Part shown: piece by piece, positions 1 to 24,513 of the stretch | Layout: each line of letters begins with the position of its first letter | Position numbering within the stretch: position 1 is the stretch's first letter | Virus genome (UHGV): UHGV-0864142 | From: a virus | Direction: 5' to 3' (one strand) | DNA length: 24,513 nucleotides | Notes under the pieces: generated by a model | Seen by the model: only the letters and a program-made list of their open reading frames with translations | Databases searched by the model: none | Told to the model about the DNA's origin: nothing | Position numbers and translations under genes: made by a program

Positions 1-311
1 TTGCGTGCGGCGAACGATGTGACGCACTGAACGGTGGTGTTAGTCAGAATGTATCTCCAGAACGACAGCCCGATTTCCTTGCTGAAGCCGCGAATCTCTG
101 GCAGGTACATGGCGTGGCAATCGAATGTCAGCGGCTGAATCTCCTGATAGTAAACAATGCCGCCGAACTGACCGTGCACGTTCACCTCAAAGTAACGGCA
201 ATCAGGTTTGTAGTCGTATCCATCACCGTTGTTGCTCCCGGCAATAATGTCAGGGTGATTTCCGACTGCTTCTATCAGGTCGATGTTTCGCGTTGGTTTG
301 AACTGAATCAT
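1..311 (-). CDS. Virion protein encoded directly downstream of the tail needle (P22 gene 14 position); N-terminal 103 codons only, runs off the window start
   Basis: ATG at 311..309 overlaps the needle stop (TAATG). Frame is open to position 3 ([37 protein letters not shown]...). Product is guessed from position only. Confidence 0.5.
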   Translation of the reverse strand, partial: MIQFKPTRNIDLIEAVGNHPDIIAGSNNGDGYDYKPDCRYFEVNVHGQFGGIVYYQEIQPLTFDCHAMYLPEIRGFSKEIGLSFWRYILTNTTVQCVTSFAAR

Positions 312-1264
312 TACTGCTCCGCGATTATCTTGATGGTTGTGGCAGTAAACGCCGCACCATTCGACTGAATGGTTAACGTGCTGCCATTTGTGGCAAGAAA
401 GCCGTCTTTATCCACGCTGAAGAACGTAGCTAACAGGATGTTATCGGTAGTTGTCGCCGAGTTGCGGCTGCTTACCAGTGTGTCAGGAACAGAGCCGGAA
501 AAGGTTAGCTGCATTGACCTGTTGGCTGTTCCGCTGGGCCACGTCCCAACGATCGACAGCTTGAAGAACAAGGTTTTGTTCTCGTTGAACACAACCATCT
601 TGTTGTTAACGGTGTCGAAGAATGGTGCCAACGTGCCGGATGACGGCGTGAGCGTTTTCAGCAGGCTAACAAGGTTAGTCGGCGCTGTCGGGATGGTTAC
701 AGATACTCCTGAGTAAACAACCTCTGATTTCTTGCGCGTGGTGGCATACTCAAGCGCAGATATTCTTGTTGAGTGATCACCAACTGTGCTCTGTAGCGTC
801 GAAATACTTCCTTCTGCCGCTGTGAGCCTGGTATCAAGTGCGTCGATATCGGTTGTATTCTGAGTTATGCGCGCATCATGGTTTGCTAACTCAGATTCAT
901 TGGCAGCAATTCGCGTCTCGTGATCAGCCAGCTCTGTTTCAGCAGCCGTAATCCTTGTTTCATGATCTGCAAGAGTGCTTTCCGCTGCTGCGATTCTATG
1001 TTCATGATTGATGAGAGTTGCTTCAGCAGCTTCAATTCTGGATTCATGGTCTGCAAGGGTGACATCCTGCTCATCATTCTTCACCTGTGCATCATAAGCC
1101 CCCTTCCCTGCTTCGTTGGCCTTGTTCGCCACGTTACCAACATCAGTACCCTGTGCGATAACGTACAGCAGATATGACTGCGAGAAGATATTGCGTGGAA
1201 GGACTGATGTGTCTAGCCGTGTAGCCTGGATGATTACCGGCTCATTGAGATTAGAATCAGCCAT
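311..1264 (-). CDS. Tail needle / cell-envelope-penetrating protein (P22 gp26 family) with C-terminal knob domain, 317 aa
   Basis: N-terminus [18 protein letters not shown]...[14 protein letters not shown]...[13 protein letters not shown] matches the P22 gp26 N-terminal tip as I recall it. Followed by LADHExRIxAAE heptad repeats and a ~140 aa C-terminal extension as in Sf6/HK620-type knobbed needles. ATG at 1264..1262 overlaps the gp10 stop. The track ORF reaches 1366 only through a non-ATG start. Confidence 0.9.
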
Positions 1265-2682
1265 TACTCGATCCTTATCTGGCAGCCTGACAGAGTGACA
1301 GGTGACTTCGTGATAACGCGCAATTTGAAGCCAACATTTTTCCTGATGCGCCCGACTCGCTTCCACAAAACACGTTTGTCGTAAACGAACGGTTCATTCT
1401 GTTCAATCATCTGCTCACGTCCGTAATTTATGCCGTCAGTGGTTGCAGAGAGGAACAGGCGGTCGGCGTACTGCGCAACGCCAGTTGACGATTCAACCTC
1501 AAGATCGAACACTCTGGCGTTATCCGCTTTGAACAGAGGAGTAAACAGCAGATGTTCCTGTTGCTTGTCGTACTGGCTGCTGATATCGAATTGCAATTTC
1601 CCGGTCACCGATTCCAGCTTATCGCCGCACGTTATCTGATTGCCTTCGTAAATGAAGTCGATAGCGCGGTACACATCGTCATACAGTCCTGTTTTCAGTA
1701 CGCACCATTGCGGACCATTGGCGCTTGAAGATGCGTCGTACACGAGAACATGGCGCGGAAGATGGATAATCAGCAGCTCATGCGCATCAAATCGCAGCGA
1801 TTCCATCACGCCATCAGCCAGTTCATCAGCAGTGTAGGAGCGGAGGATTTTCTCAATGCTCGCACTGGCGATTGGTGACACCTGACCGGAGCCGATGATG
1901 TACACAGACGGCGCACCTGTTGCCGGATTGCTGATGAACGCATATGAATCAGAGAATGGCGTTTTGCAGTAAGTCCCGGCGATGCCTTTTTGCACCATCA
2001 GTGATGGCTGTGCGACATACAAAGCAGCACCAACGGTGGTTGCGCCAGTCAGGGAGAAATATTCAATCGTCGATGAACCAAAGCAGACGATGAAGTCTCG
2101 CCATGTTCCGATGCCGATGATACCGTCAGGCTGAGACTCAGCACGATATTGTGCGCTGTAACGGTCAGGATGCGATTCGTCTTCAAGGTCAGTGATAAAC
2201 CATGAATCAGTGCCGTCTTTTGACCACGCATAACGACCACGTAAGCTCGTAATGTCACGGACCGAACCTAACTCATACTGCGTGAATCCGCTGTCTGTAG
2301 GCCAGTTTGAGACGGTTTTAACCGTGCCATCATAGCGATACTCGACCAGTTGACCATTAACGCCTACCGCCTGTGATGTCCGACCGTGCGCCATTGATAC
2401 ACGACCACTTCCGGCAACATCACCGACTTCGCTTTCGCCCTTATACAACTTGCCACCACACACGCGATAAACAGCACTCTGCGCCATGTTGTACTCGACG
2501 CCGCGCGATACGCCGTTCACATCAGAACGTTTGGCAATGCCCGGGAATGAGCGAAGATATCCGCTGCTGTTCAGGATTTCTTTGGGTGTAGCCAGAATAT
2601 TCACTGGCAGATAGTCGATATAGTCGGCGTTTCGAAAGTCTTTGCCGACACCTTTCATAAGCGGAAGTTGCTGAATCGGCAT
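1264..2682 (-). CDS. Tail accessory / head-completion protein, P22 gp10 family (472 aa)
   Basis: Same length as P22 gp10 and same gene order (gp4, gp10, gp26). Recognised by recall. The stop overlaps the needle start. Confidence 0.85.
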
Positions 2683-2691
2683 TTATTCACC

Positions 2692-3153
2692 TCACGTACT
2701 CGGATCATCTTTCTCGATGTAAAACCGATTCCACGTAAACGCGCTTTTGTTACCACTACCGCGAGGCATGTCATTTCGCCGCTCAAGTGGTGGTATTTTG
2801 GTTAAAGCGATGCAGATTGTCTGATATGCACTGTCAGCAGCGGTAAGGAGAGCGTCTGACGGCTGAATGACGTTATCCATGCACACTTGCACAGCGAGTT
2901 TCAAAGCGACGCCATCATTTGCCCATGCAGGGATACCTGAATCATCGTCAGGTAACGGCATGATGCCGTTTTCTGTATCAGCAAACTGATACCCAAGCTC
3001 GATACCTTTAGCCTGCCATGCTGCCATCATGTCTTCGAGGTCATTAATGGCATCTTCAATTGCCTGAGGGTCAGCATCTGTCAACGTGGCATTGGAATAC
3101 AGCCCAGCTTTTCGTAAAGCCTTTAGAACGAGATCACCCTTCGTTTTCGCCAT
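2692..3153 (-). CDS. Tail accessory factor, P22 gp4 family (portal-binding head completion protein)
   Basis: 153 aa ORF directly upstream of the gp10 homolog in conserved P22-like order. Family call rests on size, position and recall. Confidence 0.8.
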   Translation of the reverse strand: MAKTKGDLVLKALRKAGLYSNATLTDADPQAIEDAINDLEDMMAAWQAKGIELGYQFADTENGIMPLPDDDSGIPAWANDGVALKLAVQVCMDNVIQPSDALLTAADSAYQTICIALTKIPPLERRNDMPRGSGNKSAFTWNRFYIEKDDPST

Positions 3154-3322
3154 CTTCTTCCGCCTTAGCCACTTTTTGCTTCGTTGCGGTTTCTTCAGGA
3201 GTTTTTACCCAACCTTTTTTCAGGTGAGATTTAACTTCTTCGTCATCAACAATGATGTAATCGACAGCAAACTGACCACAGGTGATCATGTTGCCAGGCT
3301 TATAGAGCATTGTTCGTGCCAT
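3134..3322 (-). CDS. Small hypothetical protein (62 aa) between coat and gp4 genes
   Basis: ATG at 3322 is preceded by GGGAGAAG (SD) 3 nt upstream and lies just after the coat terminator. The track ORF starts earlier at a TTG. The 3' end overlaps the gp4 start by 20 nt. Confidence 0.5.
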   Translation of the reverse strand: MARTMLYKPGNMITCGQFAVDYIIVDDEEVKSHLKKGWVKTPEETATKQKVAKAEEDGENEG

Positions 3323-3333
3323 TGTCTTCTCCC

Positions 3334-3356
3334 AATAAAAATGGGGCCGAAGCCCC
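3334..3356 (-). terminator. Intrinsic terminator downstream of coat gene (GGGGC-UUCG-GCCCC followed by AUUUUUAUU)
   Basis: Perfect 5-bp GC stem with a UUCG tetraloop and a U-rich tract on the minus strand, read directly. Likely partial, to over-express coat relative to downstream genes. Confidence 0.55.
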
Positions 3357-3363
3357 ACCAAAA

Positions 3364-4617
3364 TTACTGCCCGGCAATAACGATGCCCGTATATTCAGGA
3401 ACCAGTACAGAGCAACCGTACAGAGTGGTGAAACGCGCAGTGGTTACGCCTTTGATGTGGTCGAAGGCGTAAGACATGATCAGCGTAGCGCCCTGCTCGG
3501 TGGTTGCCGTCATTACCTGTGGACCCTGACCAGTTGGGAACGCCAGTTTGCCGTACATCAGTTCAACAGAACCATCAGCCCAGAACAGGTTAGCCGGTGC
3601 GGCATTTTTGTTGAGAATGGTGATTGCTGCGCTACTTGCCGCATTAGCATCAACGTTTGCATATGGACGGCTGGCGACATCCGCGTTGTCAGGCGGCAGA
3701 ATTTTCGGGGAGATAGTTACTGTCGTTCCGCTAACTGCCAGAACGCGGAATACCTGCGGCTGCCCGGTGGTATCTTTGGTGATCTGGTGTACGGAATTCA
3801 CCCCTGCGATGGTAAACGCATCGCCAACCTGCAAGCCTTCAGCAGATACCGTAATGGTCCCCTGTCGGTTATCCACTGGCATATCGTTAGCATCTTTCGC
3901 TTCAACCTTGTGCGCAGGTGCTGCTGCCAGCGTAATGGAAGTTGCTGTACCCTTCGGAACACGACCAGAAATATCGGTCTTGTAGCTATCGAAGGACGCA
4001 ACCGGAGGGATCTGCGCTTTTTCGTATGCTGTCAGGGTTGCGCCCTGAGCATAGGCACGGTGACCAAGCTCGCCAGCAAGGTCTTTATAGTTGAAGGGGT
4101 TCCAGAAAGAGCGGCGGTTGATACCCTGTGGTACACCAATCGCCGTCATGGTGGCATCAATACCTGCCGCACAGTTCCACAAATCACGGCCCTGTGAACC
4201 AGTGGTTGAGTCAGCCATTGTGATCACGTTAGTAGCACGCTGCGTGACCATGGAAATCAGATCAGAGTCAATCTGTGCAGCAAGGCGCATACCTGCGGCG
4301 CGACCAGCTTCAGTTTTATGTTCCGGGTCACGCATTTCACGCGCATCCAGAGTGTACAGAATGTTTTTCGGCTCCTTGAACACTGAAGGAACAAGGCGCT
4401 GAACCAGTGCTGTTGGCGTTTTGCCGCTGAGATCGAGGCCTTCCTCAATGTTCATGTGGTAATGCTGCGGACGATACAGAACATCACCTGCTCGCTGCAT
4501 TGCTGTATCACCGGGACGGAATTTTTTAGCGTTACGGGAAACTACGCAGGCGGCCTCAAAGCCTTCAACGTAGTTTTCGAACATGATTTCAAGGTCTTTT
4601 GCTAATTGGTTAGCCAT
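3364..4617 (-). CDS. Major capsid (coat) protein, P22/Sf6-like (417 aa)
   Basis: Lies between the scaffold and gp4 homologs. Size fits P22-family coat. C-terminal region (NLFWADGSVELMYGK) resembles the P22 coat motif FWADDAIRIV as recalled. Confidence 0.85.
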   Translation of the reverse strand: MANQLAKDLEIMFENYVEGFEAACVVSRNAKKFRPGDTAMQRAGDVLYRPQHYHMNIEEGLDLSGKTPTALVQRLVPSVFKEPKNILYTLDAREMRDPEHKTEAGRAAGMRLAAQIDSDLISMVTQRATNVITMADSTTGSQGRDLWNCAAGIDATMTAIGVPQGINRRSFWNPFNYKDLAGELGHRAYAQGATLTAYEKAQIPPVASFDSYKTDISGRVPKGTATSITLAAAPAHKVEAKDANDMPVDNRQGTITVSAEGLQVGDAFTIAGVNSVHQITKDTTGQPQVFRVLAVSGTTVTISPKILPPDNADVASRPYANVDANAASSAAITILNKNAAPANLFWADGSVELMYGKLAFPTGQGPQVMTATTEQGATLIMSYAFDHIKGVTTARFTTLYGCSVLVPEYTGIVIAGQ

Positions 4618-4635
4618 GCTTAATGCTCCGATAGG

Positions 4636-5529
4636 TTATTTTTTTGCCTTTTTAGCGGCGAAATACGGCGTCCAGTCACCAGTTTCCAGCGCCTTGGCTT
4701 TCAGTTTGTCGAGGTTATTGATTACTGCGCCGTTGCTCCCCTTAACTGTCGGGGTTGTGGCTGCCGTGGTTTTTGCTTTTGGCATGATTCTGGCCTTCGA
4801 TTCGATACGTTCCAGCAGACGACCAATTGCTACGGGGTTGGTAGCTTCTGCCAGTTGCTTGCGCAGTTCAGCGTTGCGACCAAGCGCCAGAACAACGATT
4901 TCCGGCTTCTCTGACTCAAACAGGATCGCGTTTTGTGTCTCGATGGGGATTTCCTCGAGTACGGCCTGTTCTGCTTCCTGATAGCCAGGAACCTTGAGAG
5001 CCTTAACACGTTGCTGATATTTGGATAATCGCTCTTGATAAGCAGCCTGAAGCTCCTGCTCCTTCTGCTTGCGAGCCTTCTCCTGTTGCTGGTACTTTCC
5101 GTTATCCTCTGCCCACTTAGCCATGCGTTGCTGATAGATTTCTTCATCGAAACCGATGTCCTCATCATCCAGTTTTGGCATTCGCGGTGGTTGAGTGATT
5201 ACTGGCTGCTGCTCGACGGGTTTCTGAGACTGACGCATCAGCTCTTTCAGCTCGCGGTCTTTCTCTTTAATCGTCTTGCGCAGGTGTTTTACCAGTCCAT
5301 GCTCTGCGCTATCTTCGCTGGTTGGCGAATCCAGCTTTTCGTCACCAAAGTAGAATTCCTGTTCTGATTCGTCGTCATCAGTTTCAGTAGCTTCCTCTGC
5401 ATCATTGCCGGAGGACTCACTGCCATCTTCTGTTTCGACTTCTTCAGCCAGTTCGACATCATCAGGAATCTGCTCTGATGTATCGGTTTCGATTTCAACT
5501 TCTGGTGTGTTTTCTGCCATCTGGTCCAT
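4636..5529 (-). CDS. Scaffolding protein (297 aa)
   Basis: Highly acidic N-terminus, charged coiled-coil-like middle (KEKDRELKELMRQ...EKARKQKEQELQAAYQERLSKYQQR) and basic C-terminal tail. Position between portal and coat. SD GGGG 6 nt upstream of ATG 5529. Confidence 0.75.
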   Translation of the reverse strand: MDQMAENTPEVEIETDTSEQIPDDVELAEEVETEDGSESSGNDAEEATETDDDESEQEFYFGDEKLDSPTSEDSAEHGLVKHLRKTIKEKDRELKELMRQSQKPVEQQPVITQPPRMPKLDDEDIGFDEEIYQQRMAKWAEDNGKYQQQEKARKQKEQELQAAYQERLSKYQQRVKALKVPGYQEAEQAVLEEIPIETQNAILFESEKPEIVVLALGRNAELRKQLAEATNPVAIGRLLERIESKARIMPKAKTTAATTPTVKGSNGAVINNLDKLKAKALETGDWTPYFAAKKAKK

Positions 5530-5619
5530 TTGTTACCCCTGTTTACTCGATGTTCAGCCCATCGGAAGGCAATAGGGTGCCAGGCCTCATAAAGACAGCC
5601 ATTGCACGTTATGGGTTAA

Positions 5620-7818
5620 TTACTGCTGTGGTTGTTGCTGAGTTGATTTTTGCAGGATGCTGCTGATGTCCATGCGCTGCGCATGGCCCTGTGCCTGACT
5701 TTTCAGGACAAGCTCTGCATCAGCACGGGCATTGTCTCCTTGCTGTTGCTGGAACTGTCCGAGCAGTTTCAGAGCCTCGCGGATATCAGATTTCTGCTGG
5801 CTATCGGCAGATGCGAGGATTTTCACAACATTTGCCGCTGCAACCTGAGCATCAGTCTGTGCCTGGAATGCTTTAACCTGAATGGCTGCCTGTTCGTTCT
5901 GCGCTTTCTGCAATTCAGCCTGACCAGCAAGAAGCTGACCTTGCGCAGCAACCATAGCAGGATCTGGCTGACTGGCCTGTTGTTGTTTCGCCTGCTCAAC
6001 CATCTGCTGTTCTTCTGGCGTTCTCGGCTTGATAACTCCAGACAGAAGCAACTGATTGCGGTTGTATTCTTTAAGGTCGTCCATCCCTTCGCCGTCCATA
6101 TTGTCGAGAATCATCGACGATACAAGGTCGTGCTTCGGCGTTCCTGGTGGGATAAGTGCCAGCATGGAAAGTAACGACTTAACCGTTGCATCACGGCGAG
6201 TAGCGAACGACTGACCGACATCGACAGTCACTTCATAGTTACCCTGCGAAAGGTCGTTAAGCGCGATAACCTGCCCTGTCTGACGGTCAACAACTTCACC
6301 AGTCATCAGCGCCACGTCATCGCTGCCGTCCTCATTAACGATACGCATCGGCGTATCACTGCCATAGACCTCACGCGCCATAGAAAGCCACACGACGCCA
6401 GCGCGGCGCATGGATTTAGCCATGTTGTCCATGTAGATATAGGACTGCGTATCCATCCGGTTAAAAATGCTATCAACGGTATCGGTGGCGACGTTGCTCG
6501 GCATGTTCTCAAGCTGCGACGCACCTGTAATTTGCTGAATAGCCGTTCCGGTGTATTGCAATAGCCCGGCAAGAGCTGGCGGCATTTGTGTCGGAGGTGT
6601 CCAGCCAGCAACCTGAGCTTCTGAAATGACTGTTCCGTTTTTGTCCTTCTTGCTGGTCATAGGAAGAACTGCAGGTCTTTTCTTATTCCTCTCTGCCCAG
6701 TGATTCATTAATGGGCCGGGAATGAAATCAACATCCACGATAGGAATGCCATCACCGCCAGCCTGAGTAGCGTTATCTGCAATCATAGAAACCATCAGGT
6801 TCTCAAGACGCTGTGCATCCATCGCTTTTGCTGCGTGGCCTTCTATTCGCTCCTGATTATCAACAAATGAGCGACGCCCATATACCGGGATGAGAGGAAT
6901 ATGTTCGCCCGGAATACGCTTCGGTTCTTCCAGCCATTCAGCGCCAGACAGAAGACCGCAATAAACGCGGCGCTTCTTCACCGTTCGCTCGCCAATCAGT
7001 TCGAATGCACCATCGGTCAGCTCGTCGACAATATCTTTGATTTGCTCTTCATCATAGATTGCCGTTTCTCCGCTGACAGGGTTACGCCATGCTGTGAGCT
7101 TCACCTTCTCTATGCGGACTTCGTAGTAACGTCCAACATAGATGGCATCGGGCGTTGACCAGTCATACTGAGTACCAGTGTCATCACGAGAAAGACTTGC
7201 CGCGATGGAGTCAGGGTATTCAGCCTCGAACGCTTTAGGCGTCATGGAGAACATTTCCATAGCCCACATAGCATCAGAGCGGTCATATTGCTTGCTGTCC
7301 TGATCGAAGAAGACGCATGTCGCTGGGTCGTAAACCGGGAGAAGGCTTATACGGCGTTGCTCGTTACTTGGGTCCATTTCATCTTCGTAATCAGCACACA
7401 TGCGGAAACAACCGAATCCGCCCGTTACAGCATCATCAAATGCGTTATCACACGCTTCGCCACCGGATGTTTCCTGATAATCAGCGCGGAATTTGCCGTT
7501 CATCTTTTCGGCTAACGCTTCCGATGCCTTATCGTCCTTCGGCCTGAATTTAACGCTGATGCGATTCTGTCGATACTCGCCAATGATGCGATCACATTCA
7601 CGGGCAATCTTATTCAGTTCAAAGCGCGGGTAATGCTCAAACCTGCCCTCATCAAATGAGTAACCAGCGTTTGTACTGCCTTCCCACTGTGCGCCGGACA
7701 CCCGGACGAAACGTTGAGCCTCAATAATCTGCTCACGCATATCCTGCGTTGCTGACCAGGCATTATCAAAGTTGCACAGCACCTTGCGATGCCAGTCAGT
7801 CATCTTTTTTTCTGCCAT
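5620..7818 (-). CDS. Portal protein (P22 gp1 family, 732 aa) with long C-terminal helical barrel
   Basis: Strong recalled similarity to P22 portal (GEHIP-IPV-G; PEEQQ...QQDPAMV-AQG-LL-GQAEL-KAQN; ARA-AEL-LK; QRMDI--ILQ). Confidence 0.95.
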   Translation of the reverse strand: MAEKKMTDWHRKVLCNFDNAWSATQDMREQIIEAQRFVRVSGAQWEGSTNAGYSFDEGRFEHYPRFELNKIARECDRIIGEYRQNRISVKFRPKDDKASEALAEKMNGKFRADYQETSGGEACDNAFDDAVTGGFGCFRMCADYEDEMDPSNEQRRISLLPVYDPATCVFFDQDSKQYDRSDAMWAMEMFSMTPKAFEAEYPDSIAASLSRDDTGTQYDWSTPDAIYVGRYYEVRIEKVKLTAWRNPVSGETAIYDEEQIKDIVDELTDGAFELIGERTVKKRRVYCGLLSGAEWLEEPKRIPGEHIPLIPVYGRRSFVDNQERIEGHAAKAMDAQRLENLMVSMIADNATQAGGDGIPIVDVDFIPGPLMNHWAERNKKRPAVLPMTSKKDKNGTVISEAQVAGWTPPTQMPPALAGLLQYTGTAIQQITGASQLENMPSNVATDTVDSIFNRMDTQSYIYMDNMAKSMRRAGVVWLSMAREVYGSDTPMRIVNEDGSDDVALMTGEVVDRQTGQVIALNDLSQGNYEVTVDVGQSFATRRDATVKSLLSMLALIPPGTPKHDLVSSMILDNMDGEGMDDLKEYNRNQLLLSGVIKPRTPEEQQMVEQAKQQQASQPDPAMVAAQGQLLAGQAELQKAQNEQAAIQVKAFQAQTDAQVAAANVVKILASADSQQKSDIREALKLLGQFQQQQGDNARADAELVLKSQAQGHAQRMDISSILQKSTQQQPQQ

Positions 7819-7819
7819 A

Positions 7820-9235
7820 TCAACCTACACCACAAGGAATTGAGTAACTGGAATAGTCGGGTTGCGCAGCCGACTCCGGGCAATGCATACACATCATCAG
7901 CGCATCAGCCAGGTTAGGAGATGGAATACCGAGCTTCTGCTTCATTTCGACCTTAGTCATAAGCTCCAGCTTCCCGTTATTATTGAATTTGCGCTGAATC
8001 TGCGTCAGTTCTGCAAACAGCTTCTCCAGCATCTTCTCGCCTATCACTTCTTTGTCGAAACTCAGCATGTCGTCGGGGTCTGCATACTCACCGTGGACAA
8101 CCGCCCGATATGTCAGATACAGCCTGTCAGCCAGCGCGTAATAGAATTGCGCTCGCTTATTGCGGAACACATCACCAATAGTGCGAACGTTGTCGCCCTG
8201 TACGACTTCATCAGCCCACGCTCCGGCCTGATACGGTGCATCTTCATCGAATGGCGATTCGCTGCCCTTGAACATCGTGGCGGTGATTTTCTTGCCGGAG
8301 AACGCTTCCGTTGTCTGTCTGCGTAGCCCGGCACCAACACCATCACCATCCCACAAATAGTGGTCAGCGCCGTCTTCAATCGCCAGCGAAGTTGCCCAGT
8401 CAGCACCTTCATTGATGTCCATCAGCAGGCCTTCGGCAATGCGCTTAACTACCGAACCGTGACGCGATGCATAACCTTTAGCATCTGGCCCTGTATCTGA
8501 TGGGTCATGCGCAGAGACAACAGCGCCTTTCGCTTTCCATCCGAGTTTCTTGTGCGCATCGGTTGCGGCTTCAAGCCATTCACGTTTGATGATTGCCATA
8601 TCACTTGCGCTTACTGGCTCACCAAGCCAGATGTGACGATACAGTGTCGGATTTCTGCGTTTGCACTCTTCCATCTCCAGACGGAGAACTTCAGGAAAGT
8701 GCGGGTTGTCGGTGTAGTTCACCGTCAGCAGGCAAATATCATCGGGAGGATTTACGACGAACCGCTGATAGGTATCGTCGAGGATGTTCTTCGGGTTAAA
8801 GCTCACCCATATTTCAGAGAACGGCTTACGGATGGTTGGGATCAGGATATCCCACGACTCCTTTGTTACCGCTTCCGCTTCTTCCACCCAGCAGATATCA
8901 ATGCCTTCGAGCGATTTAATCTTCGTCGGGTTGTTTTTAATGCCGTAGAACATGAATTCAGCATTCGTTCCGAGATGACGAATCATGGAACGCTGAATTT
9001 CAAACTCAGCCGAATACCCTTCCCGCTCTATGGTGTCTTCAAGCAACCGGATTACCGAATCGCTGATACTGTTTTGCAGTTCACGAGCGCAGAGAATACG
9101 CACTGGCTGACGACGCGCCGCTTCAACAAGCAGCCTCGCAATTGCCCATGACTTACCGCTACCTCGACCGCCTTTGGCGACTTTGTAGCGATGCGCCTCA
9201 ATGAACGGTTCAAAGATAGGATTAATCGAGGTCAT
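7820..9235 (-). CDS. Terminase large subunit (TerL), Sf6 gp2-like
   Basis: Walker A KGGRGSGKS near the N-terminus. N-terminal sequence MTSINPIFEPFIEAHRYKVAKGGRGSGKSWAIARLL matches Sf6 gp2 as recalled. 471 aa. 4-nt ATGA overlap with terS. Confidence 0.93.
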   Translation of the reverse strand: MTSINPIFEPFIEAHRYKVAKGGRGSGKSWAIARLLVEAARRQPVRILCARELQNSISDSVIRLLEDTIEREGYSAEFEIQRSMIRHLGTNAEFMFYGIKNNPTKIKSLEGIDICWVEEAEAVTKESWDILIPTIRKPFSEIWVSFNPKNILDDTYQRFVVNPPDDICLLTVNYTDNPHFPEVLRLEMEECKRRNPTLYRHIWLGEPVSASDMAIIKREWLEAATDAHKKLGWKAKGAVVSAHDPSDTGPDAKGYASRHGSVVKRIAEGLLMDINEGADWATSLAIEDGADHYLWDGDGVGAGLRRQTTEAFSGKKITATMFKGSESPFDEDAPYQAGAWADEVVQGDNVRTIGDVFRNKRAQFYYALADRLYLTYRAVVHGEYADPDDMLSFDKEVIGEKMLEKLFAELTQIQRKFNNNGKLELMTKVEMKQKLGIPSPNLADALMMCMHCPESAAQPDYSSYSIPCGVG

Positions 9236-9654
9236 TTTCCGAACAGAGTGCTCATCGGTGATGTTTCAATCTGAATTGCGCCGCCGTCCTTACCGACAAG
9301 CTCGTTAGTTACCTTGTCGCCATACTTACGGGGATTCATTCGGGTCAGCGCCCATTTGCGGGTATCAACGCGAAGTCTTGCCTTTGCCACCTCAGCAGCA
9401 TCTGGAATCGCAGTGTCCGCAATTTCGAATATCTCTTCGAAAATAGAATCAGCTCGTGCCTCAGTTGCCTTCGCGTACTTGTCGCGAAAATCCTCATGCT
9501 TTGCCAACCAGCGGAAAACAGTGGACTTATCCGGCATACCAGGACGCTTACATACTTTCAGCAAACTTTCGCCAGAAGAAAGCAACGAGCAGATATCGTC
9601 AGCCACCTCCGGCATATAATCAGAGGGGCGACCAGCTTTTGGTTCAGTCGCCAT
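9232..9654 (-). CDS. Terminase small subunit (TerS), Sf6 gp1-like (140 aa)
   Basis: 140 aa, as Sf6 gp1. Sequence MATEPKAGRPSDYMPEVADDICSLLSSGESLLKVCKRPGMPDKSTVFRWL recalled as Sf6 small terminase. Directly precedes terL. Confidence 0.88.
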   Translation of the reverse strand: MATEPKAGRPSDYMPEVADDICSLLSSGESLLKVCKRPGMPDKSTVFRWLAKHEDFRDKYAKATEARADSIFEEIFEIADTAIPDAAEVAKARLRVDTRKWALTRMNPRKYGDKVTNELVGKDGGAIQIETSPMSTLFGK

Positions 9655-9677
9655 ATTTATCTCACTTAATTGTCATT

Positions 9678-9857
9678 TCAGGCTGAGGACTCTTTCGCGC
9701 CTTCAATCAGTGACTGCTTCAGCAATTCGAGTGTGCCAATCGCCTCGCATAAACTGATTTCACCATCGTAATCATGGATGACGCTTTCCAGCCTCTCGTA
9801 TAGCTCTTGAGTAATTGGGAATTTCTTCTCCTTACCAAGATCAACGACGCTTGTCAT
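9678..9857 (-). CDS. Small hypothetical protein (59 aa) upstream of terS
   Basis: Not in the supplied track (below its size cutoff). ATG 9857..9855 with AGGAA about 6 nt upstream; open to TGA at 9680..9678. Translates MTSVVDLGKEKKFPITQELYERLESVIHDYDGEISLCEAIGTLELLKQSLIEGAKESSA. Confidence 0.4.
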   Translation of the reverse strand: MTSVVDLGKEKKFPITQELYERLESVIHDYDGEISLCEAIGTLELLKQSLIEGAKESSA

Positions 9858-9866
9858 AGAGGATTC

Positions 9867-10154
9867 CTATAATTTTGAATATCCAGACTCAAATACCTCA
9901 GCAGGAGAATATGATTCATATCCATCCTCATAGACAACGTAATAGCCTCCAGACATTGGTCGGTGCTTACAGATATATTCCGCGCTAACATCAAATGCTG
10001 CGTATTTCTTATCATCCGGATGAATAATTGCCCCATAACTAGAAGAGCCAGTCTTACCAGACTGATCTGGGTTTGGCTTATGTTCTATAGAGCCAATCTT
10101 CAGGGCGCGAACTTTTTTGTGGCACTGGTATCTCGGCATTTCTTGTTCAGTCAT
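9867..10154 (-). CDS. Hypothetical protein (95 aa), late-region cargo
   Basis: ATG 10154 with GGAGTG SD. Tightly packed with neighbours (3-nt gap upstream, 9-nt gap downstream). No family recognised. Confidence 0.6.
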   Translation of the reverse strand: MTEQEMPRYQCHKKVRALKIGSIEHKPNPDQSGKTGSSSYGAIIHPDDKKYAAFDVSAEYICKHRPMSGGYYVVYEDGYESYSPAEVFESGYSKL

Positions 10155-10157
10155 CTC

Positions 10158-10400
10158 TTACACTCCGGTAGTGAACAGGTCTAACGCTTCCTTCGATTTA
10201 CGCACCGCTTCGATAGTGCGGGTCGTGATATCTGAATTAGCGCCACCTGACTGGAAGTGAATTTTGAATAGCTCAAGCTTCAGTTCGTCAGTGCCGATGA
10301 ATTGAAATGCTTCTTCTGCGGCTGCGTTCTGGTTCATGACCAGTTTGTAAATCTCTAACTGGAATTTCTGTTCTTCAGTCATGGGAATAATCTCTGCCAT
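10158..10400 (-). CDS. Hypothetical protein (80 aa), late-region cargo
   Basis: ATG 10400 with GGAG 8 nt upstream. No family recognised. Confidence 0.6.
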   Translation of the reverse strand: MAEIIPMTEEQKFQLEIYKLVMNQNAAAEEAFQFIGTDELKLELFKIHFQSGGANSDITTRTIEAVRKSKEALDLFTTGV

Positions 10401-10503
10401 TGTTGGCTCCGTTTATCCGTTAAAAGGGATATCAGTTAAGTTATCCCGTGTAGGGTATAAGCCATTATCAAAGCCACTCTGTAGGGAATGGCTTTTGTAA
10501 TAA

Positions 10504-10875
10504 CTACTGTTCGCTTAACTTCTGCTTCAGCAAGTAACCTTCCAGCATCCAGATTTTATTCACCGCATTTTCGCGGGCGATCTTGCGACCGATCTCCGGG
10601 TCGAAGTTTTCCGGGCTGGCGCAGGCGCTTTCGCCGGTGACGGTGAAGCCGTTGCGCAGCACCAGGACGCAGAATGTAAGAAGCTTTAATGCTTCCTGAC
10701 TTTCGGTTAAATCAAGCGCGGATTTGTATGTCGCCATAGCGCCCTCTCCGCCAATACCATCGTATGCGGTGAAGCAATGCTCGCTTTTAATCACGTCTTC
10801 GATGTGCTGCGGGGTGATTCGCGGAGCGGTTTTGCCTTTCTCAACGATTTCTTTTTCGATTTGCTGGTCGTTCAT
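10504..10875 (-). CDS. Hypothetical protein (123 aa), late-region cargo
   Basis: ATG start at 10875. Same orientation and operon context as the flanking genes. I could not name a family. Confidence 0.6.
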   Translation of the reverse strand: MNDQQIEKEIVEKGKTAPRITPQHIEDVIKSEHCFTAYDGIGGEGAMATYKSALDLTESQEALKLLTFCVLVLRNGFTVTGESACASPENFDPEIGRKIARENAVNKIWMLEGYLLKQKLSEQ

Positions 10876-11062
10876 AATTATGACCCTGTAGAGTAGTTGC
10901 TTGATTAGGATGTCTTTCCATCAGTCCGCCACCACAAAGAATCTTTTTTGCCATAAGGCTGGAGGTTCATCTTTCAGTGGCTGCCAGTGTTATTTCCCCA
11001 CTTACTGGCTTGGGTTGTTTCGCTGTACTGCCGTAATGCAAAAACTGGATTAACCTGCGAAA

Positions 11063-11593
11063 TCACACCATTCCGGGCAAATACATTTGCACTTCATTTG
11101 CCGCTCTCTCACGTGCAACATGAAGCAATCTTTTTCGCCCACCAACGCCCCACTTAGCCATTTGGCTTGCGCACTGGCTTATCGCTTTGGTTTCAGTATT
11201 GATGATGTGATCGATTCTATTCAGACGGGACATTGCGCCAACGCCGAGACGGACGACCGTTTTGAAAACTTCATAAACTTCGATTTCAAATTCCGGCTTA
11301 ATCCATGCTGCATATCTGATTGCCAGAAGTTCAACACCCCACACACCTGGTTCTGCACCACCTTTGATTATTTTAAGTGGTTGAATTTGTTCCAAAGTGC
11401 TTTTTTGCACTTTGGCCTCCAGTGCTTTTATGAAGCGTTTTATCTGCGCGCTACGCAAAAACTGGCTTGGGCGCTGTTGCTCTGTAGCCTCTCCATTTGC
11501 AACTGCTGCTGCATGGAGATCGTTTAAGTTGTAGCGTCCATCCTCATCAACACGAACGGACACACCATTGACAATAACTGTTGGGTACTTCAT
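11063..11593 (-). CDS. KilA-N domain protein (176 aa)
   Basis: N-terminal VNGVSVRVDEDGRYNLNDLHAAA...QRPSQFLRSAQIKRFIKAL is typical of KilA-N (APSES-like) DNA-binding domains. ATG at 11593. Confidence 0.7.
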   Translation of the reverse strand: MKYPTVIVNGVSVRVDEDGRYNLNDLHAAAVANGEATEQQRPSQFLRSAQIKRFIKALEAKVQKSTLEQIQPLKIIKGGAEPGVWGVELLAIRYAAWIKPEFEIEVYEVFKTVVRLGVGAMSRLNRIDHIINTETKAISQCASQMAKWGVGGRKRLLHVARERAANEVQMYLPGMV

Positions 11594-11735
11594 CAGTGAT
11601 TACCTTTTAGTGATGAACCTTGTCACACAGGATTCCGGCCCACAGAAAGGCACCGATCACCAAACCGGCATCCTCAAGGGTCATCCTGAAAGGTTCTGTG
11701 TTCAGAAGTCGCGCGTGTGAAGCGCGTTTGTTGCA

Positions 11736-11764
11736 GATATAAAAAAGCCCCGCGAATGCGAGGC
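11736..11764 (-). terminator. Intrinsic terminator downstream of Rz (7-bp GC-rich stem, loop AUUC, then UUUUUUAU)
   Basis: Minus-strand RNA GCCUCGC-AUUC-GCGGGGC-UUUUUUAUAUCUG. Shares the UUUUUUAUAUCUG tail with tR' further upstream. Confidence 0.6.
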
Positions 11765-11939
11765 TAAATCCTGGTATTTGTAATGAACTGGCTCTTATCT
11801 CAACGCAGCCCCTTACTGCGCGCCAGATGCTCAATATCAAGCATCAGCAATGAGATGTTTAATCTGGATTCACTCCAGAAGTGATCACCACCCTGTCTAC
11901 AGAGCCAGATGTGAAGGATGATGAGTAAAATTATCGCTA

Positions 11940-12398
11940 TCATCGAAGGCATTGCGTCCTGATGTACTCCTGCAGGTAGTTAACCTGCGCGGTTATCTTG
12001 TCGATTCCACTTCGGAGACGGTAATAATTGAGTTCAGCATCTGCTGTAAGTCTTGGGCTTTCTCCATCGCCCATGCTGCTGGCTCCGGTCGTTGACTTTG
12101 CACAGGTGGCGGCGACTTGCAGGCGCTTACGCCCAGCAGAAACATCAGCACGGAGACTTTCGATAGTCGCATTAGCATCAGCAAGCTCCTTTGTGTATCT
12201 GGCGTCAAGTTCTGCTACATCACGTTGACGCTGCTGCATGTCAGCGATGGTGGCGGTCGCCTGCTTCAGCTCACTGACTTTTTTATCACGCTGTTCTTTG
12301 TAGGCGATGGCGTTATCACGGTAATGATTAACAGCCCATGACAGGCAGACGATGATGCAGATAACCAGAGCGGAGATAATCGCGGTTACTCTGCTCAT
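11940..12398 (-). CDS. Rz: i-spanin Rz (152 aa)
   Basis: First ~30 residues [31 protein letters not shown] match lambda Rz as recalled; the rest is divergent but still Rz-like coiled coil. ATGA overlap with the R stop. Confidence 0.93.
11993..12178 (-). CDS. Rz1: o-spanin Rz1, lipoprotein embedded in the +1 frame of Rz
   Basis: [20 protein letters not shown] has a signal peptide and lipobox (LGVSAC), followed by a Pro-rich segment, entirely inside Rz. Start at 12178 or 12172 is ambiguous. Confidence 0.8.
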
Positions 12399-12871
12399 AC
12401 CTCAATCTCTCTGACCGTTCCGCCTGCTTCTTTGAATTTTGCAATCAGGCTGTCAGCCTTATGCTCGAACTGACCATAACCAGCGCCCGGCAGTGAAGCC
12501 CAGATATTGCTGCAACGGTCGATAGCCTGACGAATATCACCGCGATCAATCATCGGTAAAGCGCCACGCTCTTTAATCTGCTGCAATGCCACTGCGTCCT
12601 GGCTTTTGGGAGAGAAGTCTTTCAGGCCAAGTTGCTTGCGGTAGGCATCCCACCAACGTGAAAGAAGCTGGTAACGTCCGGCGGCTGTTGATTTGAGCTT
12701 TGGGTTTAGCGTGACAAGTTTGCGAGGGTGATCGGAGTAATCAGTGAATAGCTCTCCGCCTACAATGACGTCATAACCATGATTTCTGGTTTTCTGCCGT
12801 CCGTTATCAGTTCCCTCCGACCACGCCAGCATATCGAGGAACGCCTTACGTTGATTATTGATTTCCACCAT
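12395..12871 (-). CDS. R: Endolysin R (lytic transglycosylase, 158 aa)
   Basis: Essentially identical to lambda R over its full length as recalled ([53 protein letters not shown]...). Confidence 0.97.
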
Positions 12872-13178
12872 CTTCTACTCCGGCTTTTTTAGCAGCGAAG
12901 CGTTTGATAAGCGAACCAATCGAGTCAGTACCGATGTAGCCGATGAACACGCTCGTTATATAAGCGAGATTGCTACTTAGTCCGGCGAAGTCGAGAAGGT
13001 CACGAATGAACCAGGCGATAATGGCGCACATCGTTGCGTCGATTACTGTTTTTGTAAACGCACCGCCATTATATCTGCCGCGAAGGTACGCCATTGCAAA
13101 CGCAAGGATTGCCCCGATGCCTTGTTCCTTTGCCGCGAGAATGGCGGCTAACAGGTCATGTTTTTCTGGCATCATCAT
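12855..13178 (-). CDS. S: Holin/antiholin S (class I holin, 107/105 aa dual start)
   Basis: Near-identical to lambda S (…[64 protein letters not shown]...). Start region reads ATG ATG ATG. Confidence 0.97.
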
Positions 13179-13571
13179 GTCTTACCCCCAATAAGGGGAT
13201 TTGCTCTATTTAATTAGGAATAAGGTCGATTACTGATAGAACAAATCCAGGCTACTGTGTTTAGTAATCAGATTTGTTCGTGAACGATATGCACGGGCAA
13301 AACGGCATGAGGTTGTTAGCGCAGCCTCTTGCCACCCGCTTTCACGAAGGTCATGTGTAGAAGGCCGCAGCGTAACTATCACTGATGAGTTCAGGATAGC
13401 CAGAGGCTACGGCTCAGTTTGGGTTGTGCTGTTGCTGGGCGGCGATGACGCCTGTACGCATTTGGTGATCCGGTTCTGCTTCCGGTATTCGCTTAATTCA
13501 GCACAACGGAAAGAGCACTCAATGCATTTAAGCCAAGCCCCATAAGGGAGAATGCTCTTACCTGTTGCACA

Positions 13572-13635
13572 GATATAAAAAATCCCGAAACCGTTATGCA
13601 GGCTCTAACTATTACCTGCGAACTGTTTCGGGATT
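13572..13635 (-). terminator. tR' terminator (3' end of the lambda 6S late leader transcript)
   Basis: Minus-strand AAUCCCGAAAC...GUUUCGGGAUUUUUUAUAUCU, matching lambda tR' as recalled. Lies about 200 nt downstream of the pR' start. Confidence 0.75.
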
Positions 13636-13764
13636 GCATTTTACAGGCCTCTCAGCCTGCGATGGTTGGAGTTCCAGACGATACGTCGAAGTGACCAACT
13701 AGGCGGAATCGGTAGTAAGCGCCGCCTCTTTTCATCTCACTACCACAACGAGCGAATTAACCCA

Positions 13765-13805
13765 TCGTTGGGTCAAATTTACCCAACTTTATTCAATAAG
13801 TCAAT
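13765..13805 (-). promoter_or_regulatory. Late promoter pR' with qut (Q utilisation) region
   Basis: Minus strand -35 TTGACT (13804..13799), 17-nt spacer, -10 TAAATT (13781..13776), start near 13769 (AACGAUGGGUUAAUUCG...). Matches the lambda pR' region as recalled. Confidence 0.75.
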
Positions 13806-13846
13806 ATCATGCCGTTAATATGTTGCCATCCGTGGCAATCATGCTG

Positions 13847-14470
13847 CTAACGTGTGACCGCATTCAAAATGTTGTCTGCGATTGACTCTTCTTTGTGGCA
13901 TTGCACCACCAGAGCGTCATACAGCGGCTTAACAGTGCGTGACCAGGTGGGTTGAGTAAGGTTTGGGATTAGCATCGTTACAGCGCGATATGCGGCGCTT
14001 GCTGGCATTCTTGAATAGCCGACACCTTTGCATCTTCCGCACTCTTTCTCAACAACTCTCCCCCACTGCTCTGTTTTGGCAATATCAACCGCCCGACCTG
14101 TACCGTGGCAATCTCTGCATCTTGCACCCGGCGTCGCGGCACTACGGCAATAATCCGCATAAGCGAATGTTGCGAGCACTTGCAGCACCTTTGCCTTAGT
14201 ATTTCCTTCGAGCTTTGCCACACCACGGTATTTCCCCGATACCTTGTGTGCAAATTGCATCAGATAGTTGATAGCCTTTTGTTTGTCGTTCTGGCTGAGT
14301 TCGTGCTTACCGCAGAATGCAGCCATTCCGAATCCGGCTTGTGATTGCGCCATCCCCATAGCTGCCATCACATCAGTACCGGAAAGAGAGTCAGAAGCCG
14401 TGGCCCGTGGTGAGTCGCTCATCATCGGGCTTTTTGGCGAATGAAATTTAGCTACGCTTTCGAGTCTCAT
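13847..14470 (-). CDS. Q: Late antiterminator Q (lambda-type, 207 aa)
   Basis: Near-identical to lambda Q over the whole length as recalled (MRLESVAKFHSPKSPMMSDSPRATASDSLSGTDVMAAMGMAQSQAGFG...). ATGA overlap with ninH. Confidence 0.97.
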   Translation of the reverse strand: MRLESVAKFHSPKSPMMSDSPRATASDSLSGTDVMAAMGMAQSQAGFGMAAFCGKHELSQNDKQKAINYLMQFAHKVSGKYRGVAKLEGNTKAKVLQVLATFAYADYCRSAATPGARCRDCHGTGRAVDIAKTEQWGRVVEKECGRCKGVGYSRMPASAAYRAVTMLIPNLTQPTWSRTVKPLYDALVVQCHKEESIADNILNAVTR

Positions 14471-14655
14471 CGTCTTCCCCTCTTGCCCTGTTTGACCATC
14501 AGGACGCCGTTAACTATTACATGACACTCGCCTTTGCTGTCTCGGTTGTACTTGAGCACTGTTCCTCTTGCGCAGGAAAGCATCCTTGCCACTTCGGTCT
14601 GATTGCCTCGTGTCTGGATAAGAAGCTCTGGTATCGTTTGAATTGTGGCGTTCAT
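14467..14655 (-). CDS. ninH: NinH (62 aa)
   Basis: TIPELLIQTRGNQTEVARMLSCARGTVLKY...IVNGVLMV resembles lambda NinH as recalled. Position directly upstream of Q. Confidence 0.8.
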   Translation of the reverse strand: MNATIQTIPELLIQTRGNQTEVARMLSCARGTVLKYNRDSKGECHVIVNGVLMVKQGKRGRR

Positions 14656-15014
14656 GCGTTCTCCAGTTCGGTGATTTTTATTCCAAGCCTTCCGCCTGGT
14701 ACTTTCACACCACGAATTACGCGAATGTCATCGAATTGCTCGTCGTCTTCCGCAAATCCGGCATGGATAAGGGAGTCGAGTAAACCTTTCAGGATGTTAT
14801 CGAGGTCGCGGCGGCGGGAGTCTGGAACGTCTGCGATGACTTTTATGCGGAGTCGTGATTTGGTGAAAATGTCTAACTTGAGTTGGCGGATGATTTGCTG
14901 AACGTCTTTTCGGTATTTCTGGCCTTTATCGCTGATGTAGTATTGGCTTCCCCGTCTTCGCCAGTAGGTGTTCACCGACGGCGGGTATGGAAGCACAAAC
15001 TGATATTCGTTCAT
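14652..15014 (-). CDS. rusA: Holliday junction resolvase RusA (120 aa)
   Basis: LPYPPSVNTYWRRRG...DVPDSRRRDLDNILKGLLDSL...GGRLGIKITE matches the RusA family (DLP12 RusA as recalled). Confidence 0.9.
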   Translation of the reverse strand: MNEYQFVLPYPPSVNTYWRRRGSQYYISDKGQKYRKDVQQIIRQLKLDIFTKSRLRIKVIADVPDSRRRDLDNILKGLLDSLIHAGFAEDDEQFDDIRVIRGVKVPGGRLGIKITELENA

Positions 15015-15301
15015 GGCTTAATCTTCCCCTCCTTCAGCAGTATCGCCTGCGTCCTGATCACGCCTTCCAGGTGGTAAAGTCTGGCGTCTTTGTTGTCGAG
15101 GTTATGGGTGCGTCGGTCGATTTCATCGTGACACGCGCTACAAGCCCATGCTCCGATCAGGTCGTCAGGTTTCATTCCCGTTCCGCAAATTCCAGCCATC
15201 CGGTAATGTGCCAGAACTGTAGTTTCAGGGTTGCCATTGCATACGCCGTAAATACGTACCTGGCATTCTCTGCCGCGTGCTTCTTTGCGTAGATTAGCCA
15301 T
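15011..15301 (-). CDS. ybcO: YbcO-like Cys-rich protein (DUF1364 family, putative nuclease), 96 aa
   Basis: 96 aa, Cys/His-rich, directly upstream of rusA as in E. coli DLP12 ybcO-rusA. Family call from recall and synteny. Confidence 0.7.
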   Translation of the reverse strand: MANLRKEARGRECQVRIYGVCNGNPETTVLAHYRMAGICGTGMKPDDLIGAWACSACHDEIDRRTHNLDNKDARLYHLEGVIRTQAILLKEGKIKP

Positions 15302-16023
15302 TAAGCAGCCTCCCCTGTTACTTTCAGCATTCCGTTATCGAGCAGCTTTCTGGTCAGCCACTGTTGACCACGCCCGGTGATTTTTGTGGTGAACGATATC
15401 TGTATTCCGTGATTTGTGTTGACCGCTGTTTCTTTCACTGTGAAATAGCCGCGCTCCATATATTCCTGCATTGGCACATTTCGCCGGGAACCTGAAGCAA
15501 TAAGGATTTTGTGATCTCGCATCCACGCAAACAGTTTGTTTGGACCAATTCCAACAACCTTTGCAAAGTTTCCAATCAAAATTCCGCTGGCCTCGCCAAC
15601 GCGATCGGCAAACTCAACTTTAGGTGCGGCAATTGCGAGCTGGTTTTCCAGTTGCATTTTCTGCTCAGCAAGGTCAGCAGCAAGGCGCAACGCTTCTGGT
15701 AGCGTTTTTGGGATATTAACCGCAGCTTCTTCAAGCTCTCGCCAGCGGTCAACAAGGCGAGCGGTGAACTCTGGCGACAACTGGGCAACAACGACAATAC
15801 TGTCTCGCTTACCTTGTTCGCCTTCGAAAACGTAATGCTCGTACTGAACATTGAACCCTAAGTTATTGATTCTTTCGGAAACCTCAATTTGAGGAAGCCG
15901 GATAACACCATTTTTAGCCAGCGTTTCGATGGTACGTTTCACATTGTCATGACGCTTACCCACCAACTCAGCGATTTCAATGCTTGTCATTTTGATGGCA
16001 TTGCCATTTATTAACTCATTCAT
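15301..16023 (-). CDS. Phage antirepressor: Rha-family N-terminal domain fused to KilAC C-terminal domain (240 aa)
   Basis: N-terminal IKMTSIEIAELVGKRHDNVKRTIETL is a Rha-type regulatory domain. The C-terminal half is KilAC-like (Ant C-terminal domain). Domain calls from recall. Confidence 0.7.
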   Translation of the reverse strand: MNELINGNAIKMTSIEIAELVGKRHDNVKRTIETLAKNGVIRLPQIEVSERINNLGFNVQYEHYVFEGEQGKRDSIVVVAQLSPEFTARLVDRWRELEEAAVNIPKTLPEALRLAADLAEQKMQLENQLAIAAPKVEFADRVGEASGILIGNFAKVVGIGPNKLFAWMRDHKILIASGSRRNVPMQEYMERGYFTVKETAVNTNHGIQISFTTKITGRGQQWLTRKLLDNGMLKVTGEAA

Positions 16024-16192
16024 CGTCTTCTTCCTCGTACATTGAGCTATTCGGATCGCTCATCAGTTCTGCGCAGCAGTGCTCACACATGTGAACTTCC
16101 AGCACATGCAGCTTCTGACCGCAGTTAGCGCACGTTAAAGCCCGCTCGACGCTTTCTTTCTGGTATTGAAGGGATTGGGATGGGCTAAGCAT
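16016..16192 (-). CDS. ninF: NinF (58 aa)
   Basis: Not in the supplied track. Translates [58 protein letters not shown], matching lambda NinF as recalled. Stop overlaps the antirepressor start by 8 nt. Confidence 0.8.
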   Translation of the reverse strand: MLSPSQSLQYQKESVERALTCANCGQKLHVLEVHMCEHCCAELMSDPNSSMYEEEDDE

Positions 16193-16556
16193 TATTGGCG
16201 TCCTGAATCATGAGAAATACAATCATGGCGGCGCGGAGGGGATTTTCATGTATAGCTCGCTTAGATTTACAGTAGGCCACACCGCGTGCACCCCACTCGT
16301 CTTCATCGAGATTGATAATGCTAATCCTGTATTTTTCAATAATCGGCCATGCGTCTGCTGGGTTTGCGCATGGGTTAAAGGAACCGCGCTCAACTTCTAC
16401 TTCAACTGCGTCTCCGTTTACAATGTCTCCCTCAAATGAGACAAACACCATATCGCCATTCTCACCTTCTTTGTAATCCGGTGATCCGTTATGAATAGCT
16501 TCGAATACAGCCACGTTAATTTCAAAATCACTTAACTGTGAATAATCCATTGTCAT
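16185..16556 (-). CDS. Hypothetical acidic protein (123 aa) in the ninX position between ninE and ninF
   Basis: ATG 16556 forms an ATGA overlap with the ninE stop; the track ORF extends upstream but that would overlap ninE by 40 nt. Family not recognised. Confidence 0.55.
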
Positions 16557-16729
16557 TTCCTCGCACGATGTCTTAGCCACCGGATATCCCACAGGTGAGC
16601 CGTGTAATTGAAGGTTTTTACGTCAGATTCTTTTGGGATTGGCTTGCGTTTATTTCTGGAGCGTTTCGTTGGAAGGTATTTGCAGTTTTCGCAGATGATG
16701 TCGGTGAAACTTCGTCGCTGTCGTCTCAT
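16553..16729 (-). CDS. ninE: NinE (58 aa)
   Basis: [58 protein letters not shown] matches lambda NinE as recalled. ATG 16729 forms an ATGA overlap with the methyltransferase stop. Confidence 0.8.
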
Positions 16730-17253
16730 GCCGCCCTCCTGACGCCCTGCCCGATCGCCATCAATGCCGCTTTGGATACGGTAGTAAACATCCGTCGAGG
16801 ACTGATGAACGGTCGCCAAATCAGCAGCATGGAGCCTTTACTGTTTCCCTTCTTCTCCAGCCCTGTCGATGGTTCGATAAAATTAATCCGTCCATCAGTG
16901 ATAATGCGAACTTCGTCAACACTCTCCAGAGCCTTGCTGAACCATCCGACAGACATATCCTCTGGCACAAGCATCACTACCGTCTGTCGCTGTTGTATGC
17001 TCTGCTCAGCGGCTTTTTCCACCCACGGCCTGATATTGCTGTACGGTGGGTTATTCCAGATTGCACCGTGGCTTATCCACTCAGAATTGAGCGCGTCGTC
17101 GGCCTCAGTTAGCCAGTGAGCACACAGAGCATTTTTGTCGCTCGCTGCCGAATCCAGCCAGAATCCAAACTCAATATCCAGTGCATCAAAAAGCCAAAGC
17201 GGCGTTTGCCAGCAGTCCTTGTCGTGTGCTGGCGTATTTGATTTGATAGTCAT
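16726..17253 (-). CDS. Phage DNA N6-adenine methyltransferase (Dam-like), 175 aa
   Basis: NPPY motif (WNNPPYSN) typical of N6-adenine/N4-cytosine MTases, plus a [13 protein letters not shown]-terminal region. ATG 17253 forms an ATGA overlap with the ninB stop. Occupies the lambda ninC/ninD position. Confidence 0.78.
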
Positions 17254-17690
17254 GCTGCCCGATCTCCCCATCGCGCTTTCCATTCGAGAGCCAGTCGCGC
17301 TTCGTCTGACCACTTAACGCCACGCTCTGTACCGAATGCCTGTATAAGCTCTAATAGCTCCGCAAATTCGCTTACACGCATCCTGCTGGTTGACTGGCCT
17401 ATTACCACAAAGCCATTCCCGGCAAGGTTAGGAACAACGTCCTGCTGCTTTAAGGCTGCGGTAAACACACACTTCCAGCTTTCTGCATCCAGCCAGCGAC
17501 CATGCCATTCAACCTGACGAGAAACGTCACCTAAGCAGGCCCATAGCTTCCTGTTTTGGTCTAAGCTGCGGTTGCGTTCCTGAATGGTTACTACGATTGG
17601 TTTGGTTGGGTCTGGAAGGATTTGCTGTACTGCGTGAATAGCGTTTTGCTGATGTGCTGGAGATCGAATTTCAAAGGTTAGTTTTTTCAT
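17250..17690 (-). CDS. ninB: NinB / Orf recombination mediator (146 aa)
   Basis: Near-identical to lambda NinB as recalled (MKKLTFEIRSPAHQQNAIHAVQQILPDPTKPIVVTIQERNRSLDQNRKLWACLGDVSRQVEWHG...). Confidence 0.95.
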   Translation of the reverse strand: MKKLTFEIRSPAHQQNAIHAVQQILPDPTKPIVVTIQERNRSLDQNRKLWACLGDVSRQVEWHGRWLDAESWKCVFTAALKQQDVVPNLAGNGFVVIGQSTSRMRVSEFAELLELIQAFGTERGVKWSDEARLALEWKARWGDRAA

Positions 17691-17883
17691 GACTTCCCTC
17701 TCTAACAGATTTCAGGTTATTCCACTCCGTTACCGCACTGCGATAATTCGCGGCCGCCACAACAGCGTGGTTAGCGCAGTAGATTTGGCACCCGTTCTCC
17801 ATGTCGAATATTGTCGGTGATTTTCCGCATTTACATTTTTTGGCACGCGGTGCGTCTGAACACATTCCGTTAACGGTGTCCAT
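17671..17883 (-). CDS. Small Cys-rich (zinc-ribbon-like) protein, 70 aa
   Basis: ATG 17883 with GAGGGGG SD. Cysteines at CKC...C...C spacing. Overlaps the ninB start by 20 nt. No family recognised. Confidence 0.55.
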   Translation of the reverse strand: MDTVNGMCSDAPRAKKCKCGKSPTIFDMENGCQIYCANHAVVAAANYRSAVTEWNNLKSVREGSHEKTNL

Positions 17884-17940
17884 CAGGATCCCCCTCGTTC
17901 TTAATCCAATAAAAAAGGGTTTTCTTCACTGAACACTCCT

Positions 17941-18126
17941 TTATTTTTTATGCCTGTAACCCCATTCTTCCAGCAACCTTGCGGCGTACCACCCAAGAAA
18001 CAAAGGAAAGAACATTACAATGAGATATTCCCCGCCACGGTCAATGTTCGAAATTGACCAGATTACGATGTAACCAGTGCAGGACAGGAATATTACAAAC
18101 CCCAAAAAGCTACTTCGTCGACTCAT
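17941..18126 (-). CDS. Small membrane protein (61 aa, two hydrophobic segments)
   Basis: ATG 18126 with AAGGAG 5 nt upstream, directly after the stop of the 87-aa gene. Hydrophobic LGFVIFLSCTGYIVIW and LIVMFFPLFLGWYAA segments, basic C-terminus. Confidence 0.55.
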   Translation of the reverse strand: MSRRSSFLGFVIFLSCTGYIVIWSISNIDRGGEYLIVMFFPLFLGWYAARLLEEWGYRHKK

Positions 18127-18128
18127 GC

Positions 18129-18392
18129 TCACTCCTTCACTTTGATTCCAGCGGCGCGGATAGCCTCTACATCGCTTTCGTATTGCGATTCTGCACCTGA
18201 GTCATAGCCAATGTGATAATCACCGGGAAGTGGGCCTTTCTTTGGCTTTTGCAGCTCAATCTCGATAGCTGCTCGCGATGCCTGCCACGCTTGCCAATAC
18301 ATCTCAACCATATTGGCGTATATTTTATTTTTAGGATCACATCCGGTGTAATTTTCAAACCATTCTTCAAACTGCTTTCTTGATTCGTCCAT
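18129..18392 (-). CDS. Hypothetical protein (87 aa)
   Basis: ATG 18392 with GAGGGT SD. Soluble, aromatic-rich N-terminus (FEEWFENYTGCDP...MVEMYWQAWQ). Family not recognised. Confidence 0.6.
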   Translation of the reverse strand: MDESRKQFEEWFENYTGCDPKNKIYANMVEMYWQAWQASRAAIEIELQKPKKGPLPGDYHIGYDSGAESQYESDVEAIRAAGIKVKE

Positions 18393-18409
18393 CGATACTT
18401 ACCCTCAGT

Positions 18410-18616
18410 TCAACTCACAAAACGCCACGCCATTTTTGCTACAGCGACAGGCGCAACACCGATAATCACCCAGACAAATGCAGCGCCAAACAACGTATAC
18501 CATGGGTCTTTACCGTCATTCACAAGACGAATGTAGCTATGCAGAACAATAAAAAACGTCAGAAGAATCCATCCAACGCCAACGCATTTGAATGCGACGA
18601 GCATAAACTCAGCCAC
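18410..18616 (-). CDS. Small membrane protein (68 aa, or 64 aa from ATG 18604)
   Basis: GTG 18616 preceded by GGGGGAGAG SD. Two predicted TM segments (GVGWILLTFFIVL and LFGAAFVWVIIGVAPVAVA). Confidence 0.5.
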   Translation of the reverse strand: MAEFMLVAFKCVGVGWILLTFFIVLHSYIRLVNDGKDPWYTLFGAAFVWVIIGVAPVAVAKMAWRFVS

Positions 18617-18629
18617 GATTTACTCTCCC

Positions 18630-18664
18630 CCAAATAAAAAGGCCTGCGATTACCAGCAGGCCTG
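18630..18664 (-). terminator. Intrinsic terminator downstream of helicase gene (tR2-like position)
   Basis: Minus-strand AGGCCUGC-UGGUAAUC-GCAGGCCU (perfect 8-bp stem) followed by UUUUUAUUU. Confidence 0.6.
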
Positions 18665-18691
18665 TTATTAGCTCAGTGATGTAGATGGTCA

Positions 18692-20128
18692 TCAGAATCC
18701 TCCTTTCTTCTTGGACTGCGGTTCCTCGCGTTCACGGCGGCGCATTTCAGCAGACTGTTGGTCTGTGTCATAAATAGCGCCATTTGCCTGAATGCAATAC
18801 ACCGTGCCGGTATTGCCATGACGGTTGAGACGAAGGATTAGTTCGGTTTCACCAGGTGGAACACTGTCATCAAAAGCACCTTCCCGGTGGATCCCCACCC
18901 AATAATCGCAATCCTGTTCAATCTGCCCTGTATCGCGCGAGTCACTTGGTAATGGGCGTTTATTGGTTCGGCTTTCCAATGCGCGGTTAAGCTGTGTCAG
19001 AAGCACAACAACGCAATCAAGCTCTTTGGCAAGGTTCTTCAGTCCTTTGGTGATCATGCCGTAAGCAAGGTCATTGCGATCGGCCTTCTCAGCGGTCATT
19101 AGTGTCAGGTAATCGACCAGAATCATGCCAACACATCCTTTTTCTCGCTTGATTCGACGGCTTTCGCTGACGATTTGAGCCAGAGATAATCCCGGCGTGT
19201 CGTCGATGTAAAGCATGTCGATTTCACTCAAGCGATTAGCTGTTTCGATCGCCCTGTTGAAGTCACCATCGTAATCACCCTGATAGCCGTCATCAGCGTC
19301 ATTTGTCGCCGGAAGGTAAAAAATATTCGGGTTAACACCAGACTTCTGCCCTACCAGTTTTTCCAGTATCTGATCACCTGGCATTTCAAGGCTGAACATC
19401 AAAGCGGGCTTTTTCTCATACACTGCGCAATTGATTGCCATCTGGCTGTATAGCGTCGTTTTCCCCATCTTAGGGCGAGCGCCAATGACAAACAGAGAGC
19501 CTTTCACCAGACCTTTCGGTGACAGCATCCTGTCCAGCGATGGGATCCCTGTGCTCATTCCCCGTTGTTCGCCTGATGGGTCAAATCGCTTCTCAAGGTC
19601 GCTAACCCAGTCTTCCATGACCTCACCAAATGAACGAAGGCCGCGACGCGATCCGGTTTTTGCATGGTCTGTCAGTTGCGTGAAAATCGACTGAATAGCT
19701 TCGTACTTCTGCGTTGCAGTCATTCCGTTGCGGGAATAGAGCAATTCCGTCGCTTCAGTCATGCGGTTGATGGCGTAGCGTTCCATTGCGGTTTCACGAA
19801 CCTGCATTGCATAGGCAACGATGTTTGCTGCGCTTGGCGTGTTCTTTGCGATCTCAGCGATATAAGCAAAACCGCCAACAGACGCCGTTAACGATTTACG
19901 CTCCAGTTCATCGAAAAGCGTCAGGCCATCTACTGGCTTTTGCTCCCGGTGCATTCTGGTTATTTCTTCGAAAAGGATTTTGTGTGGTCGGCTGTAAAAT
20001 GAATCAGGCTTCAGCATCGCCAGAACTTTCTGGACGCGCTCACTGCTGTCATCATCCAGAAGCAATCCACCAATCACCGCCTGCTCTGCCTCGATGCTAT
20101 GGGGCGGCGCATAAAAATTATCGGTCAT
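18692..20128 (-). CDS. Replicative DNA helicase, DnaB family (P22 gene 12-like), 478 aa
   Basis: DnaB-type N-terminal domain (HSIEAEQAVIGGLLLD), Walker A GARPKMGKT and RecA-like core. ATG 20128 with GAGGGTG SD. The track start at 20143 is a GTG extension. Confidence 0.92.
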   Translation of the reverse strand: MTDNFYAPPHSIEAEQAVIGGLLLDDDSSERVQKVLAMLKPDSFYSRPHKILFEEITRMHREQKPVDGLTLFDELERKSLTASVGGFAYIAEIAKNTPSAANIVAYAMQVRETAMERYAINRMTEATELLYSRNGMTATQKYEAIQSIFTQLTDHAKTGSRRGLRSFGEVMEDWVSDLEKRFDPSGEQRGMSTGIPSLDRMLSPKGLVKGSLFVIGARPKMGKTTLYSQMAINCAVYEKKPALMFSLEMPGDQILEKLVGQKSGVNPNIFYLPATNDADDGYQGDYDGDFNRAIETANRLSEIDMLYIDDTPGLSLAQIVSESRRIKREKGCVGMILVDYLTLMTAEKADRNDLAYGMITKGLKNLAKELDCVVVLLTQLNRALESRTNKRPLPSDSRDTGQIEQDCDYWVGIHREGAFDDSVPPGETELILRLNRHGNTGTVYCIQANGAIYDTDQQSAEMRRREREEPQSKKKGGF

Positions 20129-21008
20129 CGTGTTCACCCTCACGAACTTTCAGGTAGGTATTGTCGTTAAGCAGGAAATCAAATCCCTTTTTGTGCCAGA
20201 CGGTTCCGCGCTGATGGTTTGGGCGCTCTTCGAACATCCATCGGCAATTTTCGCCTACGTAGCTCAAATAATTTCTCCAGTCCTGCATCGTGAAACCATG
20301 CCCGTCAAGCTGTCGGGTTATCACTCCGGCTTTGCGCCAGAACGTTCGGATCTGGTTTTTACGCTTGTCATTCAGTGCGCGGATTCTTGGCGCTTCAGGA
20401 AGGATTTCGTGGTAAGCATCGACAACATCCTGACAGCTGACGGAAGGTTTTTTCTTGTCAGACTTTTTGTCTGCTGTAGCACTCTCTAATACGTCAGTAT
20501 TAGAGATATTATTTATATTATTGTTTATGGACAACCGTTGGACAACCGTTGGACAATCTCCGCTGAGAGCCGCACCATTACTGGTGTTTGCGTTGGACAA
20601 CTGTTGGACAACCGTTGGACAATTTTTTGCCTGAAAATCGTCATATTTAACGATTGTAAACAGGCTAAATTTCTTCCCCATCGAGCAAATATTAAGCATC
20701 CCTTTCGACTCAAAAGTCCGTAATAAGCTCCGAACTTTGTTGTCAGGGATGAATGTTTCTCTGACCAGAGACGGGCGTCCAGTTATCATCTGACCGCGAT
20801 CAACAGTTATCGGACCGATATCCGTATTGACGACAGTAGATTCGTGATTAGCCTTGAGGATTAAGTGAAGCCAAAGATGTACTGCCTGAGAGTCCTTATA
20901 GAGCCTGCTGTCCATAAACTGGCGGTGTATAGAGACATACCCCATACTGGATGCCTCCTGATGTTGTACAGGGTTATGCCTGTAATCAGCTAACTTAACG
21001 ACGCCCAT
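20118..21008 (-). CDS. Replication initiator, lambda O / P22 gene 18-like (296 aa), with origin iterons inside the coding sequence
   Basis: Sits where lambdoid O sits (after cII, before the helicase). Iterons fall in its central linker. ATG 21008 with GGAG SD. Confidence 0.8.
   Translation of the reverse strand: MGVVKLADYRHNPVQHQEASSMGYVSIHRQFMDSRLYKDSQAVHLWLHLILKANHESTVVNTDIGPITVDRGQMITGRPSLVRETFIPDNKVRSLLRTFESKGMLNICSMGKKFSLFTIVKYDDFQAKNCPTVVQQLSNANTSNGAALSGDCPTVVQRLSINNNINNISNTDVLESATADKKSDKKKPSVSCQDVVDAYHEILPEAPRIRALNDKRKNQIRTFWRKAGVITRQLDGHGFTMQDWRNYLSYVGENCRWMFEERPNHQRGTVWHKKGFDFLLNDNTYLKVREGEHDDR
20529..20626. repeat. Replication origin iterons: six about 11-bp direct repeats (GGACAAC[C/T]GTT) in two triplets, flanked by an AT-rich stretch (about 20487-20528)
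   Basis: Read directly: GGACAACCGTTGGACAACCGTTGGACAA at 20529-20556 and GGACAACTGTTGGACAACCGTTGGACAA at 20595-20622. AT-rich region lies downstream relative to O transcription, as in lambda ori. Confidence 0.75.
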
Positions 21009-21156
21009 GTTTCACTCCTGCTTTGGCTAGTCTGTAAACACCAACAAGGCGCTCTGCGAACGCCCTGTTATTTGCTGCGGCTACCACTAATCCCTCAGGT
21101 GAATCAGGGTGTCGAATCTCTTCTTTTTCCTGGTATTTCTTACGACGTTTTGTCAT
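20995..21156 (-). CDS. Small basic hypothetical protein (53 aa) between cII and O
   Basis: Not in the supplied track. ATG 21156 with GGGAG 5 nt upstream; translates MTKRRKKYQEKEEIRHPDSPEGLVVAAANNRAFAERLVGVYRLAKAGVKHGRR. Overlaps the O start by 14 nt. Confidence 0.4.
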   Translation of the reverse strand: MTKRRKKYQEKEEIRHPDSPEGLVVAAANNRAFAERLVGVYRLAKAGVKHGRR

Positions 21157-21190
21157 AATTACTCCCGTGGATTGATCCAGTCTTTCTACA

Positions 21191-21469
21191 TTAGGCCTCG
21201 AAGAATTCGCCGTTCTTCGGGGCTTTTTCTTTTGTCAGCATTCTGGCTACTTTCTTAGCCAGTTCCGCCAACTCCTCGTCTTCAACACCCCATTCAAGAA
21301 CAGCCAGAAGCATTCCCATTTTTGGGATGAAGCTGTCTTTCCATCGCGAAATTTGCGATTCATTAATCCCTAACGCGTCGGCAACCTTTCGCTGACCACG
21401 TACAGCAATTCGATTCAGGATGTTGCTTGTAATTGCATTCGCTTTCTTGCGAGTACTTGTAAGTTGCAT
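21191..21469 (-). CDS. cII: CII-like transcriptional activator (92 aa)
   Basis: Resembles lambda CII as recalled (ILNRIA..G..K.A...G...SQISRWK...IPK..MLLAVLEWGV.D...A.LA..VA). Confidence 0.85.
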   Translation of the reverse strand: MQLTSTRKKANAITSNILNRIAVRGQRKVADALGINESQISRWKDSFIPKMGMLLAVLEWGVEDEELAELAKKVARMLTKEKAPKNGEFFEA

Positions 21470-21525
21470 ATGTAAGTATTTCCTTAACTAATAAGAAGTT
21501 ATGCGCATCAACTTATGCGCGTTGT

Positions 21526-21571
21526 ATTCCCGCATTTCGGCGGGAATGAGGACCATGACTGTTAAAGAGCG
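21526..21571 (-). promoter_or_regulatory. nutR: boxA (CGCUCUUUAACA) and boxB hairpin (AUUCCCGC-CGAAAU-GCGGGAAU)
   Basis: boxA-like element 8 nt after the cro stop, with a hairpin 12 nt further. The same boxA/boxB pair occurs upstream of N (nutL). Confidence 0.65.
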
Positions 21572-21577
21572 GTGTTA

Positions 21578-21772
21578 CTATTTGTTTTTCTTGTTGCTTG
21601 GGAAAGGACGAACTTCCTCTCCAATCACACTGCCATCAGGCTTTACCGTAACCATGATGTTACGGCCTGCCAGAATGGCCTTGCTGATAGCGCACTGGAT
21701 TACACCAAAGTCACTGGCTGCTTTAGCCTGTCCATGGATTTTGGCGTAATCGGCAAGTGTCATTCGAATCAT
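21578..21772 (-). CDS. cro: Cro repressor (64 aa)
   Basis: Resembles lambda Cro as recalled (ITL.DYA...GQ.K.A.D.GV.Q.AI.KAI.AGR.I......DGSV..EEV.PFPSNKK). ATG 21772 with GGAGAG SD; the track start is a GTG two codons upstream. Confidence 0.85.
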
Positions 21773-21801
21773 ATGCACTCTCCGTTATTAACCATGAACA
21801 A

Positions 21802-21872
21802 AGAATACTACAGGTATTCAAGGCAATCAATACTCAGGGTATTTTTAGTTTAAGTACCTTAGCTATTAGAAT
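21802..21872. promoter_or_regulatory. Right operator region: OR1/OR2/OR3 (AATAC-N5-GTATT) overlapping divergent promoters PR (cro) and PRM (cI)
   Basis: Perfect 15-bp palindromes at 21804-21818 and 21829-21843; degenerate third site at 21853-21867. PR (minus strand): -35 TTGATT, 17-nt spacer, -10 TATTCT. PRM: candidate -10 TAGAAT at 21867-21872, 6 nt before the cI ATG. Confidence 0.65.
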
Positions 21873-21878
21873 TAAGCT

Positions 21879-22595
21879 ATGGAAAATAAAAAATCACTGA
21901 CGACAGAACAGCTCGAAGACGCTAAGCGGCTTAAGGCTTTGTATGAGTCAAAAAAGAAAGAATTGGGAATAACCCAATACTCAATCGCTGATGAACTGGG
22001 TATCACCCAAGGAGCGGTAGGGCATTATCTTAATGGCAGAAATGCGCTAAACGTTGAGGTTGCATCTGGTTTTGCACGATTATTGCAAGTCTCAATTGCT
22101 GATTTTAGCCAGTCAATTGCTGCCAAGGTTGCAGAACAGGCAGAAAGCCTTAAGAGCGATGCCAACGTAAGGTATGCAGGGGAATACAGAGCAGGAAAGA
22201 GGTATCCGGTGTTAAGCAGTATCCAGGCTGGCTCGTGGTGTGAAGCATGCGAACCATACACCATTAAAGACATAGATGTTTGGCTTGAGTCTGACGCGCA
22301 TATTCAAGGTAATGCGTTTTGGCTTAAAGTGGAAGGTGATTCAATGACGGCACCGGTTGGGTTAAGCATTCCAGAGGGAACATTCGTTCTTTTCGATACC
22401 GGAAGGGAGGCGATCAACGGCAGCTTGGTCATAGCAAAACTTTCTGACTCTAACGAAGCAACATTCAAGAAGCTGATAATCGACGGCGGAAATAAATACC
22501 TCAAGGGACTTAACCCTGCATGGCCTCTCGTGCCAATCAATGGAAACTGCAAGATTATAGGCGTTGCAATTGAGACAAAACTAAGGCTGGTTTGA
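21879..22595 (+). CDS. cI: CI-type prophage repressor (HTH plus LexA-like S24 autopeptidase domain), 238 aa
   Basis: Ends resemble lambda CI as recalled (KK.LT.EQLEDA.RLKA.YE.KK.ELG; FWL.VEG.SMTAP; FKKLI.D). Ala-Gly cleavage site (SIQAGSW), catalytic Ser in GDSM and Lys in FKKL. Recognition helix region differs, implying distinct immunity. Confidence 0.92.
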   Translation: MENKKSLTTEQLEDAKRLKALYESKKKELGITQYSIADELGITQGAVGHYLNGRNALNVEVASGFARLLQVSIADFSQSIAAKVAEQAESLKSDANVRYAGEYRAGKRYPVLSSIQAGSWCEACEPYTIKDIDVWLESDAHIQGNAFWLKVEGDSMTAPVGLSIPEGTFVLFDTGREAINGSLVIAKLSDSNEATFKKLIIDGGNKYLKGLNPAWPLVPINGNCKIIGVAIETKLRLV

Positions 22596-22612
22596 TCACG
22601 CAAGGGGCGCTT

Positions 22613-22981
22613 ATGGTTGGAACCGCTATAGCAAGCTTTTTTGGGATGTTGGCAATCTCGACAATTTACGGCTTAGCGCATGCTTTTATTGCGAAATCTC
22701 TATCAGAAAAAATAAGCCAGGCTTGGGCGCATAGATCAGCTCGTTTCATGATTCTGGTGATCATGGCAATACAAGGGATATCTGCATTTTTCCTCTATGG
22801 ATCAAGCTTATACCTATTGTATCAAGGCGCGACATTTACGCCTTACACCAGTGATTACGGAACTCTATACGATGGTAGTGAAGACATCTCTATGGCTTGG
22901 ATTGTCTTTGGTTTATCTATGGCCGTGTCTGTTGTAGCAGACATCATTAAGGTAATTCTCGTCTTAACCTTCGCTGACTAA
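22613..22981 (+). CDS. Three-TM membrane protein (122 aa) in the rex position downstream of cI
   Basis: ATG 22613 with AAGGGG 5 nt upstream, 18 nt after the cI stop. Three long hydrophobic segments. No similarity to RexA/RexB that I recognise. Confidence 0.65.
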   Translation: MVGTAIASFFGMLAISTIYGLAHAFIAKSLSEKISQAWAHRSARFMILVIMAIQGISAFFLYGSSLYLLYQGATFTPYTSDYGTLYDGSEDISMAWIVFGLSMAVSVVADIIKVILVLTFAD

Positions 22982-23068
22982 CCCATAATCCCGGCAGCAA
23001 TAGCTATCGGGATCCACTTCACATATCCCGCATAAAAAGCACTGAACAAGCAGACACCGAAAAAAATA

Positions 23069-23155
23069 AATATCCTTTGTATTCATTTGCTTATCATTAT
23101 TTCACCAAAAATAAATACCTTGGGTATTTACACAATAAAATACCTACAGTATTCT
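23069..23155 (+). promoter_or_regulatory. Left operator region OL with promoter PL (-35 TTTACA 23127-23132, -10 TATTCT 23150-23155)
   Basis: Perfect AATAC-N5-GTATT sites at 23114-23128 and 23139-23153, same half-sites as OR. Weaker third site AATAT-N5-GTATT at 23069-23083. Promoter hexamers overlap the operators. Confidence 0.6.
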
Positions 23156-23200
23156 TTAGCCATCAGCAGGACGCTGGTAGCCAAACGGAACAGATTGGCA

Positions 23201-23242
23201 GGCTCTTTAACATTGATGGGATTGTCCCGCCGAAATGCGGGA
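23201..23242 (+). promoter_or_regulatory. nutL: boxA (GGCTCTTTAACA) and boxB hairpin (UCCCGC-CGAAAU-GCGGGA)
   Basis: Same boxA core and identical boxB loop/stem as nutR, with the same 12-nt boxA-boxB spacing. Lies between PL and N. Confidence 0.65.
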
Positions 23243-23349
23243 ACCAAAGAGTAGTTGGCTTTGGGGTGACGTGAAGTGCAGCTGCACGACGGCAACCGGA
23301 AGATAAGCACCCGGCGCGTCACCGCCAAAGTCAATCATCGGAGGTCAAC

Positions 23350-23649
23350 ATGACAGTAGTCATTACATATCTGGCTGACGATAACGCCAGAAATCGCCGC
23401 AGAGCACGCAGACAGGCTCAACGTGAACAGGCAATGCAAGAGCAGCGACTGGCGCGAAAAATTGCGCTAAAGCTCTCTGGTTGCGTCAGAGCAGACAAAG
23501 CAGCATCACTCGGAAGCCTTCGCTGCAAGAAGGCAGAAGAAGTCGAGCGTAAACAGAACCGTATTTACTACCGCAAGCCACGCAGTGAAATGGGGGTGAC
23601 TTGTGTTGGTCGCCAGAAAATGAAATTAGGCAGCAAACCACTTATTTGA
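23350..23649 (+). CDS. N: N-type transcription antiterminator (99 aa)
   Basis: Arg-rich N-terminal motif (NARNRRRARRQAQREQ). C-terminal ...RKQNRIYYRKPRSEMGVTCVGRQKMKLGSKPLI resembles the lambda N C-terminus (...RKNQRTWYSKPGERGITCSGRQKIKGKSIPLI) as recalled. GGAGG SD. Confidence 0.85.
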   Translation: MTVVITYLADDNARNRRRARRQAQREQAMQEQRLARKIALKLSGCVRADKAASLGSLRCKKAEEVERKQNRIYYRKPRSEMGVTCVGRQKMKLGSKPLI

Positions 23650-23657
23650 GGTGAGAT

Positions 23658-23744
23658 ATGGAAGAAGAATTTGAAGAGTTCGAAGAGCATCCTCAGGATG
23701 TGATGGAACAATACCAGGACTATCCGTATGACTACGACTATTGA
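23658..23744 (+). CDS. Very acidic, aromatic-rich micro-ORF (28 aa) directly after N
   Basis: Not in the supplied track. GAGGTGAGA SD then ATG 23658; translates MEEEFEEFEEHPQDVMEQYQDYPYDYDY. Stop overlaps the next ORF by 17 nt. Confidence 0.35.
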   Translation: MEEEFEEFEEHPQDVMEQYQDYPYDYDY

Positions 23745-23928
23745 TAAAAATCAATGGTGTGGACAATTCAAGCGATGCAATGGATGCAAGCTGCAATCGG
23801 AATGCATGGTTAAGCCTGAAGAAATGTTTCCTGTAATGGAAGATGGGAAATATGTCGATAAATGGGCAATACGAACGACGGCAATGATTGCCAGAGAACT
23901 TGGTAAACAGAATAACAAGGCTGCCTGA
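23728..23928 (+). CDS. Small Cys-rich protein (66 aa), possible zinc ribbon
   Basis: ATG 23728; cysteines C11, C17, C20, C26 (WCGQFKRCNGCKLQSEC). Family not recognised. Confidence 0.5.
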   Translation: MTTTIDKNQWCGQFKRCNGCKLQSECMVKPEEMFPVMEDGKYVDKWAIRTTAMIARELGKQNNKAA

Positions 23929-23968
23929 CGGTGGCCTTTATTTTTGGCATAAACAATATGGGGTAAAA

Positions 23969-24295
23969 ATGAAAGTTTTAATGGTTTATGAAAATGTTCC
24001 AGAGTCGACTGAAATCTATATTTTTGATGCCAATGAAGATGAAGTTAACGATTTGAAATTGTCTCACGGCAATTACACAAATGCTAATTGTGATGAAAGT
24101 ATCGAAAAAGCACTATCACGTGTTCTTGTCAGAATTAGTGATCCAGAACATTGTGATGATGATTGGCTTTCTTATTGTGGAGCGGTAAAAACTGATGCAG
24201 GAAAATGGAGTAAAAGTAAAGTTGATAACTCAACTCCAATCATTATGAAAGATAGCGATATTGAAATGGTAATAATAACCGGAATGATTATGTAG
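23969..24295 (+). CDS. Hypothetical acidic protein (108 aa) in an AT-rich segment
   Basis: ATG 23969 with GGGG 5 nt upstream; the track ORF starts earlier at a TTG. The region looks AT-rich by eye compared with the rest of the prophage. Confidence 0.55.
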   Translation: MKVLMVYENVPESTEIYIFDANEDEVNDLKLSHGNYTNANCDESIEKALSRVLVRISDPEHCDDDWLSYCGAVKTDAGKWSKSKVDNSTPIIMKDSDIEMVIITGMIM

Positions 24296-24401
24296 GCTGC
24301 GAATAAGCACTGTGTATTCATTCCAACGAGTGAATACACGGAGCAATGTCGCTCGTAACTAAACAGGAGCCGACTTGTTCTGATTATTGGAAATCTTCTT
24401 T

Positions 24402-24428
24402 GCCCTCTAATGTGAGGGCGATTTTTTT
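24402..24428 (+). terminator. Intrinsic terminator (GCCCTC-TAATGT-GAGGGC then GATTTTTTTG) within the PL operon
   Basis: Perfect 6-bp GC-rich stem followed by a T7 run, 12 nt before the next RBS and ATG. Expected to be bypassed by N antitermination. Confidence 0.65.
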
Positions 24429-24440
24429 GACGGAGGATAT

Positions 24441-24513
24441 ATGAGTGAAGTAACAGACTTAGTTGTTATTGAAAAAGCAAATGCAATGACTGTATTTCAG
24501 TCTGCCGACCAGA
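24441..24513 (+). CDS. Start of a further early-left-operon gene (first 24 codons; runs off window end)
   Basis: GGAGG SD at 24432-24436, ATG 24441, open to the window end (MSEVTDLVVIEKANAMTVFQSADQ...). Product unknown. Confidence 0.4.
   Translation, partial: MSEVTDLVVIEKANAMTVFQSADQ

Follow-up and report, generated by a model that had tools for sequence, protein, structure and literature searches.

Mosaic early regions that include a lambda-like Q gene have been described in the P22-like phages (PMC2629481), and the ejection-protein genes are highly mosaic among P22, L, Sf6, HK620 and CUS-3 (PMC10883804). The tail needle of phage HS1 is known to be 317 residues long, with 16 heptads instead of 11 (PMC3741392). 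The stretch of viral DNA analysed here (UHGV-0864142, 24,513 nucleotides, hereafter the window) belongs to an ordinary temperate phage of E. coli, P22-like (Lederbergvirus), and comprises its late and early-right half. The best explanation, to which we give a probability of about 0.93, is that these ~24.5 kb come from a P22-like lambdoid temperate phage that is a natural recombinant of interchangeable modules. The segment begins in gene 14, takes in the genes for head, packaging, lysis, Q, nin, replication and immunity, and reaches the start of the early-left operon; int, att and host flank are absent from the 24.5-kb window.

Block structure of the window

P22-like family matches (Sf6_terminase, Terminase_3, P22_portal, P22_CoatProtein, P22_Tail-4, Phage_stabilise and the needle knob) come with P22-like synteny, and there are matches to the lambdoid families CII, Cro, S24-HTH repressor, Q, Ral, NinB and lambda-type holin. 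In blastn comparisons with lambda, P22, Sf6, HK620, CUS-3, phiv205-1, SE1 and phage 21, blocks at 93-99% alternate with unaligned sequence, and identity is bimodal against every reference, either 95-100% or unaligned. Counted in 100-bp bins, the five main references (HK620, Sf6, CUS-3, phiv205-1 and the prophage of E. coli 266917_2) each reach at least 90% identity in 42-71% of bins, are unaligned in 19-46% and intermediate in 7-12%; lambda, P22, SE1 and phage 21 have only 4-11% of bins in common with the window. Eight phage references jointly cover 88% of bins at 90% or more, and six are required for that figure. The highest coverage of the window is 65% for one phage record and 81% for one complete E. 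coli genome. The closest relatives of each module are 95-98% identical, none exceeding 99% over long stretches. The first-pass annotation had described a block mosaic spanning several recombination junctions and had proposed this alignment as a check; near-identical blocks and unaligned stretches were indeed found, most of the junctions fall at gene ends or in short conserved linkers, and the pattern is clearly not one of uniform, moderate divergence from a single reference.

Virion and packaging genes

1-311, minus strand: N-terminal part of the gp14 homologue (the gene runs past the window start)
311-1264, minus strand: tail needle (gp26 homologue), 317 aa, HS1-type (PF16532, E 1.9e-108)
1264-2682, minus strand: gp10, head-closure/DNA-stabilisation protein (PF11134, E 9e-299)
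2692-7818, minus strand: procapsid module, CUS-3-type, 95-100% aa identity to CUS-3 and phiv205-1
2692-3153, minus strand: gp4 (Pfam P22_Tail-4)
3134-3322, minus strand: 62-aa orf of the procapsid module
3364-4617, minus strand: coat (Pfam P22_CoatProtein; PDB 8skg, E 1e-265)
3600-4000, minus strand: divergent patch in the coat gene, a drop in nucleotide identity at the surface I-domain (aa 222-337)
4636-5529, minus strand: scaffold of the procapsid module
5620-7818, minus strand: portal (Pfam P22_portal)
7820-9235, minus strand: large terminase, TerL (PF04466)
9232-9654, minus strand: small terminase, TerS, Sf6/HK620-type (PF20901 Sf6_terminase, E 3e-44)

The gp14 homologue is 90% identical in amino acids to Sf6 gp10 (the homologue of P22 gp14) and 86-89% to its counterparts in HK620, CUS-3 and phiv205-1, in a region of 95-96% nucleotide identity. 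The needle keeps both its N-terminal plug domain and an Sf6-type knob; the HS1 knob (PDB 4k6b) is the best match, the Sf6 knob (3rwn) the next. Compared with Sf6, the coiled coil has 35 additional aa (5 heptads), with shaft gaps of 14, 14 and 7 aa in the alignment. Breakpoints fall at 758, 956 and 1061, and an identical needle is paired with P22-, Sf6- and CUS-3-type heads in other loci. The gp10 protein is common to all P22-like references (98-99% aa identity to Sf6, HK620 and CUS-3; 93% to P22).

The procapsid genes are of another type than first thought. Portal, coat and gp4 had been assigned to the Sf6/P22 type; all three, and scaffold as well, are CUS-3-type. CUS-3 shows ~95% nucleotide identity over 1035-9320, whereas the proteins of this module resemble those of Sf6, HK620 and P22 weakly at most: gp4 is ~42% identical to Sf6 and P22 alike, portal 56% to Sf6 and 35% to P22, and coat, at 29% to P22 (tblastn), has no tblastn match in Sf6. 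Nucleotide identity to Sf6 and HK620 ends exactly at 2692 and is high again from 7876, 56 nt ahead of the TerL stop. Within coat, identity to CUS-3 drops to 82-84% in the patch versus 98% in the flanks, and 18 of the 22 amino acid differences lie within residues 222-337, which is where PDB chain 6mnt aligns.

The Sf6-type terminases, the knobbed needle and the Sf6/P22-like gp10 of the earlier reading all held up. TerL is 100% identical in amino acids to its counterparts in CUS-3 and, over 96% of its length, in Sf6, being of a type common to both, and TerS is 99% identical to Sf6 and HK620; these identities to the Sf6 terminase suggest headful packaging as in Sf6. Identity to CUS-3 and phiv205-1 stops at 9320, near codon 111 of the 140 in TerS, and the C-terminal ~29 aa are also common to CUS-3 TerS. 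The combination of Sf6-type TerS with a CUS-3-type head is also found in L022 and L014.

Accessory region, lysis and late control

9678-11952, minus strand: accessory region of variable content, lying between TerS and the lysis genes (Pfam hits PF13876 and KilA-N)
9678-9857, minus strand: hkbN-like gene
9867-10154, minus strand: 95-aa orf (phrog_11049)
10158-10400, minus strand: DUF2560/hkbM
10504-10875, minus strand: Sf6 gp66-like gene
10909-11036: conserved 128-bp island in the accessory region
11063-11593, minus strand: KilA-N gene (Pfam KilA-N)
11800-11952, minus strand: 50-aa orf
11940-13178, minus strand: lysis cassette (S, R, Rz, embedded Rz1)
11940-12398, minus strand: Rz, 5' end lambda-type, 3' half Sf6/P22/CUS-3-type
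11993-12178, minus strand: Rz1, inside Rz, Sf6/P22/CUS-3-type, lipobox LLGVSAC
12395-12871, minus strand: R, lambda-type, 156/158 aa
12855-13178, minus strand: S, lambda-type, 105/107 aa
13747-14470, minus strand: late control (Q, pR' and qut region), lambda-type
13804-13776, minus strand: predicted lambda-type pR' promoter, TTGACT-17-TAAATT (promoter scan and sequence)
13847-14470, minus strand: Q, 206/207 aa to lambda

The 95-aa orf is present in 4298 blocks of the collection, invariably between DUF2560 and the hkbN-like gene. The KilA-N block is ~94% identical in nucleotides to Salmonella phages SE1, ST104 and PS119.

Rz carries a junction in its coding sequence: Sf6, CUS-3 and P22 are 96-99% identical over 11791-12235, lambda identity begins at 12129 and is high from 12300, and the joint coincides with the Sf6 sequence 'bsq7', mapped to 12282-12329. 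The Q-S interval is 98% identical to lambda, whose identity stops at 14480, at the start of Q. Near-identity of Q, S and R to lambda, proposed from the sequence, is thus borne out by the counts listed above.

The nin region and replication module

14467-18616, minus strand: nin region
14467-16023, minus strand: ninH, rusA, hkbD (YbcO) and roi, HK620/CUS-3-type
16016-16192, minus strand: ninF
16185-16550, minus strand: ninX-like gene
16553-16729, minus strand: ninE
16726-17253, minus strand: Dam methylase, Sf6-type
17250-17690, minus strand: ninB, lambda/phage 21/CUS-3-type
17671-18616, minus strand: four small orfs
18612-18692, minus strand: ninA/tR2 linker, conserved in lambda, phage 21, P22, Sf6 and HK620
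18692-21008, minus strand: replication module (P and O)
18692-20128, minus strand: DnaB-type helicase P, 478 aa (PF00772 and PF03796)
20118-21008, minus strand: O-like initiator, 296 aa (phrog_345, E 2.5e-85)
20528-20626: ori iterons within O, two sets of three TTGTCCAACGG repeats

In the block map the best donor changes at nearly each gene end of the nin region. Variable inserts adjoin ninE, ninF and ninB, which are conserved in lambda, phage 21, P22, Sf6, HK620 and CUS-3. All three had been taken as essentially lambda-identical; this is right for ninB (145/146 aa) and overstated for ninE (52/56, 93%) and ninF (45/52, 87%), both nearer CUS-3 or P22 (ninF: 57/58 aa to CUS-3, 55/57 to P22). The ninA/tR2 linker maps to Sf6 'bsq6' and to the HK620/Sf6 tR2; over 18623-18693 it is 98.6% identical to lambda and 92.9% to P22, with unrelated sequence on either side.

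An O-like initiator with a DnaB-type helicase was correctly recognized at first reading. The label of P22-type replication applies to the architecture only, since the proteins are Sf6/HK620-type: P has 99-100% amino acid identity to its counterparts in Sf6 and HK620 but only 31% to P22 gp12, and O, 99% identical to Sf6 and 66% to HK620, has no tblastn match to P22 gp18. HK620 O has other iterons (ATTACCAGCA) and another N-terminal domain, with an identical C-terminal domain, and HK620 identity stops at 20528, the edge of ori.

Immunity region and early-left operon

21147-23541, mixed strands: HK620 immunity region, 98.5% nucleotide identity to HK620
21191-21469, minus strand: cII
21526-21571: nutR, mapped from the HK620 record
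21578-21772, minus strand: cro, 64/64 aa to HK620
21803-21868: OR1-3, identical to HK620
21879-22595, plus strand: cI, 237/238 aa to HK620
22613-22981, plus strand: hkaS-like orf
23113-23154: OL2/OL1, identical to HK620
23201-23242: nutL, mapped from the HK620 record
23350-24513, plus strand: start of the early-left operon
23350-23649, plus strand: N, CUS-3-type, 98/99 aa, its 5' part within the HK620 immunity block
23728-23928, plus strand: ral, 66/66 aa to lambda
23969-24295, plus strand: 108-aa orf (phrog_4658)
24307-24427, plus strand: tL2A linker

This is simply the HK620 immunity region, and the five operators of that phage (OR1-3, OL1-2) are present as exact matches. Lambda-family immunity proteins with different operator half-sites had been predicted, and this is what is found: a cI with S24 peptidase and HTH domains, a Pfam Cro, and operators AATACC-N5-GGTATT, lambda's being TATCACCGC. 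The left edge coincides with Sf6 'bsq5', mapped to 21149-21181, and HK620 identity stops within N at 23541, codon 64. The description of the control genes as lambda-identical fits only Q and pR'/qut. Neither N nor cI, cro or cII is lambda's, which makes Q the sole lambda-identical regulator. The lambda identity of ral had been missed at first reading. The 108-aa orf occurs in 991 blocks of the collection with its slot unchanged, and the tL2A linker corresponds to Sf6 'bsq4', mapped to 24307-24419.

Junctions and origin of the mosaic

Forty-two of the 60 breakpoint clusters are intergenic or at most 25 bp from a gene end, against ~20% expected (19.7% of positions; binomial p 5e-17, with clusters taken as independent and a result that depends on the nine references chosen). 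The junction sites are gene ends, short conserved regulatory linkers (nutL, nutR, tR2/ninA, tL2A and the S-upstream region) and intragenic domain borders, the last accounting for the interpretable intragenic breakpoints (O, TerS, N, Rz, needle and coat). The Sf6 and CUS-3 records carry annotated "boundary sequences", six of which coincide with junctions of the window.

Exchange may have proceeded by homologous recombination in conserved linkers or by rare illegitimate recombination. It is possible, though the less probable view, that the same mosaic arose as the Hendrix model has it, from random illegitimate recombination with selection as the filter, the linkers being conserved as regulatory sites and not as crossover points. 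The 18 intragenic clusters speak for it, as do junctions such as 2692, 9836/10160 and 17919, which have no flanking sequence in common among the references used, and the fact that most identifiable linkers (nutL, nutR, tR2, tL2A) are known functional sites. Against it, many references start or stop at the same base at linkers, as repeated homologous crossover in shared sequence predicts: seven begin aligning exactly at 24307, six references have their edge at 10158-10163, and at 10909 and 11034-11037 the number is five or six. The two mechanisms are compatible, and one sequence cannot tell which made each joint.

It is very improbable that the mosaic is an assembly chimera, a single contig into which related prophages from the same genome or metagenome were collapsed. 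E. coli genomes do hold related places (median 2, maximum 13), conserved linkers are the kind of repeat where assemblers can switch, and no database sequence matches the whole window. Among the fetched loci, however, one or more independent sequences run colinearly across 47 of the 60 breakpoints, and complete E. coli chromosomes contain each of the three stretches holding the others as one colinear piece at ~98.5% (10400-12100 entirely so, at 98.5%, in E. coli Z1323CEC0012). The junctions are all spanned by independent genomes, which therefore argues against a chimera, as do the intact genes, all of homologue length, and the matched types of coupled parts. A window without mosaicism, descended from one phage such as CUS-3 or HK620 with blocks due to uneven mutation rates, might account for identities of 93-98%, below 100%, inside common modules and for a few intermediate stretches (62-68% to Sf6 at the 5' part of portal, 82-84% to CUS-3 in the coat I-domain), but is refuted by the bimodal bins with so few intermediates, by switches within a few bases at positions common to several references, by an O N-terminus and ori 99% identical to Sf6 where the HK620 iterons are unrelated, and by gp4 through portal at 95-100% to CUS-3 and 0-56% to Sf6.

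For the natural recombinant that we favour, the phage would belong to the E. coli/Shigella gene pool (genus Lederbergvirus), with interchangeable modules that circulate among lambdoid phages. These modules are CUS-3-type for the procapsid genes and N, Sf6/HK620-type for TerS, HS1-type for the knobbed needle, Salmonella-phage-type for the KilA-N gene, lambda-type for S, R, Q-pR'-qut, ninB and ral, Sf6-type for the origin and the O N-terminal domain, HK620/Sf6-type for the O C-terminal domain and the DnaB-type helicase P, and HK620 for the immunity region. Parts that work as pairs were kept together: the O N-terminus with the iterons, the O C-terminus with P, cI/cro with the operators, the N N-terminus with the nut sites, Q with qut, the Rz C-terminus with Rz1, and the TerS C-terminus with TerL. 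Selection for functional combinations would then have acted on the recombinants. This is textbook lambdoid mosaicism; it is not a new kind of element. The modules are known from CUS-3, Sf6, HK620, lambda and P22-like phages of Salmonella, and the window presents them in a new combination.

Gene organization and block structure

On the minus strand, from high to low coordinates, the orf map of the window runs through cro, cII, O, P, the nin region, Q, S-R-Rz/Rz1, a small accessory region, TerS, TerL, portal, scaffold, coat, gp4, gp10, the needle and the start of gp14. The plus strand carries, at the right end, cI, a small orf, N, ral and one further orf. The divergent cI / cro-cII-O-P-nin-Q-lysis layout, antitermination by N and Q and tripartite operators (OR1-3, OL1-2, nutL and nutR were mapped) are those of a lambdoid phage, and lambda itself has the same general gene order. 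Pfam and PHROG scans place the regulators in lambdoid families (S24/HTH repressor, Cro, CII, N-like, Q, Ral, NinB, lambda-type holin); Pfam support for the layout comes from Cro, CII, S24+HTH, Antiterm and NinB, N being assigned to phrog_271. The virion proteins fall into P22 families (Sf6_terminase, Terminase_3, P22_portal, P22_CoatProtein, P22_Tail-4, Phage_stabilise and the Sf6-type needle knob), with portal PF16510 (E 4e-170), coat PF11651 (E 1e-75), gp4 PF11650, gp10 PF11134 (E 9e-299) and needle PF16532 all above gathering scores and PDB matches to 8skg and 4k6b. P22 agrees with the window in gene order and, for every virion gene, in protein family, and lambda shows no similarity in any virion or packaging gene. 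The top phage matches are classified in the genus Lederbergvirus.

The first-pass annotation had described a mosaic of recombined blocks, and this is borne out by local alignments to lambda, HK620, Sf6, P22, phiv205-1, CUS-3, an SE1 fragment, the best E. coli prophage and phage 21. Identity to every main reference is bimodal: for the five main ones (HK620, Sf6, CUS-3, phiv205-1 and the E. coli prophage), 42-71% of 100-bp bins are at least 90% identical and 19-46% are unaligned, just 7-12% being intermediate. Lambda, P22, SE1 and phage 21 have no more than 4-11% of bins in common with the window (at 90% identity or more, 11% for lambda and 9% for P22). Eight phage references jointly reach 88% of the bins at this level, and six are required for that. 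Since identity is bimodal and so many references are needed, uniform moderate divergence from one phage, the alternative against which the alignments were checked, is absent. Phage 21 can also be set aside as a donor, as it has just ninB, ninE, ral, linkers and the 3' part of N in common with the window.

Megablast of the whole window matched 664 phage records, none covering 80% of it. The best coverage was by phiv205-1 (65%, at 95.5% identity), Kapi1 (61%), CUS-3 (59%) and HK620 (53%), so that even the CUS-3/phiv205-1 pair reaches only 59-65% in a single record. Some sequence is shared with 5,149 of 5,426 complete E. coli genomes, only two of which reach 80% (top, 81% at 96%). An exact 70-mer from the coat I-domain matched 31 IMG/VR contigs, none above ~98% identity over long stretches, and no entry in genome_contigs; when the needle, holin, 95-aa orf and 108-aa orf were looked up, only relatives were found.

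The window is an ordinary further member of the well-known P22-like lambdoid group, in which, as in lambdoid phages at large, pervasive mosaicism has long been established. P22-like phages with lambda-like Q genes and with exchange in the nin and early regions are on record (PMC2629481), and the ejection-protein genes of P22, L, Sf6, HK620 and CUS-3 are highly mosaic (PMC10883804). The relatives point, with near certainty, to E. coli or Shigella as host. Because these relatives are chromosomal, prophage status is plausible, the window itself carrying no int, att or host DNA. The modular outline first drawn for this sequence was right; several of the donors named for its modules were not, as the following sections detail.

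Procapsid, packaging and tail needle genes

The late genes run TerS-TerL-portal-scaffold-coat-(small orf)-gp4-gp10-gp26-gp14, an order that is the same in CUS-3, as are the gene lengths. The left part of the window comprises:

1-311, minus strand, gp14' (start of gp14), common to Sf6, HK620 and CUS-3
311-1264, minus strand, tail needle (gp26 homologue), 317 aa, HS1-type
1264-2682, minus strand, gp10, common to all P22-like references
2692-7818, minus strand, gp4, a 62-aa orf, coat, scaffold and portal, CUS-3-type
9678-11952, minus strand, accessory stretch with DUF2560, a Sf6 gp66-like gene, a widespread 95-aa orf and a KilA-N gene

Over 1035-9320 the window is about 95% identical in nucleotide sequence to CUS-3 (CP000711) and phiv205-1 (MN340231), with gp10, gp4, coat, scaffold, portal and TerL matching at 95-100% of amino acids. 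Identity to CUS-3 is 100% for gp4, 98% for the 62-aa orf, 95% for coat, 99% for scaffold and 97% for portal. The virion genes had been read as Sf6/P22-like, an attribution that has to be abandoned for coat, scaffold, portal and gp4: the coat has no tblastn match in Sf6 (NC_005344) or HK620 (NC_002730) and is 29% identical to that of P22 (NC_002371), the scaffold is 33% identical to Sf6, the portal 56% to Sf6 and 35% to P22, and gp4 42% and 41%, respectively, so that none of the four exceeds 56% to Sf6 or 41% to P22. Such low or absent identities exclude Sf6 and P22 as donors of these genes. HK620 differs from the window in having Sf6-type coat, scaffold, portal and gp4, and matches it in TerS, TerL and gp10. 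Only TerS, TerL, gp10 and the needle knob are Sf6-like among the virion and packaging genes. Casjens and Thuman-Commike reportedly divided the P22-like procapsid modules, in 2011, into P22, Sf6 and CUS-3 types, and this three-way split is directly visible in the amino acid identities measured here.

Two patches depart from CUS-3 within the module. In the coat, 18 of the 22 differences lie in residues 222-337, which is where the I-domain chain 6mnt of the PDB aligns, and this patch differs from phiv205-1 as well. In the portal, 15 of 19 differences lie in residues 360-406, phiv205-1 differing at two positions only; the patch is an intragenic exchange inside an otherwise uniform module. At the nucleotide level this segment (6587-6739, minus strand, codons ~360-406) is 72% identical to CUS-3 and 99% to phiv205-1.

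The terminase is of Sf6 type. TerS (PF20901, E 3e-44) is 99% identical to the Sf6/HK620 protein, and TerL is 100% identical to Sf6 and to CUS-3 alike; neither has a tblastn match in P22, whose gp10 is 93% identical to that of the window. The N-terminal 110 residues of TerS differ from CUS-3 and phiv205-1, the last ~29 alone being common to CUS-3, and the break, at about codon 111 of 140, precedes the C-terminal segment that adjoins the shared TerL. By analogy with Sf6, whose terminase it so closely resembles, the phage would package its DNA by a Sf6-like headful mechanism.

The needle's N-terminal 60 residues and C-terminal knob are 98-99% identical to Sf6, whereas the coiled-coil shaft is 35 residues (five heptads) longer. 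HS1-type needles of 317 aa, and needle tip types generally, are covered in PMC3741392; the needle of prophage HS1 (PDB 4K6B) shares with that of the window its length, a shaft five heptads longer than in Sf6 and Ala at residue 305, direct comparison being with the crystallised knob, which is also the best PDB match (4k6b, E 1.3e-90). The shaft and knob differ in CUS-3 and phiv205-1, HK620 has a P22-type tip unlike that of the window, and the tip of P22 is likewise different. An identical needle protein occurs behind P22-, Sf6- and CUS-3-type heads. Relatives with this needle carry the ejection proteins gp7/gp20/gp16 and a tailspike with a P22 head-binding domain; those of the window would lie beyond its start.

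Replication module

Replication had been called P22-type, and by sequence it is not. P, a DnaB-type helicase of 478 aa and not lambda P, is 99-100% identical to Sf6 and HK620 and only 31% to P22 gp12. O is 99% identical to Sf6 and has no tblastn match to P22 gp18 or to lambda O, and no nucleotide match to P22 was found over 18693-21147. These low or absent matches exclude P22 as donor; the likeness to it is architectural only, an initiator with an internal ori followed by a DnaB-type helicase. With Sf6, nucleotide identity is 98.5% over 18609-21494, a segment that spans O, ori, P, a 53-aa orf and cII. The whole module differs from that of CUS-3 and phiv205-1 (P 32% and O 23% identical to CUS-3).

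The origin (20528-20626), within O, consists of two sets of three TTGTCCAACGG iterons, nearly identical to the annotated Sf6 rep_origin. HK620 identity in O ends at 20528, the very edge of the origin. Upstream of this break, both the iterons and the N-terminal domain of O are Sf6-type; HK620 differs there in its iterons (ATTACCAGCA) and, by 40-50%, in its N-terminal domain; downstream of it the C-terminal domain is essentially identical in the window, Sf6 and HK620, and the shared P follows.

Immunity and early-left genes

The immunity region was delimited as follows:

21147-23541, HK620 immunity region, cI 237/238 and cro 64/64 identical

OR1, OR2, OR3, OL1 and OL2 of HK620 are all present as exact matches, together with its cII and hkaS; no exact copy of the annotated HK620 OL3 17-mer occurs in the window. 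The operator half-sites, AATACC/GGTATT, are unlike those of lambda, to which cI is 43%, cro 63% and cII 53% identical, N being just 57% identical over a third of its length. The region also differs from those of CUS-3 and phiv205-1 (cI 42%), of P22, whose cII matches at 86%, and of Sf6 (434-like). The IS911 of Sf6 is absent from the window. N is identical to CUS-3 at 98 of 99 residues and differs from HK620 in its C-terminal third. The break is at codon 64; HK620 and CUS-3 both share the N-terminal part and the two nut sites. Ral is identical to lambda (66/66); ral and the tL2A linker match Sf6 and are within 94-99% nucleotide identity of lambda.

Directly downstream of cI lies an orf for a hydrophobic protein of 122 aa (22613-22981, plus strand; phrog_6534), a homologue of hkaS. 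In lambda, rexAB is expressed from the prophage; by analogy this orf would be prophage-expressed, and it is a candidate exclusion or defence gene. A PADLOC search with it was empty.

After ral comes an AT-rich orf of 108 aa (23969-24295, plus strand; phrog_4658, no Pfam or PADLOC match), which has no megablast match in the phage collection, whereas the assembly collection contains it in 991 blocks. The eight loci shown all place it in the early-left operon, where it follows N (with ral or another small orf in between) and precedes the gp17-like or cIII genes. This slot is the usual place of anti-restriction and exclusion genes.

nin region, late control and lysis

The nin region is itself composite. 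NinH, rusA, hkbD and roi are HK620/CUS-3-type, ninH-rus-hkbD(-roi) matching in CUS-3 and phiv205-1 and Q through roi in HK620, and Dam is Sf6-type. NinF is closer to CUS-3 (57/58) than to lambda (only 45/52), as is NinE (57/58 against 52/56), and NinB is nearly identical to lambda (145/146), 39% identical to HK620. NinE, ninF and ninB also match CUS-3, ninE and ninB match Sf6, and all three are 96-97% identical to P22. NinB and the ninA/tR2 linker are within 94-99% nucleotide identity of lambda.

Late control is that of lambda. Q (206/207 identical) adjoins a lambda-type pR'/qut, with 98% nucleotide identity to lambda over 13601-14400 and TTGACT-17-TAAATT at 13804-13776. Q, pR'/qut, S, R and the 5' part of Rz are 94-99% identical to lambda (NC_001416). 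Q of P22 is 98% identical, Q of CUS-3 is of a different type, and that of Sf6 is phage 21-type and accompanied by tRNAs. As the tRNA scan found no gene and Rfam no family at gathering score, the window lacks the phage 21/Sf6-type tRNAs downstream of Q.

S (105/107) and R (156/158) are nearly identical to the lambda proteins, and the lysis genes match those of CUS-3, phiv205-1 and, with Rz and Rz1, Sf6; the endolysin of P22 is different. Rz is lambda-like at its 5' end only, its 3' half with the embedded Rz1 being Sf6/P22/CUS-3-type (96% nucleotide identity to P22; Rz of HK620, 58%), and the break precedes the part that overlaps Rz1.

Codon 2 of the holin gene (13170-13178, minus strand) has changed from AAG to ATG, giving MMMPEK where lambda, Sf6, HK620, CUS-3 and phiv205-1 have the dual-start motif MKMPEK. 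The antiholin character of the longer lambda product, S107, comes from Lys2, so the K2M change could mean loss of the antiholin. Across the whole collection the exact 107-aa product turns up on just 2 short contigs and the 106-aa version nowhere. A private mutation would explain the change, as would a sequencing error.

Accessory region

Between Rz and TerS the KilA-N gene, a difference from CUS-3 and phiv205-1, is ~94% identical in nucleotide sequence to Salmonella phages SE1, ST104 and PS119. PADLOC found no defence-system match among ten accessory orfs. The 95-aa orf (9867-10154, minus strand; phrog_11049) has no Pfam or PADLOC match and no megablast match in the phage collection; the assembly collection contains it in 4298 blocks, and it keeps one position in every locus shown, with DUF2560 on one side and a hkbN-like gene on the other, upstream of TerS. 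The prophages concerned have heads of the P22, Sf6 or CUS-3 type. The gene at 10504-10875 (minus strand), of the Sf6 gene 66 / N4 gp49 family (PF13876), is an internal mosaic, 73% identical to Sf6 mid-gene and 92-98% at its ends; its homologue in phage Huey bears the automatic, putative label 'anti-CRISPR protein'.

Location of the breakpoints

Megablast HSP ends against the nine references were clustered into 60 breakpoints. Forty-two of these are intergenic or at most 25 bp from a gene end, compared with 19.7% of window positions (binomial p ~5e-17, the clusters not being strictly independent and depending on the reference panel). Alignment ends are shared, to the base, by many references: 24307 marks a start or stop for seven of them, 10158-10163 for six, and 10909 and 11034-11037 for five or six. 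In the Sf6 and CUS-3 records the depositors had annotated 'boundary sequences' (bsq), which fall on these junctions as follows:

24307-24419, Sf6 boundary sequence 4, tL2A
21149-21181, Sf6 boundary sequence 5
18612-18692, Sf6 boundary sequence 6, ninA/tR2
12282-12329, Sf6 boundary sequence 7, inside Rz
13179-13419, CUS-3 boundary sequence 3, upstream of S
23155-23335, CUS-3 boundary sequence 5, pL-nutL leader

It had been proposed to check whether breakpoints coincide with gene boundaries or with short conserved linkers. Because most clusters lie at gene ends and the depositors' boundary sequences coincide with junctions, the answer is both. The interpretable intragenic junctions (O, TerS, N, Rz, coat, portal) lie at domain borders, specificity partners being kept together.

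Most identifiable linkers are known regulatory sites. An intergenic island of 128 bp, at 10909-11036, is conserved at 97-100% identity in P22, HK620, Sf6, CUS-3, phiv205-1 and SE1 and was found in 29 copies, 96.8-99.3% identical, in the fetched loci, where the genes on either side are unrelated between phages. Its predicted fold is no better than that of shuffles (z = -0.65), and a 22-codon orf within it, with a non-synonymous polymorphism, gives no coding signal. This island is the clearest case for the view that conserved junction islands are kept, at least in part, as crossover sites for module swaps between P22-like and lambda-like phages, a view that we nonetheless hold to be improbable. 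The boundary-sequence or 'linker' idea is an old one, said to go back to Susskind and Botstein and to Clark; if it were true, the islands would be selected linkers and not merely regulatory sites.

Integrity of the assembly and significance

The mosaic is not an assembly artefact. Among the fetched loci, one or more independent sequences run colinearly across 47 of the 60 breakpoints. The remainder lie in three stretches, each crossed in one piece at ~98.5% identity by complete E. coli chromosomes: Z1323CEC0012 (10400-12100), strain 44 (17600-18750), and LR-24 and 23CRST013 (23600-24513). The pairing of a Sf6-type TerS with a CUS-3-type head recurs in two other loci (L022 and L014). Since independent genomes span the breakpoints and the pairings recur, every local joint already exists in nature, and only the full combination is absent from the collections searched.

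The window adds one combination to the very large, well-described pool of P22-like lambdoid phages and has little import beyond annotation. It is a clean illustration of exchange points that respect gene ends, regulatory linkers and protein-domain borders. The correct labels for its modules are CUS-3-type capsid, Sf6-type TerS, HS1-type needle, HK620 immunity and Sf6-type origin, and it is these labels that predict the superinfection immunity, packaging mode and replication specificity of the phage.

What the first reader, a model, noticed from the sequence alone, without database searches (positions are those of the whole stretch)
311..740. Sf6-type C-terminal knob on the tail needle
The last ~140 residues form a separate Ser/Thr-rich beta-type domain absent from P22 gp26, as in knobbed needles. 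The knob is the distal tip contacting the cell envelope and may influence host range or the DNA-ejection trigger.
Basis: partly seen in the sequence, partly recalled or inferred. Interest (0 to 1): 0.28.

Follow-up and report, generated by a model that had tools for sequence, protein, structure and literature searches.

The report
Known Sf6/HS1-type phage needle knob

Summary
Window 311-1264 (minus strand) is an intact 317-aa tail-needle gene of a P22-like (Lederbergvirus) phage or prophage. It lies between the gp10 tail-hub gene and the gp14-like gene.

- **Knob:** Residues 175-317 (window 314-742) are the Sf6-type knob. They hit Pfam PF16532 at E = 1.9e-108.
- **Solved structure:** Residues 167-317 are 100% identical to the crystallised HS1 knob (PDB 4K6B) and 99% identical to the Sf6 knob (3RWN).
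- **Functional residues:** All L-glutamate-pocket residues and the Ser-Arg-Asn tip triad are present.
- **P22 comparison:** P22 gp26 aligns only to residues 1-139, so the tip is not P22-type.
- **Whole protein:** It is 98% identical to the E. coli HS prophage needle. The identical protein is already named "tail needle knob protein" in NCBI, and about 15% of complete E. coli genomes carry this knob.

Two details are not. HK620 has a P22-type tip, not a knob. Published P22 chimeras argue against a host-range role, although the tip does change DNA-delivery kinetics.

My own additions are small. The knob is under strong purifying selection (dN/dS about 0.04). Relatives show a recombination junction at the shaft/knob border. 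A Salmonella P22-like phage also carries a diverged knob.

Verdict: already known, low interest.

The parts
311..1264 (-). Complete tail-needle gene (P22 gene 26 / Sf6 gene 9 homologue), 317 codons plus TAA
   Evidence: Translation. PDB and Pfam hits. 98% identical (311/317) to the E. coli HS prophage HS1 needle ABV04705.1. The exact protein is in NCBI as 'tail needle knob protein [Escherichia coli]'.
1085..1264 (-). N-terminal plug / tail-hub-binding domain, residues 1-60
   Evidence: Matches P22 gp26 N-terminal fragment 8EAP_B (residues 3-64, E = 1.6e-27) and all gp26 structures. Nearly invariant among Sf6, JEP4 and HK620.
743..1084 (-). Trimeric coiled-coil shaft, residues 61-174, about 16-17 heptads. 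It is 35 residues (5 heptads) longer than the Sf6 shaft.
   Evidence: AF2 predicts a helix over 70-179 with pLDDT 79-98. Heptad print-out. Gaps of 14+14+7 residues against Sf6. HS1 has 16 heptads against 11 in Sf6 (PMC3741392).
935..1061 (.). Three 42-nt direct repeats in the shaft-coding DNA, corresponding to 14-residue [14 protein letters not shown] units
   Evidence: the repeat finder family D1, identities 60-79%. TRF found nothing at its threshold. A plausible substrate for the observed length variants of 282, 288, 303, 316 and 317 aa.
314..742 (-). Sf6/HS1-type needle knob, residues 175-317 (TNF-like jellyroll, trimeric in the crystal structures)
   Evidence: PF16532 at 1.9e-108. 4K6B at 1.3e-90 and 3RWN at 1e-89. 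The AF2 knob model superposes on 4K6B and 3RWN with TM 0.76, at 100% identity to 4K6B chains A and B over 151 columns. The next hits are the TNF family (EDA-A1, Eiger), PRD1 P5 and C1q.
329..724 (-). L-glutamate pocket residues: E181 (724-722), K235 (562-560), S283 (418-416), D285 (412-410), L290 (397-395), K312 (331-329)
   Evidence: All six are present at the HS1 numbering. Their roles come from the 1.1 A HS1 structure (PMC3741392).
461..469 (-). S266-R267-N268 triad at the distal tip. [quoted passage not shown]
   Evidence: Present. Role from PMC3741392.
1264..2682 (-). gp10-type tail hub gene (head closure Hc3), upstream neighbour. Its TAA overlaps the needle ATG as TAATG.
   Evidence: phrog_578 at E = 6.8e-228. 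Junction sequence.
1..311 (-). gp14-like DUF2824 gene (5' part, cut by the window end), downstream neighbour. Its ATG overlaps the needle TAA as TAATG.
   Evidence: phrog_651 at 1.9e-50. PF11039 DUF2824 at 2.8e-37. Junction sequence.

Best explanation
Window 311-1264 (minus strand) encodes the trimeric tail needle of a P22-like podophage or prophage of Escherichia/Shigella, of the long 'HS1' variant of the Sf6-type knobbed needle.

Shown here:
- The N-terminal ~60 residues are the gp26-type domain.
- Residues ~61-174 form a long helix with a heptad pattern.
- Residues 175-317 are the knob. They are sequence-identical to the solved HS1 knob, with the L-glutamate pocket and the Ser-Arg-Asn tip intact.

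Inferred from the solved structures and published work on P22, Sf6 and HS1:
- Three chains form a coiled-coil shaft about 210 A long.
- The N-terminal hairpins plug the gp10 tail-hub channel and hold the packaged DNA in.
- The three C-terminal jellyrolls form a TNF-like knob about 45 A wide, which projects beyond the tailspikes and touches the outer membrane first.
- After the tailspikes digest the O-antigen and the particle reorients, the needle is expelled. The ejection proteins then leave and build the trans-envelope conduit.
- The tip domain is not the host-specificity determinant and is not strictly essential, but it modulates the rate of DNA delivery.
For: - **Family and structure.** Pfam PF16532 'Sf6-type phage tail needle knob' scores 360 bits over residues 136-317. 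PDB 4K6B (HS1 knob) and 3RWN (Sf6 knob) match at E = 1e-90 over residues 165-317. The only mismatch to 4K6B is at residue 166, which lies outside the cloned HS1 fragment 167-317. P22 gp26 structures cover only residues 1-139.
- **Functional residues.** All Glu-pocket and SRN residues are conserved.
- **Predicted fold.** AF2 gives a confident helix over 70-179 and a beta-rich knob (pTM 0.65). Its best structural matches are 3RWN and 4K6B (TM 0.76), followed by TNF-family proteins, PRD1 P5 and C1q.
- **Whole protein.** It is 98% identical to the HS1 needle, with all six differences at or before residue 138.
- **Gene context.** The order is canonical: TerS, TerL, portal, scaffold, coat, gp4, gp10, needle, gp14, with TAATG coupling at both junctions.
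- **Selection.** Mean pairwise dS is 0.22 and dN is 0.008 in 9 DNA-ascertained knobs, a ratio of 0.036.
- **Function.** PMC3741392, PMC9728967 and PMC9400499.
Against: - **Identity.** Nothing argues against the identity.
- **Trimer state.** It was not predicted here.
- **Model confidence.** The single-sequence AF2 models have low to medium confidence in the knob: pLDDT 29-52 in the full-length run and a mean of 65 for the isolated domain.
- **Mechanism.** All functional tests of this knob were done in P22/Salmonella chimeras, not in an Escherichia or Shigella host. The kinetic effect seen with the HS1 hybrid was not seen with the Sf6 hybrid, which also carried Sf6 shaft sequence. The knob's own contribution therefore remains unresolved.
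Confidence: 0.93

Rival explanations
1. The knob is a receptor-binding, host-range-determining domain. Like the adenovirus fibre knob or PRD1 P5, it would bind a specific Escherichia/Shigella envelope component (for example OmpA, OmpC or LPS core), and that binding would trigger needle release.
For: - The fold is TNF-like and PRD1-P5-like, and such folds are typically receptor binders (PMC3741392).
- In 2013 the knob was found only in P22-like phages of Escherichia and Shigella.
- Purifying selection is very strong: dN/dS 0.036, and the Glu pocket is invariant even in a 77.5%-identical Salmonella-phage knob.
- Sf6 needs OmpA or OmpC as secondary receptors (PMC9728967).
- The authors themselves leave open a Shigella-specific role.
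Against: - P22 with the HS1 or Sf6 knob infects Salmonella with normal titre and infectivity.
- Glu-pocket single and double mutants are normal, and even a foldon tip gives viable phage.
- Sf6 host-range-expansion mutations all map to the tailspike, where the OmpC-binding region is placed (PMC9400499).
- Knobbed needles now also occur in a Salmonella and a Klebsiella P22-like phage.
Confidence: 0.1
2. The C-terminal region is only a diverged P22-type needle tip (the inverted coiled-coil tip of gp26), not a separate fold.
For: The N-terminal 139 residues are clearly gp26-like.
Against: - No P22 gp26 or HK620 needle structure aligns beyond residue ~163-184.
- Residues 175-317 match PF16532 and the solved knobs.
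- In the MAFFT alignment with HK620, the knob region falls mostly opposite gaps.
- The fold search returns jellyroll/TNF folds, not coiled coils.
Confidence: 0.01
3. The signal in 311-740 comes from a gene on the plus strand. The 115-aa ORF at 369-716 stays open and conserved in every homologue examined.
For: The ORF is intact and nearly invariant in all 9 sequences compared: the window and 8 homologues.
Against: - Its third codon positions coincide with those of the needle gene, so synonymous needle changes are mostly silent in it too.
- It has only one Cys and no Tyr or Trp, so wobble changes can hardly create stops (and inference).
- It has no Pfam or PHROG hit at E <= 0.1.
- No promoter-like site was found in 1-1500.
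- Many comparable antisense ORFs of 100-295 aa lie inside other structural genes of this window.
Confidence: 0.02

Closest known systems
Tail needle of E. coli HS prophage HS1 (EcHS_A0316, ABV04705.1; knob structure PDB 4K6B)
   Same: Same length (317 aa) and same 5-heptad-longer shaft. Identity is 311/317, and residues 139-317 are identical, including the whole crystallised fragment 167-317, the Glu pocket, the SRN triad, A305 and S169.
   Different: Six substitutions in the N-terminal domain and shaft, at residues 8, 54, 62, 100, 107 and 138. No complete E. coli genome in the collection, which should include strain HS, matches the needle DNA above 97.6%.
Shigella phage Sf6 gene 9 needle (knob structure PDB 3RWN; Pfam PF16532)
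   Same: Same three-domain architecture and the same gene position between the gp10 and gp14 homologues. The knob differs at a single residue, A305 versus Ser270.
   Different: Sf6 is 282 aa. The window's shaft is 35 residues (14+14+7) longer and its sequence has diverged.
P22 gp26 and HK620 gp26 (P22-type needle tips; PDB 2POH, 3C9I, 5BU5)
   Same: Homologous N-terminal plug domain and proximal coiled coil (residues 1-139 for P22, 1-79 for HK620), with the same role and the same locus.
   Different: Their C-terminal tip is a different, unrelated domain of about 90 residues. They have no knob.
Stand-alone knob homologues in Vi01-like, RB43/T4-like, Mu-like Vibrio and Aeromonas phages
   Same: The same domain at 28-58% identity, found in 290 phage records. 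Glu-contacting residues are conserved according to PMC3741392.
   Different: They are not attached to a gp26-type needle. They are short proteins of unknown function in myoviruses and siphoviruses.

Membership tests
Sf6-type tail needle knob (Pfam PF16532, Phage_tail_NK) | Profile match above the curated threshold, covering the whole domain | tested here: met
   360.2 bits against a cut-off of 27. Residues 136-317 match profile positions 1-175 of 175.
Sf6-type tail needle knob (Pfam PF16532, Phage_tail_NK) | Sequence identity to the solved knobs 3RWN and 4K6B | tested here: met
   E = 1e-89 and 1.3e-90. Residues 167-317 are identical to the 4K6B construct.
Sf6-type tail needle knob (Pfam PF16532, Phage_tail_NK) | L-glutamate-contacting residues E181, K235, S283, D285 (plus L290 and K312) and the S266-R267-N268 tip triad | tested here: met
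   All are present at the expected positions. Definitions from PMC3741392.
Sf6-type tail needle knob (Pfam PF16532, Phage_tail_NK) | Jellyroll / TNF-like fold | tested here: met
   The AF2 monomer (pTM 0.65) superposes on 3RWN and 4K6B at TM 0.76. The next hits are EDA-A1, Eiger TNF, PRD1 P5 and C1q. The model is of medium confidence, so the stronger argument is identity to the crystal structure.
Sf6-type tail needle knob (Pfam PF16532, Phage_tail_NK) | Homotrimer with three bound L-glutamates at the subunit interfaces | not testable with these tools
   Only single-chain prediction is available. This is inferred from 100% identity to 4K6B.
P22-like phage tail needle (gp26 family) | gp26-type N-terminal plug domain followed by a heptad-repeat coiled coil | tested here: met
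   Residues 1-139 align to 2POH, 3C9I and 4ZKP at E about 1e-42, and residues 3-64 align to 8EAP_B. Helix over 42-179. Heptads.
P22-like phage tail needle (gp26 family) | Gene located between the gp10 (tail hub) and gp14 homologues in a P22-like morphogenesis operon | tested here: met
   phrog_578 upstream. phrog_651 and DUF2824 downstream. Full operon from TerS to gp14. The same order is seen in Sf6, JEP4, HK620 and eight contigs.
P22-type needle tip (gp26 residues ~141-233) | Homology to the P22 or HK620 C-terminal tip domain | tested here: not met
   P22 and HK620 needle chains give no alignment beyond residue 139 or 163. HK620 aligns opposite gaps in the knob region.

The most novel reading that the evidence does not exclude
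The knob family may have a selected, envelope-specific function that the P22/Salmonella chimera experiments could not see. One example would be contact with an outer-membrane component, or a glutamate-linked step, during infection of its natural hosts.

What makes this possible is the selection pattern. No Glu-pocket or SRN-triad residue changed across synonymous divergence up to dS 0.39. The pocket is also unchanged in a 77.5%-identical Salmonella-phage knob whose synonymous sites are saturated.

If this is true, it would be a property of the whole known family, not something special to this window.
Probability: 0.2. Interest if true: 0.45.

Novelty: already known. Interest (0 to 1): 0.07.

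Why it matters
It matters little as a discovery. The domain has had a Pfam family, two crystal structures (3RWN and 4K6B), a cryo-EM placement in the Sf6 tail and a dedicated functional study since 2011-2022. NCBI already names this exact protein 'tail needle knob protein'.

Its practical value is annotation. It marks the window as a P22-like (Lederbergvirus) phage or prophage with the long HS1-type knobbed needle.

The open question belongs to the family rather than to this locus: what are the strictly conserved knob and its glutamate pocket for in the natural host? The selection figures here (dN/dS about 0.04) and the Salmonella and Klebsiella examples slightly update the 2013 picture of a 'recent arrival, Escherichia/Shigella only'.

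Tried and rejected
- **Tandem repeats.** Tandem Repeats Finder on 250-1350 found nothing. The 42-nt shaft repeats appeared only with the repeat finder.
- **Structure prediction with an alignment.** I therefore ran single-sequence models only.
- **Full-length AF2 model.** It was confident for the shaft but poor for the knob (pLDDT 29-52). The isolated-domain model was good enough (pTM 0.65) for a Foldseek check.
- **Large protein searches.** An identical sequence already has a 1.1 A crystal structure, so a deeper alignment could not change the answer.
- **dN/dS, first attempt.** The first calculation used contigs retrieved by exact protein identity, so dN = 0 there is an ascertainment artefact. 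I repeated it on sequences found by DNA similarity.
- **Antisense ORF 369-716.** Considered and rejected as a by-product of coinciding wobble positions. My first frame calculation, which assumed a codon-aligned antisense frame, was wrong and is not used.
- **Other scans.** No tRNA, no Rfam family, and no promoter-like site in 1-1500. The single terminator-like hit (1373-1391, plus strand) lies inside gp10 and is at the chance level.
- **Original Sf6 knob paper.** PMC3162447 is not held. Its content is cited only through PMC3741392 and PMC9728967.
- **Source genome.** Not identified. The best complete E. coli genome covers 81% of the window at 96% identity.

Full report
**1. What is at the coordinates**

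The finding's range lies inside a minus-strand ORF. The ORF listing reports it as 311-1366 from a GTG. The real start is the ATG at 1264 ([10 protein letters not shown]...). That ATG overlaps the stop of the upstream gene as TAATG and has an AAGGA ribosome-binding site 7 nt upstream. The product is 317 aa, and the TAA stop at 313-311 overlaps the ATG of the next gene, again as TAATG.

Range 311-740 corresponds to the stop codon plus residues 176-317. These 142 residues are 28.2% Ser+Thr, against 20.5% in the shaft and 11.7% in the first 60 residues.

**2. Identity of the domain**

- Pfam gives PF16532, "Sf6-type phage tail needle knob", at E = 1.9e-108. The score is 360 bits against a cut-off of 27, over residues 136-317 and the full profile.
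- Against all PDB sequences, the best hits are the HS1 knob 4K6B (E = 1.3e-90) and the Sf6 knob 3RWN (E = 1e-89), both over residues 165-317.
- The single mismatch to 4K6B is at residue 166. That lies outside the cloned HS1 fragment 167-317 (PMC3741392), so the crystallised sequence is reproduced exactly.
- P22 gp26 structures (2POH, 3C9I, 4ZKP) align only to residues 1-139. The HK620 needle (5BU5) aligns to 1-79 and 125-163. The tip is therefore not of the P22 type.
- Every residue the HS1 structure paper singles out is present: E181, K235, S283, D285, L290 and K312 around the bound L-glutamate; S266-R267-N268 at the distal tip, where S266 and N268 contact the bound phosphate; and the HS1-specific A305 and S169.

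**3. Structure check**

- The full-length model has a confident helix over 70-179 (pLDDT 79-98), followed by a low-confidence beta region.
- The isolated residues 165-317 gave pTM 0.65 and seven main strands.
- Foldseek against the PDB returned 3RWN and 4K6B first (TM 0.76, 98-100% identity). The next hits were TNF-family proteins (EDA-A1, Eiger), PRD1 vertex protein P5 and C1q domains. This reproduces the published description of a TNF-like jellyroll similar to PRD1 P5.

**4. The whole protein and its context**

The needle has three parts.

- **Plug domain.** A gp26-type N-terminal domain, residues 1-60 or so, matching 8EAP_B at E = 1.6e-27.
- **Shaft.** A heptad-repeat shaft over residues 61-174.
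- **Knob.** Residues 175-317.

Compared with Sf6 gene 9 (282 aa), it carries 14+14+7 extra shaft residues, which is five heptads with the register kept. The knob differs at one residue. It is 311/317 identical to the E. coli HS prophage HS1 needle ABV04705.1, and all six differences lie at or before residue 138. HS1 is described as having 317 codons and 16 heptads against 11 in Sf6. The shaft DNA contains three 42-nt direct repeats at 935-1061. These are a plausible source of the length variants seen in relatives: 282, 288, 303, 316 and 317 aa.

The neighbours are the canonical P22-like late operon: TerS, TerL, portal, scaffold, coat, a small ORF, gp4, gp10, needle and gp14-like DUF2824. The rest of the window is a typical lambdoid early and lysis region. 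The same gene order occurs in Sf6, JEP4, HK620 and eight contigs that encode the identical protein.

**5. How common it is**

- The exact 317-aa protein sits in a cluster of 1430 members and is named "tail needle knob protein [Escherichia coli]" by NCBI. It is indexed in 49 blocks of the assembly collection.
- The knob DNA matches 821 of 5426 complete E. coli genomes at 93.5-98.1% identity.
- The closest phages are JEP4 (96.8% nt, 99% aa), vB_EcoP-720R6 and Gally.
- No record is identical at the DNA level. The whole window is a new mosaic, with a best match of 81% coverage at 96% identity. That is normal for this phage group.

**6. How it works**

Shown here: the sequence, the domain organisation, the fold assignment and the operon position.

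Taken from the literature:
- The needle trimer plugs the tail-hub channel through a quasi-six-fold N-terminal helical bundle, and the knob sits at the distal end (Sf6 cryo-EM, PMC9728967).
- In P22 cryo-tomography, the needle touches the cell surface while two tailspikes hold the O-antigen. The particle then reorients, the needle is lost and the ejection proteins form a tube (as summarised in PMC9400499).
- P22 carrying the HS1 knob (HS1 codons 174-317) or the Sf6 knob and shaft gives normal titres and infectivity on Salmonella.
- Glu-pocket single and double mutants are normal in plaque formation and in K+ release.
- The HS1-knob hybrid releases K+ at 40-70% of the wild-type rate, and a foldon tip lowers infectivity to 0.13.
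- The authors conclude that the tip is not a host-specificity determinant but affects the kinetics of DNA delivery. They propose either a role in the trigger or a mechanical "hole-punch" role.

I adopt that explanation. The caveat is that no experiment has been done in a native Escherichia or Shigella infection.

**7.

- HK620 is not a knobbed phage. Its needle is 233 aa with a P22-type tip, and it is the type member of tip subtype A.
- A host-range role runs against the chimera data and against the mapping of Sf6 host-range mutations to the tailspike.

(a) *Purifying selection.* In nine knob sequences found by DNA similarity, mean pairwise dS is 0.22 (maximum 0.39) and mean dN is 0.008, a ratio of 0.036. 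The N-terminal 60 codons have dS 0.32. The low amino-acid diversity that Leavitt et al. attributed to recent arrival is therefore at least partly due to strong purifying selection. An earlier calculation on contigs chosen by exact protein identity is biased for dN and is used only for dS patterns.

(b) *Mosaic pattern.* Among 317-codon needles, differences cluster in codons 1-47 and 186-314, while the shaft is almost identical. One contig (L008) is identical to the window through codon 185 and then has 19 differences. This places a recombination junction at the shaft/knob border.

(c) *Other hosts.* A Salmonella Lederbergvirus (MW790496.1) has a gp26-type needle with a knob 77.5% identical to this one, with every pocket and tip residue kept. 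A Klebsiella phage also carries a knob. This updates the 2013 statement that no Salmonella P22-like phage has this tip.

**9. Other strand and other signals**

The plus-strand ORF 369-716 (115 aa) is open and conserved in all nine sequences compared: the window and eight homologues. Its third codon positions coincide with those of the needle gene, and it has almost no codons that a wobble change could turn into a stop. It has no Pfam or PHROG match. Comparable antisense ORFs are common in this window. I treat it as a by-product.

No tRNA, Rfam family or promoter-like site was found in or near the region.

**10. Verdict**

This is a known domain in a known protein, with a solved structure of the identical sequence. 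Novelty: already known. Interest: low.

Noticed in passing
L018 463-1329 (Salmonella phage vB_SalP_ABTNLsp11242, MW790496.1); also Klebsiella phage phiKp_30, LC768498.2 13779-14627: A Salmonella Typhimurium Lederbergvirus has a 288-aa gp26-type needle with an Sf6-type knob. The knob is 77.5% identical to the window's, synonymous sites are saturated, and all Glu-pocket and SRN residues are kept. A Klebsiella phage carries a knob at about 90% nt identity. This contradicts the 2013 generalisation that knobbed needles occur only in Escherichia/Shigella P22-like phages and in none of the Salmonella ones.
   Followed up: partly
window 314-742 compared with L001, L002 and L012-L017: The knob is under strong purifying selection: mean dS 0.22, dN 0.008, dN/dS 0.036 in 9 DNA-ascertained sequences. 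Its dS is not much lower than that of the N-terminal domain (0.32). Low protein diversity is therefore not explained by recent acquisition alone.
   Followed up: yes
window 311-1264 compared with L008 3001-3954 (Logan SRR15140843): L008 is nucleotide-identical to the window through codon 185 and then has 19 differences in codons 186-318. Among 317-codon needles in general, differences cluster in codons 1-47 and 186-314 while the shaft is nearly invariant. This indicates domain-wise recombination with a junction at the shaft/knob border.
   Followed up: partly
window 369-716, plus strand: A 115-aa antisense ORF inside the knob-coding region is open and nearly invariant in all 9 sequences compared (the window and 8 homologues). 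Its wobble positions coincide with those of the needle gene, it has no family hit, and it is best read as a by-product of constraint on the sense strand.
   Followed up: yes
window 935-1061: Three 42-nt direct repeats (60-79% identical) encode the 14-residue [14 protein letters not shown] shaft units. Relatives have needle lengths of 282, 288, 303, 316 and 317 aa, which suggests length change by repeat-mediated recombination in heptad multiples.
   Followed up: partly
L009 2507-3001 (GCA_027218705.1); E. coli hits H15 and H36: Some relatives carry a 164-aa HNH_3 or NUMOD4 homing-endonuclease-like gene next to the needle gene. In L009 it lies between gp10 and the needle; the exact position in the two E. 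coli hits was not checked. The window lacks it, and its gp10 and needle genes overlap as TAATG.
   Followed up: no
L015 593-1129 (E. coli O157:H7 EC4115, NC_011353.1) and L014 456-1130: Defective prophage remnants keep an N-terminally truncated needle pseudogene. The knob part in EC4115 is 142/142 aa identical to the window despite 23 synonymous differences. In L014 the truncated needle abuts an anti-RecBCD gene on the other strand.
   Followed up: partly
window 9654-11940 and 17690-18692: Between TerS and the Rz spanin lie three ORFs: 95 aa, 123 aa, and a 176-aa Rha-like regulator (phrog_129). The first two match only parts of longer PHROG profiles (1-94 of 182 and 6-106 of 239), so they may be gene fragments. 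The 1-kb stretch between NinB and the DnaB-like helicase holds only small ORFs of 87 aa or less, which were not characterised.
   Followed up: no
window 14655-17313, minus strand: The nin-region cargo includes a DNA methyltransferase (16729-17313, phrog_111), an Ant/KilA-type anti-repressor-like protein (15304-16023), an HNH endonuclease (15014-15301) and RusA (14655-15014). This is ordinary lambdoid mosaic content.
   Followed up: no
L007 494-1105 (Logan DRR741619): One relative has a 203-aa WDGH-domain gene (PF25311) between the coat gene and gp4. The window and most others have only a 61-86 aa ORF in that position (window 3137-3361, phrog_1175, unknown function).
   Followed up: no

Follow-up and report, generated by a model that had tools for sequence, protein, structure and literature searches.

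A likely variable accessory region of a P22-like phage, located between its lysis and packaging genes, with an Acb4-family sponge homologue and a candidate anti-signalling protein

We analysed a cluster of five small genes in the virus genome UHGV-0864142, a stretch of 24,513 nt that we refer to in full as the window. All five lie on one strand and are flanked by the lysis cassette and by terS, which encodes the small terminase (Table 1). From the KilA-N gene to p59, they are separated by gaps of 187, 103, 3 and 9 nt, with 23 nt between p59 and terS, and their starts are preceded, in the same order, by the Shine-Dalgarno-like motifs AAGG, AGGG, GGAG, GGAG and AGGA. The 5’ flank of the cluster contains the holin, the endolysin and Rz with an embedded Rz1 (PF05106, PF03245, PF06085), and the 3’ flank contains an Sf6-type small terminase (PF20901, E 3e-44) followed by TerL. 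A Q antiterminator (PF03589) is encoded upstream of the lysis genes. The terminator-like hairpin ahead of the cluster has an 8-bp stem, with six G-C pairs, and a 4-nt loop, and is followed by the T run TTTTTATATC. An earlier note on this DNA had described five packed ORFs on the same strand with ribosome-binding sites, small gaps between the last three, the lysis and terS flanks and the terminator, all of which are present. It had, however, left out a sixth small ORF, the gp65-like one, which occupies the interval from Rz to the terminator, overlapping the 3’ end of Rz; about one in two related loci has such an ORF 3’ of Rz, and Sf6p65 has the same position. The five ORFs are not chance occurrences because each has a PHROG or Pfam match with E ≤ 1e-41 and hundreds of homologues in related phages. 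A consensus scan of the coding strand found no σ70-like promoter in the 187-nt gap, an Rfam scan of the window returned no families, and NCBIfam and PADLOC gave no matches for any of the six ORFs.

Table 1 Genes and other features of the cluster and its border with the lysis cassette
Feature	Coordinates	Strand	Description
gp65-like ORF	11800..11952	minus	50 aa, hydrophobic N-terminus; resembles Sf6 gp65
Terminator-like hairpin	11746..11765	minus	Lysis cassette on one side, KilA-N gene on the other
KilA-N protein	11063..11593	minus	176 aa; HK620 hkbK type
Spacer between KilA-N and Acb4 cassettes	10876..11062		187 nt; cassette junction
Acb4-family protein	10504..10875	minus	123 aa; PF13876
DUF2560 protein	10158..10400	minus	80 aa; PF10834; HK620 hkbM, Sf6 gp67
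p95	9867..10154	minus	95 aa; small beta-barrel (OB-like); large family without a name
p59	9678..9857	minus	59 aa, acidic; HK620 hkbN, Sf6 gp68

The first gene product matches PF04383 over residues 9-113 (E 7.3e-18) and phrog_129, ‘transcriptional regulator’ (E 2e-60), and its C-terminal half matches only phrog_10441, which has no assigned function. The KilA-N protein is probably DNA-binding, and it is unrelated to the other proteins of the cluster.

The best-defined gene of the cluster is the second one. Judged by its profile match to PF13876 (E 1.9e-34; 118.4 bits against a cut-off of 27; profile positions 1-82 of 82), the 123-aa protein belongs to the Acb4 family, a sponge family published in 2024-25. 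PF13876 (Phage_gp49_66) includes N4 gp49 and the product of Sf6 gene 66. In phmmer, residues 66-108 of the protein aligned with chain residues 38-80 of SPO1 Acb4 (PDB 9e4w, E 0.004), covering the β3-α4-α5 ligand region of the latter, and the motif E-N-F-x-x-E-I-G-R is kept. Both proteins are small and phage-encoded; the 123-aa protein has a longer N-terminal region than the 96-aa SPO1 Acb4 and, unlike this Bacillus phage protein, is encoded in the late operon of a temperate enterobacterial phage. In the pocket of SPO1 Acb4, the stacking and hydrophobic residues F48, F62 and I66 are kept as F77, F91 and I95; V56 aligns with C85, and N63, a backbone contact, with D92. In addition, K36, E49, Y57, T70 and K81 are replaced by L65, T78, A86, I99 and M110, respectively. 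In SPO1 Acb4, K36 and E49 read the guanine base, and Y57, T70 and K81 contact the phosphates. Chang et al. equate the Acb4 family with PF13876 and list Sf6 gp66 in Table S3, where 51 sequences share the N-terminal 11 residues of the 123-aa ORF and near-identical proteins occur. They also report that 3’3’-cGAMP was bound by all eight Acb4 homologues tested, some of them from Gram-negative hosts, and that Gram-negative homologues differ in specificity. The 123-aa protein is predicted to be a cyclic-dinucleotide sponge that counters CBASS. The ‘anti-CRISPR protein’ labels carried by a gp66 homologue and its neighbour in phage Huey were set aside as unreliable automatic annotation.

The four small proteins had been described in the earlier note as lacking a family that could be named. 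Two of them belong to Pfam families (PF13876 and DUF2560), and all four have PHROGs, with named homologues in Sf6/HK620. The 80-aa ORF matches PF10834 (DUF2560) over the whole profile (1-72 of 72, E 1.1e-43), and p59 matches phrog_3546 (E 1e-41). Both families are narrow, with 92 and 72 clusters, respectively, and belong to Enterobacteriaceae wherever a name is given; DUF2560 and p59 are small proteins confined to the P22-like lineage. DUF2560, present in 195 of 223 related regions, behaves like a gene close to the lineage core rather than cargo. Its AlphaFold2 model has four helices (pLDDT 78), a Foldseek search of the PDB with this model had no hit better than E 3.9, and a literature search for DUF2560, hkbM and hkbN found no relevant paper.

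The remaining gene encodes p95, a standalone protein whose monomer model has a pLDDT of 82. p95 is homologous to the OB-fold domain of the capsid decoration protein Dec (residues 10-92; phage L, PDB 6e3c): the two share 27-28% identity and a C-terminal motif, GGY...Y/DG...Y.S..AFE..Y, and Dec is the best structural match of p95. Against BFVD, the p95 model matched only uncharacterised proteins and one MazG fusion. The last residue of p95 (95) aligns with Dec residue 92, and the trimeric spike of Dec (~93-134) is absent. The capsid contacts of Dec, K30, Y31, Y49, Y71 and E73 (PMC6449081), correspond to E24, H25, D55, D77 and Y79 in p95, so that none of the five is kept, and the polar residues that are invariant in the p95 family (H12, K13, K19, K63, H64 and D77) are absent from Dec. 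At the two most important capsid contacts of Dec, p95 has acidic residues.

This homology raises the question of whether p95, by itself or joined to p59 through amber read-through, is a Dec-like virion decoration or cement protein, which would make the distal part of the cluster structural rather than anti-defence. The Dec gene of Salmonella phage L is located in the same hot spot as p95, the slot of Dec in Salmonella P22-like phages being just upstream of terS, and p95 lies in the late operon beside head genes. Furthermore, p95 ends in a TAG in frame with p59, natural p95-p59 fusions, including one of 158 aa, have Glu, Gln or Trp at the amber codon, and such a fusion would mimic the build of Dec, an OB domain followed by a C-terminal domain. 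The p95 homologues of Pseudomonas phages Dolphis and Jeremy are also annotated as capsid decoration proteins; however, the Dolphis gene lies among small hypothetical genes, away from the head genes. Several other observations speak against a virion role. p95 stops at the boundary of the Dec OB domain without a spike, the capsid contacts are lost, and the invariant polar residues of its family have no counterpart in Dec. Elsewhere, p95 homologues are found in early, replication or nin modules, and one phage (L041) carries both p95 and a Dec-like gene. In the head of Ralstonia phage GP4, as resolved by cryo-EM, the only proteins are gp2, which is the major capsid protein, and gp1, an Ig-like cement protein of 157 aa; the p95 homologue gp05 is not among the modelled head proteins, where icosahedral averaging could miss a protein of low occupancy. 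The p95-p59 junction is an identical TAG plus 9 nt in 29 of 29 non-identical cases, indicating that these pairs represent one recent lineage; their adjacency is therefore not independent evidence. Taken together, a Dec-like virion function of p95 seems unlikely to us. A functional pairing of p95 with p59 was also rejected, given the single-lineage junction and the absence of p59 next to p95 relatives of ≤70% identity; a 60-aa ORF that follows a 65%-identical p95 homologue is unrelated to p59. Two further candidate relatives were dropped: the GP4 cement protein, which is gp1 and not the homologue gp05, and S149 orf50, which adjoins Dec and has an hhalign probability of 0.1%.

The p95 family is very large, comprising ~5,000 clusters at 50% identity, has no Pfam entry and is annotated as ‘hypothetical’. 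It spans many phage types, with homologues on phage or prophage contigs, and differs from Dec in its size, in its early-gene contexts and in occurring alongside Dec-like genes. Other homologues are located in early or nin regions or directly 3’ of spanins, and a protein 100% identical to p95 is present in Escherichia phage CurroJimenez_Bas106, record PQ850599.1. About 17 positions are invariant among 81 sequences of 50-76% identity, implying purifying selection. Among the best 150 of 4,965 hits, which we tallied without a formal background model, 82 are longer proteins of 135-400 aa. These contain Sequestin (PF21825) in seven cases, Acb4 (PF13876) in four, Tad2 (PF11195) in three and the Acb2/Tad1 hairpin (PF24729) in two, against six for all non-sponge Pfam domains together, and in every clustered case the p95 domain comes first, on the N-terminal side of the sponge domain. 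IMG/VR relatives include five p95-Tad2 fusions (L051, L054, L055, L057 and L059) and one fusion to the Acb2/Tad1 hairpin (L058). In another instance, a standalone p95 gene is followed, after 9 nt, by a standalone Acb2/Tad1-hairpin (PF24729) gene within a replication module. The p95 domain is thus recurrently fused or adjacent to Sequestin, Acb4, Tad2 and Acb2/Tad1-hairpin domains. P0121, a 4,188-aa protein with 28 partial matches to p95, is a repeat protein, and its matches were discarded as spurious.

We consider p95 a candidate anti-signalling protein. Before its characterisation, Sequestin was likewise a short, phage-restricted domain found both standalone and fused to sponges, although its fold is a helical hairpin and that of p95 a beta-barrel. 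Known sponge fusions join Tad2 to Acb4 and Acb4 to Sequestin. Fusions containing the p95 domain are present in the supplementary tables of both sponge papers, and no description of the domain was found in the passages and supplementary files of these papers that were searched. Lockin, Acb5 and TadIV-1 were rejected as identities of p95, their described folds, sizes and distributions being different. The sole structural relative of p95 with a known function, Dec, is a virion protein, which counts against an anti-signalling reading, and in the fusions the p95 domain might serve as an adaptor or for oligomerisation instead of as an inhibitor. With these points in mind, we put forward only tentatively that the family represents overlooked, widespread neutralisers of nucleotide immune signalling, acting as an OB-type sponge or inhibitor either alone or at the N-terminus of sponge fusions, with the Dec OB domain as an offshoot.

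If the cluster were instead neutral mosaic filler, neither the Acb4 homologue nor p95 would have an anti-defence role in this phage, and only linkage to essential late genes would keep them. The partial retention of the SPO1 Acb4 ligand contacts, the dispensability of the genes across relatives and the tolerance of variants with a lost stop codon are in line with this. On the other hand, the Acb4 homologue shares a near-identical C-terminal core with Sf6, epsilon15 and many enterobacterial prophages, the eight homologues that Chang et al. tested all bound 3’3’-cGAMP, and the invariant positions of p95 imply purifying selection. We regard the neutral reading as very unlikely.

How the genes of the cluster relate to each other became apparent from comparison with related phages. 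Marker genes in the window (Sf6-type TerS, P22 portal, P22 coat, Q, holin and Rz/Rz1) identify the genome as that of a P22-like, Sf6/HK620-type temperate phage, and its DNA is 92-98% identical to Sf6, HK620 and other Lederbergvirus, but piecewise only. The window shares position, gene order and orientation with Sf6 genes 65-68 and HK620 hkbK-hkbN, and its gp65-like, hkbK, gp66, hkbM/gp67 and hkbN/gp68 genes are 90-98% identical in DNA to Sf6 or HK620. Unlike the window, Sf6 lacks both KilA-N and p95, and HK620 lacks Acb4 and p95 and carries hkbL instead; the p95 cassette of ~300 bp, a clean insertion relative to both phages, is what the window adds. The 224 non-identical related regions contain 42 gene combinations in one shared gene order with fixed slots: [gp65-like] [KilA-N/Rha/nuclease] [Acb4 or Tad2 fusion] DUF2560 [p95] [p59 or Dec] terS. 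The KilA-N slot is occupied in other phages by Rha (62 loci), GIY-YIG/T5orf172 (25), KilA-N+P63C (14) or HNH (10), or is empty. These variable slots bear out the statement of the earlier note that the interval from Rz to terS is a hot spot for cargo genes; the variable Rz-terS segment of P22-like genomes is already well known, and the cluster itself is ordinary. The combination in the window occurs in 0 of the 224 regions, no record in 50,697 phages or 5,426 complete E. coli genomes matches positions 9600-12000 at ≥80% coverage, and every gene of the cluster is found without each of the others. By gene content, the cluster is thus a row of independently swapped single-gene cassettes rather than one unit.

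The earlier note had also proposed a KilA-N-regulated module, naming beforehand a lack of conservation as a unit as the outcome that would count against it. One co-adapted module, inherited together and with KilA-N regulating four effector genes, would suit the shared strand, the tight spacing of the last three genes and the upstream terminator, but it is refuted by the non-conservation of the block and deserves next to no credence: KilA-N occurs with or without each other gene, p95 is absent from all 61 KilA-N-anchored loci and KilA-N from all 48 p95-anchored loci, other phages fill the KilA-N slot with Rha or nucleases or leave it empty, and no promoter-like site separates KilA-N from the genes 3’ of it. 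The suggestion of a late anti-defence set holds only in part, in that the 123-aa ORF is an Acb4-family sponge homologue and p95 is tied to four sponge families; it does not extend to a set of five genes, which assort freely in 42 architectures.

Our preferred interpretation, which we consider likely, is that the window contains a variable accessory region of a P22-like phage, built from independently exchanged cassettes that include an Acb4 sponge homologue and p95 as an anti-signalling candidate. The cluster would be transcribed with the late operon from a Q-dependent promoter, through the hairpin at 11765-11746; we infer this read-through by Q-modified RNA polymerase from the presence of the Q gene and from lambdoid late-operon biology. 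As a homotetramer, the Acb4 homologue would sequester CBASS cyclic dinucleotides, and the CBASS effector would thereby be kept inactive while virion proteins accumulate. p95 may also act against nucleotide-signalling immunity, most likely as a small oligomer that binds another immune signal and less likely by directly blocking a signalling protein. Late expression is unusual for anti-defence genes, which counts against an anti-defence reading.

In temperate enterobacterial phages, sponges have a slot in this gap of the late operon: Acb4 is present in 75 of 223 related regions and a Tad2 fusion (PF11195, E 4e-26) in 11 of 223. As such, the gap offers a cheap starting point for finding further counter-defence genes in E. 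coli, Salmonella and Shigella prophages, of which there are thousands. p95 in turn leads to a very large and so far uncharacterised family, whose guilt-by-fusion signature is the one from which Sequestin was recognised. If p95 binds an immune signal, it would add a new fold to the sponge repertoire and could explain why many phages resist CBASS- or Thoeris-type systems. If our reading of the p95 family is true, the Dec OB domain would have branched off from this family and been combined with a fibre-like trimeric spike within this hot spot, and the homology would supply an evolutionary origin for the ‘novel OB-fold’ of Dec. The hot spot of N4-like phages (Migulavirinae), with Tad2, Tad3, Acb4 and Sequestin, likewise holds alternative anti-signalling genes at a fixed position. 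In contrast to that hot spot, the slot in the window lies in the late operon, in the lysis-packaging interval of temperate P22-like phages, and is mixed with the non-anti-defence genes DUF2560, KilA-N/Rha, homing nucleases and Dec. One carrier of the Tad2 fusion in this slot (L337) has a terS 98.6% identical and a TerL 99.8% identical to those of the window.

Every gene of this segment of the window lies on the minus strand. The earlier note had described five ORFs between Rz and terS as a cargo cluster headed by a KilA-N protein; re-checking bore out the positions and lengths it gave, the ribosome-binding sites and the gaps of 187, 103, 3 and 9 nt. The note could name no family for any of the four small proteins; in fact each has a Pfam or PHROG assignment. 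It suggested looking for an internal promoter in the 187-nt gap, where a consensus scan revealed no sigma-70-like promoter. A search of the window against Rfam found no families.

Genes and features of the segment, in order of transcription
Feature	Position	Strand	Family
Q antiterminator	14470-13847	minus	PF03589
Holin	13178-12855	minus	
Endolysin	12871-12395	minus	
Rz, with Rz1 embedded	12398-11940	minus	Rz1, PF06085
50-aa gp65-like ORF	11952-11800	minus	
Terminator-like hairpin	11765-11746	minus	
KilA-N protein, 176 aa	11593-11063	minus	
123-aa ORF	10875-10504	minus	PF13876 (Phage_gp49_66), E 1.9e-34
80-aa ORF	10400-10158	minus	DUF2560 (PF10834), E 1e-43
95-aa ORF (p95)	10154-9867	minus	phrog_11049, E 1e-54
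59-aa ORF (p59)	9857-9678	minus	phrog_3546, E 1e-41
Sf6-type small terminase (terS)	9654-9232	minus	PF20901
TerL, next P22-type portal and coat	3' of small terminase gene	minus	

The 50-aa ORF, missed earlier, has a hydrophobic N-terminus, resembles Sf6 gp65, overlaps the 3' end of Rz upstream of the hairpin and is found in about half of the related phages. The 23 nt between the 59-aa gene and terS (9655-9677) have a G+C content of only 22%; their near-identity in HK620 and Sf6 makes them look like a conserved junction or a translation-initiation region for terS.

The 123-aa protein can be placed firmly in the Acb4 family from its sequence. Its single significant match among PDB sequences (phmmer) was 9e4w, "anti-CBASS 4 (Acb4)", with an E-value of 0.004. 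Chang et al. (bioRxiv 10.1101/2024.12.30.630793) equate the family with PF13876, which has 1,331 members, and describe SPO1 Acb4 as a tetramer that sponges up 3'3'-cGAMP and related CBASS signals; they report that 3'3'-cGAMP was bound by all eight purified homologues, and 3'3'-c-di-AMP in addition only by those whose phages infect Gram-negative hosts. Table S3 of that study includes Sf6 gene 66, and 51 of its proteins match the first 11 residues of the 123-aa ORF. When the published contact residues were transferred through an alignment with the SPO1 Acb4 sequence, F48, F62 and I66 were retained as F77, F91 and I95, and K36, E49, Y57, T70 and K81 were substituted. With this pattern membership is firm, the sponge mechanism is predicted and no particular ligand is indicated.

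For p95, neither Pfam nor the PDB sequences gave a match, and an exhaustive profile search returned 4,965 cluster representatives at E ≤1e-3 and 3,065 at E ≤1e-10. The larger total contains some noise: P0121, a giant repeat protein (4,188 aa, E 4e-40 against the p95 profile) with 28 partial matches to the motif G-G-T-I-V-I-A-A-D-G-S-Y-S-Y-T-P, was a spurious, repeat-driven match. Among the best 150 of the 4,965 representatives, 82 proteins of 135-400 aa were scanned against Pfam, and these contained the sponge domains Sequestin (PF21825, seven proteins), Acb4 (PF13876, four), Tad2 (PF11195, three) and Acb2/Tad1 hairpin (PF24729, two), besides DUF551 in two and four other domains in one each. 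In every such fusion, clustering of the extensions put the p95 domain on the N-terminal side of the sponge. The Acb4 partner in P0123, P0151 and P0206 is of the window's own subtype, and IMG/VR relatives include five p95-Tad2 fusions (L051, L054, L055, L057, L059) and one p95-Acb2/Tad1-hairpin fusion (L058).

The association also occurs without fusion: at locus L392 (4001-4522), 9 nt separate a standalone p95 homologue from the standalone PF24729 gene downstream of it. The pair sits in a DNA-replication module, flanked by the genes for an Enc34-type ssDNA-binding protein and DNA polymerase A. In the Rz-terS hot spot itself, a Tad2 fusion (11/223 regions, P22-like) begins with a shorter p95-domain relative that aligns with the C-terminal half of p95 (hhalign 93%). 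In L337 (3932-4453; IMGVR_UViG_2571042732_000001), one of the eleven, this protein is 173 aa long, matches Tad2 (PF11195) at E 4e-26 and occupies the KilA-N/Acb4 slot; the terS and TerL of L337 are 98.6% and 99.8% identical to those of the window. Together, fusion and adjacency strongly link p95, as a member of a large uncharacterised family, to these four sponge families.

The same fusion argument was used by Tal et al. (bioRxiv 10.1101/2025.07.12.664507) to predict, and then verify, Sequestin. Proteins with a p95-type N-terminal domain are present in their Sequestin table and in the Acb4 table of Chang et al., and the passages and supplementary files searched yielded no description of this domain. 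The six sponge families that a 2026 paper still counted include none of p95's fold; Tad3-Tad8 (Cell 2025) fall outside the families compared here. On our best reading, p95 counters nucleotide-signalling immunity, and it may do so as a sponge itself, as a protein inhibitor or as an accessory module.

A different explanation is that p95 is a decoration protein like Dec, the capsid decoration protein of Salmonella phage L. An alignment of 81 p95 homologues has 17 invariant positions, including an N-terminal strand (Y-x-C-H-K-x-V-x-A-L-K-I) and the C-terminus (G-G-Y-Y-V-V-Y-x-D-G-Y-x-S-x-S-P-x-x-x-F-E-x-G-Y), and the AlphaFold2 model (pLDDT 82) is a small beta-barrel with a terminal helix. In hhalign the alignment matched Dec at 88% (E 3e-6) and four Dec-like sequences at 89% (E 2e-6), pairing p95 6-95 with Dec 10-92, the OB-fold capsid-binding domain; the Dec sequence was confirmed by tblastn at 100% identity. 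In Salmonella phage S149, moreover, the Dec gene lies directly upstream of terS within the same hot spot. An evolutionary link between the p95 family and Dec is thus likely, but several tests argue that p95 is probably not a decoration protein. Dec's C-terminal spike has no counterpart in p95, E24, H25, D55, D77 and Y79 stand where Dec has its five capsid-interface residues (K30, Y31, Y49, Y71, E73; PMC6449081), and polar residues invariant in the p95 family (H12, K13, K19, K63, H64, D77) are not found in Dec. At least one phage type (L041) carries both p95 and a Dec-like gene. Ralstonia phage GP4 encodes a 50%-identical homologue, gp05, but in the 3.7 Å structure of its head the only proteins are gp2 and gp1, an Ig-like cement protein. 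Of seven other contexts examined, four are early, replication or nin modules and two place the homologue directly after the spanins in unrelated prophages; in the seventh, a Dolphis gene annotated "capsid decoration protein" lies within a run of small hypothetical genes.

In GP4-like phages (L386 4001-4500, gp05-gp04), the p95 homologue is located between the portal/gp06 genes and the major capsid gene, where it adjoins a CsrA-like regulator gene, an odd non-structural pair within a head module. Dec itself looks like a chimera of two unrelated modules: over ~40 residues its spike (residues ~88-131) shares 50-68% identity with genes labelled tail-fibre or "structural protein" in cyanophages, Vibrio, Pseudomonas and T4-like phages, and its OB domain matches the p95 family.

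The segment is an annotated variable region of P22-like phages, and DNA identity of 92-98%, in parts only, extends to Sf6 (genes 65-68), HK620 (hkbK-hkbN) and numerous further phages of Lederbergvirus and prophages of E. coli. Across 50,697 phage genomes and 5,426 complete E. coli genomes, not one record contained 80% or more of 9600-12000 at a single locus; the best matches in E. coli are without the 123-aa gene or without both the 95-aa and 59-aa genes. With each of the five proteins as anchor, 376 IMG/VR loci were retrieved, and tblastn was used to score all their genes. The part downstream of Rz gave 224 non-identical regions, which showed 42 architectures with a constant gene order, (gp65)(KilA-N)(Acb4) DUF2560 (p95)(p59) terS, and none had the window's full combination. 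KilA-N and p95 were never found together in loci anchored on either (0/61 KilA-N-anchored, 0/48 p95-anchored). Set against HK620 and Sf6, the window has ~300 bp with p95 cleanly inserted between DUF2560 and p59. The block is therefore not conserved as a unit, an outcome that the earlier note had itself listed as counting against its proposal, and a KilA-N-regulated module lacks support. The earlier observation holds and its interpretation is borne out in part: what stands of the proposed anti-defence set is one gene in the Acb4 sponge family and the link of p95 to sponges; the region is a known mosaic hot spot rather than a system.

The KilA-N protein is a DNA-binding-domain protein whose slot is taken in other phages by Rha or homing-nuclease-like genes. 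The DUF2560 and 59-aa families are narrow (92 and 72 clusters, all Enterobacteriaceae where named) and showed no fusions within these clusters; the DUF2560 model has four helices, and no structural relatives were found for it. Present in 195/223 regions, DUF2560 behaves as a near-core gene; such wide occurrence points to a late function specific to this lineage rather than to cargo.

The p95 gene stops at TAG (9857-9870, minus), and four codons further on lies the 59-aa gene in the same frame; read-through or fusion would join a C-terminal domain to the OB domain, a build also seen in Dec. Such 158-aa fusions occur in five public protein clusters (P0001-P0004, P0006) and in L393 (2501-2977), with GAG (Glu), CAG (Gln) or TGG (Trp) at the amber position, three different one-base changes. 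One recent lineage accounts for all p95-p59 junctions, so the fusions show that joining the two is tolerated and give no evidence of a functional pair.

Other cassettes of the Rz-terS gap are Rha (62 loci), GIY-YIG/T5orf172 proteins (25), Dec-like proteins (16), an HExxH protein (15), KilA-N+P63C (14), the Tad2 fusion (11) and HNH (10). The HExxH protein (129 aa, motif LVHECAHV) fills the slot between DUF2560 and Dec in Dec-carrying phages (S149 orf50, L381 2615-3004, and 15 related loci); it has no Pfam family and is unrelated to p95. In Escherichia phage Huey (L003, PQ850609.1), an Acb4-family gene (382-762) and a neighbouring 166-aa gene in the KilA-N/Rha slot (997-1497) are both labelled "anti-CRISPR protein", probably an automatic mislabel, with Acb4-family or anti-CBASS being apt for the first.

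Follow-up and report, generated by a model that had tools for sequence, protein, structure and literature searches.

The closest characterised relative of the gene described here is roi of the lambdoid phage HK022. In a study from 1996, HK022 Roi reportedly binds DNA site-specifically inside its own gene, beside a site for IHF, and IHF is said to stabilise the binding. Citing papers describe it as binding DNA and as influencing lytic growth when the host is an IHF mutant (Clerget & Boccard 1996, J Bacteriol 178:4077). Rha of phi80 and orf201 of P22 are like Roi in having a Rha-family domain and in inhibiting phage growth in IHF-deficient hosts (PMC4936722; Henthorn & Friedman 1995), although orf201 lies in the late operon, unlike roi. 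A further protein of similar layout is AriS of a Listeria phage, which, like Roi, combines an exchangeable N-terminal domain with a C-terminal KilAC domain, and for which a pRha variant has been noted (PMC9043618).

In this study, we analysed a 24,513-nt stretch of viral DNA (UHGV-0864142), called the window below, in which an initial annotation had flagged a Rha/KilAC "antirepressor" within the nin operon. Overall, the window is a mosaic of HK620, Kapi1, N7, CUS-3 and Gally-type phages.

Identity and operon setting of the gene

By homology, the flagged open reading frame is roi of HK022/HK97/HK620-type lambdoid phages, an already known and very common gene; 2428 of 5426 complete E. coli genomes match part of the 2.3-kb module. 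Its product shows 100% identity to a protein of phage Kapi1, 99% to HK620 Roi and, over the full length, 88% to HK022 Roi, and it matches PHROG 63 ('anti-repressor Ant') at 3e-99. The assignment of Rha and KilAC domains in the initial annotation was borne out by both Pfam profiles, with Phage_pRha matching aa 12-99 (E 6.3e-9; 36.7 bits against a cut-off of 29.9) and ANT/KilAC matching aa 126-228 (E 9.8e-33). A PDB sequence search with Roi returned nothing at E <= 1. The gene, its parts and its neighbours are as follows.

15301-16023, minus strand: roi, encoding a 240-aa Rha + KilAC DNA-binding protein by homology (open reading frame, Pfam, PHROG)
15727-15990, minus strand: Rha domain, aa 12-99 (Pfam PF09669 and AlphaFold models)
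15340-15648, minus strand: KilAC (ANT) domain, aa 126-228 (Pfam PF03374)
15829-15960, minus strand: variable specificity cassette, roi aa 22-65 (allele comparison)
15913-15951, minus strand: codons of the predicted recognition helix, aa 25-37, H-D-N-V-K-R-T-I-E-T-L-A-K (structure models)
16016-16192, minus strand: ninF (Pfam PF05810), overlapping the start of roi by 8 nt (ATGAATGA)
15011-15301, minus strand: ybcO / hkbD (DUF1364, putative nuclease; PF07102, E 1.8e-44), with HkbD at the same position in HK620
14652-15014, minus strand: rusA, Holliday-junction resolvase (PF05866, E 1.1e-16; PHROG 34), with rus at the same position in HK620
14467-14655, minus strand: ninH (Pfam)
13847-14470, minus strand: Q, the late antiterminator gene, with which the operon ends (PF03589, E 1.3e-57), downstream of the roi dyad described below

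The Rha domain was modelled as a winged helix-turn-helix, comprising a helix at residues 14-21, a recognition helix at 25-37 and a beta-hairpin wing at 45-52/58-67, with long helices predicted to join it to the C-terminal KilAC domain. Of the two AlphaFold runs, the first used 23 close homologues and gave a mean pLDDT of 45.6, so that its N-terminal domain alone was usable, and the second used 129 diverse sequences and gave a mean of 74.0, with values of 80-93 over aa 11-100.

The gene order of the nin region and the delayed-early setting of roi-ybcO-rusA, both proposed initially, agree with the Pfam matches and the sequence. Upstream of ninF lie, in order, NinX, NinE, a Dam-type methylase and NinB; the Dam methylase and NinX genes are optional and are present in some relatives only. 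The tight junctions were likewise as annotated. They read ATGA at ybcO/rusA, rusA/ninH and ninH/Q, and TAATG at roi/ybcO, where a 1-nt overlap at 15301 is expected to couple ybcO translationally to roi; the 8-nt overlap of ninF with roi adds to these. The order ninF-roi-hkbD-rus-ninH-Q is common to HK620, HK022 and about 70 of 80 IMG/VR contigs. In the window, as is typical of HK022/HK97/HK620-type phages, roi thus follows ninF and falls between P and Q in the rightward early operon. As the scan of viral contigs with the Roi protein yielded 80 copies of one allele, it informs gene context and not allele diversity.

Because the lambda order is NinF-NinG-NinH-NinI-Q, the Roi-YbcO-RusA block sits at the position of ninG, and to this extent the claim that a single block replaces ninG stands. 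The block is not one unit, however. In about 7 of the 80 IMG/VR contigs, and in Stx phages, ninG follows the same roi allele. Therefore, ybcO-rusA, a pair present in HK620 and HK022 too, is a separate recombination/repair module replacing lambda ninG, and roi is an independent insert after ninF.

A consensus scan, crude by nature, placed a tR2-like terminator upstream of roi and, in the vicinity of the gene, gave no hit resembling a promoter on its coding strand. Together with the overlapping junctions in the pR operon, this suggests that Roi is made only after the phage's own cI, an S24-peptidase repressor, has been inactivated. The scan also flagged an intrinsic-terminator-like site inside roi (15585-15601), which was taken as chance (9 sites against 6.0 expected).

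A candidate operator and an IHF core within roi

Comparison of alleles led to a short palindrome in the roi coding sequence, whose 6-nt arms had been missed by a default-like repeat search. It is listed here with the neighbouring IHF core.

15882-15894, no strand assigned: perfect 6+1+6 dyad CCTCAA-a-TTGAGG, candidate Roi operator (roi nt 130-142, codons 44-47, P-Q-I-E)
15859-15871, minus strand: IHF core consensus AATCAATAACTTA (WATCAANNNNTTR) (roi nt 153-165, I-N-N-L wing-tip codons)

The dyad lies 25 nt past the codons of the recognition helix, and its perfect form occurs once in the window and once in the whole HK620 genome. In the window alone it is not significant, as synonymous recoding gives a frequency of 0.9% at that position and 25% anywhere in the gene. 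The IHF core lies 11 nt beyond the dyad. It is the sole perfect core in the 24.5-kb window, a number at chance level (mean 1.17), and it is retained in diverged roi alleles. Among the 18 loci whose wing tip reads I-[NS]-x-L-G, the Ile codon is ATC and the Leu codon TTA in 18/18 each, and the positions left unspecified by the core vary.

The dyad and the recognition helix across the Roi-like family

The family set consisted of 80 Roi-like loci, related to one another, from one-genome-per-species contigs of diverse Proteobacteria. A dyad is found at the homologous codon position in 68 of the 80 loci, against 4.5 expected under synonymous recoding of the same proteins, and 64 dyads share one 3-nt bin, every other bin holding 8 or fewer. 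By this measure, Roi-like Rha genes conserve a dyad at this codon position, and they do so through synonymous sites. The spacer is 1 nt in 59 of the 68 dyads, and the symmetry therefore continues through the centre; in some family members the arms extend to 10-12 nt. Eight phage alleles carry four different dyads, each centred on roi nt 136. The perfect dyad is absent from 12 of the 80 loci and from the 933W-type allele. It accompanies Rha whatever the C-terminal domain, Rha being present in 75 of 76 members and KilAC in 42 of 76. Further copies of the operator were found neither in the window, nor in HK620, nor within 1.5 kb at 66 of the 68 family loci, and additional promoter-proximal Roi operators nearby were rejected for this reason.

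The sequence of the half-site varies one to one with recognition-helix residues 27, 30-31 and 34, as seen in the following pairs.

Helix DNVKRTIE[TS]L, half-site CTCA[AG]: 35 loci, with at least 19 wing types
Helix xNV[KR][IVT][SAT]IxRL, half-site CTGCA: 9 loci
Helix DSVKRTIERL, half-site CACC[AG]: 10 loci
Helix DKVKQSI[ED]RL, half-site CCCCA: 7 loci
Helix DNVKR[TA]IERL, half-site CTCC[AG]: 3 loci
Helix DSVKRTIETL, half-site CACAG: allele comparison

These pairs fit a position-by-position readout, in which aa 27 would contact base 2, aa 30-31 base 3 and aa 34 base 4. As the loci are related, and helix and dyad are 25 nt apart, the covariation is partly linkage.

The exchangeable part of the gene coincides with the cassette encoding aa 22-65; with a single exception, every residue at which the protein departs from HK022 Roi falls within it. 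Nucleotide identity is about 60% inside this patch and about 98% outside, and 29 patch variants occur among 114 close homologues. The KilAC part is 99% identical in the window and HK022 alleles, although the phages belong to different genera, and among E. coli alleles the KilAC half is nearly invariant whereas the Rha cassette is variable.

These comparisons lead to a broader proposal, for and against which we see equal chances, that Roi-like Rha genes are self-contained cassettes. Each would carry a palindromic operator, about 25 nt after the helix codons, that is read by its own helix through the aa 27/30-31/34 code, and one subclass would also carry an IHF site in the wing-tip codons. Specificity and target would be exchanged as one unit, and the protein would control transcription through its own gene, toward Q in lambdoid phages. 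HK022 Roi would be the sole studied example of this rule across Proteobacteria. In the searchable literature, outside which most older phage papers lie, we found no earlier account of Rha proteins having an operator inside their own genes. The pairing of the dyad with an IHF core, the family-wide position of the dyad and the tracking of helix by half-site appear to be new here.

Models of Roi function and relation to known systems

We favour a model in which Roi binds autogenously, with IHF, at the intragenic dyad and thereby exerts feedback or forms a roadblock upstream of Q, and we give it a probability of roughly 60%. A Roi dimer would bind the dyad via helix 25-37, and IHF would bind beside it and stabilise the Roi complex. 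The Roi-IHF complex would then act in cis, as negative feedback or as a transcriptional roadblock on the operon, and would in either case restrain Roi and perhaps Q as well. In the absence of IHF this control would fail, and lytic growth would be blocked by a surplus of Roi, whose C-terminal domain is KilA-like. As the specificity determinants are encoded by the very segment in which the operator lies, recombination between phages would transfer the site together with the specificity of the protein, as one cassette. Binding of Roi and IHF at the dyad, as envisaged here, agrees with what has reportedly been observed for HK022 Roi. The roadblock does not simply yield the direction of the IHF phenotype, in which growth needs IHF, and the KilAC domain is unaccounted for by the autogenous model.

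The dyad might also be conserved for a reason other than protein binding, either as an RNA hairpin involved in mRNA stability, pausing or processing, or as a recombination hotspot marking the cassette boundary. The arms of 10-12 nt in some members would indeed give stable hairpins, but the region in the window folds no better than its shuffles (z -1.45; 18 of 200 shuffles equal), and the symmetry up to a single central base in 59 of 68 dyads is useless as a loop and typical of dimer sites. Wing types do reassort relative to the helix-plus-dyad unit, which places a crossover zone nearby; nevertheless, neither an RNA nor a recombination role predicts that half-sites track the recognition-helix residues combinatorially, and we consider both extremely improbable. 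It is also very unlikely that Roi is a true antirepressor that inactivates CI-type repressors, of co-resident heteroimmune prophages or its own, probably via KilAC. "Antirepressor" is a label by homology only. PHROG 63 and NCBI both name the family 'anti-repressor', but the P22-Ant-type domains (P22_AR_N, P22_AR_C, AntA and ORF6N) are absent from Roi in a Pfam scan at E <= 0.01. They do occur, as ORF6N and P22_AR_C, in a protein of another family, encoded immediately before roi in the Stx2 phage WGPS6 and annotated Ant there. KilAC is also found in P1 Ant1, which acts on the C1 repressor according to work cited in PMC9043618, whereas HK022 Roi, the closest characterised orthologue, is described as a DNA-binding protein. 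Delayed-early expression would deliver Roi at induction, when it could conceivably act in trans on nearby prophages; however, with no promoter of its own, Roi would be made only once its own cI is gone. A LexA- or Mnt/Arc-type promoter, from which expression could precede the loss of the phage's own repressor, is not seen at roi, where the junctions overlap on both sides and no promoter-like site was found. Homologues of Roi are also encoded by Salmonella phage SETP3 and Vibrio phage ICP1, which are virulent phages. In addition, what varies in the protein goes with a DNA dyad, KilAC being 99% identical in the alleles of the window and HK022 despite the different genera of the two phages, and a conserved dyad that matches the protein's own recognition helix suggests that the target of the N-terminal domain is DNA and not a repressor protein. 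The literature searched contained no report of repressor binding by Roi. The analysis gives no support to the idea that the gene product targets the repressors of co-resident prophages or modulates the phage's own lysogeny decision.

A dual role like that of AriS, with Rha regulating phage DNA and KilAC dampening host RecA/SOS so as to tune the induction of this and other prophages, has a minor but real chance of being correct, and for the N-terminal half it is compatible with autogenous binding. The layout of Roi, with an N-terminal pRha and a C-terminal KilAC in Pfam, fits the AriS-like definition (PMC9043618). Overexpression of the KilAC domain of Listeria AriS, or of that of either of two homologues, inhibits the SOS response (Azulay et al. 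2022, PMC9043618), but this evidence comes from Firmicutes and overexpression, and native levels of AriS did not inhibit SOS (PMC9043618). In that family the N-terminal position can be taken by AntA, Bro-N or pRha, and it is this domain that acts on the phage (PMC9043618); among E. coli roi alleles, too, the Rha cassette varies beside a nearly invariant KilAC half; moreover, the S24-peptidase cI of this phage is a RecA-dependent repressor. The KilAC domain may act in trans on other prophages, but the sole experimental precedent that we found for such an effect is inhibition of the SOS response, and not derepression (PMC9043618).

Among the prophage genes of E. coli and Salmonella, thousands bear the annotation "antirepressor", a misleading label that is corrected here, the sole characterised close relative of such genes being a site-specific DNA-binding protein. 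If confirmed, the autogenous model and its cassette rule would provide a directly testable recognition code for phage regulators of a family that is very large but little understood, and could explain the allelic-exchange hotspot at the N-terminal patch of roi. They could also account mechanistically for the IHF requirement that roi or rha imposes on HK022, phi80 and P22, an observation of long standing, and would point to a control point just upstream of Q that bears on late-gene timing and, in Stx phages, on toxin expression.

Several known systems resemble this locus in part. P22 Ant and the product of the gene annotated Ant in Stx phages are phage-encoded as well, and in Stx phages this gene immediately precedes roi within the nin region, but their domains are different (ORF6N and P22_AR_C), and Roi has neither. 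The kilA region of P1 is 58% identical to Roi aa 73-234 (tblastn), with the KilAC domain in common; P1 KilA and Ant1 differ from Roi in their N-terminal domain (KilA-N or AntA, not Rha), genome context and regulation. Antirepressor activity is said to have been demonstrated for P1 Ant1, not for Roi. AriS differs from Roi in that its N-terminal domain is AntA/AntB and its host a Firmicute, and it is for AriS that SOS inhibition has been described. The controller protein C.Kpn2I (PMC6237814), a small regulator of the HTH type, is analogous in function only. Going by the title of the report, it forms a transcription-elongation roadblock on its own gene; it belongs to an unrelated family and to a restriction-modification context. 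Among P22-like Lederbergvirus phages of E. coli, namely HK620, Kapi1, N7, CUS-3 and Gally, Roi is 99-100% identical in protein and the module 97-98% identical in DNA, with essentially no difference from the window in roi. HK022 roi also lies, as in the window, between ninF and hkbD-rus-ninH-Q; it shares the IHF core (roi nt 153) and has a dyad whose centre is nt 136. However, residues 22-65 of HK022 Roi represent a different allele, with the recognition helix S-N-V-K-V-S-I-D-R-L in place of D-N-V-K-R-T-I-E-T-L and the dyad CTGCA-t-TGCAG (nt 131-141) in place of CCTCAA-a-TTGAGG, and the two proteins are therefore predicted to differ in DNA specificity.

The roi gene in the nin operon

The minus-strand ORF that the initial annotation flagged as a Rha/KilAC antirepressor encodes a 240-aa protein, Roi, and both of its domains were borne out by Pfam. 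Its positions and those of its neighbours and internal sites, with roi nt counted from the gene start on the coding strand, are as follows.

15301-16023, minus: roi, with a Rha domain at aa 12-99 (E 6.3e-9, exceeding the curated cut-off) and a KilAC/ANT domain at aa 126-228 (E 9.8e-33)
15011-15301, minus: YbcO/DUF1364, downstream of roi
14652-15014, minus: RusA, downstream of roi and ybcO
15882-15894 (roi nt 130-142): perfect dyad CCTCAA-a-TTGAGG, 11 nt upstream of the IHF core
15859-15871 (roi nt 153-165), minus: IHF core WATCAANNNNTTR, the sole perfect match in the 24.5-kb window

By Pfam, roi is preceded by NinF, NinX, NinE, a Dam-type methylase and NinB, and followed by YbcO, RusA, NinH and Q, all on the minus strand. 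The tight junctions noted across the block are indeed present in the sequence, with ATGAATGA between ninF and roi, TAATG between roi and ybcO, and ATGA at the three junctions thereafter; thus the anatomy of the block was correctly described. The Dam-type N6-adenine methyltransferase (16726-17253, minus; PF05869, E 4e-64) and NinX (16185-16553, minus) are optional nin-operon inserts, also with ATGA/TAATG junctions; they occur in only some of 80 relatives from IMG/VR, and the exact order of the window in only 2 of the 80.

A megablast search with 14400-16700 matched 435 phage records, and the same gene order was found in HK620, HK022, HK97, CUS-3, N7, Kapi1, Gally and the mEp phages. Several of these records name the gene roi, "DNA-binding protein Roi", and the product is 99% identical to HK620 Roi, 88% to HK022 Roi and 100% to the Kapi1 protein. 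The entire window has a mosaic make-up drawn from P22-like phages of E. coli. Of 5426 complete E. coli genomes, 2428 match some part of the 2.3-kb module and in 431 the match extends over at least 80%; two protein clusters hold 2355 and 1265 member sequences (98-99% identity). Roi is therefore an already known and very common gene.

The proposal that the block stands in place of lambda ninG (lambda order NinF-NinG-NinH-NinI-Q) holds for only part of it. For 80 IMG/VR contigs that carry this roi allele, the order is ninF-roi-ybcO-rusA-ninH in about 70 and ninF-roi-ninG in about 7; Stx phages, too, have the order roi-ninG-ninH-Q. Because roi is seen before ninG in other phages, ybcO-rusA is the replacement, a swap of one junction resolvase for another, and roi is an independent insert.

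Roi and the antirepressor label

The label itself, with its suggested targets in repressors of other prophages or in the phage's own lysogeny decision, was not supported and is a mislabel by homology. PHROGs does assign Roi to phrog_63, "anti-repressor Ant", but a Pfam scan of Roi found no P22-Ant-type domains, and our literature search found no report of repressor binding by Roi. No promoter-like site proper to roi was found, and the gene belongs to the pR operon, where a tR2-like terminator precedes it; the cI repressor of this phage has an S24 peptidase domain, and Roi is therefore unable to initiate induction of the prophage that carries it. Homologues are also encoded by Salmonella phage SETP3 and Vibrio phage ICP1, both of them virulent. 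In the Stx2 phage WGPS6, an annotated Ant directly upstream of roi (Stx2a_WGPS6, L085 752-1426) consists of ORF6N and P22_AR_C; it is of the P22-Ant type, a family different from and unrelated to Roi, and the window has no counterpart of this gene.

The strong, terminator-like hairpin (18640-18663, minus), which reads AGGCCTGC...GCAGGCCT and then runs into a series of Ts, separates the DnaB-like P gene from the nin genes and matches HK620 tR2 by position. The immunity region includes a cI repressor with HTH_3 and S24 peptidase domains, of the RecA-cleavable type (21879-22595, plus), and a CII protein (21191-21469, minus); positions 23350-23649 may encode an N protein, to judge from a weak Pfam match. 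Among the late genes, between those for lysis and terminase, a KilA-N protein of 176 aa (11063-11593, minus; PF04383, E 7e-18) occupies the position of HK620 hkbK ('similar to P1 KilA') and of the P22 late-operon rha, so that, with KilA-C in roi, the two halves of P1 KilA are in separate genes of one phage.

A dyad and an IHF core within roi

All amino-acid differences but one between the window and HK022 Roi fall within aa 22-65, where nucleotide identity is about 60% as opposed to about 98% elsewhere; this patch has 29 variants among 114 close homologues. Both the dyad and the IHF core lie within it. Although the core alone is at chance level (1.17 expected per window), it is kept at the same place in alleles diverged otherwise. 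The dyad is centred on the same nucleotide in 7 of 8 alleles compared, with four different sequences.

Dyads in other roi alleles
HK022: CTGCA-t-TGCAG
WGPS6: CCTGCA-t-TGCAGG
Stx2_14040: CCCCA-a-TGGGG
Stx1_132418: CAATTTCCACAG-a-CTGTGGAAATTG
ENT47670: TCCTCAA-a-TTGAGGA

For the window gene alone, synonymous recoding gives such a dyad in 0.9% of cases at this site and in 25% anywhere in the gene, so that significance comes from the family rather than from the single sequence. When an alignment of the first 100 aa was used to search a single genome from each species, it yielded 80 Roi-like loci (53-100% identity) spread over the gamma-, beta- and alpha-proteobacteria. Perfect dyads, taken as those with arms of 5 nt or more and a spacer no longer than 3 nt, cluster in the bin at reference nt 135, with 64 loci against at most 8 in any other bin, and 68 of the 80 have one within ±4 nt, compared with 4.5 expected when the same peptides are recoded synonymously. 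The dyad, normally the sole copy nearby, goes with Rha whatever the C-terminal domain (of 76 members, 75 have Rha and 42 have KilAC). An RNA hairpin would be the other reading of such a palindrome; the spacer is a single base in 59 of the 68 loci and the region folds no better than shuffles (z -1.45), which favours a DNA site for a dimer.

The IHF core is likewise conserved at synonymous sites. All 18 loci with the wing tip I-[NS]-x-L-G use ATC for Ile and TTA for Leu, and 16 match the full core, while there is variation at positions free in the IHF consensus (AAT or AAC, middle codon, GGN). As other wing classes lack the motif, IHF dependence is expected of one subclass only, the window included.

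A second perfect 6+1+6 palindrome, ATGGCA-a-TGCCAT (15995-16007, roi nt 17-29), lies just past the roi start; it is common to HK022, absent in Stx-phage alleles, and may be due to chance. In the Stx1a phage Stx1_120412 (L084 1501-2223), roi is a pseudogene: a CAA codon within the dyad has become TAA, which cuts the protein short and at the same time destroys the palindrome. Stx1_132418 and Stx2_14040 (L088 and L089, both 1501-2208) fuse a Roi-type Rha N-domain to a different, unassigned C-terminal domain, directly after cro in the cII position; the former has, at the codon position of the dyad, a perfect palindrome of 25 bp, and the gene that follows encodes an ASH + Rha protein annotated as antirepressor. 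Two Chromatium okenii loci (L099, L102) are the only ones with a second copy of their own half-sites (CTCAAgTTGAG), which sits some 1.4 kb further downstream than the intragenic dyad. Some loci scored as dyad-less (L142, L155, L159) have hybrid sites with halves from different classes, such as CCACCA-t-TGGAGG and CCCCCA-a-TGGTGG, which may be recombinants or heterodimer-type sites.

A proposed recognition code and its possible meaning

The AlphaFold model of Roi (mean pLDDT 74; 80-93 for aa 11-100) predicts a winged helix, with helices at 14-21 and 25-37 and a beta hairpin at 45-52/58-67. The dyad codes for aa 44-47, the start of the wing, and the IHF core for aa 52-55, its tip. The type of the predicted recognition helix (aa 26-35) and the half-site map one to one.

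Helix type, half-site and loci
DNVKRTIE[TS]L, CTCA[AG], 35 loci with at least 19 wing types
DSVKRTIERL, CACC[AG], 10 loci
xNV[KR][IVT][SAT]IxRL, CTGCA, 9 loci
DKVKQSI[ED]RL, CCCCA, 7 loci
DNVKR[TA]IERL, CTCC[AG], 3 loci
[SI]DV[KM]RSI[ED]RL, CGCCA, 2 loci
SDVKRTIDML, CGCAA, 1 locus
DSVKRTIETL, CACAG, 1 locus (Stx1_132418)

Residue 27 (N, S, K or D) pairs with half-site base 2 (T, A, C or G, respectively), residues 30-31 (RT versus [IV][SA]) with base 3 (C versus G), and residue 34 (T/S versus R) with base 4 (A versus C). Just 25 nt separate the dyad from the helix codons, and linkage thus explains part of the covariation; the factorial pattern is the one expected from direct readout. The predicted rule that Roi proteins target an operator in their own gene is statistically strong across the family and possibly has not been described before; together with the proposed recognition code, it is what this analysis adds.

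HK022 Roi reportedly has a helix-turn-helix and binds inside its own gene near an IHF site, the binding being stabilised by IHF, and single substitutions in roi are said to enable growth of HK022 on IHF-deficient hosts. As for HK022, a Roi dimer would bind the intragenic dyad together with IHF, and the complex would act in cis, as feedback or as a roadblock on the operon carrying Q. Without IHF, this control would fail and Roi, with its KilA-like domain, would block growth. A side observation from the near-identical prophage Gally, in which antisense transcription from Q up to roi was seen in macrophages, is no more than suggestive. The Listeria AriS study was the only one on KilAC function found in our literature search; there, the domain inhibits the SOS response when overexpressed, and the N-terminal part, an exchangeable AntA, Bro-N or pRha domain, has its effect on the phage itself (PMC9043618). 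Roi, as described in papers citing Clerget & Boccard 1996, is a DNA-binding protein affecting lytic growth in IHF mutants, and the Rha proteins of phi80 and P22 belong to the same phenotype class (PMC4936722).

Follow-up and report, generated by a model that had tools for sequence, protein, structure and literature searches.

Putative nutL and nutR sites of the HK620 specificity type in a P22-like lambdoid phage or prophage

The immunity region and its two boxA-boxB sites

The window, i.e., the whole stretch of DNA that was analysed (24,513 nucleotides, UHGV virus genome UHGV-0864142), represents a phage or prophage of the P22-like kind, with HK620, CUS-3, phiv205-1 and Kapi1 among its relatives. 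Its open reading frame (ORF) map shows a standard lambdoid immunity region, with cI (21879-22595) and N (23350-23649) on the plus strand and cro, cII, an O-like gene and a gene for a DnaB-like helicase on the minus strand. This region is 98-99% identical to those of HK620, HK140, HK630, mEpX2 and others. The relevant features are:

21191-21469, minus strand: cII, which follows nutR and the tR1 region as the first downstream gene (ORF map and HK620 annotation)
21526..21547, minus strand: nutR boxB hairpin, AUUCCCGC-CGAAAU-GCGGGAAU, with an 8-bp stem and the loop at 21534-21539 (fold and compensatory changes in relatives)
21548..21559, minus strand: nutR spacer, GUCAUGGUCCUC, 12 nt when counted up to the full 8-bp stem, resembling the phage 21 nutR spacer GUUCUGGCCUU
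21560..21571, minus strand: nutR boxA in the PR transcript, CGCUCUUUAACA, identical to the start of nutR as annotated in HK620; its 8-mer equals phage 21 boxA-R
21578-21778, minus strand: cro, which directly precedes nutR in the PR operon (ORF map, HK620 and mEpX2 annotation)
23127-23155, plus strand: PL promoter-like site, TTTACA-17-TATTCT, which would transcribe nutL and N and coincides with the annotated HK620 pL
23201..23212, plus strand: nutL boxA in the PL transcript, GGCUCUUUAACA, identical to the annotated HK620 nutL
23213..23224, plus strand: nutL spacer, UUGAUGGGAUUG, 12 nt when counted up to the full 6-bp stem
23225..23242, plus strand: nutL boxB hairpin, UCCCGC-CGAAAU-GCGGGA, with a 6-bp stem and the loop at 23231-23236
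23350-23649, plus strand: N antiterminator gene, 99 amino acids, a mosaic of an HK620-type part (residues 1-33) and a phage 21 body (residues 34-99)
23377..23430, plus strand: N codons 10-27, arginine-rich motif (ARM) DDNARNRRRARRQAQREQ, the presumed boxB-binding helix, which aligns with the lambda N ARM

The nutR site begins 7 nt past the cro stop codon and lies ahead of cII, while nutL is located ca. 40 nt downstream of the PL-like promoter (compared with HK620 pL via a locus-to-window offset of 20346) and 108 nt upstream of N. Each site is in the sense orientation of its own early transcript, PR or PL. The placement proposed in the earlier note, with nutR after cro and nutL between PL and N, thus fits both the ORF map and the promoter-like site.

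The 24.5-kb window was searched with the pattern GCTCTTTAACA-N(8-20)-CCCGCCGAAATGCGGG. Exactly two matches were retrieved, at 21570..21529 on the minus strand and at 23202..23241 on the plus strand, and there was none in 100 dinucleotide-preserving shuffles, which bears out the claim that the same boxA core and an identical boxB are present at two sites. Read directly, nutR (minus strand, 21571..21526) is CGCTCTTTAACA-GTCATGGTCCTC-ATTCCCGC-CGAAAT-GCGGGAAT, and nutL (plus strand, 23201..23242) is GGCTCTTTAACA-TTGATGGGATTG-TCCCGC-CGAAAT-GCGGGA; the 19-mer TCCCGCCGAAATGCGGGAA is an identical block common to both. The boxA consensus CGCUCUU(U)A is found 5′ of both hairpins, as CGCTCTTTAACA in nutR and GGCTCTTTAACA in nutL, and the boxA 8-mer of the window is also that of the P22 nut sites and of the annotated phage 21 boxA. 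The "identical 12-nt spacing" reported earlier holds when distances are measured to the base of the full stems (8 bp in nutR, 6 bp in nutL), but not when they are measured to the CCCGC/GCGGG stem, which lies 15 nt from boxA in nutR and 13 nt in nutL. Two other boxA-like 8-mers, one at 12568-12575 (plus strand, antisense within a lysis-region ORF) and one at 22157-22150 (minus strand, within cI), are not followed by a hairpin and were rejected as chance matches. Across the whole window, Rfam gave no hits at gathering thresholds, and only chance-level hits were obtained around the sites at E up to 10.

Both intervals coincide exactly with annotated features of HK620 (AF335538), in agreement with their designation as nutR and nutL: the 46-nt "nutR; putative N-utilization rightward" is identical to the window at 46 of 46 positions (21526-21571), and the 42-nt "nutL; putative N-utilization leftward" at 42 of 42 (23201-23242). 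In HK620, the sites are placed likewise with respect to cro, cII, PL and N, in an immunity region that is 98.5% identical. The same nut sites are present in HK140, HK630, CUS-3, mEpX2, mEp213, IME10 and others, and the records of mEpX2, HK140 and HK630 annotate boxA parts. Since they are identical to the annotated HK620 nutR and nutL, the sites are already known at the annotation level (HK620, 2001; GenBank record).

The boxB hairpin and its loop

Folding of both sites, as suggested in the earlier note, gave at each of them a hairpin with the 6-nt loop CGAAAU. The energies of the 22-nt hairpins are −11.7 (nutR) and −10.5 kcal/mol (nutL), with z-scores of −3.3 and −3.8, respectively; since the folding model gives the hexaloop no internal structure, these energies say nothing about the GNRA/C.U model discussed below.

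When 15 distinct natural hairpins, a small and closely related sample, were aligned, 89% of the cells were paired, and compensatory double changes were present in four of the eight stem pairs (e.g., AUUCCCGC/GCGGGAAU to AUCUCCAC/GUGGAGAU). The paired fraction, the double-change cells and the covariation score were reached by none of 500 shuffles, two measures that count pairs or pair types did not rise above the 500 shuffles of these 15 hairpins, and slid registers of the alignment were all worse. These compensatory changes speak for the hairpin, in keeping with a lambdoid nut site, whose boxB is expected to be a conserved short stem-loop ca. 8-15 nt 3′ of boxA, alike at both sites. Hardly any variation is seen in the loop: only two natural variants occur among the sampled hairpins, a change of C1 to U and a change of GAAA to GUAA (L086), so that the consensus is Y-G-N-A-A-U on an invariant C-G closing pair.

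We compared the boxBs of the window with those of the three systems that have been studied structurally. Lambda (NC_001416; PDB 1QFQ, 6GOV) shares with the window the boxA-spacer-boxB architecture, GNRA-type loop chemistry, an N with ARM, NusA-binding and RNA polymerase-binding parts, and a homologous N C-terminus. It differs in having a weaker boxA variant, CGCUCUUA, a boxB pentaloop closed by U-A (GCCCU-GAAGA-AGGGC in nutL and GCCCU-GAAAA-AGGGC in nutR, as read from NC_001416) and an ARM with Trp18, where the window has Ala. What lambda N needs is a GNRNA pentaloop that adopts a GNRA fold by extruding one base, is closed by a U-A pair and has G at its first position (PMC12027372). Instead of a U-A-closed GNRNA pentaloop on a 5-bp GCCCU/AGGGC stem, the window has CGAAAU on CCCGC/GCGGG; the loop does differ from that of lambda, as had been noticed earlier.

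Phage 21 (OL657228; PDB 1NYB) has the same boxA GCUCUUUAACA, a homologous PL leader, homologous spacers and the N residues 34-99, but its boxBs (UCUCAAC-CUAACC-GUUGAGA and UCACCU-CUAACC-GGGUGA) and its ARM (GTAKSRYKARRAELIAERR) are unlike CCCGC-CGAAAU-GCGGG and DDNARNRRRARRQAQREQ of the window. In the CUAACC hexaloop, the core UAAC is GNRA-like, and the C residues on either side of it form a non-canonical pair (PDB 1NYB; PMC12550061). While phage 21 specificity is marked by CUAACC with a UMAC core and a C-C pair, together with an ARM of the form GTAKSRYKARR, the core in the window is GAAA and the ARM is another one; what the two boxBs share is the 6-nt loop length and a flanking pyrimidine pair. 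A boxB loop of 6 nt is not exceptional, since phage 21 also has one (CUAACC).

The ARM of the P22 gene 24 protein (NC_002371; PDB 1A4T) is of the same general type as that of the window (NAKTRRHERRR versus NARNRRRARRQ). In its own record, the P22 boxBs are GCGCU-GACAA-AGCGC (nutL) and CCGC-C-GACAA-C-GCGG (nutR). The upper stem of the latter is the same as in the window, a pyrimidine-pyrimidine pair flanks its loop, and without the looped-out C the core would read GAAA; CGAAAU equals the loop of P22 nutR once this C is taken away. In the P22 structure (PDB 1A4T), the C of GACAA is looped out (PMC12550061). This C of the 5-nt GACAA core is contacted by the peptide, whereas the 4-nt GAAA core of the window has no fifth nucleotide and nothing to loop out, and its 3′ flank is U rather than C, so that the GACAA pentaloop with a looped-out C that marks P22 specificity is absent. 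The comparison with phage 21 and P22 nut sites that had been proposed therefore yields two loops, CUAACC and GACAA, and that of the window differs from both.

By analogy with the phage 21 and P22 loops, the C-GAAA-U hexaloop most likely folds into a genuine GNRA tetraloop that stacks on a non-canonical C.U (pyrimidine-U) pair. One could instead read it as a phage 21-style or unstructured hexaloop, with the identity of the nut sites left as it is. The phage 21-like N body, the 6-nt loop of phage 21 itself and the weak sampling of GNRA conservation (two natural loop variants) speak for this option, which we nevertheless regard as rather unlikely: the sole inner-loop variant, GUAA, keeps GNRA, position 1 stays a pyrimidine, the ARM is nearer to those of lambda and P22 than to that of phage 21, and the phage 21 loop is itself GNRA-like on a non-canonical pyrimidine pair, so that both readings converge. 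It is hardly credible that the hairpins are intrinsic terminators or palindromic DNA sites of a DNA-binding protein rather than targets of N, even though the inverted repeats are G+C-rich and lie in regulatory intergenic DNA. Neither hairpin is followed by a U-run or called by the terminator scan, boxA precedes each at a fixed distance, and both copies have the same orientation to transcription, with the CGAAAU loop in both transcripts and the non-palindromic loop as the most conserved part. Furthermore, the U.G pairs GCGGGGAU of nutR variants in relatives (L085/L120) pair on the transcribed strand only, which, together with the fixed orientation of the loop, indicates an RNA element and not a DNA palindrome. 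Terminators and DNA palindromes were rejected on the grounds of the missing U-run, the fixed orientation and the transcript-only U.G pairs.

The N protein and its pairing with boxB

N residues 1-33, including the ARM DDNARNRRRARRQAQREQ, equal those of HK620 and mEpX2 N, and residues 34-99 are those of phage 21 N with three differences. With HK620 N, the identity extends over residues 1-56; after residue ca. 64, HK620 N has an H-19B-like tail (...CLPNVAIYAAGYRKSKQLTAR), whereas N of the window has a phage 21/lambda-type C-terminal half (...GVTCVGRQKMKLGSKPLI). In mEpX2, a P22-like body follows the same ARM. The last 38 residues of N (62-99) align to lambda N residues 74-110 of the antitermination complex in PDB 6GOV (E = 2.5e-4). 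The "lambda-like N C-terminus" of the earlier note is thus recovered, and can be given more precisely as the phage 21 N part, residues 34-99. N of the window gave no match to the lambda N36 Pfam model and a weak, below-cutoff match to PF25694 (N_peptide), a family that the HK620 and mEpX2 N relatives with the same ARM match at 1e-15 to 1e-16.

In a multiple alignment, the ARM aligns to the lambda core A-x-x-RRR-x-RR, with Ala at the position of lambda Trp18, and is closer to the lambda and P22 ARMs than to the phage 21 type. Among the 5.8 billion proteins searched, the N body was found with two N-terminal types only, that of phage 21 and that of HK620. N of the window is a recombinant whose junction lies directly after the ARM, as expected of a modular specificity domain. 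Free N proteins are disordered.

Aligned pairwise over the stretch that begins with PL and ends with N, the window and phage 21 show the following identities:

Leader, boxA and spacer: 90%
boxB (nutL): 44%, with conserved flanks
Downstream leader: 73%
N codons 1-33: 53%
N codons 34-99: 98% (nucleotide identity)

The two most diverged islands, boxB and N codons 1-33, are the two parts presumed to interact.

For comparison of ARMs with boxBs, ca. 190 related loci were retrieved. The boxB pair flanks 15 distinct immunity cassettes (175 loci), and four different N bodies carry an ARM of the HK620 type, one resembling that of phage 21/lambda, one that of H-19B, one that of P22 and one with the ending NPLGNKIHAVQRMKLSSKPLI. 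Nearly all loci that have an HK620 ARM and retain the site show CCGC-YGNAAU-GCGG at both nutL and nutR. The exception (L034, IMGVR_UViG_2731957842_000007) has an N gene (at 4001) that is 99% identical, yet unrelated DNA takes the place of PL and nutL, and no nutR was found within 4 kb; this locus is probably a rearranged or decayed prophage. Other ARMs come with other boxBs: phage 21 and two loci with the GTAKSRYKARR ARM (L091/L092) have CUAACC loops, and a locus with the lambda ARM (L164) has the boxB GCCCU-GAAGA-AGGGC. A further pair of loci (L118/L119), with the ARM DNSKNRYRARRAAKREQ (DNSKNRYRARR), has UUCCUCU-CUAGCA-GGAGGAA in the same nutL frame as the window and GCUCAUCU-CUAACA/CUAGCA-GGAUGAGC at nutR. 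In these two IMG/VR contigs, nutL lies ca. 150-250 nt upstream of N (4001), and the leader is otherwise near-identical to that of the window. Their ARM is intermediate between the HK620 and phage 21 types and, judging from sequence, resembles a natural halfway stage from one specificity to another.

A cognate N with an N-terminal ARM is therefore encoded beside nutL and co-varies with boxB, as expected of a lambdoid-phage nut site, and the window boxB shares neither its sequence nor its cognate ARM with any of the three pairs whose structures have been studied (lambda, P22 and phage 21). With a probability of about 0.9, we take the two sites to be nutL and nutR of a P22-like lambdoid E. coli phage or prophage of the HK620 specificity type; as part of this best explanation, the ARM-boxB pair appears to be inherited as a matched module unlike those of lambda, P22 and phage 21. 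The suggestion of the earlier note that N specificity is distinct from lambda finds strong backing at the level of comparison, in that the ARM is a non-lambda one and that ARM and boxB travel together.

Real nut sites whose specificity is not truly distinct, so that the window N and lambda (or P22) N recognise each other's boxBs, are conceivable because the loop has a GNRA core and the ARM is lambda/P22-like. The alignment with the A-x-x-RRR-x-RR core of lambda would agree with this, as would the observation that lambda N binding rests mainly on a GNRA-like fold, the loop G1 and the preceding pyrimidine (PMC12027372), and P22 nutR, CCGC-C-GACAA-C-GCGG, differs from the window boxB by the looped-out C and one flanking base only. 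We consider such cross-recognition quite improbable, however, since lambda requires a U-A-closed GNRNA pentaloop (PMC12027372), while the loop of the window is C.U-closed and has no fifth base, and since Ala and not Trp is present at the Trp18 equivalent. In addition, ARM type strictly matches boxB type in every locus examined, even within homologous nutL leaders, which is the pattern that purifying selection on a cognate pair would give.

Predicted function, distribution and flanking structures

With GCUCUUUAACA, the window has a boxA of the full rrn type, the sequence in E. coli rrn operons being UGCUCUUUAACAA. In the general mechanism of N-dependent antitermination, NusB-NusE attaches to boxA, N to boxB and NusA to the spacer (PMC3177189), and the affinity of NusB-NusE is ca. 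10-fold tighter for rrn boxA than for lambda boxA (PMC2800207). In the phage studied here, RNA polymerase coming from PL or PR would transcribe a nut site, the rrn-type boxA of the nascent RNA would be bound by host NusB-NusE(S10), and the boxB hairpin by the N-terminal arginine-rich helix of phage N (residues ca. 10-27). NusA would contact the spacer and N, and the middle and C-terminal parts of N, which are phage 21/lambda-like, would contact NusA and RNA polymerase and modify the latter. The modified elongation complex is then predicted to read through tR1 and downstream terminators, with specificity residing in the ARM-boxB pair.

The HK620-type boxB may represent a fourth mode of reading by an ARM, in which a GNRA loop (GAAA/GUAA) stacks on a conserved pyrimidine-U mismatch, no base is looped out and the ARM has no Trp18 equivalent; we put this forward tentatively, as somewhat short of an even chance. 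In lambda, the looped-out boxB base is needed for the NusA step, and a boxB without such a base could, if this mode is real, mean a different NusA requirement. The series from the HK620 type through the type with CUAGCA/CUAACA loops to the phage 21 type, all in one nutL frame, would then be a natural pathway of ARM/RNA co-evolution. No experiment on the HK620-type boxB/ARM pair, and no structure or binding study of the Y-GNRA-U boxB class, was found in the searchable literature. The value of the locus is modest: it is a clear-cut natural case of a specificity module with matched peptide and RNA, in which an 18-residue ARM and a hairpin of ca. 20 nt change jointly while the leader, boxA and the remainder of N stay. 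The Y-GNRA-U boxB could also supply an orthogonal N/boxB tethering pair.

The nutL-ARM module is present in 526 of 5426 complete E. coli genomes (ca. 10%) and in ca. 29 phage records. In HK140, CUS-3, IME10, Gally and several E. coli chromosomes (H43-H47, H53-H55, H70-H76), the nutL-to-N match comes in two or three pieces that span 340-715 bp instead of 256 bp, and thus these genomes carry an extra segment between nutL and N. The CUS-3 feature under the split match is labelled "bsq5; boundary sequence". N of some IMG/VR loci is lengthened by an ORF that lies upstream in the same frame (MTGCGNAKTNNHRH...).

Several further RNA structures are predicted next to the nut sites. Within the part of the PL leader that separates nutL from the ribosome-binding site of N, a near-perfect helix of ca. 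20 bp is formed by 23254-23273 and 23315-23335 (plus strand) and ends a few nt short of the GGAGG Shine-Dalgarno sequence; the fold of the whole leader has an energy of −69 kcal/mol (z = −2.5). The pairing is kept in phage 21 despite sequence changes, and the helix resembles the RNase III-sensitive N-leader hairpin of lambda. In the same fold, GCUCUU of the nutL boxA (23202-23207) pairs with AAGAGU (23247-23252) just 3′ of boxB, so that boxB tops a longer stem, and the same 3′ segment can alternatively form the hairpin CCAAAG-AGUAGUUGG-CUUUGG (23244-23264). The segment CCAAAGAG(N)AGUUGGCUUUGG is kept in the relatives examined, though not in phage 21. It is possible that the boxA-AAGAGU pairing and the CCAAAG/CUUUGG hairpin constitute an alternative NUT structure.

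On the nutR side, the hairpin GCGCAU-AAGUUG-AUGCGC (21503-21520, minus strand) starts 5 nt past boxB, in a region labelled tR1 in HK620. It lacks a U-run after the stem and is therefore no intrinsic terminator. One relative (L128) has another hairpin, ACGCAU-CAACCG-AUGCGU, in its place, and the two loci with the intermediate ARM (L118/L119) share the ACGCAUCAAC arm. A strong terminator-like hairpin with 14 bp followed by a T-run is located at 21193-21225 (plus strand), opposite cII and overlapping its 3′ end; since P22 annotates an oop terminator at the same position and in the same orientation, it is probably the terminator of the OOP antisense RNA.

Follow-up and report, generated by a model that had tools for sequence, protein, structure and literature searches.

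The window, meaning the whole stretch of 24,513 nucleotides of the virus genome UHGV-0864142 that was analysed, carries an immunity region built around the divergent genes cro and cI (Table 1). The protein encoded by cI is composed of a helix-turn-helix N-terminal domain and an S24 LexA-like self-cleavage domain, and the spacer of 106 bp between the two genes encloses OR. Past cro, the gene cII, a small ORF, a replication gene and a gene for a DnaB-type helicase were found; the replication gene is called O in related phage records and had only a weak match to DUF7376 in Pfam. Past the OL pair lie ral and an N-like gene which encodes 99 amino acids here as against 90 annotated in HK620. As one set of palindromic sites is situated in the cro-cI spacer and the other one before the N-like gene and ral, the first set was assigned to OR and the second to OL.

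Some further features were observed around these genes. The nutL and nutR sites have in common a boxA-like sequence, (G/C)GCTCTTTAAC, and the boxB hairpin, TCCCGCCGAAATGCGGGA, is identical in both. Directly 3' of cI, the rexAB genes of lambda are replaced by an hkaS-like ORF that encodes a hydrophobic, likely membrane protein belonging to no Pfam family, and this ORF is a candidate for an exclusion gene expressed in the lysogen. The end of the hkaS-like gene is overlapped by a 40-codon ORF on the opposite strand, the ATG of which (23085-23083) abuts the OL3 candidate, while the candidate spans its next five codons. Additional hypothetical proteins are present at this place in some related phage records, and the 40-codon ORF may be spurious.

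Table 1. Features of the immunity region, with positions in the window; HK620 frames are by alignment with AF335538
Feature	Position	Strand	Sequence	HK620 frame	Remarks
nutR	about 21526-21571				boxA-like sequence and boxB hairpin
cro	21578-21772	-			Pfam Cro E 3.6e-26; lambda Cro structures E 5e-19; cro annotation of HK620
PR	21802-21830	-	-35 TTGATT (21830-21825), -10 TATTCT (21807-21802)		17-bp spacer; directed towards cro; read from sequence
OR1	21804-21818		AATACTACAGGTATT	21803-21819	Perfect match; HK620 OR1; overlaps PR -10
OR2	21829-21843		AATACTCAGGGTATT	21828-21844	Perfect match; HK620 OR2; 2-bp overlap with PR -35; abuts PRM -35
PRM candidate	21844-21872	+	-35 TTTAGT (21844-21849), -10 TAGAAT (21867-21872)		17-bp spacer; read from sequence
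OR3	21853-21867		AGTACCTTAGCTATT	21852-21868	10/12 consensus positions; HK620 OR3; abuts and overlaps PRM -10
cI	21879-22595	+			HTH_3 E 8e-10; Peptidase_S24 E 5e-24; full-length to lambda repressor 3bdn E 2.9e-52
hkaS-like ORF	22613-22981	+			Position of lambda rexAB
40-codon ORF	22963-23085	-			May be spurious
Probable OL3	23069-23083		AATATCCTTTGTATT		10/12 consensus positions; centre-to-OL2 distance 45 bp
Deposited HK620 OL3			TTATCATTATTTCACCA	23091-23107	4/12 consensus positions
OL2	23114-23128		AATACCTTGGGTATT	23113-23129	Perfect match; HK620 OL2; 2-bp overlap with PL -35
PL	23127-23155	+	-35 TTTACA (23127-23132), -10 TATTCT (23150-23155)		17-bp spacer; promoter scan 9/12
OL1	23139-23153		AATACCTACAGTATT	23138-23154	Perfect match; HK620 OL1; 4-bp overlap with PL -10
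nutL	23201-23242				boxA-like sequence and boxB hairpin
N-like ORF	23350-23649				Weak N_peptide match, E 8e-4

Operator sites and promoters

The palindrome AATAC-N5-GTATT (AATACNNNNNGTATT) was matched exactly at four places in the whole 24.5-kb window, namely OR1, OR2, OL2 and OL1, and no perfect copy was found in it outside these two pairs. The mean count expected from 100 dinucleotide-preserving shuffles of the window was 0.01, and none of the shuffles reached four. A preliminary description of this DNA had reported four perfect 15-bp palindromes with identical half-sites, centred 25 bp apart at both OR and OL and accompanied by one weaker site in each region, and all of these were recovered: the centres lie at 21811 and 21836 in OR and at 23121 and 23146 in OL, and the weaker sites are those of OR3 (two mismatches) and of the probable OL3 (one mismatch in the ten fixed bases). 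The motif search across the window had been set beforehand as a check, and the density outside the control regions was not similar to that within them. When two mismatches were allowed, 13 matches were counted in the window against 8.1 expected, the six control-region sites being counted in, and the matches of this class outside the control regions are scattered at the chance rate.

As the sixth position of the half-site was a pyrimidine in all eight perfect half-sites, the site was refined to AATACY-N3-RGTATT. With these 12 positions, the window holds four sites without any mismatch, none with one and four with two, the last being the OR3 and OL3 candidates together with matches at 18496 and 23710. 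As OR3 is the weakest match, the sequence does not reveal whether Cro prefers this site as it does in lambda.

Both early promoters have the -10 hexamer TATTCT overlapping an operator half-site, in agreement with the preliminary description, and their layout is the same: at PR and PL alike, O1 shares 4 bp with the -10 and O2 shares 2 bp with the -35. PR agrees with the sigma-70 consensus at 8 of 12 positions, which is below the cut-off of the scanning tool, and hence it was not listed by the scan; it falls within pR as annotated in HK620, and PL, which is directed at nutL and the N-like gene, is the annotated pL. The PRM candidate is without annotation in the HK620 record, and its assignment is probable: the 17-bp frame of OR3 ends with the first two bases of its -10, as in lambda. 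As the ATG of cI (21879) comes 7 nt past this -10, the cI mRNA is probably leaderless, again as in lambda.

Relation to HK620 and to lambda

The operators are already known, the same sites being annotated in the GenBank record of HK620 (AF335538; Clark et al. 2001), which gives OR1, OR2, OR3, OL3, OL2, OL1, pR, pL, tIMM, nutL and nutR. Its OR1-3, OL1 and OL2 are the sites of the preliminary description set in 17-bp frames. Between 21400 and 23400 the window has 98.8-99.1% DNA identity to mEpX2, phi296/phi367, HZ41, HK140, HK620 and HK630, and similar identity to HF4s and two Stx2c-converting phages across 96-97% of this interval. Comparison with the HK620 and lambda immunity groups placed the operators in the HK620 type, as every base of OR1-3, OL1-2 and 23069-23083 is identical among the window, HK620 and mEpX2; a single A/G difference from HK620 lies between OR1 and OR2. 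CI is 99.6% identical to that of HK620 and 100% to that of mEpX2, and Cro is 100% identical to both. The remainder of the window differs from the HK620-type phages, being a P22-like mosaic for which the best phage record covers 65%. Of 5,426 complete E. coli genomes, 146 contained the immunity module (21578-23160), in one case on a plasmid; the copy in E. coli CM2010-0578/1, a chicken isolate (NZ_CP087564), was 100% identical, and Stx2c-converting phages have the module as well. In the searchable literature, the HK620 paper excepted, no binding, footprinting or operator-mutant data were found for the HK620/mEpX2 immunity type, nor any other relevant experiments on its operators, its immunity or its Cro. 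The window thus carries the HK620 immunity module, and the new points are incremental: a refined consensus in the structural frame of lambda, a corrected OL3 candidate, a set of diverged spacers and the breadth of the operator class.

The three OR sites are related and 2-fold symmetric, and with the third centre at 21860 they are spaced by 25 and 24 bp, compared with 24 and 23 bp in lambda; their centres lie at -68, -43 and -19 from the cI ATG here and at -66, -42 and -19 in lambda. In both phages the site is symmetric about a base pair, and O1 lies over the -10 and O2 over the -35 of PR and PL. In the 17-bp frame the half-site reads n1-A2-A3-T4-A5-C6-Y7, whereas that of lambda reads T1-A2-T3-C4-A5-C6-C7 (TATCACC). 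The earlier statement that the half-sites differ from those of lambda therefore stands for positions 1, 3 and 4, chiefly 3-4, but it understated the kinship, since positions 2, 5, 6 and 7 are common to both (A2, A5, C6 and C/T7 are kept). Sites of the lambda type, TATCAC-N5-GTGATA (TATCACCGCCAGTGGTA), were absent from the OR and OL control regions even when three mismatches were allowed, and the N-terminal domain of CI is 53% identical to that of lambda; membership of imm-lambda was rejected on these two grounds. From this absence of lambda-type sites, heteroimmunity to lambda is to be expected.

Conservation among relatives and the third OL site

Scanning of viral contigs for tandem sites (two sites with a 10-bp spacer), followed by tblastn, gave at least 120 loci and at least 47 distinct cro-cI spacers, the adjoining CI and Cro being 46-100% and 44-100% identical to those of the window. 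Among the loci listed, all 47 spacers have sites at -67 to -70 and at -43 to -45 from the cI ATG, and at -20/-21 a third site with at most two mismatches is present in 39 of the 47, the alignment revealing a more degenerate version in the other eight. OR1 is perfect in every one of these 47 listed spacers, OR2 has 0-2 mismatches and OR3 has at least one mismatch throughout. In most of the diverged loci the tandem pattern had matched OL, since OR1-OR2 there is 24 bp, and as these loci were recovered through the OL pair, their OR sites had no part in the selection. When 49 distinct sequences, comprising the 47 spacers and named phages, were aligned, the information was close to its maximum in the columns of the half-sites and of the PRM -10, and low in the centres and the inter-site spacers. 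The hexamers equivalent to those of PR are kept in this alignment, and TAGAAT, TACAAT or TAATAT stands at a constant distance from OR3 and the cI ATG in the relatives. Among the loci listed, which amount to 1.17 Mb of related viral DNA, 415 perfect sites were counted, of which 384 are clustered; the other 31, judged by eye from their coordinates, lie mostly beside cI, many of them at the OR1 position. The pattern of conservation is directly observed, as are the sequences, the geometry and the homology.

This footprint bears on whether the matches might have arisen by chance or from base composition in two AT-rich promoters with a common TATTCT -10, as O1 partly coincides with the -10 hexamer and O2 partly with the -35. 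There is hardly any probability left for such an origin, as four sites were observed against 0.01 expected, the promoter-distal half-sites are conserved equally, and the motif and its spacing persist in the 47 diverged spacers of the loci listed while the -10 varies among TATTCT, TATTGT and TATTAT; the shuffle counts and the conservation in these spacers effectively refute it. Almost no weight can be given either to the inverted repeats acting as RNA or DNA hairpins, such as attenuators or terminators. OR1 and OL2 do fold at -5.6 and -5.7 kcal/mol, but OR2 and OL1 reach just -1.8 and -1.0 kcal/mol and none of the four is followed by a T-run. The sites are moreover located within promoter DNA (-10, -35 and the spacer between them), before the points at which PR and PL transcripts start, and the relatives keep the half-site sequence itself, without compensating changes in the arms. 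A hairpin function was accordingly rejected from the folding of the four sites, and their reading as operators was retained.

The operator class was found well beyond the HK620-type phages. Hafnia phage Pocitis76, Serratia phage OS31 and Erwinia phage vB_EhrS_49 have the same CI helix and carry AATACY-N3-RGTATT at the same positions. In the modules of named phages and Enterobacterales prophages, CI is 46-88% and Cro 44-86% identical to the window's, OR1 and OR2 are spaced by 24 or 25 bp, and the offset of OL3 from OL1 is -46, -55 or -70. A genome scan, with one genome per species, revealed tandem sites beside CI/Cro homologues in Tatumella, Pectobacterium, Providencia, Kluyvera, Photorhabdus, Pantoea, Phytobacter, Siccibacter, Lelliottia and Enterobacter. 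An example of a relative locus is L125 (2927-2989), and others are L133, L140-L143 and L150-L156. Separately, tandem AATAC(A/G)-N3-(C/T)GTATT sites were seen in Pseudomonas cichorii, P. capsici and Pseudomonas sp. (L154, L155 and L157), about 430-470 bp from the end of CI-like genes (41-43% identical) with the helix T-P-G-A-V-G-H-W, and no Cro homologue was detected at these three loci. Tandem matches in Bacilli, Oscillospiraceae, Muribaculaceae and Phycisphaerales were mostly without CI/Cro neighbours and were set aside as chance or unrelated occurrences.

The relatives were also informative on the third OL site. The segment deposited as OL3 of HK620 contains two of the substitutions between the window and HK620 in the aligned OL region, and between 23084 and 23113 no 15-mer with three or fewer mismatches to the 12-position consensus was found; with its 4 of 12 positions, it was rejected as a motif site. 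Among the relatives in the set of at least 120 viral-contig loci, the third OL site occupies three discrete offsets from OL1, at -46, -54/-55 or -70 in the loci listed, and the -70 class, to which the window belongs, recurs in the listed loci with CI 47-88% identical and with differing site sequences. As 23069-23083 agrees with the consensus at 10 of 12 positions against 4 of 12, and as the -70 offset is recurrent, it is the likelier site, and OL3 is probably located there instead of at the deposited position. The resulting OL2-OL3 distance of 45 bp, compared with 20 bp in lambda, has no lambda precedent.

Recognition helices and the proposed switch

With CI residues numbered as in lambda by full-length alignment, residues 43-55 read T-Q-G-A-V-G-H-Y-L-N-G-R-N here and G-Q-S-G-V-G-A-L-F-N-G-I-N in lambda, so that Gln44 is retained and Ser45 is replaced by Gly. 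Residues 26-35 of lambda Cro are Y-Q-S-A-I-N-K-A-I-H, and in the Cro of the window Ser28 is replaced by Cys and the Asn by Ser. In the lambda proteins, bp 2 is contacted by Gln27 of Cro and Gln44 of CI, and bp 4 by Ser28 of Cro and Ser45 of CI (PMC5222340); in lambda Cro, moreover, the Ser at H2 contacts bp 4-5 and the Asn of the helix contacts bp 3 (PMC6649833). Both Gln residues and bp 2 are kept in the window, and both Ser residues are lost (Cys in Cro, Gly in CI) and bp 4 is changed. The departure from lambda at bp 3-4 would thus match the loss of Ser in both helices, a change that appears coherent for both proteins. An 'evolutionary code' described for Cro pairs Gln at H1 with A+2, Ala at H3 with A+5 and Lys at H6 with C+6 (PMC6649833). 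As Gln, Ala and Lys occupy these positions in the window Cro, the code predicts exactly A2, A5 and C6, the bases that are present in the operator.

On the side of CI, 39 variants of the N-terminal domain from the loci listed, with 53-95 of 95 residues identical to the window CI, have Q44, G45, V47, G48, H49, Y50, N52 and G53 invariant and either A or G at residue 46. For codons 41-58, the loci listed gave 58 distinct DNA sequences in which all 18 third positions are variable, and invariant helix residues combined with variable third positions signify purifying selection rather than recent exchange. As a separate observation, Escherichia phage Fostie (L126) has the helix TQSAVGHYLNG with G45S, and AGTAC-N5-GTACT sites at -67, -43 and -19 (2920-2990); a further AGTAC-type site at 3816-3830, downstream of its cI, is probably OL. 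Fostie may represent a one-residue, one-base shift of specificity.

The palindromes could be bound by CI only or by Cro only, with the other regulator acting elsewhere as in some non-lambda switches. Two Cro helix subtypes, one of them HQTAISKAIR, were found among relatives with the same operators, which implies some looseness between Cro and its site, and both subtypes retain Gln, Ala and Lys at H1, H3 and H6. Lambda CI and Cro use common operators, and the CI and Cro of the window are orthologous to this pair. The Cro code fits the sites, and the CI helix does not change among the loci that have them. Both CI and Cro have lost, in parallel, the Ser by which bp 4 is read, and the alignment of the 100-bp spacer has no second conserved repeated motif. 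Binding by one regulator alone was hence considered improbable, and binding of both proteins to the same sites was preferred.

We conclude that the sites very probably serve as OR and OL in a lysis/lysogeny switch of the lambda type with HK620 immunity. This reading is supported by the position of the sites, which flank the divergent cro and cI, homologues of lambda Cro and CI. The locus holds divergent cI and cro, a repressor with helix-turn-helix and S24 domains, a protein of the Cro fold, a tripartite OR, and OL at PL before an N-like gene, by which a lambda-type switch is recognised. The working of the switch may be proposed from lambda, from which binding, cooperativity, activation and the immunity phenotype are inferred. 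CI dimers would bind the 2-fold symmetric AATACY-N3-RGTATT sites, and CI on O1 and O2 would mask the -10 and -35 elements of PR and PL and turn off early lytic transcription. CI bound at OR2 would abut the weak -35 of PRM, probably stimulating its own leaderless transcript, and the imperfect OR3 over the -10 of PRM may provide negative autoregulation. In lytic growth, Cro on the same sites would turn down PRM and the early promoters, and RecA-stimulated self-cleavage by the S24 domain would lift the repression.

The specificity of operator and repressor sets which temperate phages can superinfect a lysogen, so that from the immunity type of a prophage one may predict which phages it excludes and how it behaves on induction. 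The relatives allow a wider proposal, to which we give slightly less than an even chance: that the sites, together with a single CI recognition helix (Q-G-A/G-V-G-H-Y), define a cross-genus 'super-immunity group' of at least 12 Enterobacterales genera, in which OL3 is mobile, its distance from OL2 being 21, 30 or 45 bp, and the deposited OL3 of HK620 is misplaced. If this is true, very different repressors (CI identity down to 46%, Cro to 44%) could cross-repress each other's phages. The diverged spacers, 47 or more in number, together with the invariant helix, constitute a natural data set for the co-evolution of repressor and operator.

Follow-up and report, generated by a model that had tools for sequence, protein, structure and literature searches.

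hkaS, a gene for a predicted three-helix membrane protein in the rex slot of HK620-type prophages: an accessory gene of one immunity module and a candidate for superinfection exclusion

Background

The interval between the repressor gene cI and N is a mosaic hotspot that holds rexAB in phage lambda and bstA in phage BTP1, both abortive-infection systems that are read with the repressor (PMC8585504), and genes located behind the repressor in P22-like phages are routinely assumed to be expressed from the prophage (PMC2629481). In the viral DNA analyzed here (UHGV virus genome UHGV-0864142; a stretch of 24,513 nucleotides, hereafter the window), this interval is occupied by a single gene for a small, apparently membrane-embedded protein, which raises the question of what such a protein does in this position. 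A preliminary description, made from the sequence alone, considered the gene a strong candidate for an exclusion function.

The gene between cI and OL

Judging from its sequence, the window belongs to a P22-like (Lederbergvirus-type) prophage of Escherichia coli; 53-65% of its length is covered, at ~96% identity, by phiv205-1, Kapi1, CUS-3 and HK620. The map is reversed compared to the usual lambda map: the minus strand carries the helicase gene, an O-like replication gene, cII and cro, and the plus strand carries cI. The immunity region of 1.6 kb is 98.6-99.1% identical to the corresponding regions of HF4s, phi296/phi367, mEpX2, HZ41, HK140, HK620 and HK630. The operators OR1-OR3 (21803-21868), which are also present in the HK620 annotation, are located between the minus-strand cro gene and cI, and the operator pattern AATACN5GTATT is found there without mismatches at 21804-21818 and 21829-21843 and with two mismatches at 21853-21867. 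They are followed by the gene for the cI-type prophage repressor (21879-22595, plus strand; 238 aa; Pfam HTH_3, 8e-10, and Peptidase_S24, 5e-24; PHROG 4, transcriptional repressor), the product of which differs from HK620 cI in one of the 238 amino acids. Across a 17-nt spacer (22596-22612) that contains the Shine-Dalgarno sequence AAGGGG (22602-22607) lies the gene in question (22613-22981, plus strand), and its 369 nt correspond to 122 aa plus the stop codon, exactly as originally delineated. It ends ~85 nt short of the OL operators, namely the operator-like 17-mer AAATATCCTTTGTATTC (23067-23083; one mismatch to the operator pattern), which is probably the true OL3, OL2 (23113-23129) and OL1 (23138-23154), the latter two on the plus strand and identified by the operator pattern and the HK620 record. 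Then come the promoter PL (TTTACA-17-TATTCT, 23127-23155, plus strand; consensus scan and HK620 record) and the gene for an N-like antiterminator (23350-23649, plus strand; PHROG 271, 4.8e-37, with a weak match to Pfam N_peptide), which opens the PL operon and delimits the slot on its far side. The gene in question is thus located between cI and OL/PL, on the cI strand, which is indeed the slot of lambda rexAB, as had been proposed. No known RNA family was detected at E <= 1 in the scanned part of the window (20500-24513).

The program-made list of open reading frames runs this frame up to a TTG codon at 22592. The ATG at 22613 appears to be the real start because AAGGGG precedes it by 5 nt and because, in the Salmonella lineage, an in-frame TAA is located directly before the ATG; either AAGGA or AAGGGG is found at the same distance from the ATG in every diverged relative.

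The same open reading frame is annotated as the gene hkaS, with the product 'unknown', in the HK620 record (AF335538), where it lies between cI and a feature labelled 'tIMM; termination of cI transcript'; the HkaS proteins of the window and of HK620 share 96% amino-acid identity. Over its whole length (positions 1-122 of 122, E 2.3e-78), the protein matches PHROG 6534, a family whose function is unannotated. Hence, the preliminary statement that the protein belongs to no family holds for curated functional libraries, but the gene has a name and its product a PHROG. All database names retrieved for the homologs, which come from E. coli, Salmonella enterica, Enterobacter hormaechei/cloacae and Hafnia paralvei, are 'hypothetical protein'. 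Our literature searches found no paper linking hkaS with HK620, the bare name 'hkaS' matched fungal herbarium codes only, and the gene is unmentioned in the literature retrieved on HK620 relatives, SieA, BstA and lambdoid co-transfer. hkaS is a bona fide gene that has been annotated without a function since the deposition of the HK620 genome.

Probable transcription with the repressor gene

The orientation of hkaS on the cI strand, the short gap between the two genes, the consensus scan that detected neither a promoter nor a terminator between them, and the placement of tIMM downstream of hkaS in HK620 lead us to infer that hkaS is co-transcribed with cI from PRM. The hexamers of the candidate PRM, a -35 element TTTAGT (21844-21849) and a -10 element TAGAAT (21867-21872), were read by eye from the sequence; the consensus promoter scan, which is tuned to strong promoters, missed them. 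The TAGAAT hexamer is located 6 nt before the cI ATG and would put the PRM start on, or adjacent to, the A of this codon, which suggests that cI mRNA made from the candidate PRM is leaderless. The cI mRNA produced from PRM in lambda is leaderless as well. Given a leaderless cI and a strong Shine-Dalgarno sequence in front of hkaS, HkaS could be translated more efficiently than the repressor from one and the same transcript.

The 3' end of the cI-hkaS transcript is uncertain. A scan for a canonical intrinsic terminator after hkaS found none. A stem-loop (22988-23013, plus strand) begins 7 nt 3' of the hkaS stop codon. Its stem, 7 bp and then 3 bp, is interrupted by a single bulged base on either side, its loop is AAUA, and no U tract follows; the fold of the segment 22975-23066 has an energy of -15.3 kcal/mol (z = -2.1). 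Hairpins of different sequence are found at the same site in the Salmonella, Hafnia-type and L008 lineages, with z values from -2.1 to -3.4 and none with a U tract (the positions are about 5381-5421 in L004, about 5383-5412 in L008 and about 1832-1859 in L010). The element could be a 3'-end or stabilizer element, a processing site or a Rho-dependent stop. The tIMM of HK620 is placed ~60 nt beyond this hairpin (about 23063-23093), over an AT-rich palindrome, and the stretch that it covers overlaps AAATATCCTTTGTATTC, which is kept in all diverged lineages. Given that this 17-mer is operator-like and conserved whereas the stretch that matches the OL3 annotated in HK620 (about 23090-23106) is neither, both OL3 and tIMM may be misplaced in the GenBank record of HK620.

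The 3' end of hkaS is overlapped by a 40-aa Cys-rich open reading frame on the minus strand (22964-23086) that begins within the OL3-like site and has been called as a protein in HF4s. Because its frame is broken in HK620 and interrupted by early stops in all other lineages, we consider it a chance open reading frame.

Predicted membrane topology of HkaS

The three transmembrane (TM) helices of the preliminary description are seen both in the hydropathy profile and in a structural model. The Kyte-Doolittle values of 19-residue windows exceed 1.6 in three stretches (residues about 1-27, 42-70 and 91-122), and the AlphaFold2 model, built from a seven-sequence alignment (mean pLDDT 92.5, pTM 0.77), contains helices at residues 2-29, 31-38, 41-73 and 89-121 and a short beta-hairpin at 78-86. 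Accordingly, TM1 is assigned to aa 2-27 (22616-22693), followed by a basic loop with a short amphipathic helix (aa 28-44; 22694-22744), TM2 (aa 45-70; 22745-22822), an acidic, Tyr/Gly-rich loop with the beta-hairpin (aa 71-92; 22823-22888) and, finally, TM3 together with an invariant C-terminal motif, D-x-x-K-x-I-x-V-L-T-F-A-D (aa 93-122; 22889-22978). In all eight lineage representatives, the first loop contains 3-5 Lys and Arg residues and has a net charge of +3 to +5, and the second loop contains 0-1 such residues and has a net charge of -1 to -4. Under the positive-inside rule, these charges place the N-terminus and the second loop in the periplasm and the first loop and the C-terminus in the cytoplasm. 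Topology prediction, a check already suggested when the gene was first described, thus yields an N-out/C-in charge pattern that is kept across the eight representatives and, combined with hydropathy and the AlphaFold model, points to an inner-membrane location of HkaS.

Class I holins, such as S105 of lambda, are proteins of about 100-120 aa with three TM helices and an N-out/C-in topology, and HkaS resembles them in size, number of TM helices and predicted topology. Unlike these holins, HkaS has no charged cytoplasmic C-terminal tail and no match to a PHROG holin family, and hkaS lies in the probable lysogeny operon rather than in the lysis cassette. A holin expressed constitutively would kill the lysogen.

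Selection and pattern of conservation

All HkaS homologs, down to 52% identity, consist of 122 aa and align without gaps. Between the window and the Hafnia-type lineage, the dS values of hkaS and cI are similar (0.70 and 0.76, respectively), which implies a shared history of the two genes, and the dN/dS ratio is 0.136 for hkaS vs 0.029 for cI. In the 80 sequences of the E. coli clade, piS is 0.031 for hkaS and 0.026 for cI, piN/piS is 0.235 and 0.014, respectively, a 17-fold difference, and there are 19 protein variants of HkaS vs 6 of cI. At the protein level, hkaS evolves ~4-5 times faster than cI, and its dN is 4-6 times higher. The frame is open and its length identical across lineages in which the cI DNA is only 75-77% identical; it is intact in 80 of the 80 IMG/VR loci kept by the search. 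Among the database proteins, the intact 122/129-aa clusters have 525, 53 and 45 members (623 altogether) and the clusters of truncated or frameshifted variants 1-2 members each, so that ~99% of the members are intact. Taken together, the dN/dS and piN/piS values, the intact frames and the constant length show that hkaS is under purifying selection that is clearly weaker than the selection on cI. There was no sign of positive selection in hkaS; the changes within the clade are mostly conservative exchanges inside the helices, and in the periplasmic loop they are few and conservative, while dS is saturated in the pairs that differ in this loop.

The relaxed constraint could be taken to mean that hkaS is a hitch-hiking open reading frame, a near-neutral passenger of an immunity module that recombines as a block. 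The excess of dN and of piN/piS over cI would fit, as would the slightly lower GC content of hkaS (42% vs 45% for cI), the tiny size of the family and the existence of a viable phage with a frameshifted copy (see below). We nevertheless find this explanation very improbable: dN/dS is well below 1 with dS near or beyond saturation, and a frame of identical length that is preserved in every IMG/VR locus and nearly all database members, with 41 invariant columns clustered in motifs, speaks against a passenger.

The exception mentioned above involves a run of six A residues inside hkaS (22707-22712, plus strand; codons 32-34). Phage HF4s has five instead of six, a 1-nt deletion that causes a frameshift and truncates HkaS after TM1. 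Unless this is a sequencing error, hkaS is dispensable for lytic growth given that HF4s is an isolated phage. The frame is lost at the same point, after residue 32, in a 44-aa protein from the databases (P0014). Such A6 frameshifts could be natural knock-outs, the result of a slippage hot spot or artefacts of sequencing.

The invariant positions, which were counted from the list of invariant columns in the eight lineage representatives, are distributed unevenly over the protein. They account for 33% of the columns in TM1 (residues 1-27), 47% in cytoplasmic loop 1 (28-44), 38% in TM2 (45-70), 14% in periplasmic loop 2 (71-92), 12% in the outer part of TM3 (93-109) and 69% in the inner end of TM3 with the C-terminus (110-122). 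Three motifs stand out: LSxKxxQxWxH[RK]xARFxIL spans loop 1 and the beginning of TM2, SxYxLY marks the outer end of TM2, and the C-terminus has DxxKxIxVLTFAD. The helices also contain invariant polar residues, S8, S16 and Y19 in TM1, Q54 in TM2, and D110 and K113 in TM3, and S16/Y19, Q54 and D110/K113 lie at a similar depth in the inner leaflet, as estimated by counting residues rather than from model coordinates.

The conservation on the cytoplasmic side fits the recognition of phages no better than it fits a host partner or a structural role. HkaS might therefore modulate the physiology of the host or of the prophage, with a face at the cytoplasmic leaflet, formed by the loop LSxKxxQxWxH[RK]xARF and the tail DxxKxIxVLTFAD, that binds a conserved inner-membrane protein of the host, such as a protease, a transporter or a sensor kinase, and alters stress tolerance, envelope physiology or the stability of lysogeny. 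The likeness of this conserved side across prophages of E. coli, Salmonella, Enterobacter and Hafnia speaks for such a role, and the absence of homology to known small-membrane-protein regulators speaks against it; on balance, we regard it as a somewhat unlikely explanation, to which the distribution of the gene is relevant as well.

A small family tied to one repressor clade

The HkaS family is small. A word-indexed search of 5.8 billion clusters returned 12 HkaS clusters, all at least 52% identical, and an exhaustive hmmsearch of 1.84 billion representatives at 50% identity returned one cluster and the 44-aa fragment; none of the GTDB species-representative genomes was found to encode HkaS. 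The order cro (minus strand), cI, hkaS and N (all plus strand) is invariant in the diverged loci, that is, the Salmonella and Hafnia-type loci and more distant variants in metagenome assemblies, and the gap between cI and hkaS measures 17-20 nt in all lineages. The cI-hkaS segment is present in 146 of 5426 complete E. coli genomes (~2.7%), so that hkaS is found in all 146 genomes that have this cI; each match covers at least 80% of the query and hence spans into both genes, and the matches listed are full length throughout. In IMG/VR, cI is located 17-19 nt upstream of hkaS in all 79 loci that have upstream sequence. In the phage collection, 16 records encode a cI that is at least 99% identical, and these include all 16 hkaS-positive records among the matches listed.

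More distant relatives of this cI have a different content in the slot. Serratia phage OS31 (71% cI identity) has 535 bp after cI with no annotated gene or long plus-strand open reading frame, BHUENT3 (65%) is absent from the hkaS matches, the slot is empty in mEp213 (51%), and 434 and Sf101 (52%) carry hex instead of hkaS. Given that the cI relatives at 71%, 65% and 51% identity function with the slot empty, the repressor does not need a slot gene. The carriers of hkaS span P22-like phages (HK620, HF4s), other lambdoid phages (mEpX2, HK140, HK630) and Stx-converting phages, which indicates that the gene belongs to the immunity module and not to a virion type. It seems that a single acquisition, in the ancestor of this cI clade, brought in hkaS and that the gene has been retained since.

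For the possible binding of a host protein by the conserved cytoplasmic-leaflet face, the strict tie to one cI clade and the retention of hkaS in diverged loci would count in favor, and the functioning of related repressors with an empty slot would count against.

Comparison with known slot genes and exclusion proteins

Lambda RexB (PF15968) is the obvious protein to compare with HkaS. Its gene, too, occupies the interval from cI to OL, has the orientation of cI and is taken to be read from the repressor promoters, and RexB is likewise a small polytopic inner-membrane protein without an enzymatic domain. The differences are equally clear: RexB consists of 144 aa and has four helices, as opposed to 122 aa and three predicted helices in HkaS, the two proteins share no sequence or profile similarity, and hkaS has no rexA-like partner, being the sole gene between cI and OL, with no conserved open reading frame in the 85-nt spacer. 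We tried and rejected a relationship between the two; the Pfam RexB profile matches lambda RexB (8.5e-92, the control) and fails to match HkaS, and hhalign gives a probability of 0.6%. HkaS could still be an analog of RexB, an abortive-infection effector without a RexA-type sensor, in which an oligomer would form a gated ion or proton path lined by S16/Y19, Q54 and D110/K113 that a phage product opens, so that the membrane potential collapses. We consider this doubtful. Apart from the lack of homology and the different number of helices, the operon contains no partner gene, and HkaS exposes next to no soluble surface that could sense an infection; moreover, the depth and clustering of the polar residues are estimates from residue numbering, not from model coordinates. 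RexB also affects ClpP-dependent proteolysis, a precedent that bears rather on an action of HkaS on host or prophage physiology.

Inner-membrane superinfection-exclusion proteins include T4 Imm, HK97 gp15 and lactococcal Sie2009. Proteins of the SieA, Imm and gp15 type, which are encoded by phages or prophages and made in the cell that they protect, are, like HkaS, small and membrane-embedded and require no partner, and they act at the inner membrane on incoming DNA or ejection proteins; unlike them, HkaS has no PHROG or PADLOC match to this type. SieA of P22 is a single small inner-membrane protein that blocks DNA delivery alone, and the SieA types are extremely diverse in sequence (PMC10883804). 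The sieA gene differs from hkaS in location, as it lies in the immI/ant region and has its own promoter, whereas hkaS is located behind cI.

With regard to position, BstA of BTP1 provides a close parallel. Its gene directly follows the repressor gene, is highly expressed in lysogens and keeps its synteny across many prophages (PMC8585504). Both bstA and hkaS are single genes immediately downstream of a prophage repressor, but BstA, which acts in abortive infection, is large, soluble and associated with DNA and comes with a DNA element for self-immunity, aba, whereas HkaS is a predicted membrane protein of 122 aa.

Hex of 434 and Sf101, annotated as a 'repressor protection protein', is encoded by a single gene for 134 aa in the same slot, in the closest gene-bearing cI clade (52%). 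By the same hydropathy test, Hex has only a signal-like hydrophobic stretch at the N-terminus and no TM helices, and it has no Pfam match; being unrelated in sequence and not multi-pass, it was rejected as an analog of HkaS. Its annotation as a shield of the repressor from RecA-dependent cleavage adds some weight to a role of the slot gene in host or prophage physiology. The N-terminus of Hex (L095, lambda imm434, 2409-2813; L096, Sf101) is a signal-peptide-like segment (MIRIAALLSILLTTSANSEC...), which suggests an exported protein or a lipoprotein; this would be odd for an annotated protector of the repressor from RecA.

All in all, hkaS can be described as an uncharacterised accessory gene in the rex slot that, judging from the layout, is likely to be expressed in the lysogen.

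A possible role in exclusion

From its position and the analogy with rexAB, bstA and hex, hkaS is a reasonable but unproven anti-phage candidate. The initial assessment of the gene as a strong exclusion candidate is thus retained in part: the rex-slot position stands, but no link in sequence or structure to known exclusion or abortive-infection proteins was found. Searches against Pfam (E <= 1), NCBIfam and PDB profiles returned no defense or functional homolog, and none of the families of PADLOC-DB 2.0.0 matched at E <= 10. In PHROGs, the only match is to the unannotated PHROG 6534 of HkaS itself; the next ones have E values of 0.13 and 0.17, and no exclusion, holin or membrane family was among the matches. 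The fold searches, against solved and predicted structures, yielded no specific structural match. The same profile and structure searches, which had been proposed as a check when the gene was first described, also detected no match to a housekeeping or structural family. In the literature, we found no report of an exclusion phenotype for hkaS.

The reading that we rank highest, with a rough probability of 0.4, is that HkaS protects the lysogen by superinfection exclusion at the membrane. In this tentative model, hkaS is an accessory gene (a 'moron') of the HK620-type immunity module that would be expressed on the cI mRNA, starting at PRE while lysogeny is being established and at PRM in the lysogen, and translated from its own strong ribosome-binding site. 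HkaS would form a compact bundle of three helices in the inner membrane, with the N-terminus and the acidic Tyr/Gly-rich hairpin loop in the periplasm and the basic loop and the invariant hydrophobic tail VLTFAD in the cytoplasm. It would most likely act by hindering incoming phage DNA or ejection proteins in crossing the inner membrane, either directly, via the fast-evolving half on the periplasmic side, or by occupying one of the host's inner-membrane proteins via the conserved face at the cytoplasmic leaflet.

Besides the record of the slot, which is known for lysogen-expressed anti-phage genes (rexAB of lambda and bstA of BTP1, with hex in 434), the exclusion model is in line with the variability of the periplasmic loop and the outer part of TM3, the least conserved parts of HkaS (14% and 12% invariant), as expected of regions that meet changing phage proteins. 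Several observations weigh against it. The strongest conservation is cytoplasmic (47% in loop 1 and 69% in residues 110-122), not periplasmic, where an incoming phage would be met; the faster evolution of hkaS comes without a sign of positive selection; the linkage to cI, across 17 nt, could be purely physical; and HkaS lacks similarity to the known exclusion and defense families in all of the above searches.

A bolder version, in which HkaS is a self-contained defense without a separate sensor that both detects an incoming phage component and responds to it alone, by blocking entry or by opening an ion path through Q54, D110 and K113, appears improbable to us. If true, it would define a new single-protein family of exclusion or abortive-infection factors specific to one lambdoid immunity module, and a minimal three-helix defense protein would be a simple model for the membrane block, or for the sensing, of phage entry. 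Any phenotype that hkaS confers on lysogens would be widespread, given its presence in ~2.7% of the complete E. coli genomes and in Stx-converting, P22-like and other lambdoid phages. At present, hkaS is a well-defined and easily testable candidate, and one that would not surprise a phage biologist.

The far edge of the slot

Many relatives (L019, L023-L025, L036 and L038, the latter being HK140) diverge from the window just upstream of the N start (23339-23349, after ...CAAAGTCAAT). In these relatives, the stretch up to the next start codon is ~90-350 bp longer, and the distance between hkaS and OL2 remains constant at 130-132 nt. Given that the divergence begins at this point while the spacing between hkaS and OL2 holds, the mosaic joint is located at the N start and not beside hkaS. 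Directly after N, the window encodes an extremely acidic peptide of 28 aa, MEEEFEEFEEHPQDVMEQYQDYPYDYDY (23658-23744, plus strand), with its own Shine-Dalgarno sequence; it matches the unannotated PHROG 16060 (E 7e-19), and its gene overlaps the start of a homolog of ral, the restriction alleviation gene (23728-23928).

Follow-up and report, generated by a model that had tools for sequence, protein, structure and literature searches.

Introduction

What does a prophage carry directly behind its antiterminator gene N, and how much of that cargo is new? The question is raised by three small genes near the end of a 24,513-nt stretch of viral DNA (UHGV-0864142), referred to here at its full length as the window, which represents a P22-like (HK620/CUS-3/Sf6-type) prophage. 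The genes follow N on the + strand and encode proteins of 28 aa (23658-23744), 66 aa (23728-23928) and 108 aa (23969-24295). An initial annotation, made from the DNA letters, had seen in them an AT-rich cargo cluster of the PL operon, and had suggested that proteins with their charge and cysteine content would at this position be anti-restriction or anti-defence factors. Its set of open reading frames and its span of 23658-24295 were exact, with all three frames on the + strand at the coordinates it gave, and so was its account of composition: the micro-ORF product has 12 D/E residues, the 66-aa protein 4 Cys, and the 108-aa protein a pI of 4.36 and a net charge of -11.

The main reading, to which a probability of roughly 0.85 can be given, is that the region belongs to a P22-like E. 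coli prophage and forms the N-proximal part of its PL early operon, in which the orf28-ral module of lambda is essentially unchanged and a separate AT-rich cassette of 350 bp stands beside it. The core of this is already known, as the operon is an ordinary lambdoid/P22-like PL operon with ral and orf28 placed as in phage 21, CUS-3, Sf6 and P22. Two modest elements are new, namely (i) quantitative evidence for orf28 as a selected, ral-linked microprotein, and (ii) a defined candidate cassette whose product has an orphan predicted fold.

Layout of the early region

The annotated genes in the last 2.6 kb of the window all lie on the + strand. They include a LexA/cI-type repressor (21879-22595, +) and a 129-aa membrane ORF with a TM segment (22592-22981, +), after which comes an AT-rich operator/promoter region. 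Here a consensus scan finds a sigma-70 promoter resembling PL (TTTACA-17-TATTCT, 23127-23155, +) amid AT-rich operator-like inverted repeats and between the cI-like repressor and N, which is the layout of phage 21; its assignment as PL rests on this position, because the region holds no more promoters than would be expected by chance. Further along, a nutL-like site (23201-23242, +) can be read from the letters, with a boxA, GGCTCTTTAACA, at 23201-23212 and a boxB-like hairpin, TCCCGC-CGAAAT-GCGGGA, at 23225-23242; its probable identity is drawn from the boxA-L and nutL features that are annotated in phage 21.

The gene that follows (23350-23649, +) encodes an N-type antiterminator of 99 aa with an Arg-rich N-terminus, which matches phrog_271 (E 4.8e-37) and, under the gathering score, the Pfam N_peptide family (E 8e-4), and it is near-identical to the gene for the 99-aa antiterminator annotated as N in phage CUS-3. 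The three small genes are thus placed in the PL operon just distal to N, where the initial annotation had put them, and the order cI - N - orf28 - ral is that of both phage 21 and CUS-3. The Shine-Dalgarno sequence of orf28, GAGGTGA (23648-23654, +), overlaps the stop codon of N. The stop codon of ral, in turn, is overlapped by a terminator-like hairpin with a T-run (23917-23948, +) that is conserved in lambda, phage 21 and CUS-3. Beyond the cassette with the 108-aa gene there is an intrinsic-terminator-like hairpin with a T7 run (24400-24431, +), which is common to lambda and phage 21 and annotated as a terminator in the latter. The next PL-operon gene starts at 24442 (24442-24513, +) and is cut by the window end; it encodes a 322-aa coiled-coil 'TolA-like' protein (phrog_1376).

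This layout suggests how the genes would be expressed. Upon induction or infection PL would fire, and N acting at nutL would take RNA polymerase past the terminator-like hairpins at 23917-23948 and 24400-24431, so that by N-mediated read-through from PL all three genes would be early lytic products.

The AT-richness of the region, which had been judged by eye, is borne out by calculation. The GC content over 23658-24295 is 0.370 against 0.486 for the whole window, within the lowest 0.2% of 638-nt windows. For orf28-ral the value is 0.417, and for the 108-aa ORF it is 0.330, with a GC3 of 0.231, within the lowest 0.1% of 327-nt windows.

The restriction alleviation protein Ral

Judged by its sequence, the 66-aa protein is Ral itself. 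It matches the Pfam family PF11058 (Antirestriction protein Ral) with an E-value of 1.6e-48 and 162.5 bits against a cut-off of 25, the match running over the full length with residues 1-66 on profile positions 1-66, and it matches phrog_1055 with an E-value of 1.7e-49. It has 100% identity to RAL_LAMBD, a sequence found exactly on at least 1000 contigs, although most Ral matches in the contig database are lambda DNA contaminating unrelated assemblies and are therefore uninformative on distribution. The expectation of anti-restriction cargo in this slot was therefore sound, since the Cys-rich protein is Ral, though the initial annotation left it unrecognised while naming ral as the gene expected at the site.

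Ral is a basic protein (pI 8.8) with its four cysteines spaced CX5CX2CX5C, and this motif, together with a WAIRTT segment, is found here and in the homologs from P22, BTP1, Providencia, Kluyvera and E2010. The lambda gene (lambdap46) agrees with the one here in protein, length, four-Cys motif, place in the PL operon and downstream hairpin. At the DNA level orf28-ral is nearly identical to lambda 34087-34357, and when window positions 23600-23960 are aligned with lambda, phage 21, CUS-3 and an E. coli prophage, hardly any site varies between the orf28 Shine-Dalgarno sequence and the hairpin after ral. The surroundings differ between phages: here, and likewise in phage 21 and CUS-3, N and ral have 8 nt and orf28 between them, whereas in lambda they are separated by the sieB region. 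The P22 and BTP1 regions hold the same orf28-ral pair, with a P22 Ral that is 74% identical, but after ral P22 has orf78 and orf87 instead of the 108-aa gene. The PDB copy searched contains no solved structure of Ral or orf28.

Ral acts on type IA restriction-modification enzymes (EcoKI/EcoBI) via HsdM's N-terminal domain, and turns a methyltransferase of the maintenance type (M.EcoKI) into one that methylates de novo, with the result that unmodified phage DNA is methylated and not cut (PMC3874165, PMC12707154). In a CRISPRi study of lambda, ral was non-essential but became conditionally essential on hsd+ hosts (PMC10695390). From its 100% identity to lambda Ral, the protein encoded here would be expected to alleviate type IA (EcoKI/EcoBI) restriction via de novo methylation.

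A probable microprotein gene in front of ral

The genes ral and orf28 have been part of the lambda sequence since the early 1980s, and orf28 has been a 'hypothetical protein' for four decades. Is it a gene at all? The 28-aa peptide encoded at 23658-23744 (+), MEEEFEEFEEHPQDVMEQYQDYPYDYDY, is hyper-acidic and Tyr-rich, its 12 D/E residues being accompanied by no K/R, and it matches phrog_16060 over positions 1-28 of 28 (E 7e-19). It is an exact match to lambda AAA96576.1, and the lambda annotation, with orf28 (lambdap47) at 34271-34357 and ral at 34087-34287, has the same geometry; there is no difference between the lambda copy and the copy here, either in the 28-aa peptide or in the 17-nt overlap. 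The same ORF goes unannotated in the RefSeq, CUS-3, phage 21 and P22-pbi records examined.

The evidence that the frame is read comes from its pattern of variation. The 23 codons that lie outside the overlap were compared among 39 distinct 28-codon DNA versions, which encode 26 peptides: read in the orf28 frame they give a pN/pS of 0.17, and read in the two alternative frames 2.17 and 1.75. The variable sites are distributed 6/6/20 over the three codon positions. In 42 distinct lambda-like copies, 10 of the 11 variants in the 70 nt outside the ral overlap fall at codon position 3. Nine residues (E6, E7, F8, H11, P12, D14, M16, Y19 and Y22) are invariant across the 26 peptide variants. The corresponding pN/pS for ral is 0.18, and purifying selection on the orf28 peptide is thus as strong as that on Ral.

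More distant loci tell a similar story. In Providencia, at about 76% DNA identity, orf28 is intact at 28 codons (MEEDIEEFDEHPDDDMRQYQDYPYEYDY) and the overlap is kept; in Kluyvera it has 23 codons, a 9-nt deletion and a start changed from ATG to GTG, with the Shine-Dalgarno sequence GAGGTGA kept and all indels multiples of three. P22 has an identical, unannotated orf28, and BTP1 and a metagenomic prophage have variants of it. The Shine-Dalgarno sequence is GAGGTGA or GAGGGGA in the Providencia, Kluyvera and BTP1 loci and GAGATGA in P22. Overall, about 76 loci out of 81 with a divergent Ral possess the micro-ORF, and since it is missing or disrupted in about five it is not obligatory for Ral. 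One of these, an E2010-like siphovirus (L128), has no orf28 and a ral with its own promoter-like region; in two others (L168 and L170) ral overlaps (ATGA) a different upstream ORF, and in three (L209, L159 and L146) orf28 is disrupted and ral intact, L209 having a natural stop at codon 4. These comparisons make it very probable that orf28 is translated into a microprotein under selection, with a linkage to ral that is usual but not obligatory. PGAP and several phage annotations omit it.

Probable coupling of orf28 to ral and a possible role of the peptide

If orf28 is translated, what does its translation do for ral? The Shine-Dalgarno sequence of ral itself is weak (AGGA, 9 nt from the AUG, the ribosome binding site as annotated in phage 21), and from the ral AUG it is 14 nt on to the stop codon of orf28. 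The minimum free energy fold of 23630-23790 contains a 9-bp stem in which AUAUGGAAG, at the start of orf28, pairs with CUAUCCGUAU, at the start of ral, and when four divergent sequences are folded as a consensus, this start-to-start stem is the chief element. Support for the stem is weak: it is short, the z-score of the fold is only -1.9, and the changes in it are one-sided, none of them compensatory, in a sequence that is doubly constrained. In the mechanism that these features suggest, the strong Shine-Dalgarno sequence of orf28 would load ribosomes, the stem would thereby be opened, and ribosomes ending orf28 just past the ral AUG would re-initiate at ral. The initial annotation had raised translational coupling as a possibility; the micro-ORF does overlap the Cys-rich gene, by 17 nt, and coupling is probable, with about even chances that it works through melting of the 9-bp stem.

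The same features bear on whether the peptide matters. It could be that orf28 is a leader ORF only, which brings ribosomes to ral or opens up the RNA at its start while making a peptide of no function, or even that it is not translated. The 17-nt overlap, the weak ral Shine-Dalgarno sequence and the stem that joins the two starts are all as such a leader would have them, as is the finding that ral loci without orf28 have ral coupled to another ORF or provided with its own promoter, and CRISPRi found orf28, listed as hypothetical, to be non-essential for lambda plaque formation (PMC10695390). A pure leader would, however, tolerate amino-acid change, and against this stand the match in pN/pS between orf28 and Ral and the nine invariant residues, which make a leader without a functional product unlikely. 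Since its sequence is conserved, the peptide may do something in its own right, perhaps together with the basic Ral protein, and that the two act together is a speculation that we would not bet on but that deserves stating. Selection equal to that on Ral, combined with near-universal linkage, makes it worth asking whether Ral activity uses the microprotein.

The 108-aa protein and its predicted fold

The initial annotation had found none of the three proteins recognisable. For Ral (exactly RAL_LAMBD) and for orf28 (exactly AAA96576.1) this does not hold, and it stands for the 108-aa protein only. The gene (23969-24295, +), a 'hypothetical protein' in RefSeq, belongs to phrog_4658, a family with unannotated function, which it matches with an E-value of 2.4e-38 over residues 1-108 on profile positions 2-109 of 109. 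Its relatives are 28-44% identical and are all uncharacterised phage proteins; an exhaustive HMMER search of 1.84 billion cluster representatives gave 59 at E<=1e-3, nearly all of them 100-112 aa long. There is no match to the protein in Pfam, NCBIfam or PADLOC, no credible Pfam match in any of 35 aligned family members, and no PADLOC-DB match at E<=1 for orf28, Ral, the 108-aa protein or the 129-aa TM protein. A full-text literature search with the accessions, the PHROG id and peptide strings returned nothing relevant, and the supplements of an accessory-gene screen contain no matching sequence (PMC12373910).

An AlphaFold2 model built with the 35-sequence alignment has a pLDDT of 96.8 and a pTM of 0.88, and describes a soluble alpha/beta protein with an N-terminal beta-hairpin, three helices and a C-terminal strand. 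Neither the sequence nor the model contains a signal peptide or TM segment. Foldseek comparison of the model with all PDB chains gave nothing below an E-value of 0.29, and a BFVD search found uncharacterised phage proteins only; the predicted fold thus has no relative among solved structures. Nearly invariant positions in the family are limited to P11, N38 and G105 and so give no sign of a catalytic site, and as an enzyme the protein is of no recognisable class. Several marginal matches were judged to be noise, namely TIGR02008 ferredoxin (E 0.025), HORMA and ferredoxin chains in the PDB (E 0.5-1) and 3bs3 (E 0.16).

Two of the relatives are RB16p265 and the Klebsiella phage protein RCIP0047_00048, which share with the phrog_4658 protein here full-length homology (28-35% identity), a single domain of about 108 aa and, in BFVD, the fold (TM 0.86), but which come from virulent myoviruses, whereas the copy here is in a temperate P22-like prophage. 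An equation of RB16p265 with T4 Arn was considered and rejected, the model being without a fold match in the PDB libraries searched. In RB16 and leE the homolog is one of a group of small early genes situated between holin t and ndd.

What might the 108-aa protein do?

The most likely reading, though one held at clearly less than even odds, is that the 108-aa protein acts by stoichiometric binding to some host protein that serves in defence or handles nucleic acids, with a part in counter-defence or host takeover. No link to any defence system is provided by PADLOC, Pfam, structure or literature. An anti-restriction protein that mimics DNA, in the manner of Ocr, ArdA or Arn, had been suggested for the acidic gene and is a less likely reading, best called improbable. 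What speaks for it is the charge, with a pI of 4.36, a net value of -11 and a family median that is also -11, and the position next to ral; in RB16-like phages the homolog lies, moreover, at the place where T4 carries arn and other takeover genes. T7 Ocr, ArdA and T4 Arn are likewise small, acidic and early proteins of anti-restriction neighbourhoods, but this is resemblance and not membership. The mimic fold was sought among solved structures and not found, and membership of the Ocr, ArdA and Arn families is excluded on the basis that the model has no solved-structure match; there is no sequence similarity to a solved structure either, the acidity is moderate, with a much lower charge density than in the Ocr class, and the family ranges from -17 to +1 in net charge, the last value being that of its one non-acidic member.

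Quite improbable, too, and again behind the binder, is a moron expressed from the prophage, for lysogenic conversion or superinfection exclusion. Such genes would be expected to look like this one in being AT-rich, rare and cassette-like between two terminator-like hairpins, but the consensus scan of the + strand shows nothing promoter-like between ral and the ORF, which is on the PL strand, the protein lacks a signal peptide or TM segment in sequence and in its soluble alpha/beta model, and T4-like and Klebsiella phages that are strictly virulent have homologs. With no promoter-like site upstream and with terminator-like hairpins on both sides, the gene most simply yields an N-dependent early lytic product. 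A sponge for a small molecule (an immune-signal nucleotide) in the Tad/Acb2 manner would fit a small, phage-restricted protein with early expression and with conserved His33, Tyr36, Asn38 and Trp80-type positions, and this reading, very improbable in our estimate, also falls short of the binder. The stoichiometric binder is kept as the working reading, and the gene makes a clean candidate for counter-defence screening, being phage-restricted, horizontally mobile, probably early-expressed and possessed of a confident predicted orphan fold.

A cassette that moves on its own

In what sense is the gene mobile? Window positions 23957-24306 (+) are a 350-bp AT-rich insertion that replaces 13 bp at the same site of lambda and phage 21. 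On one side it is flanked by a conserved 24-nt linker, GGCCTTTATTTTTGGCATAAACAA (23933-23956), which BLAST breakpoints show to be joined to different cassettes in different prophages, and on the other by a conserved 121-bp segment (24307-24427) with the terminator hairpin. The slot from N to cIII swaps cassettes at this linker. In two other prophages N and a phrog_3054 or phrog_16670 gene are followed by the 108-aa gene at the same linker, with no orf28-ral, and in a further case an 82%-identical copy lies between ral and cIII. The 108-aa gene is rare: among 5426 complete E. coli genomes 16 have it and more than 2200 match the wider N-ral query region, and of 80 Ral-bearing IMG/VR contigs one has it. 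It is thus an independent cassette with no functional tie to Ral.

This independence also bears on how the cluster as a whole should be seen. The position after N, the AT-richness and the two acidic products had made it natural to think of three novel and unrecognisable anti-restriction or anti-defence proteins (an acidic micro-mimic, a zinc-ribbon protein and an acidic DNA mimic), and the 108-aa protein truly is unrecognisable; but Ral and orf28 are lambda genes by exact sequence and the 108-aa cassette occurs without either of them, which leaves that proposal with hardly any credence. A more far-reaching joint reading, at rather less than even odds, is that phrog_4658 may found a new class of counter-defence or host-takeover proteins whose fold has no solved counterpart, carried on a 350-bp cassette that moves between temperate lambdoid/P22-like and virulent T4-like or Klebsiella phages, and that, separately, the orf28 peptide may be a partner of Ral, for instance as an acidic cofactor or chaperone of the basic, Cys-rich Ral or of what Ral does to HsdM, and not just a leader ORF.

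The wider distribution of the family was followed by tblastn with the 108-aa protein, which gave 100 phage records, all below 60% identity, from Klebsiella, Enterobacter, Cronobacter, Citrobacter and T4-like phages. The 210- and 163-aa 'members' of its 90% cluster are unrelated Cys-rich proteins and a clustering artefact. A plasmid search returned a single record, which is phage-plasmid-like and so gives no link to the anti-restriction islands of conjugative leading regions. In a Burkholderia phage-plasmid the homolog belongs to the early-left operon and stands upstream of an ERF recombinase.

Cargo genes between N and cIII

The interval between the antiterminator gene N and cIII is a cassette hotspot, where a single 24-nt linker (23933-23956) adjoins orf28-ral, phrog_3054, phrog_16670 or the 108-aa cassette, depending on the prophage (loci L003, L112 and L114). 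The alternative cargo genes found at this linker are all uncharacterised. The inserted 108-aa gene is flanked by two hairpins: a terminator-like one followed by a T-run (23917-23948), which overlaps the stop codon of ral and is kept in lambda, phage 21 and CUS-3, and a second one at 24400-24431. Beyond this lies the start of a gene for a 322-aa coiled-coil protein of the uncharacterised family phrog_1376 (24442-24513, cut by the end of the window), for which RefSeq uses the names 'cell envelope biogenesis protein TolA' and 'coiled-coil domain-containing protein'. The homolog of the 108-aa gene in Klebsiella phage FBKp34 occupies 3001-3333 of the locus compared (L116), and directly downstream of it is a phage-borne, tellurite-resistance-like cluster of TerC, TerF-vWA, TerD and TelA.

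On the other side of N, a 129-aa multi-pass membrane ORF (22592-22981, + strand) overlaps the gene for the cI-like repressor at that gene's stop codon. It matches the uncharacterised family phrog_6534, and searches of Pfam and PADLOC returned no match for it. This ORF takes the place that rexA and rexB hold in lambda, and that siting makes it a candidate lysogen-expressed exclusion gene.

Association of orf28 with ral

The pairing of orf28 with ral has natural exceptions. In the E2010-like siphovirus L128, ral is promoter-driven and orf28 is absent, while in L168 and L170 a different ORF lies upstream and is coupled to ral by ATGA. In three further loci ral is intact and it is orf28 that is altered, by a stop at codon 4 (L209), a 5' deletion (L159) or a truncation (L146). 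Within a Kluyvera prophage (L109, ~1630-1650) a 1-nt deletion splits ral into 50-aa and 22-aa pieces, representing either a pseudogene or an assembly error, and the orf28-like ORF is still open.

Lambda DNA that is 100% identical over ral/orf28 also occurs in genome contigs of various assemblies (L087-L102, L105, L107, L108 and L110), including those of Pseudoxanthomonas, Nocardioides, Shewanella, Paenibacillus and Bradyrhizobium among others. The contigs that bear it are often ~48.5 kb in length and of low coverage, and its presence in these assemblies almost certainly reflects lambda contamination. A Ral 100% identical to that of lambda is also encoded in 'Campylobacter phage CJLB-4' (MW057783.1; 48,361 bp).
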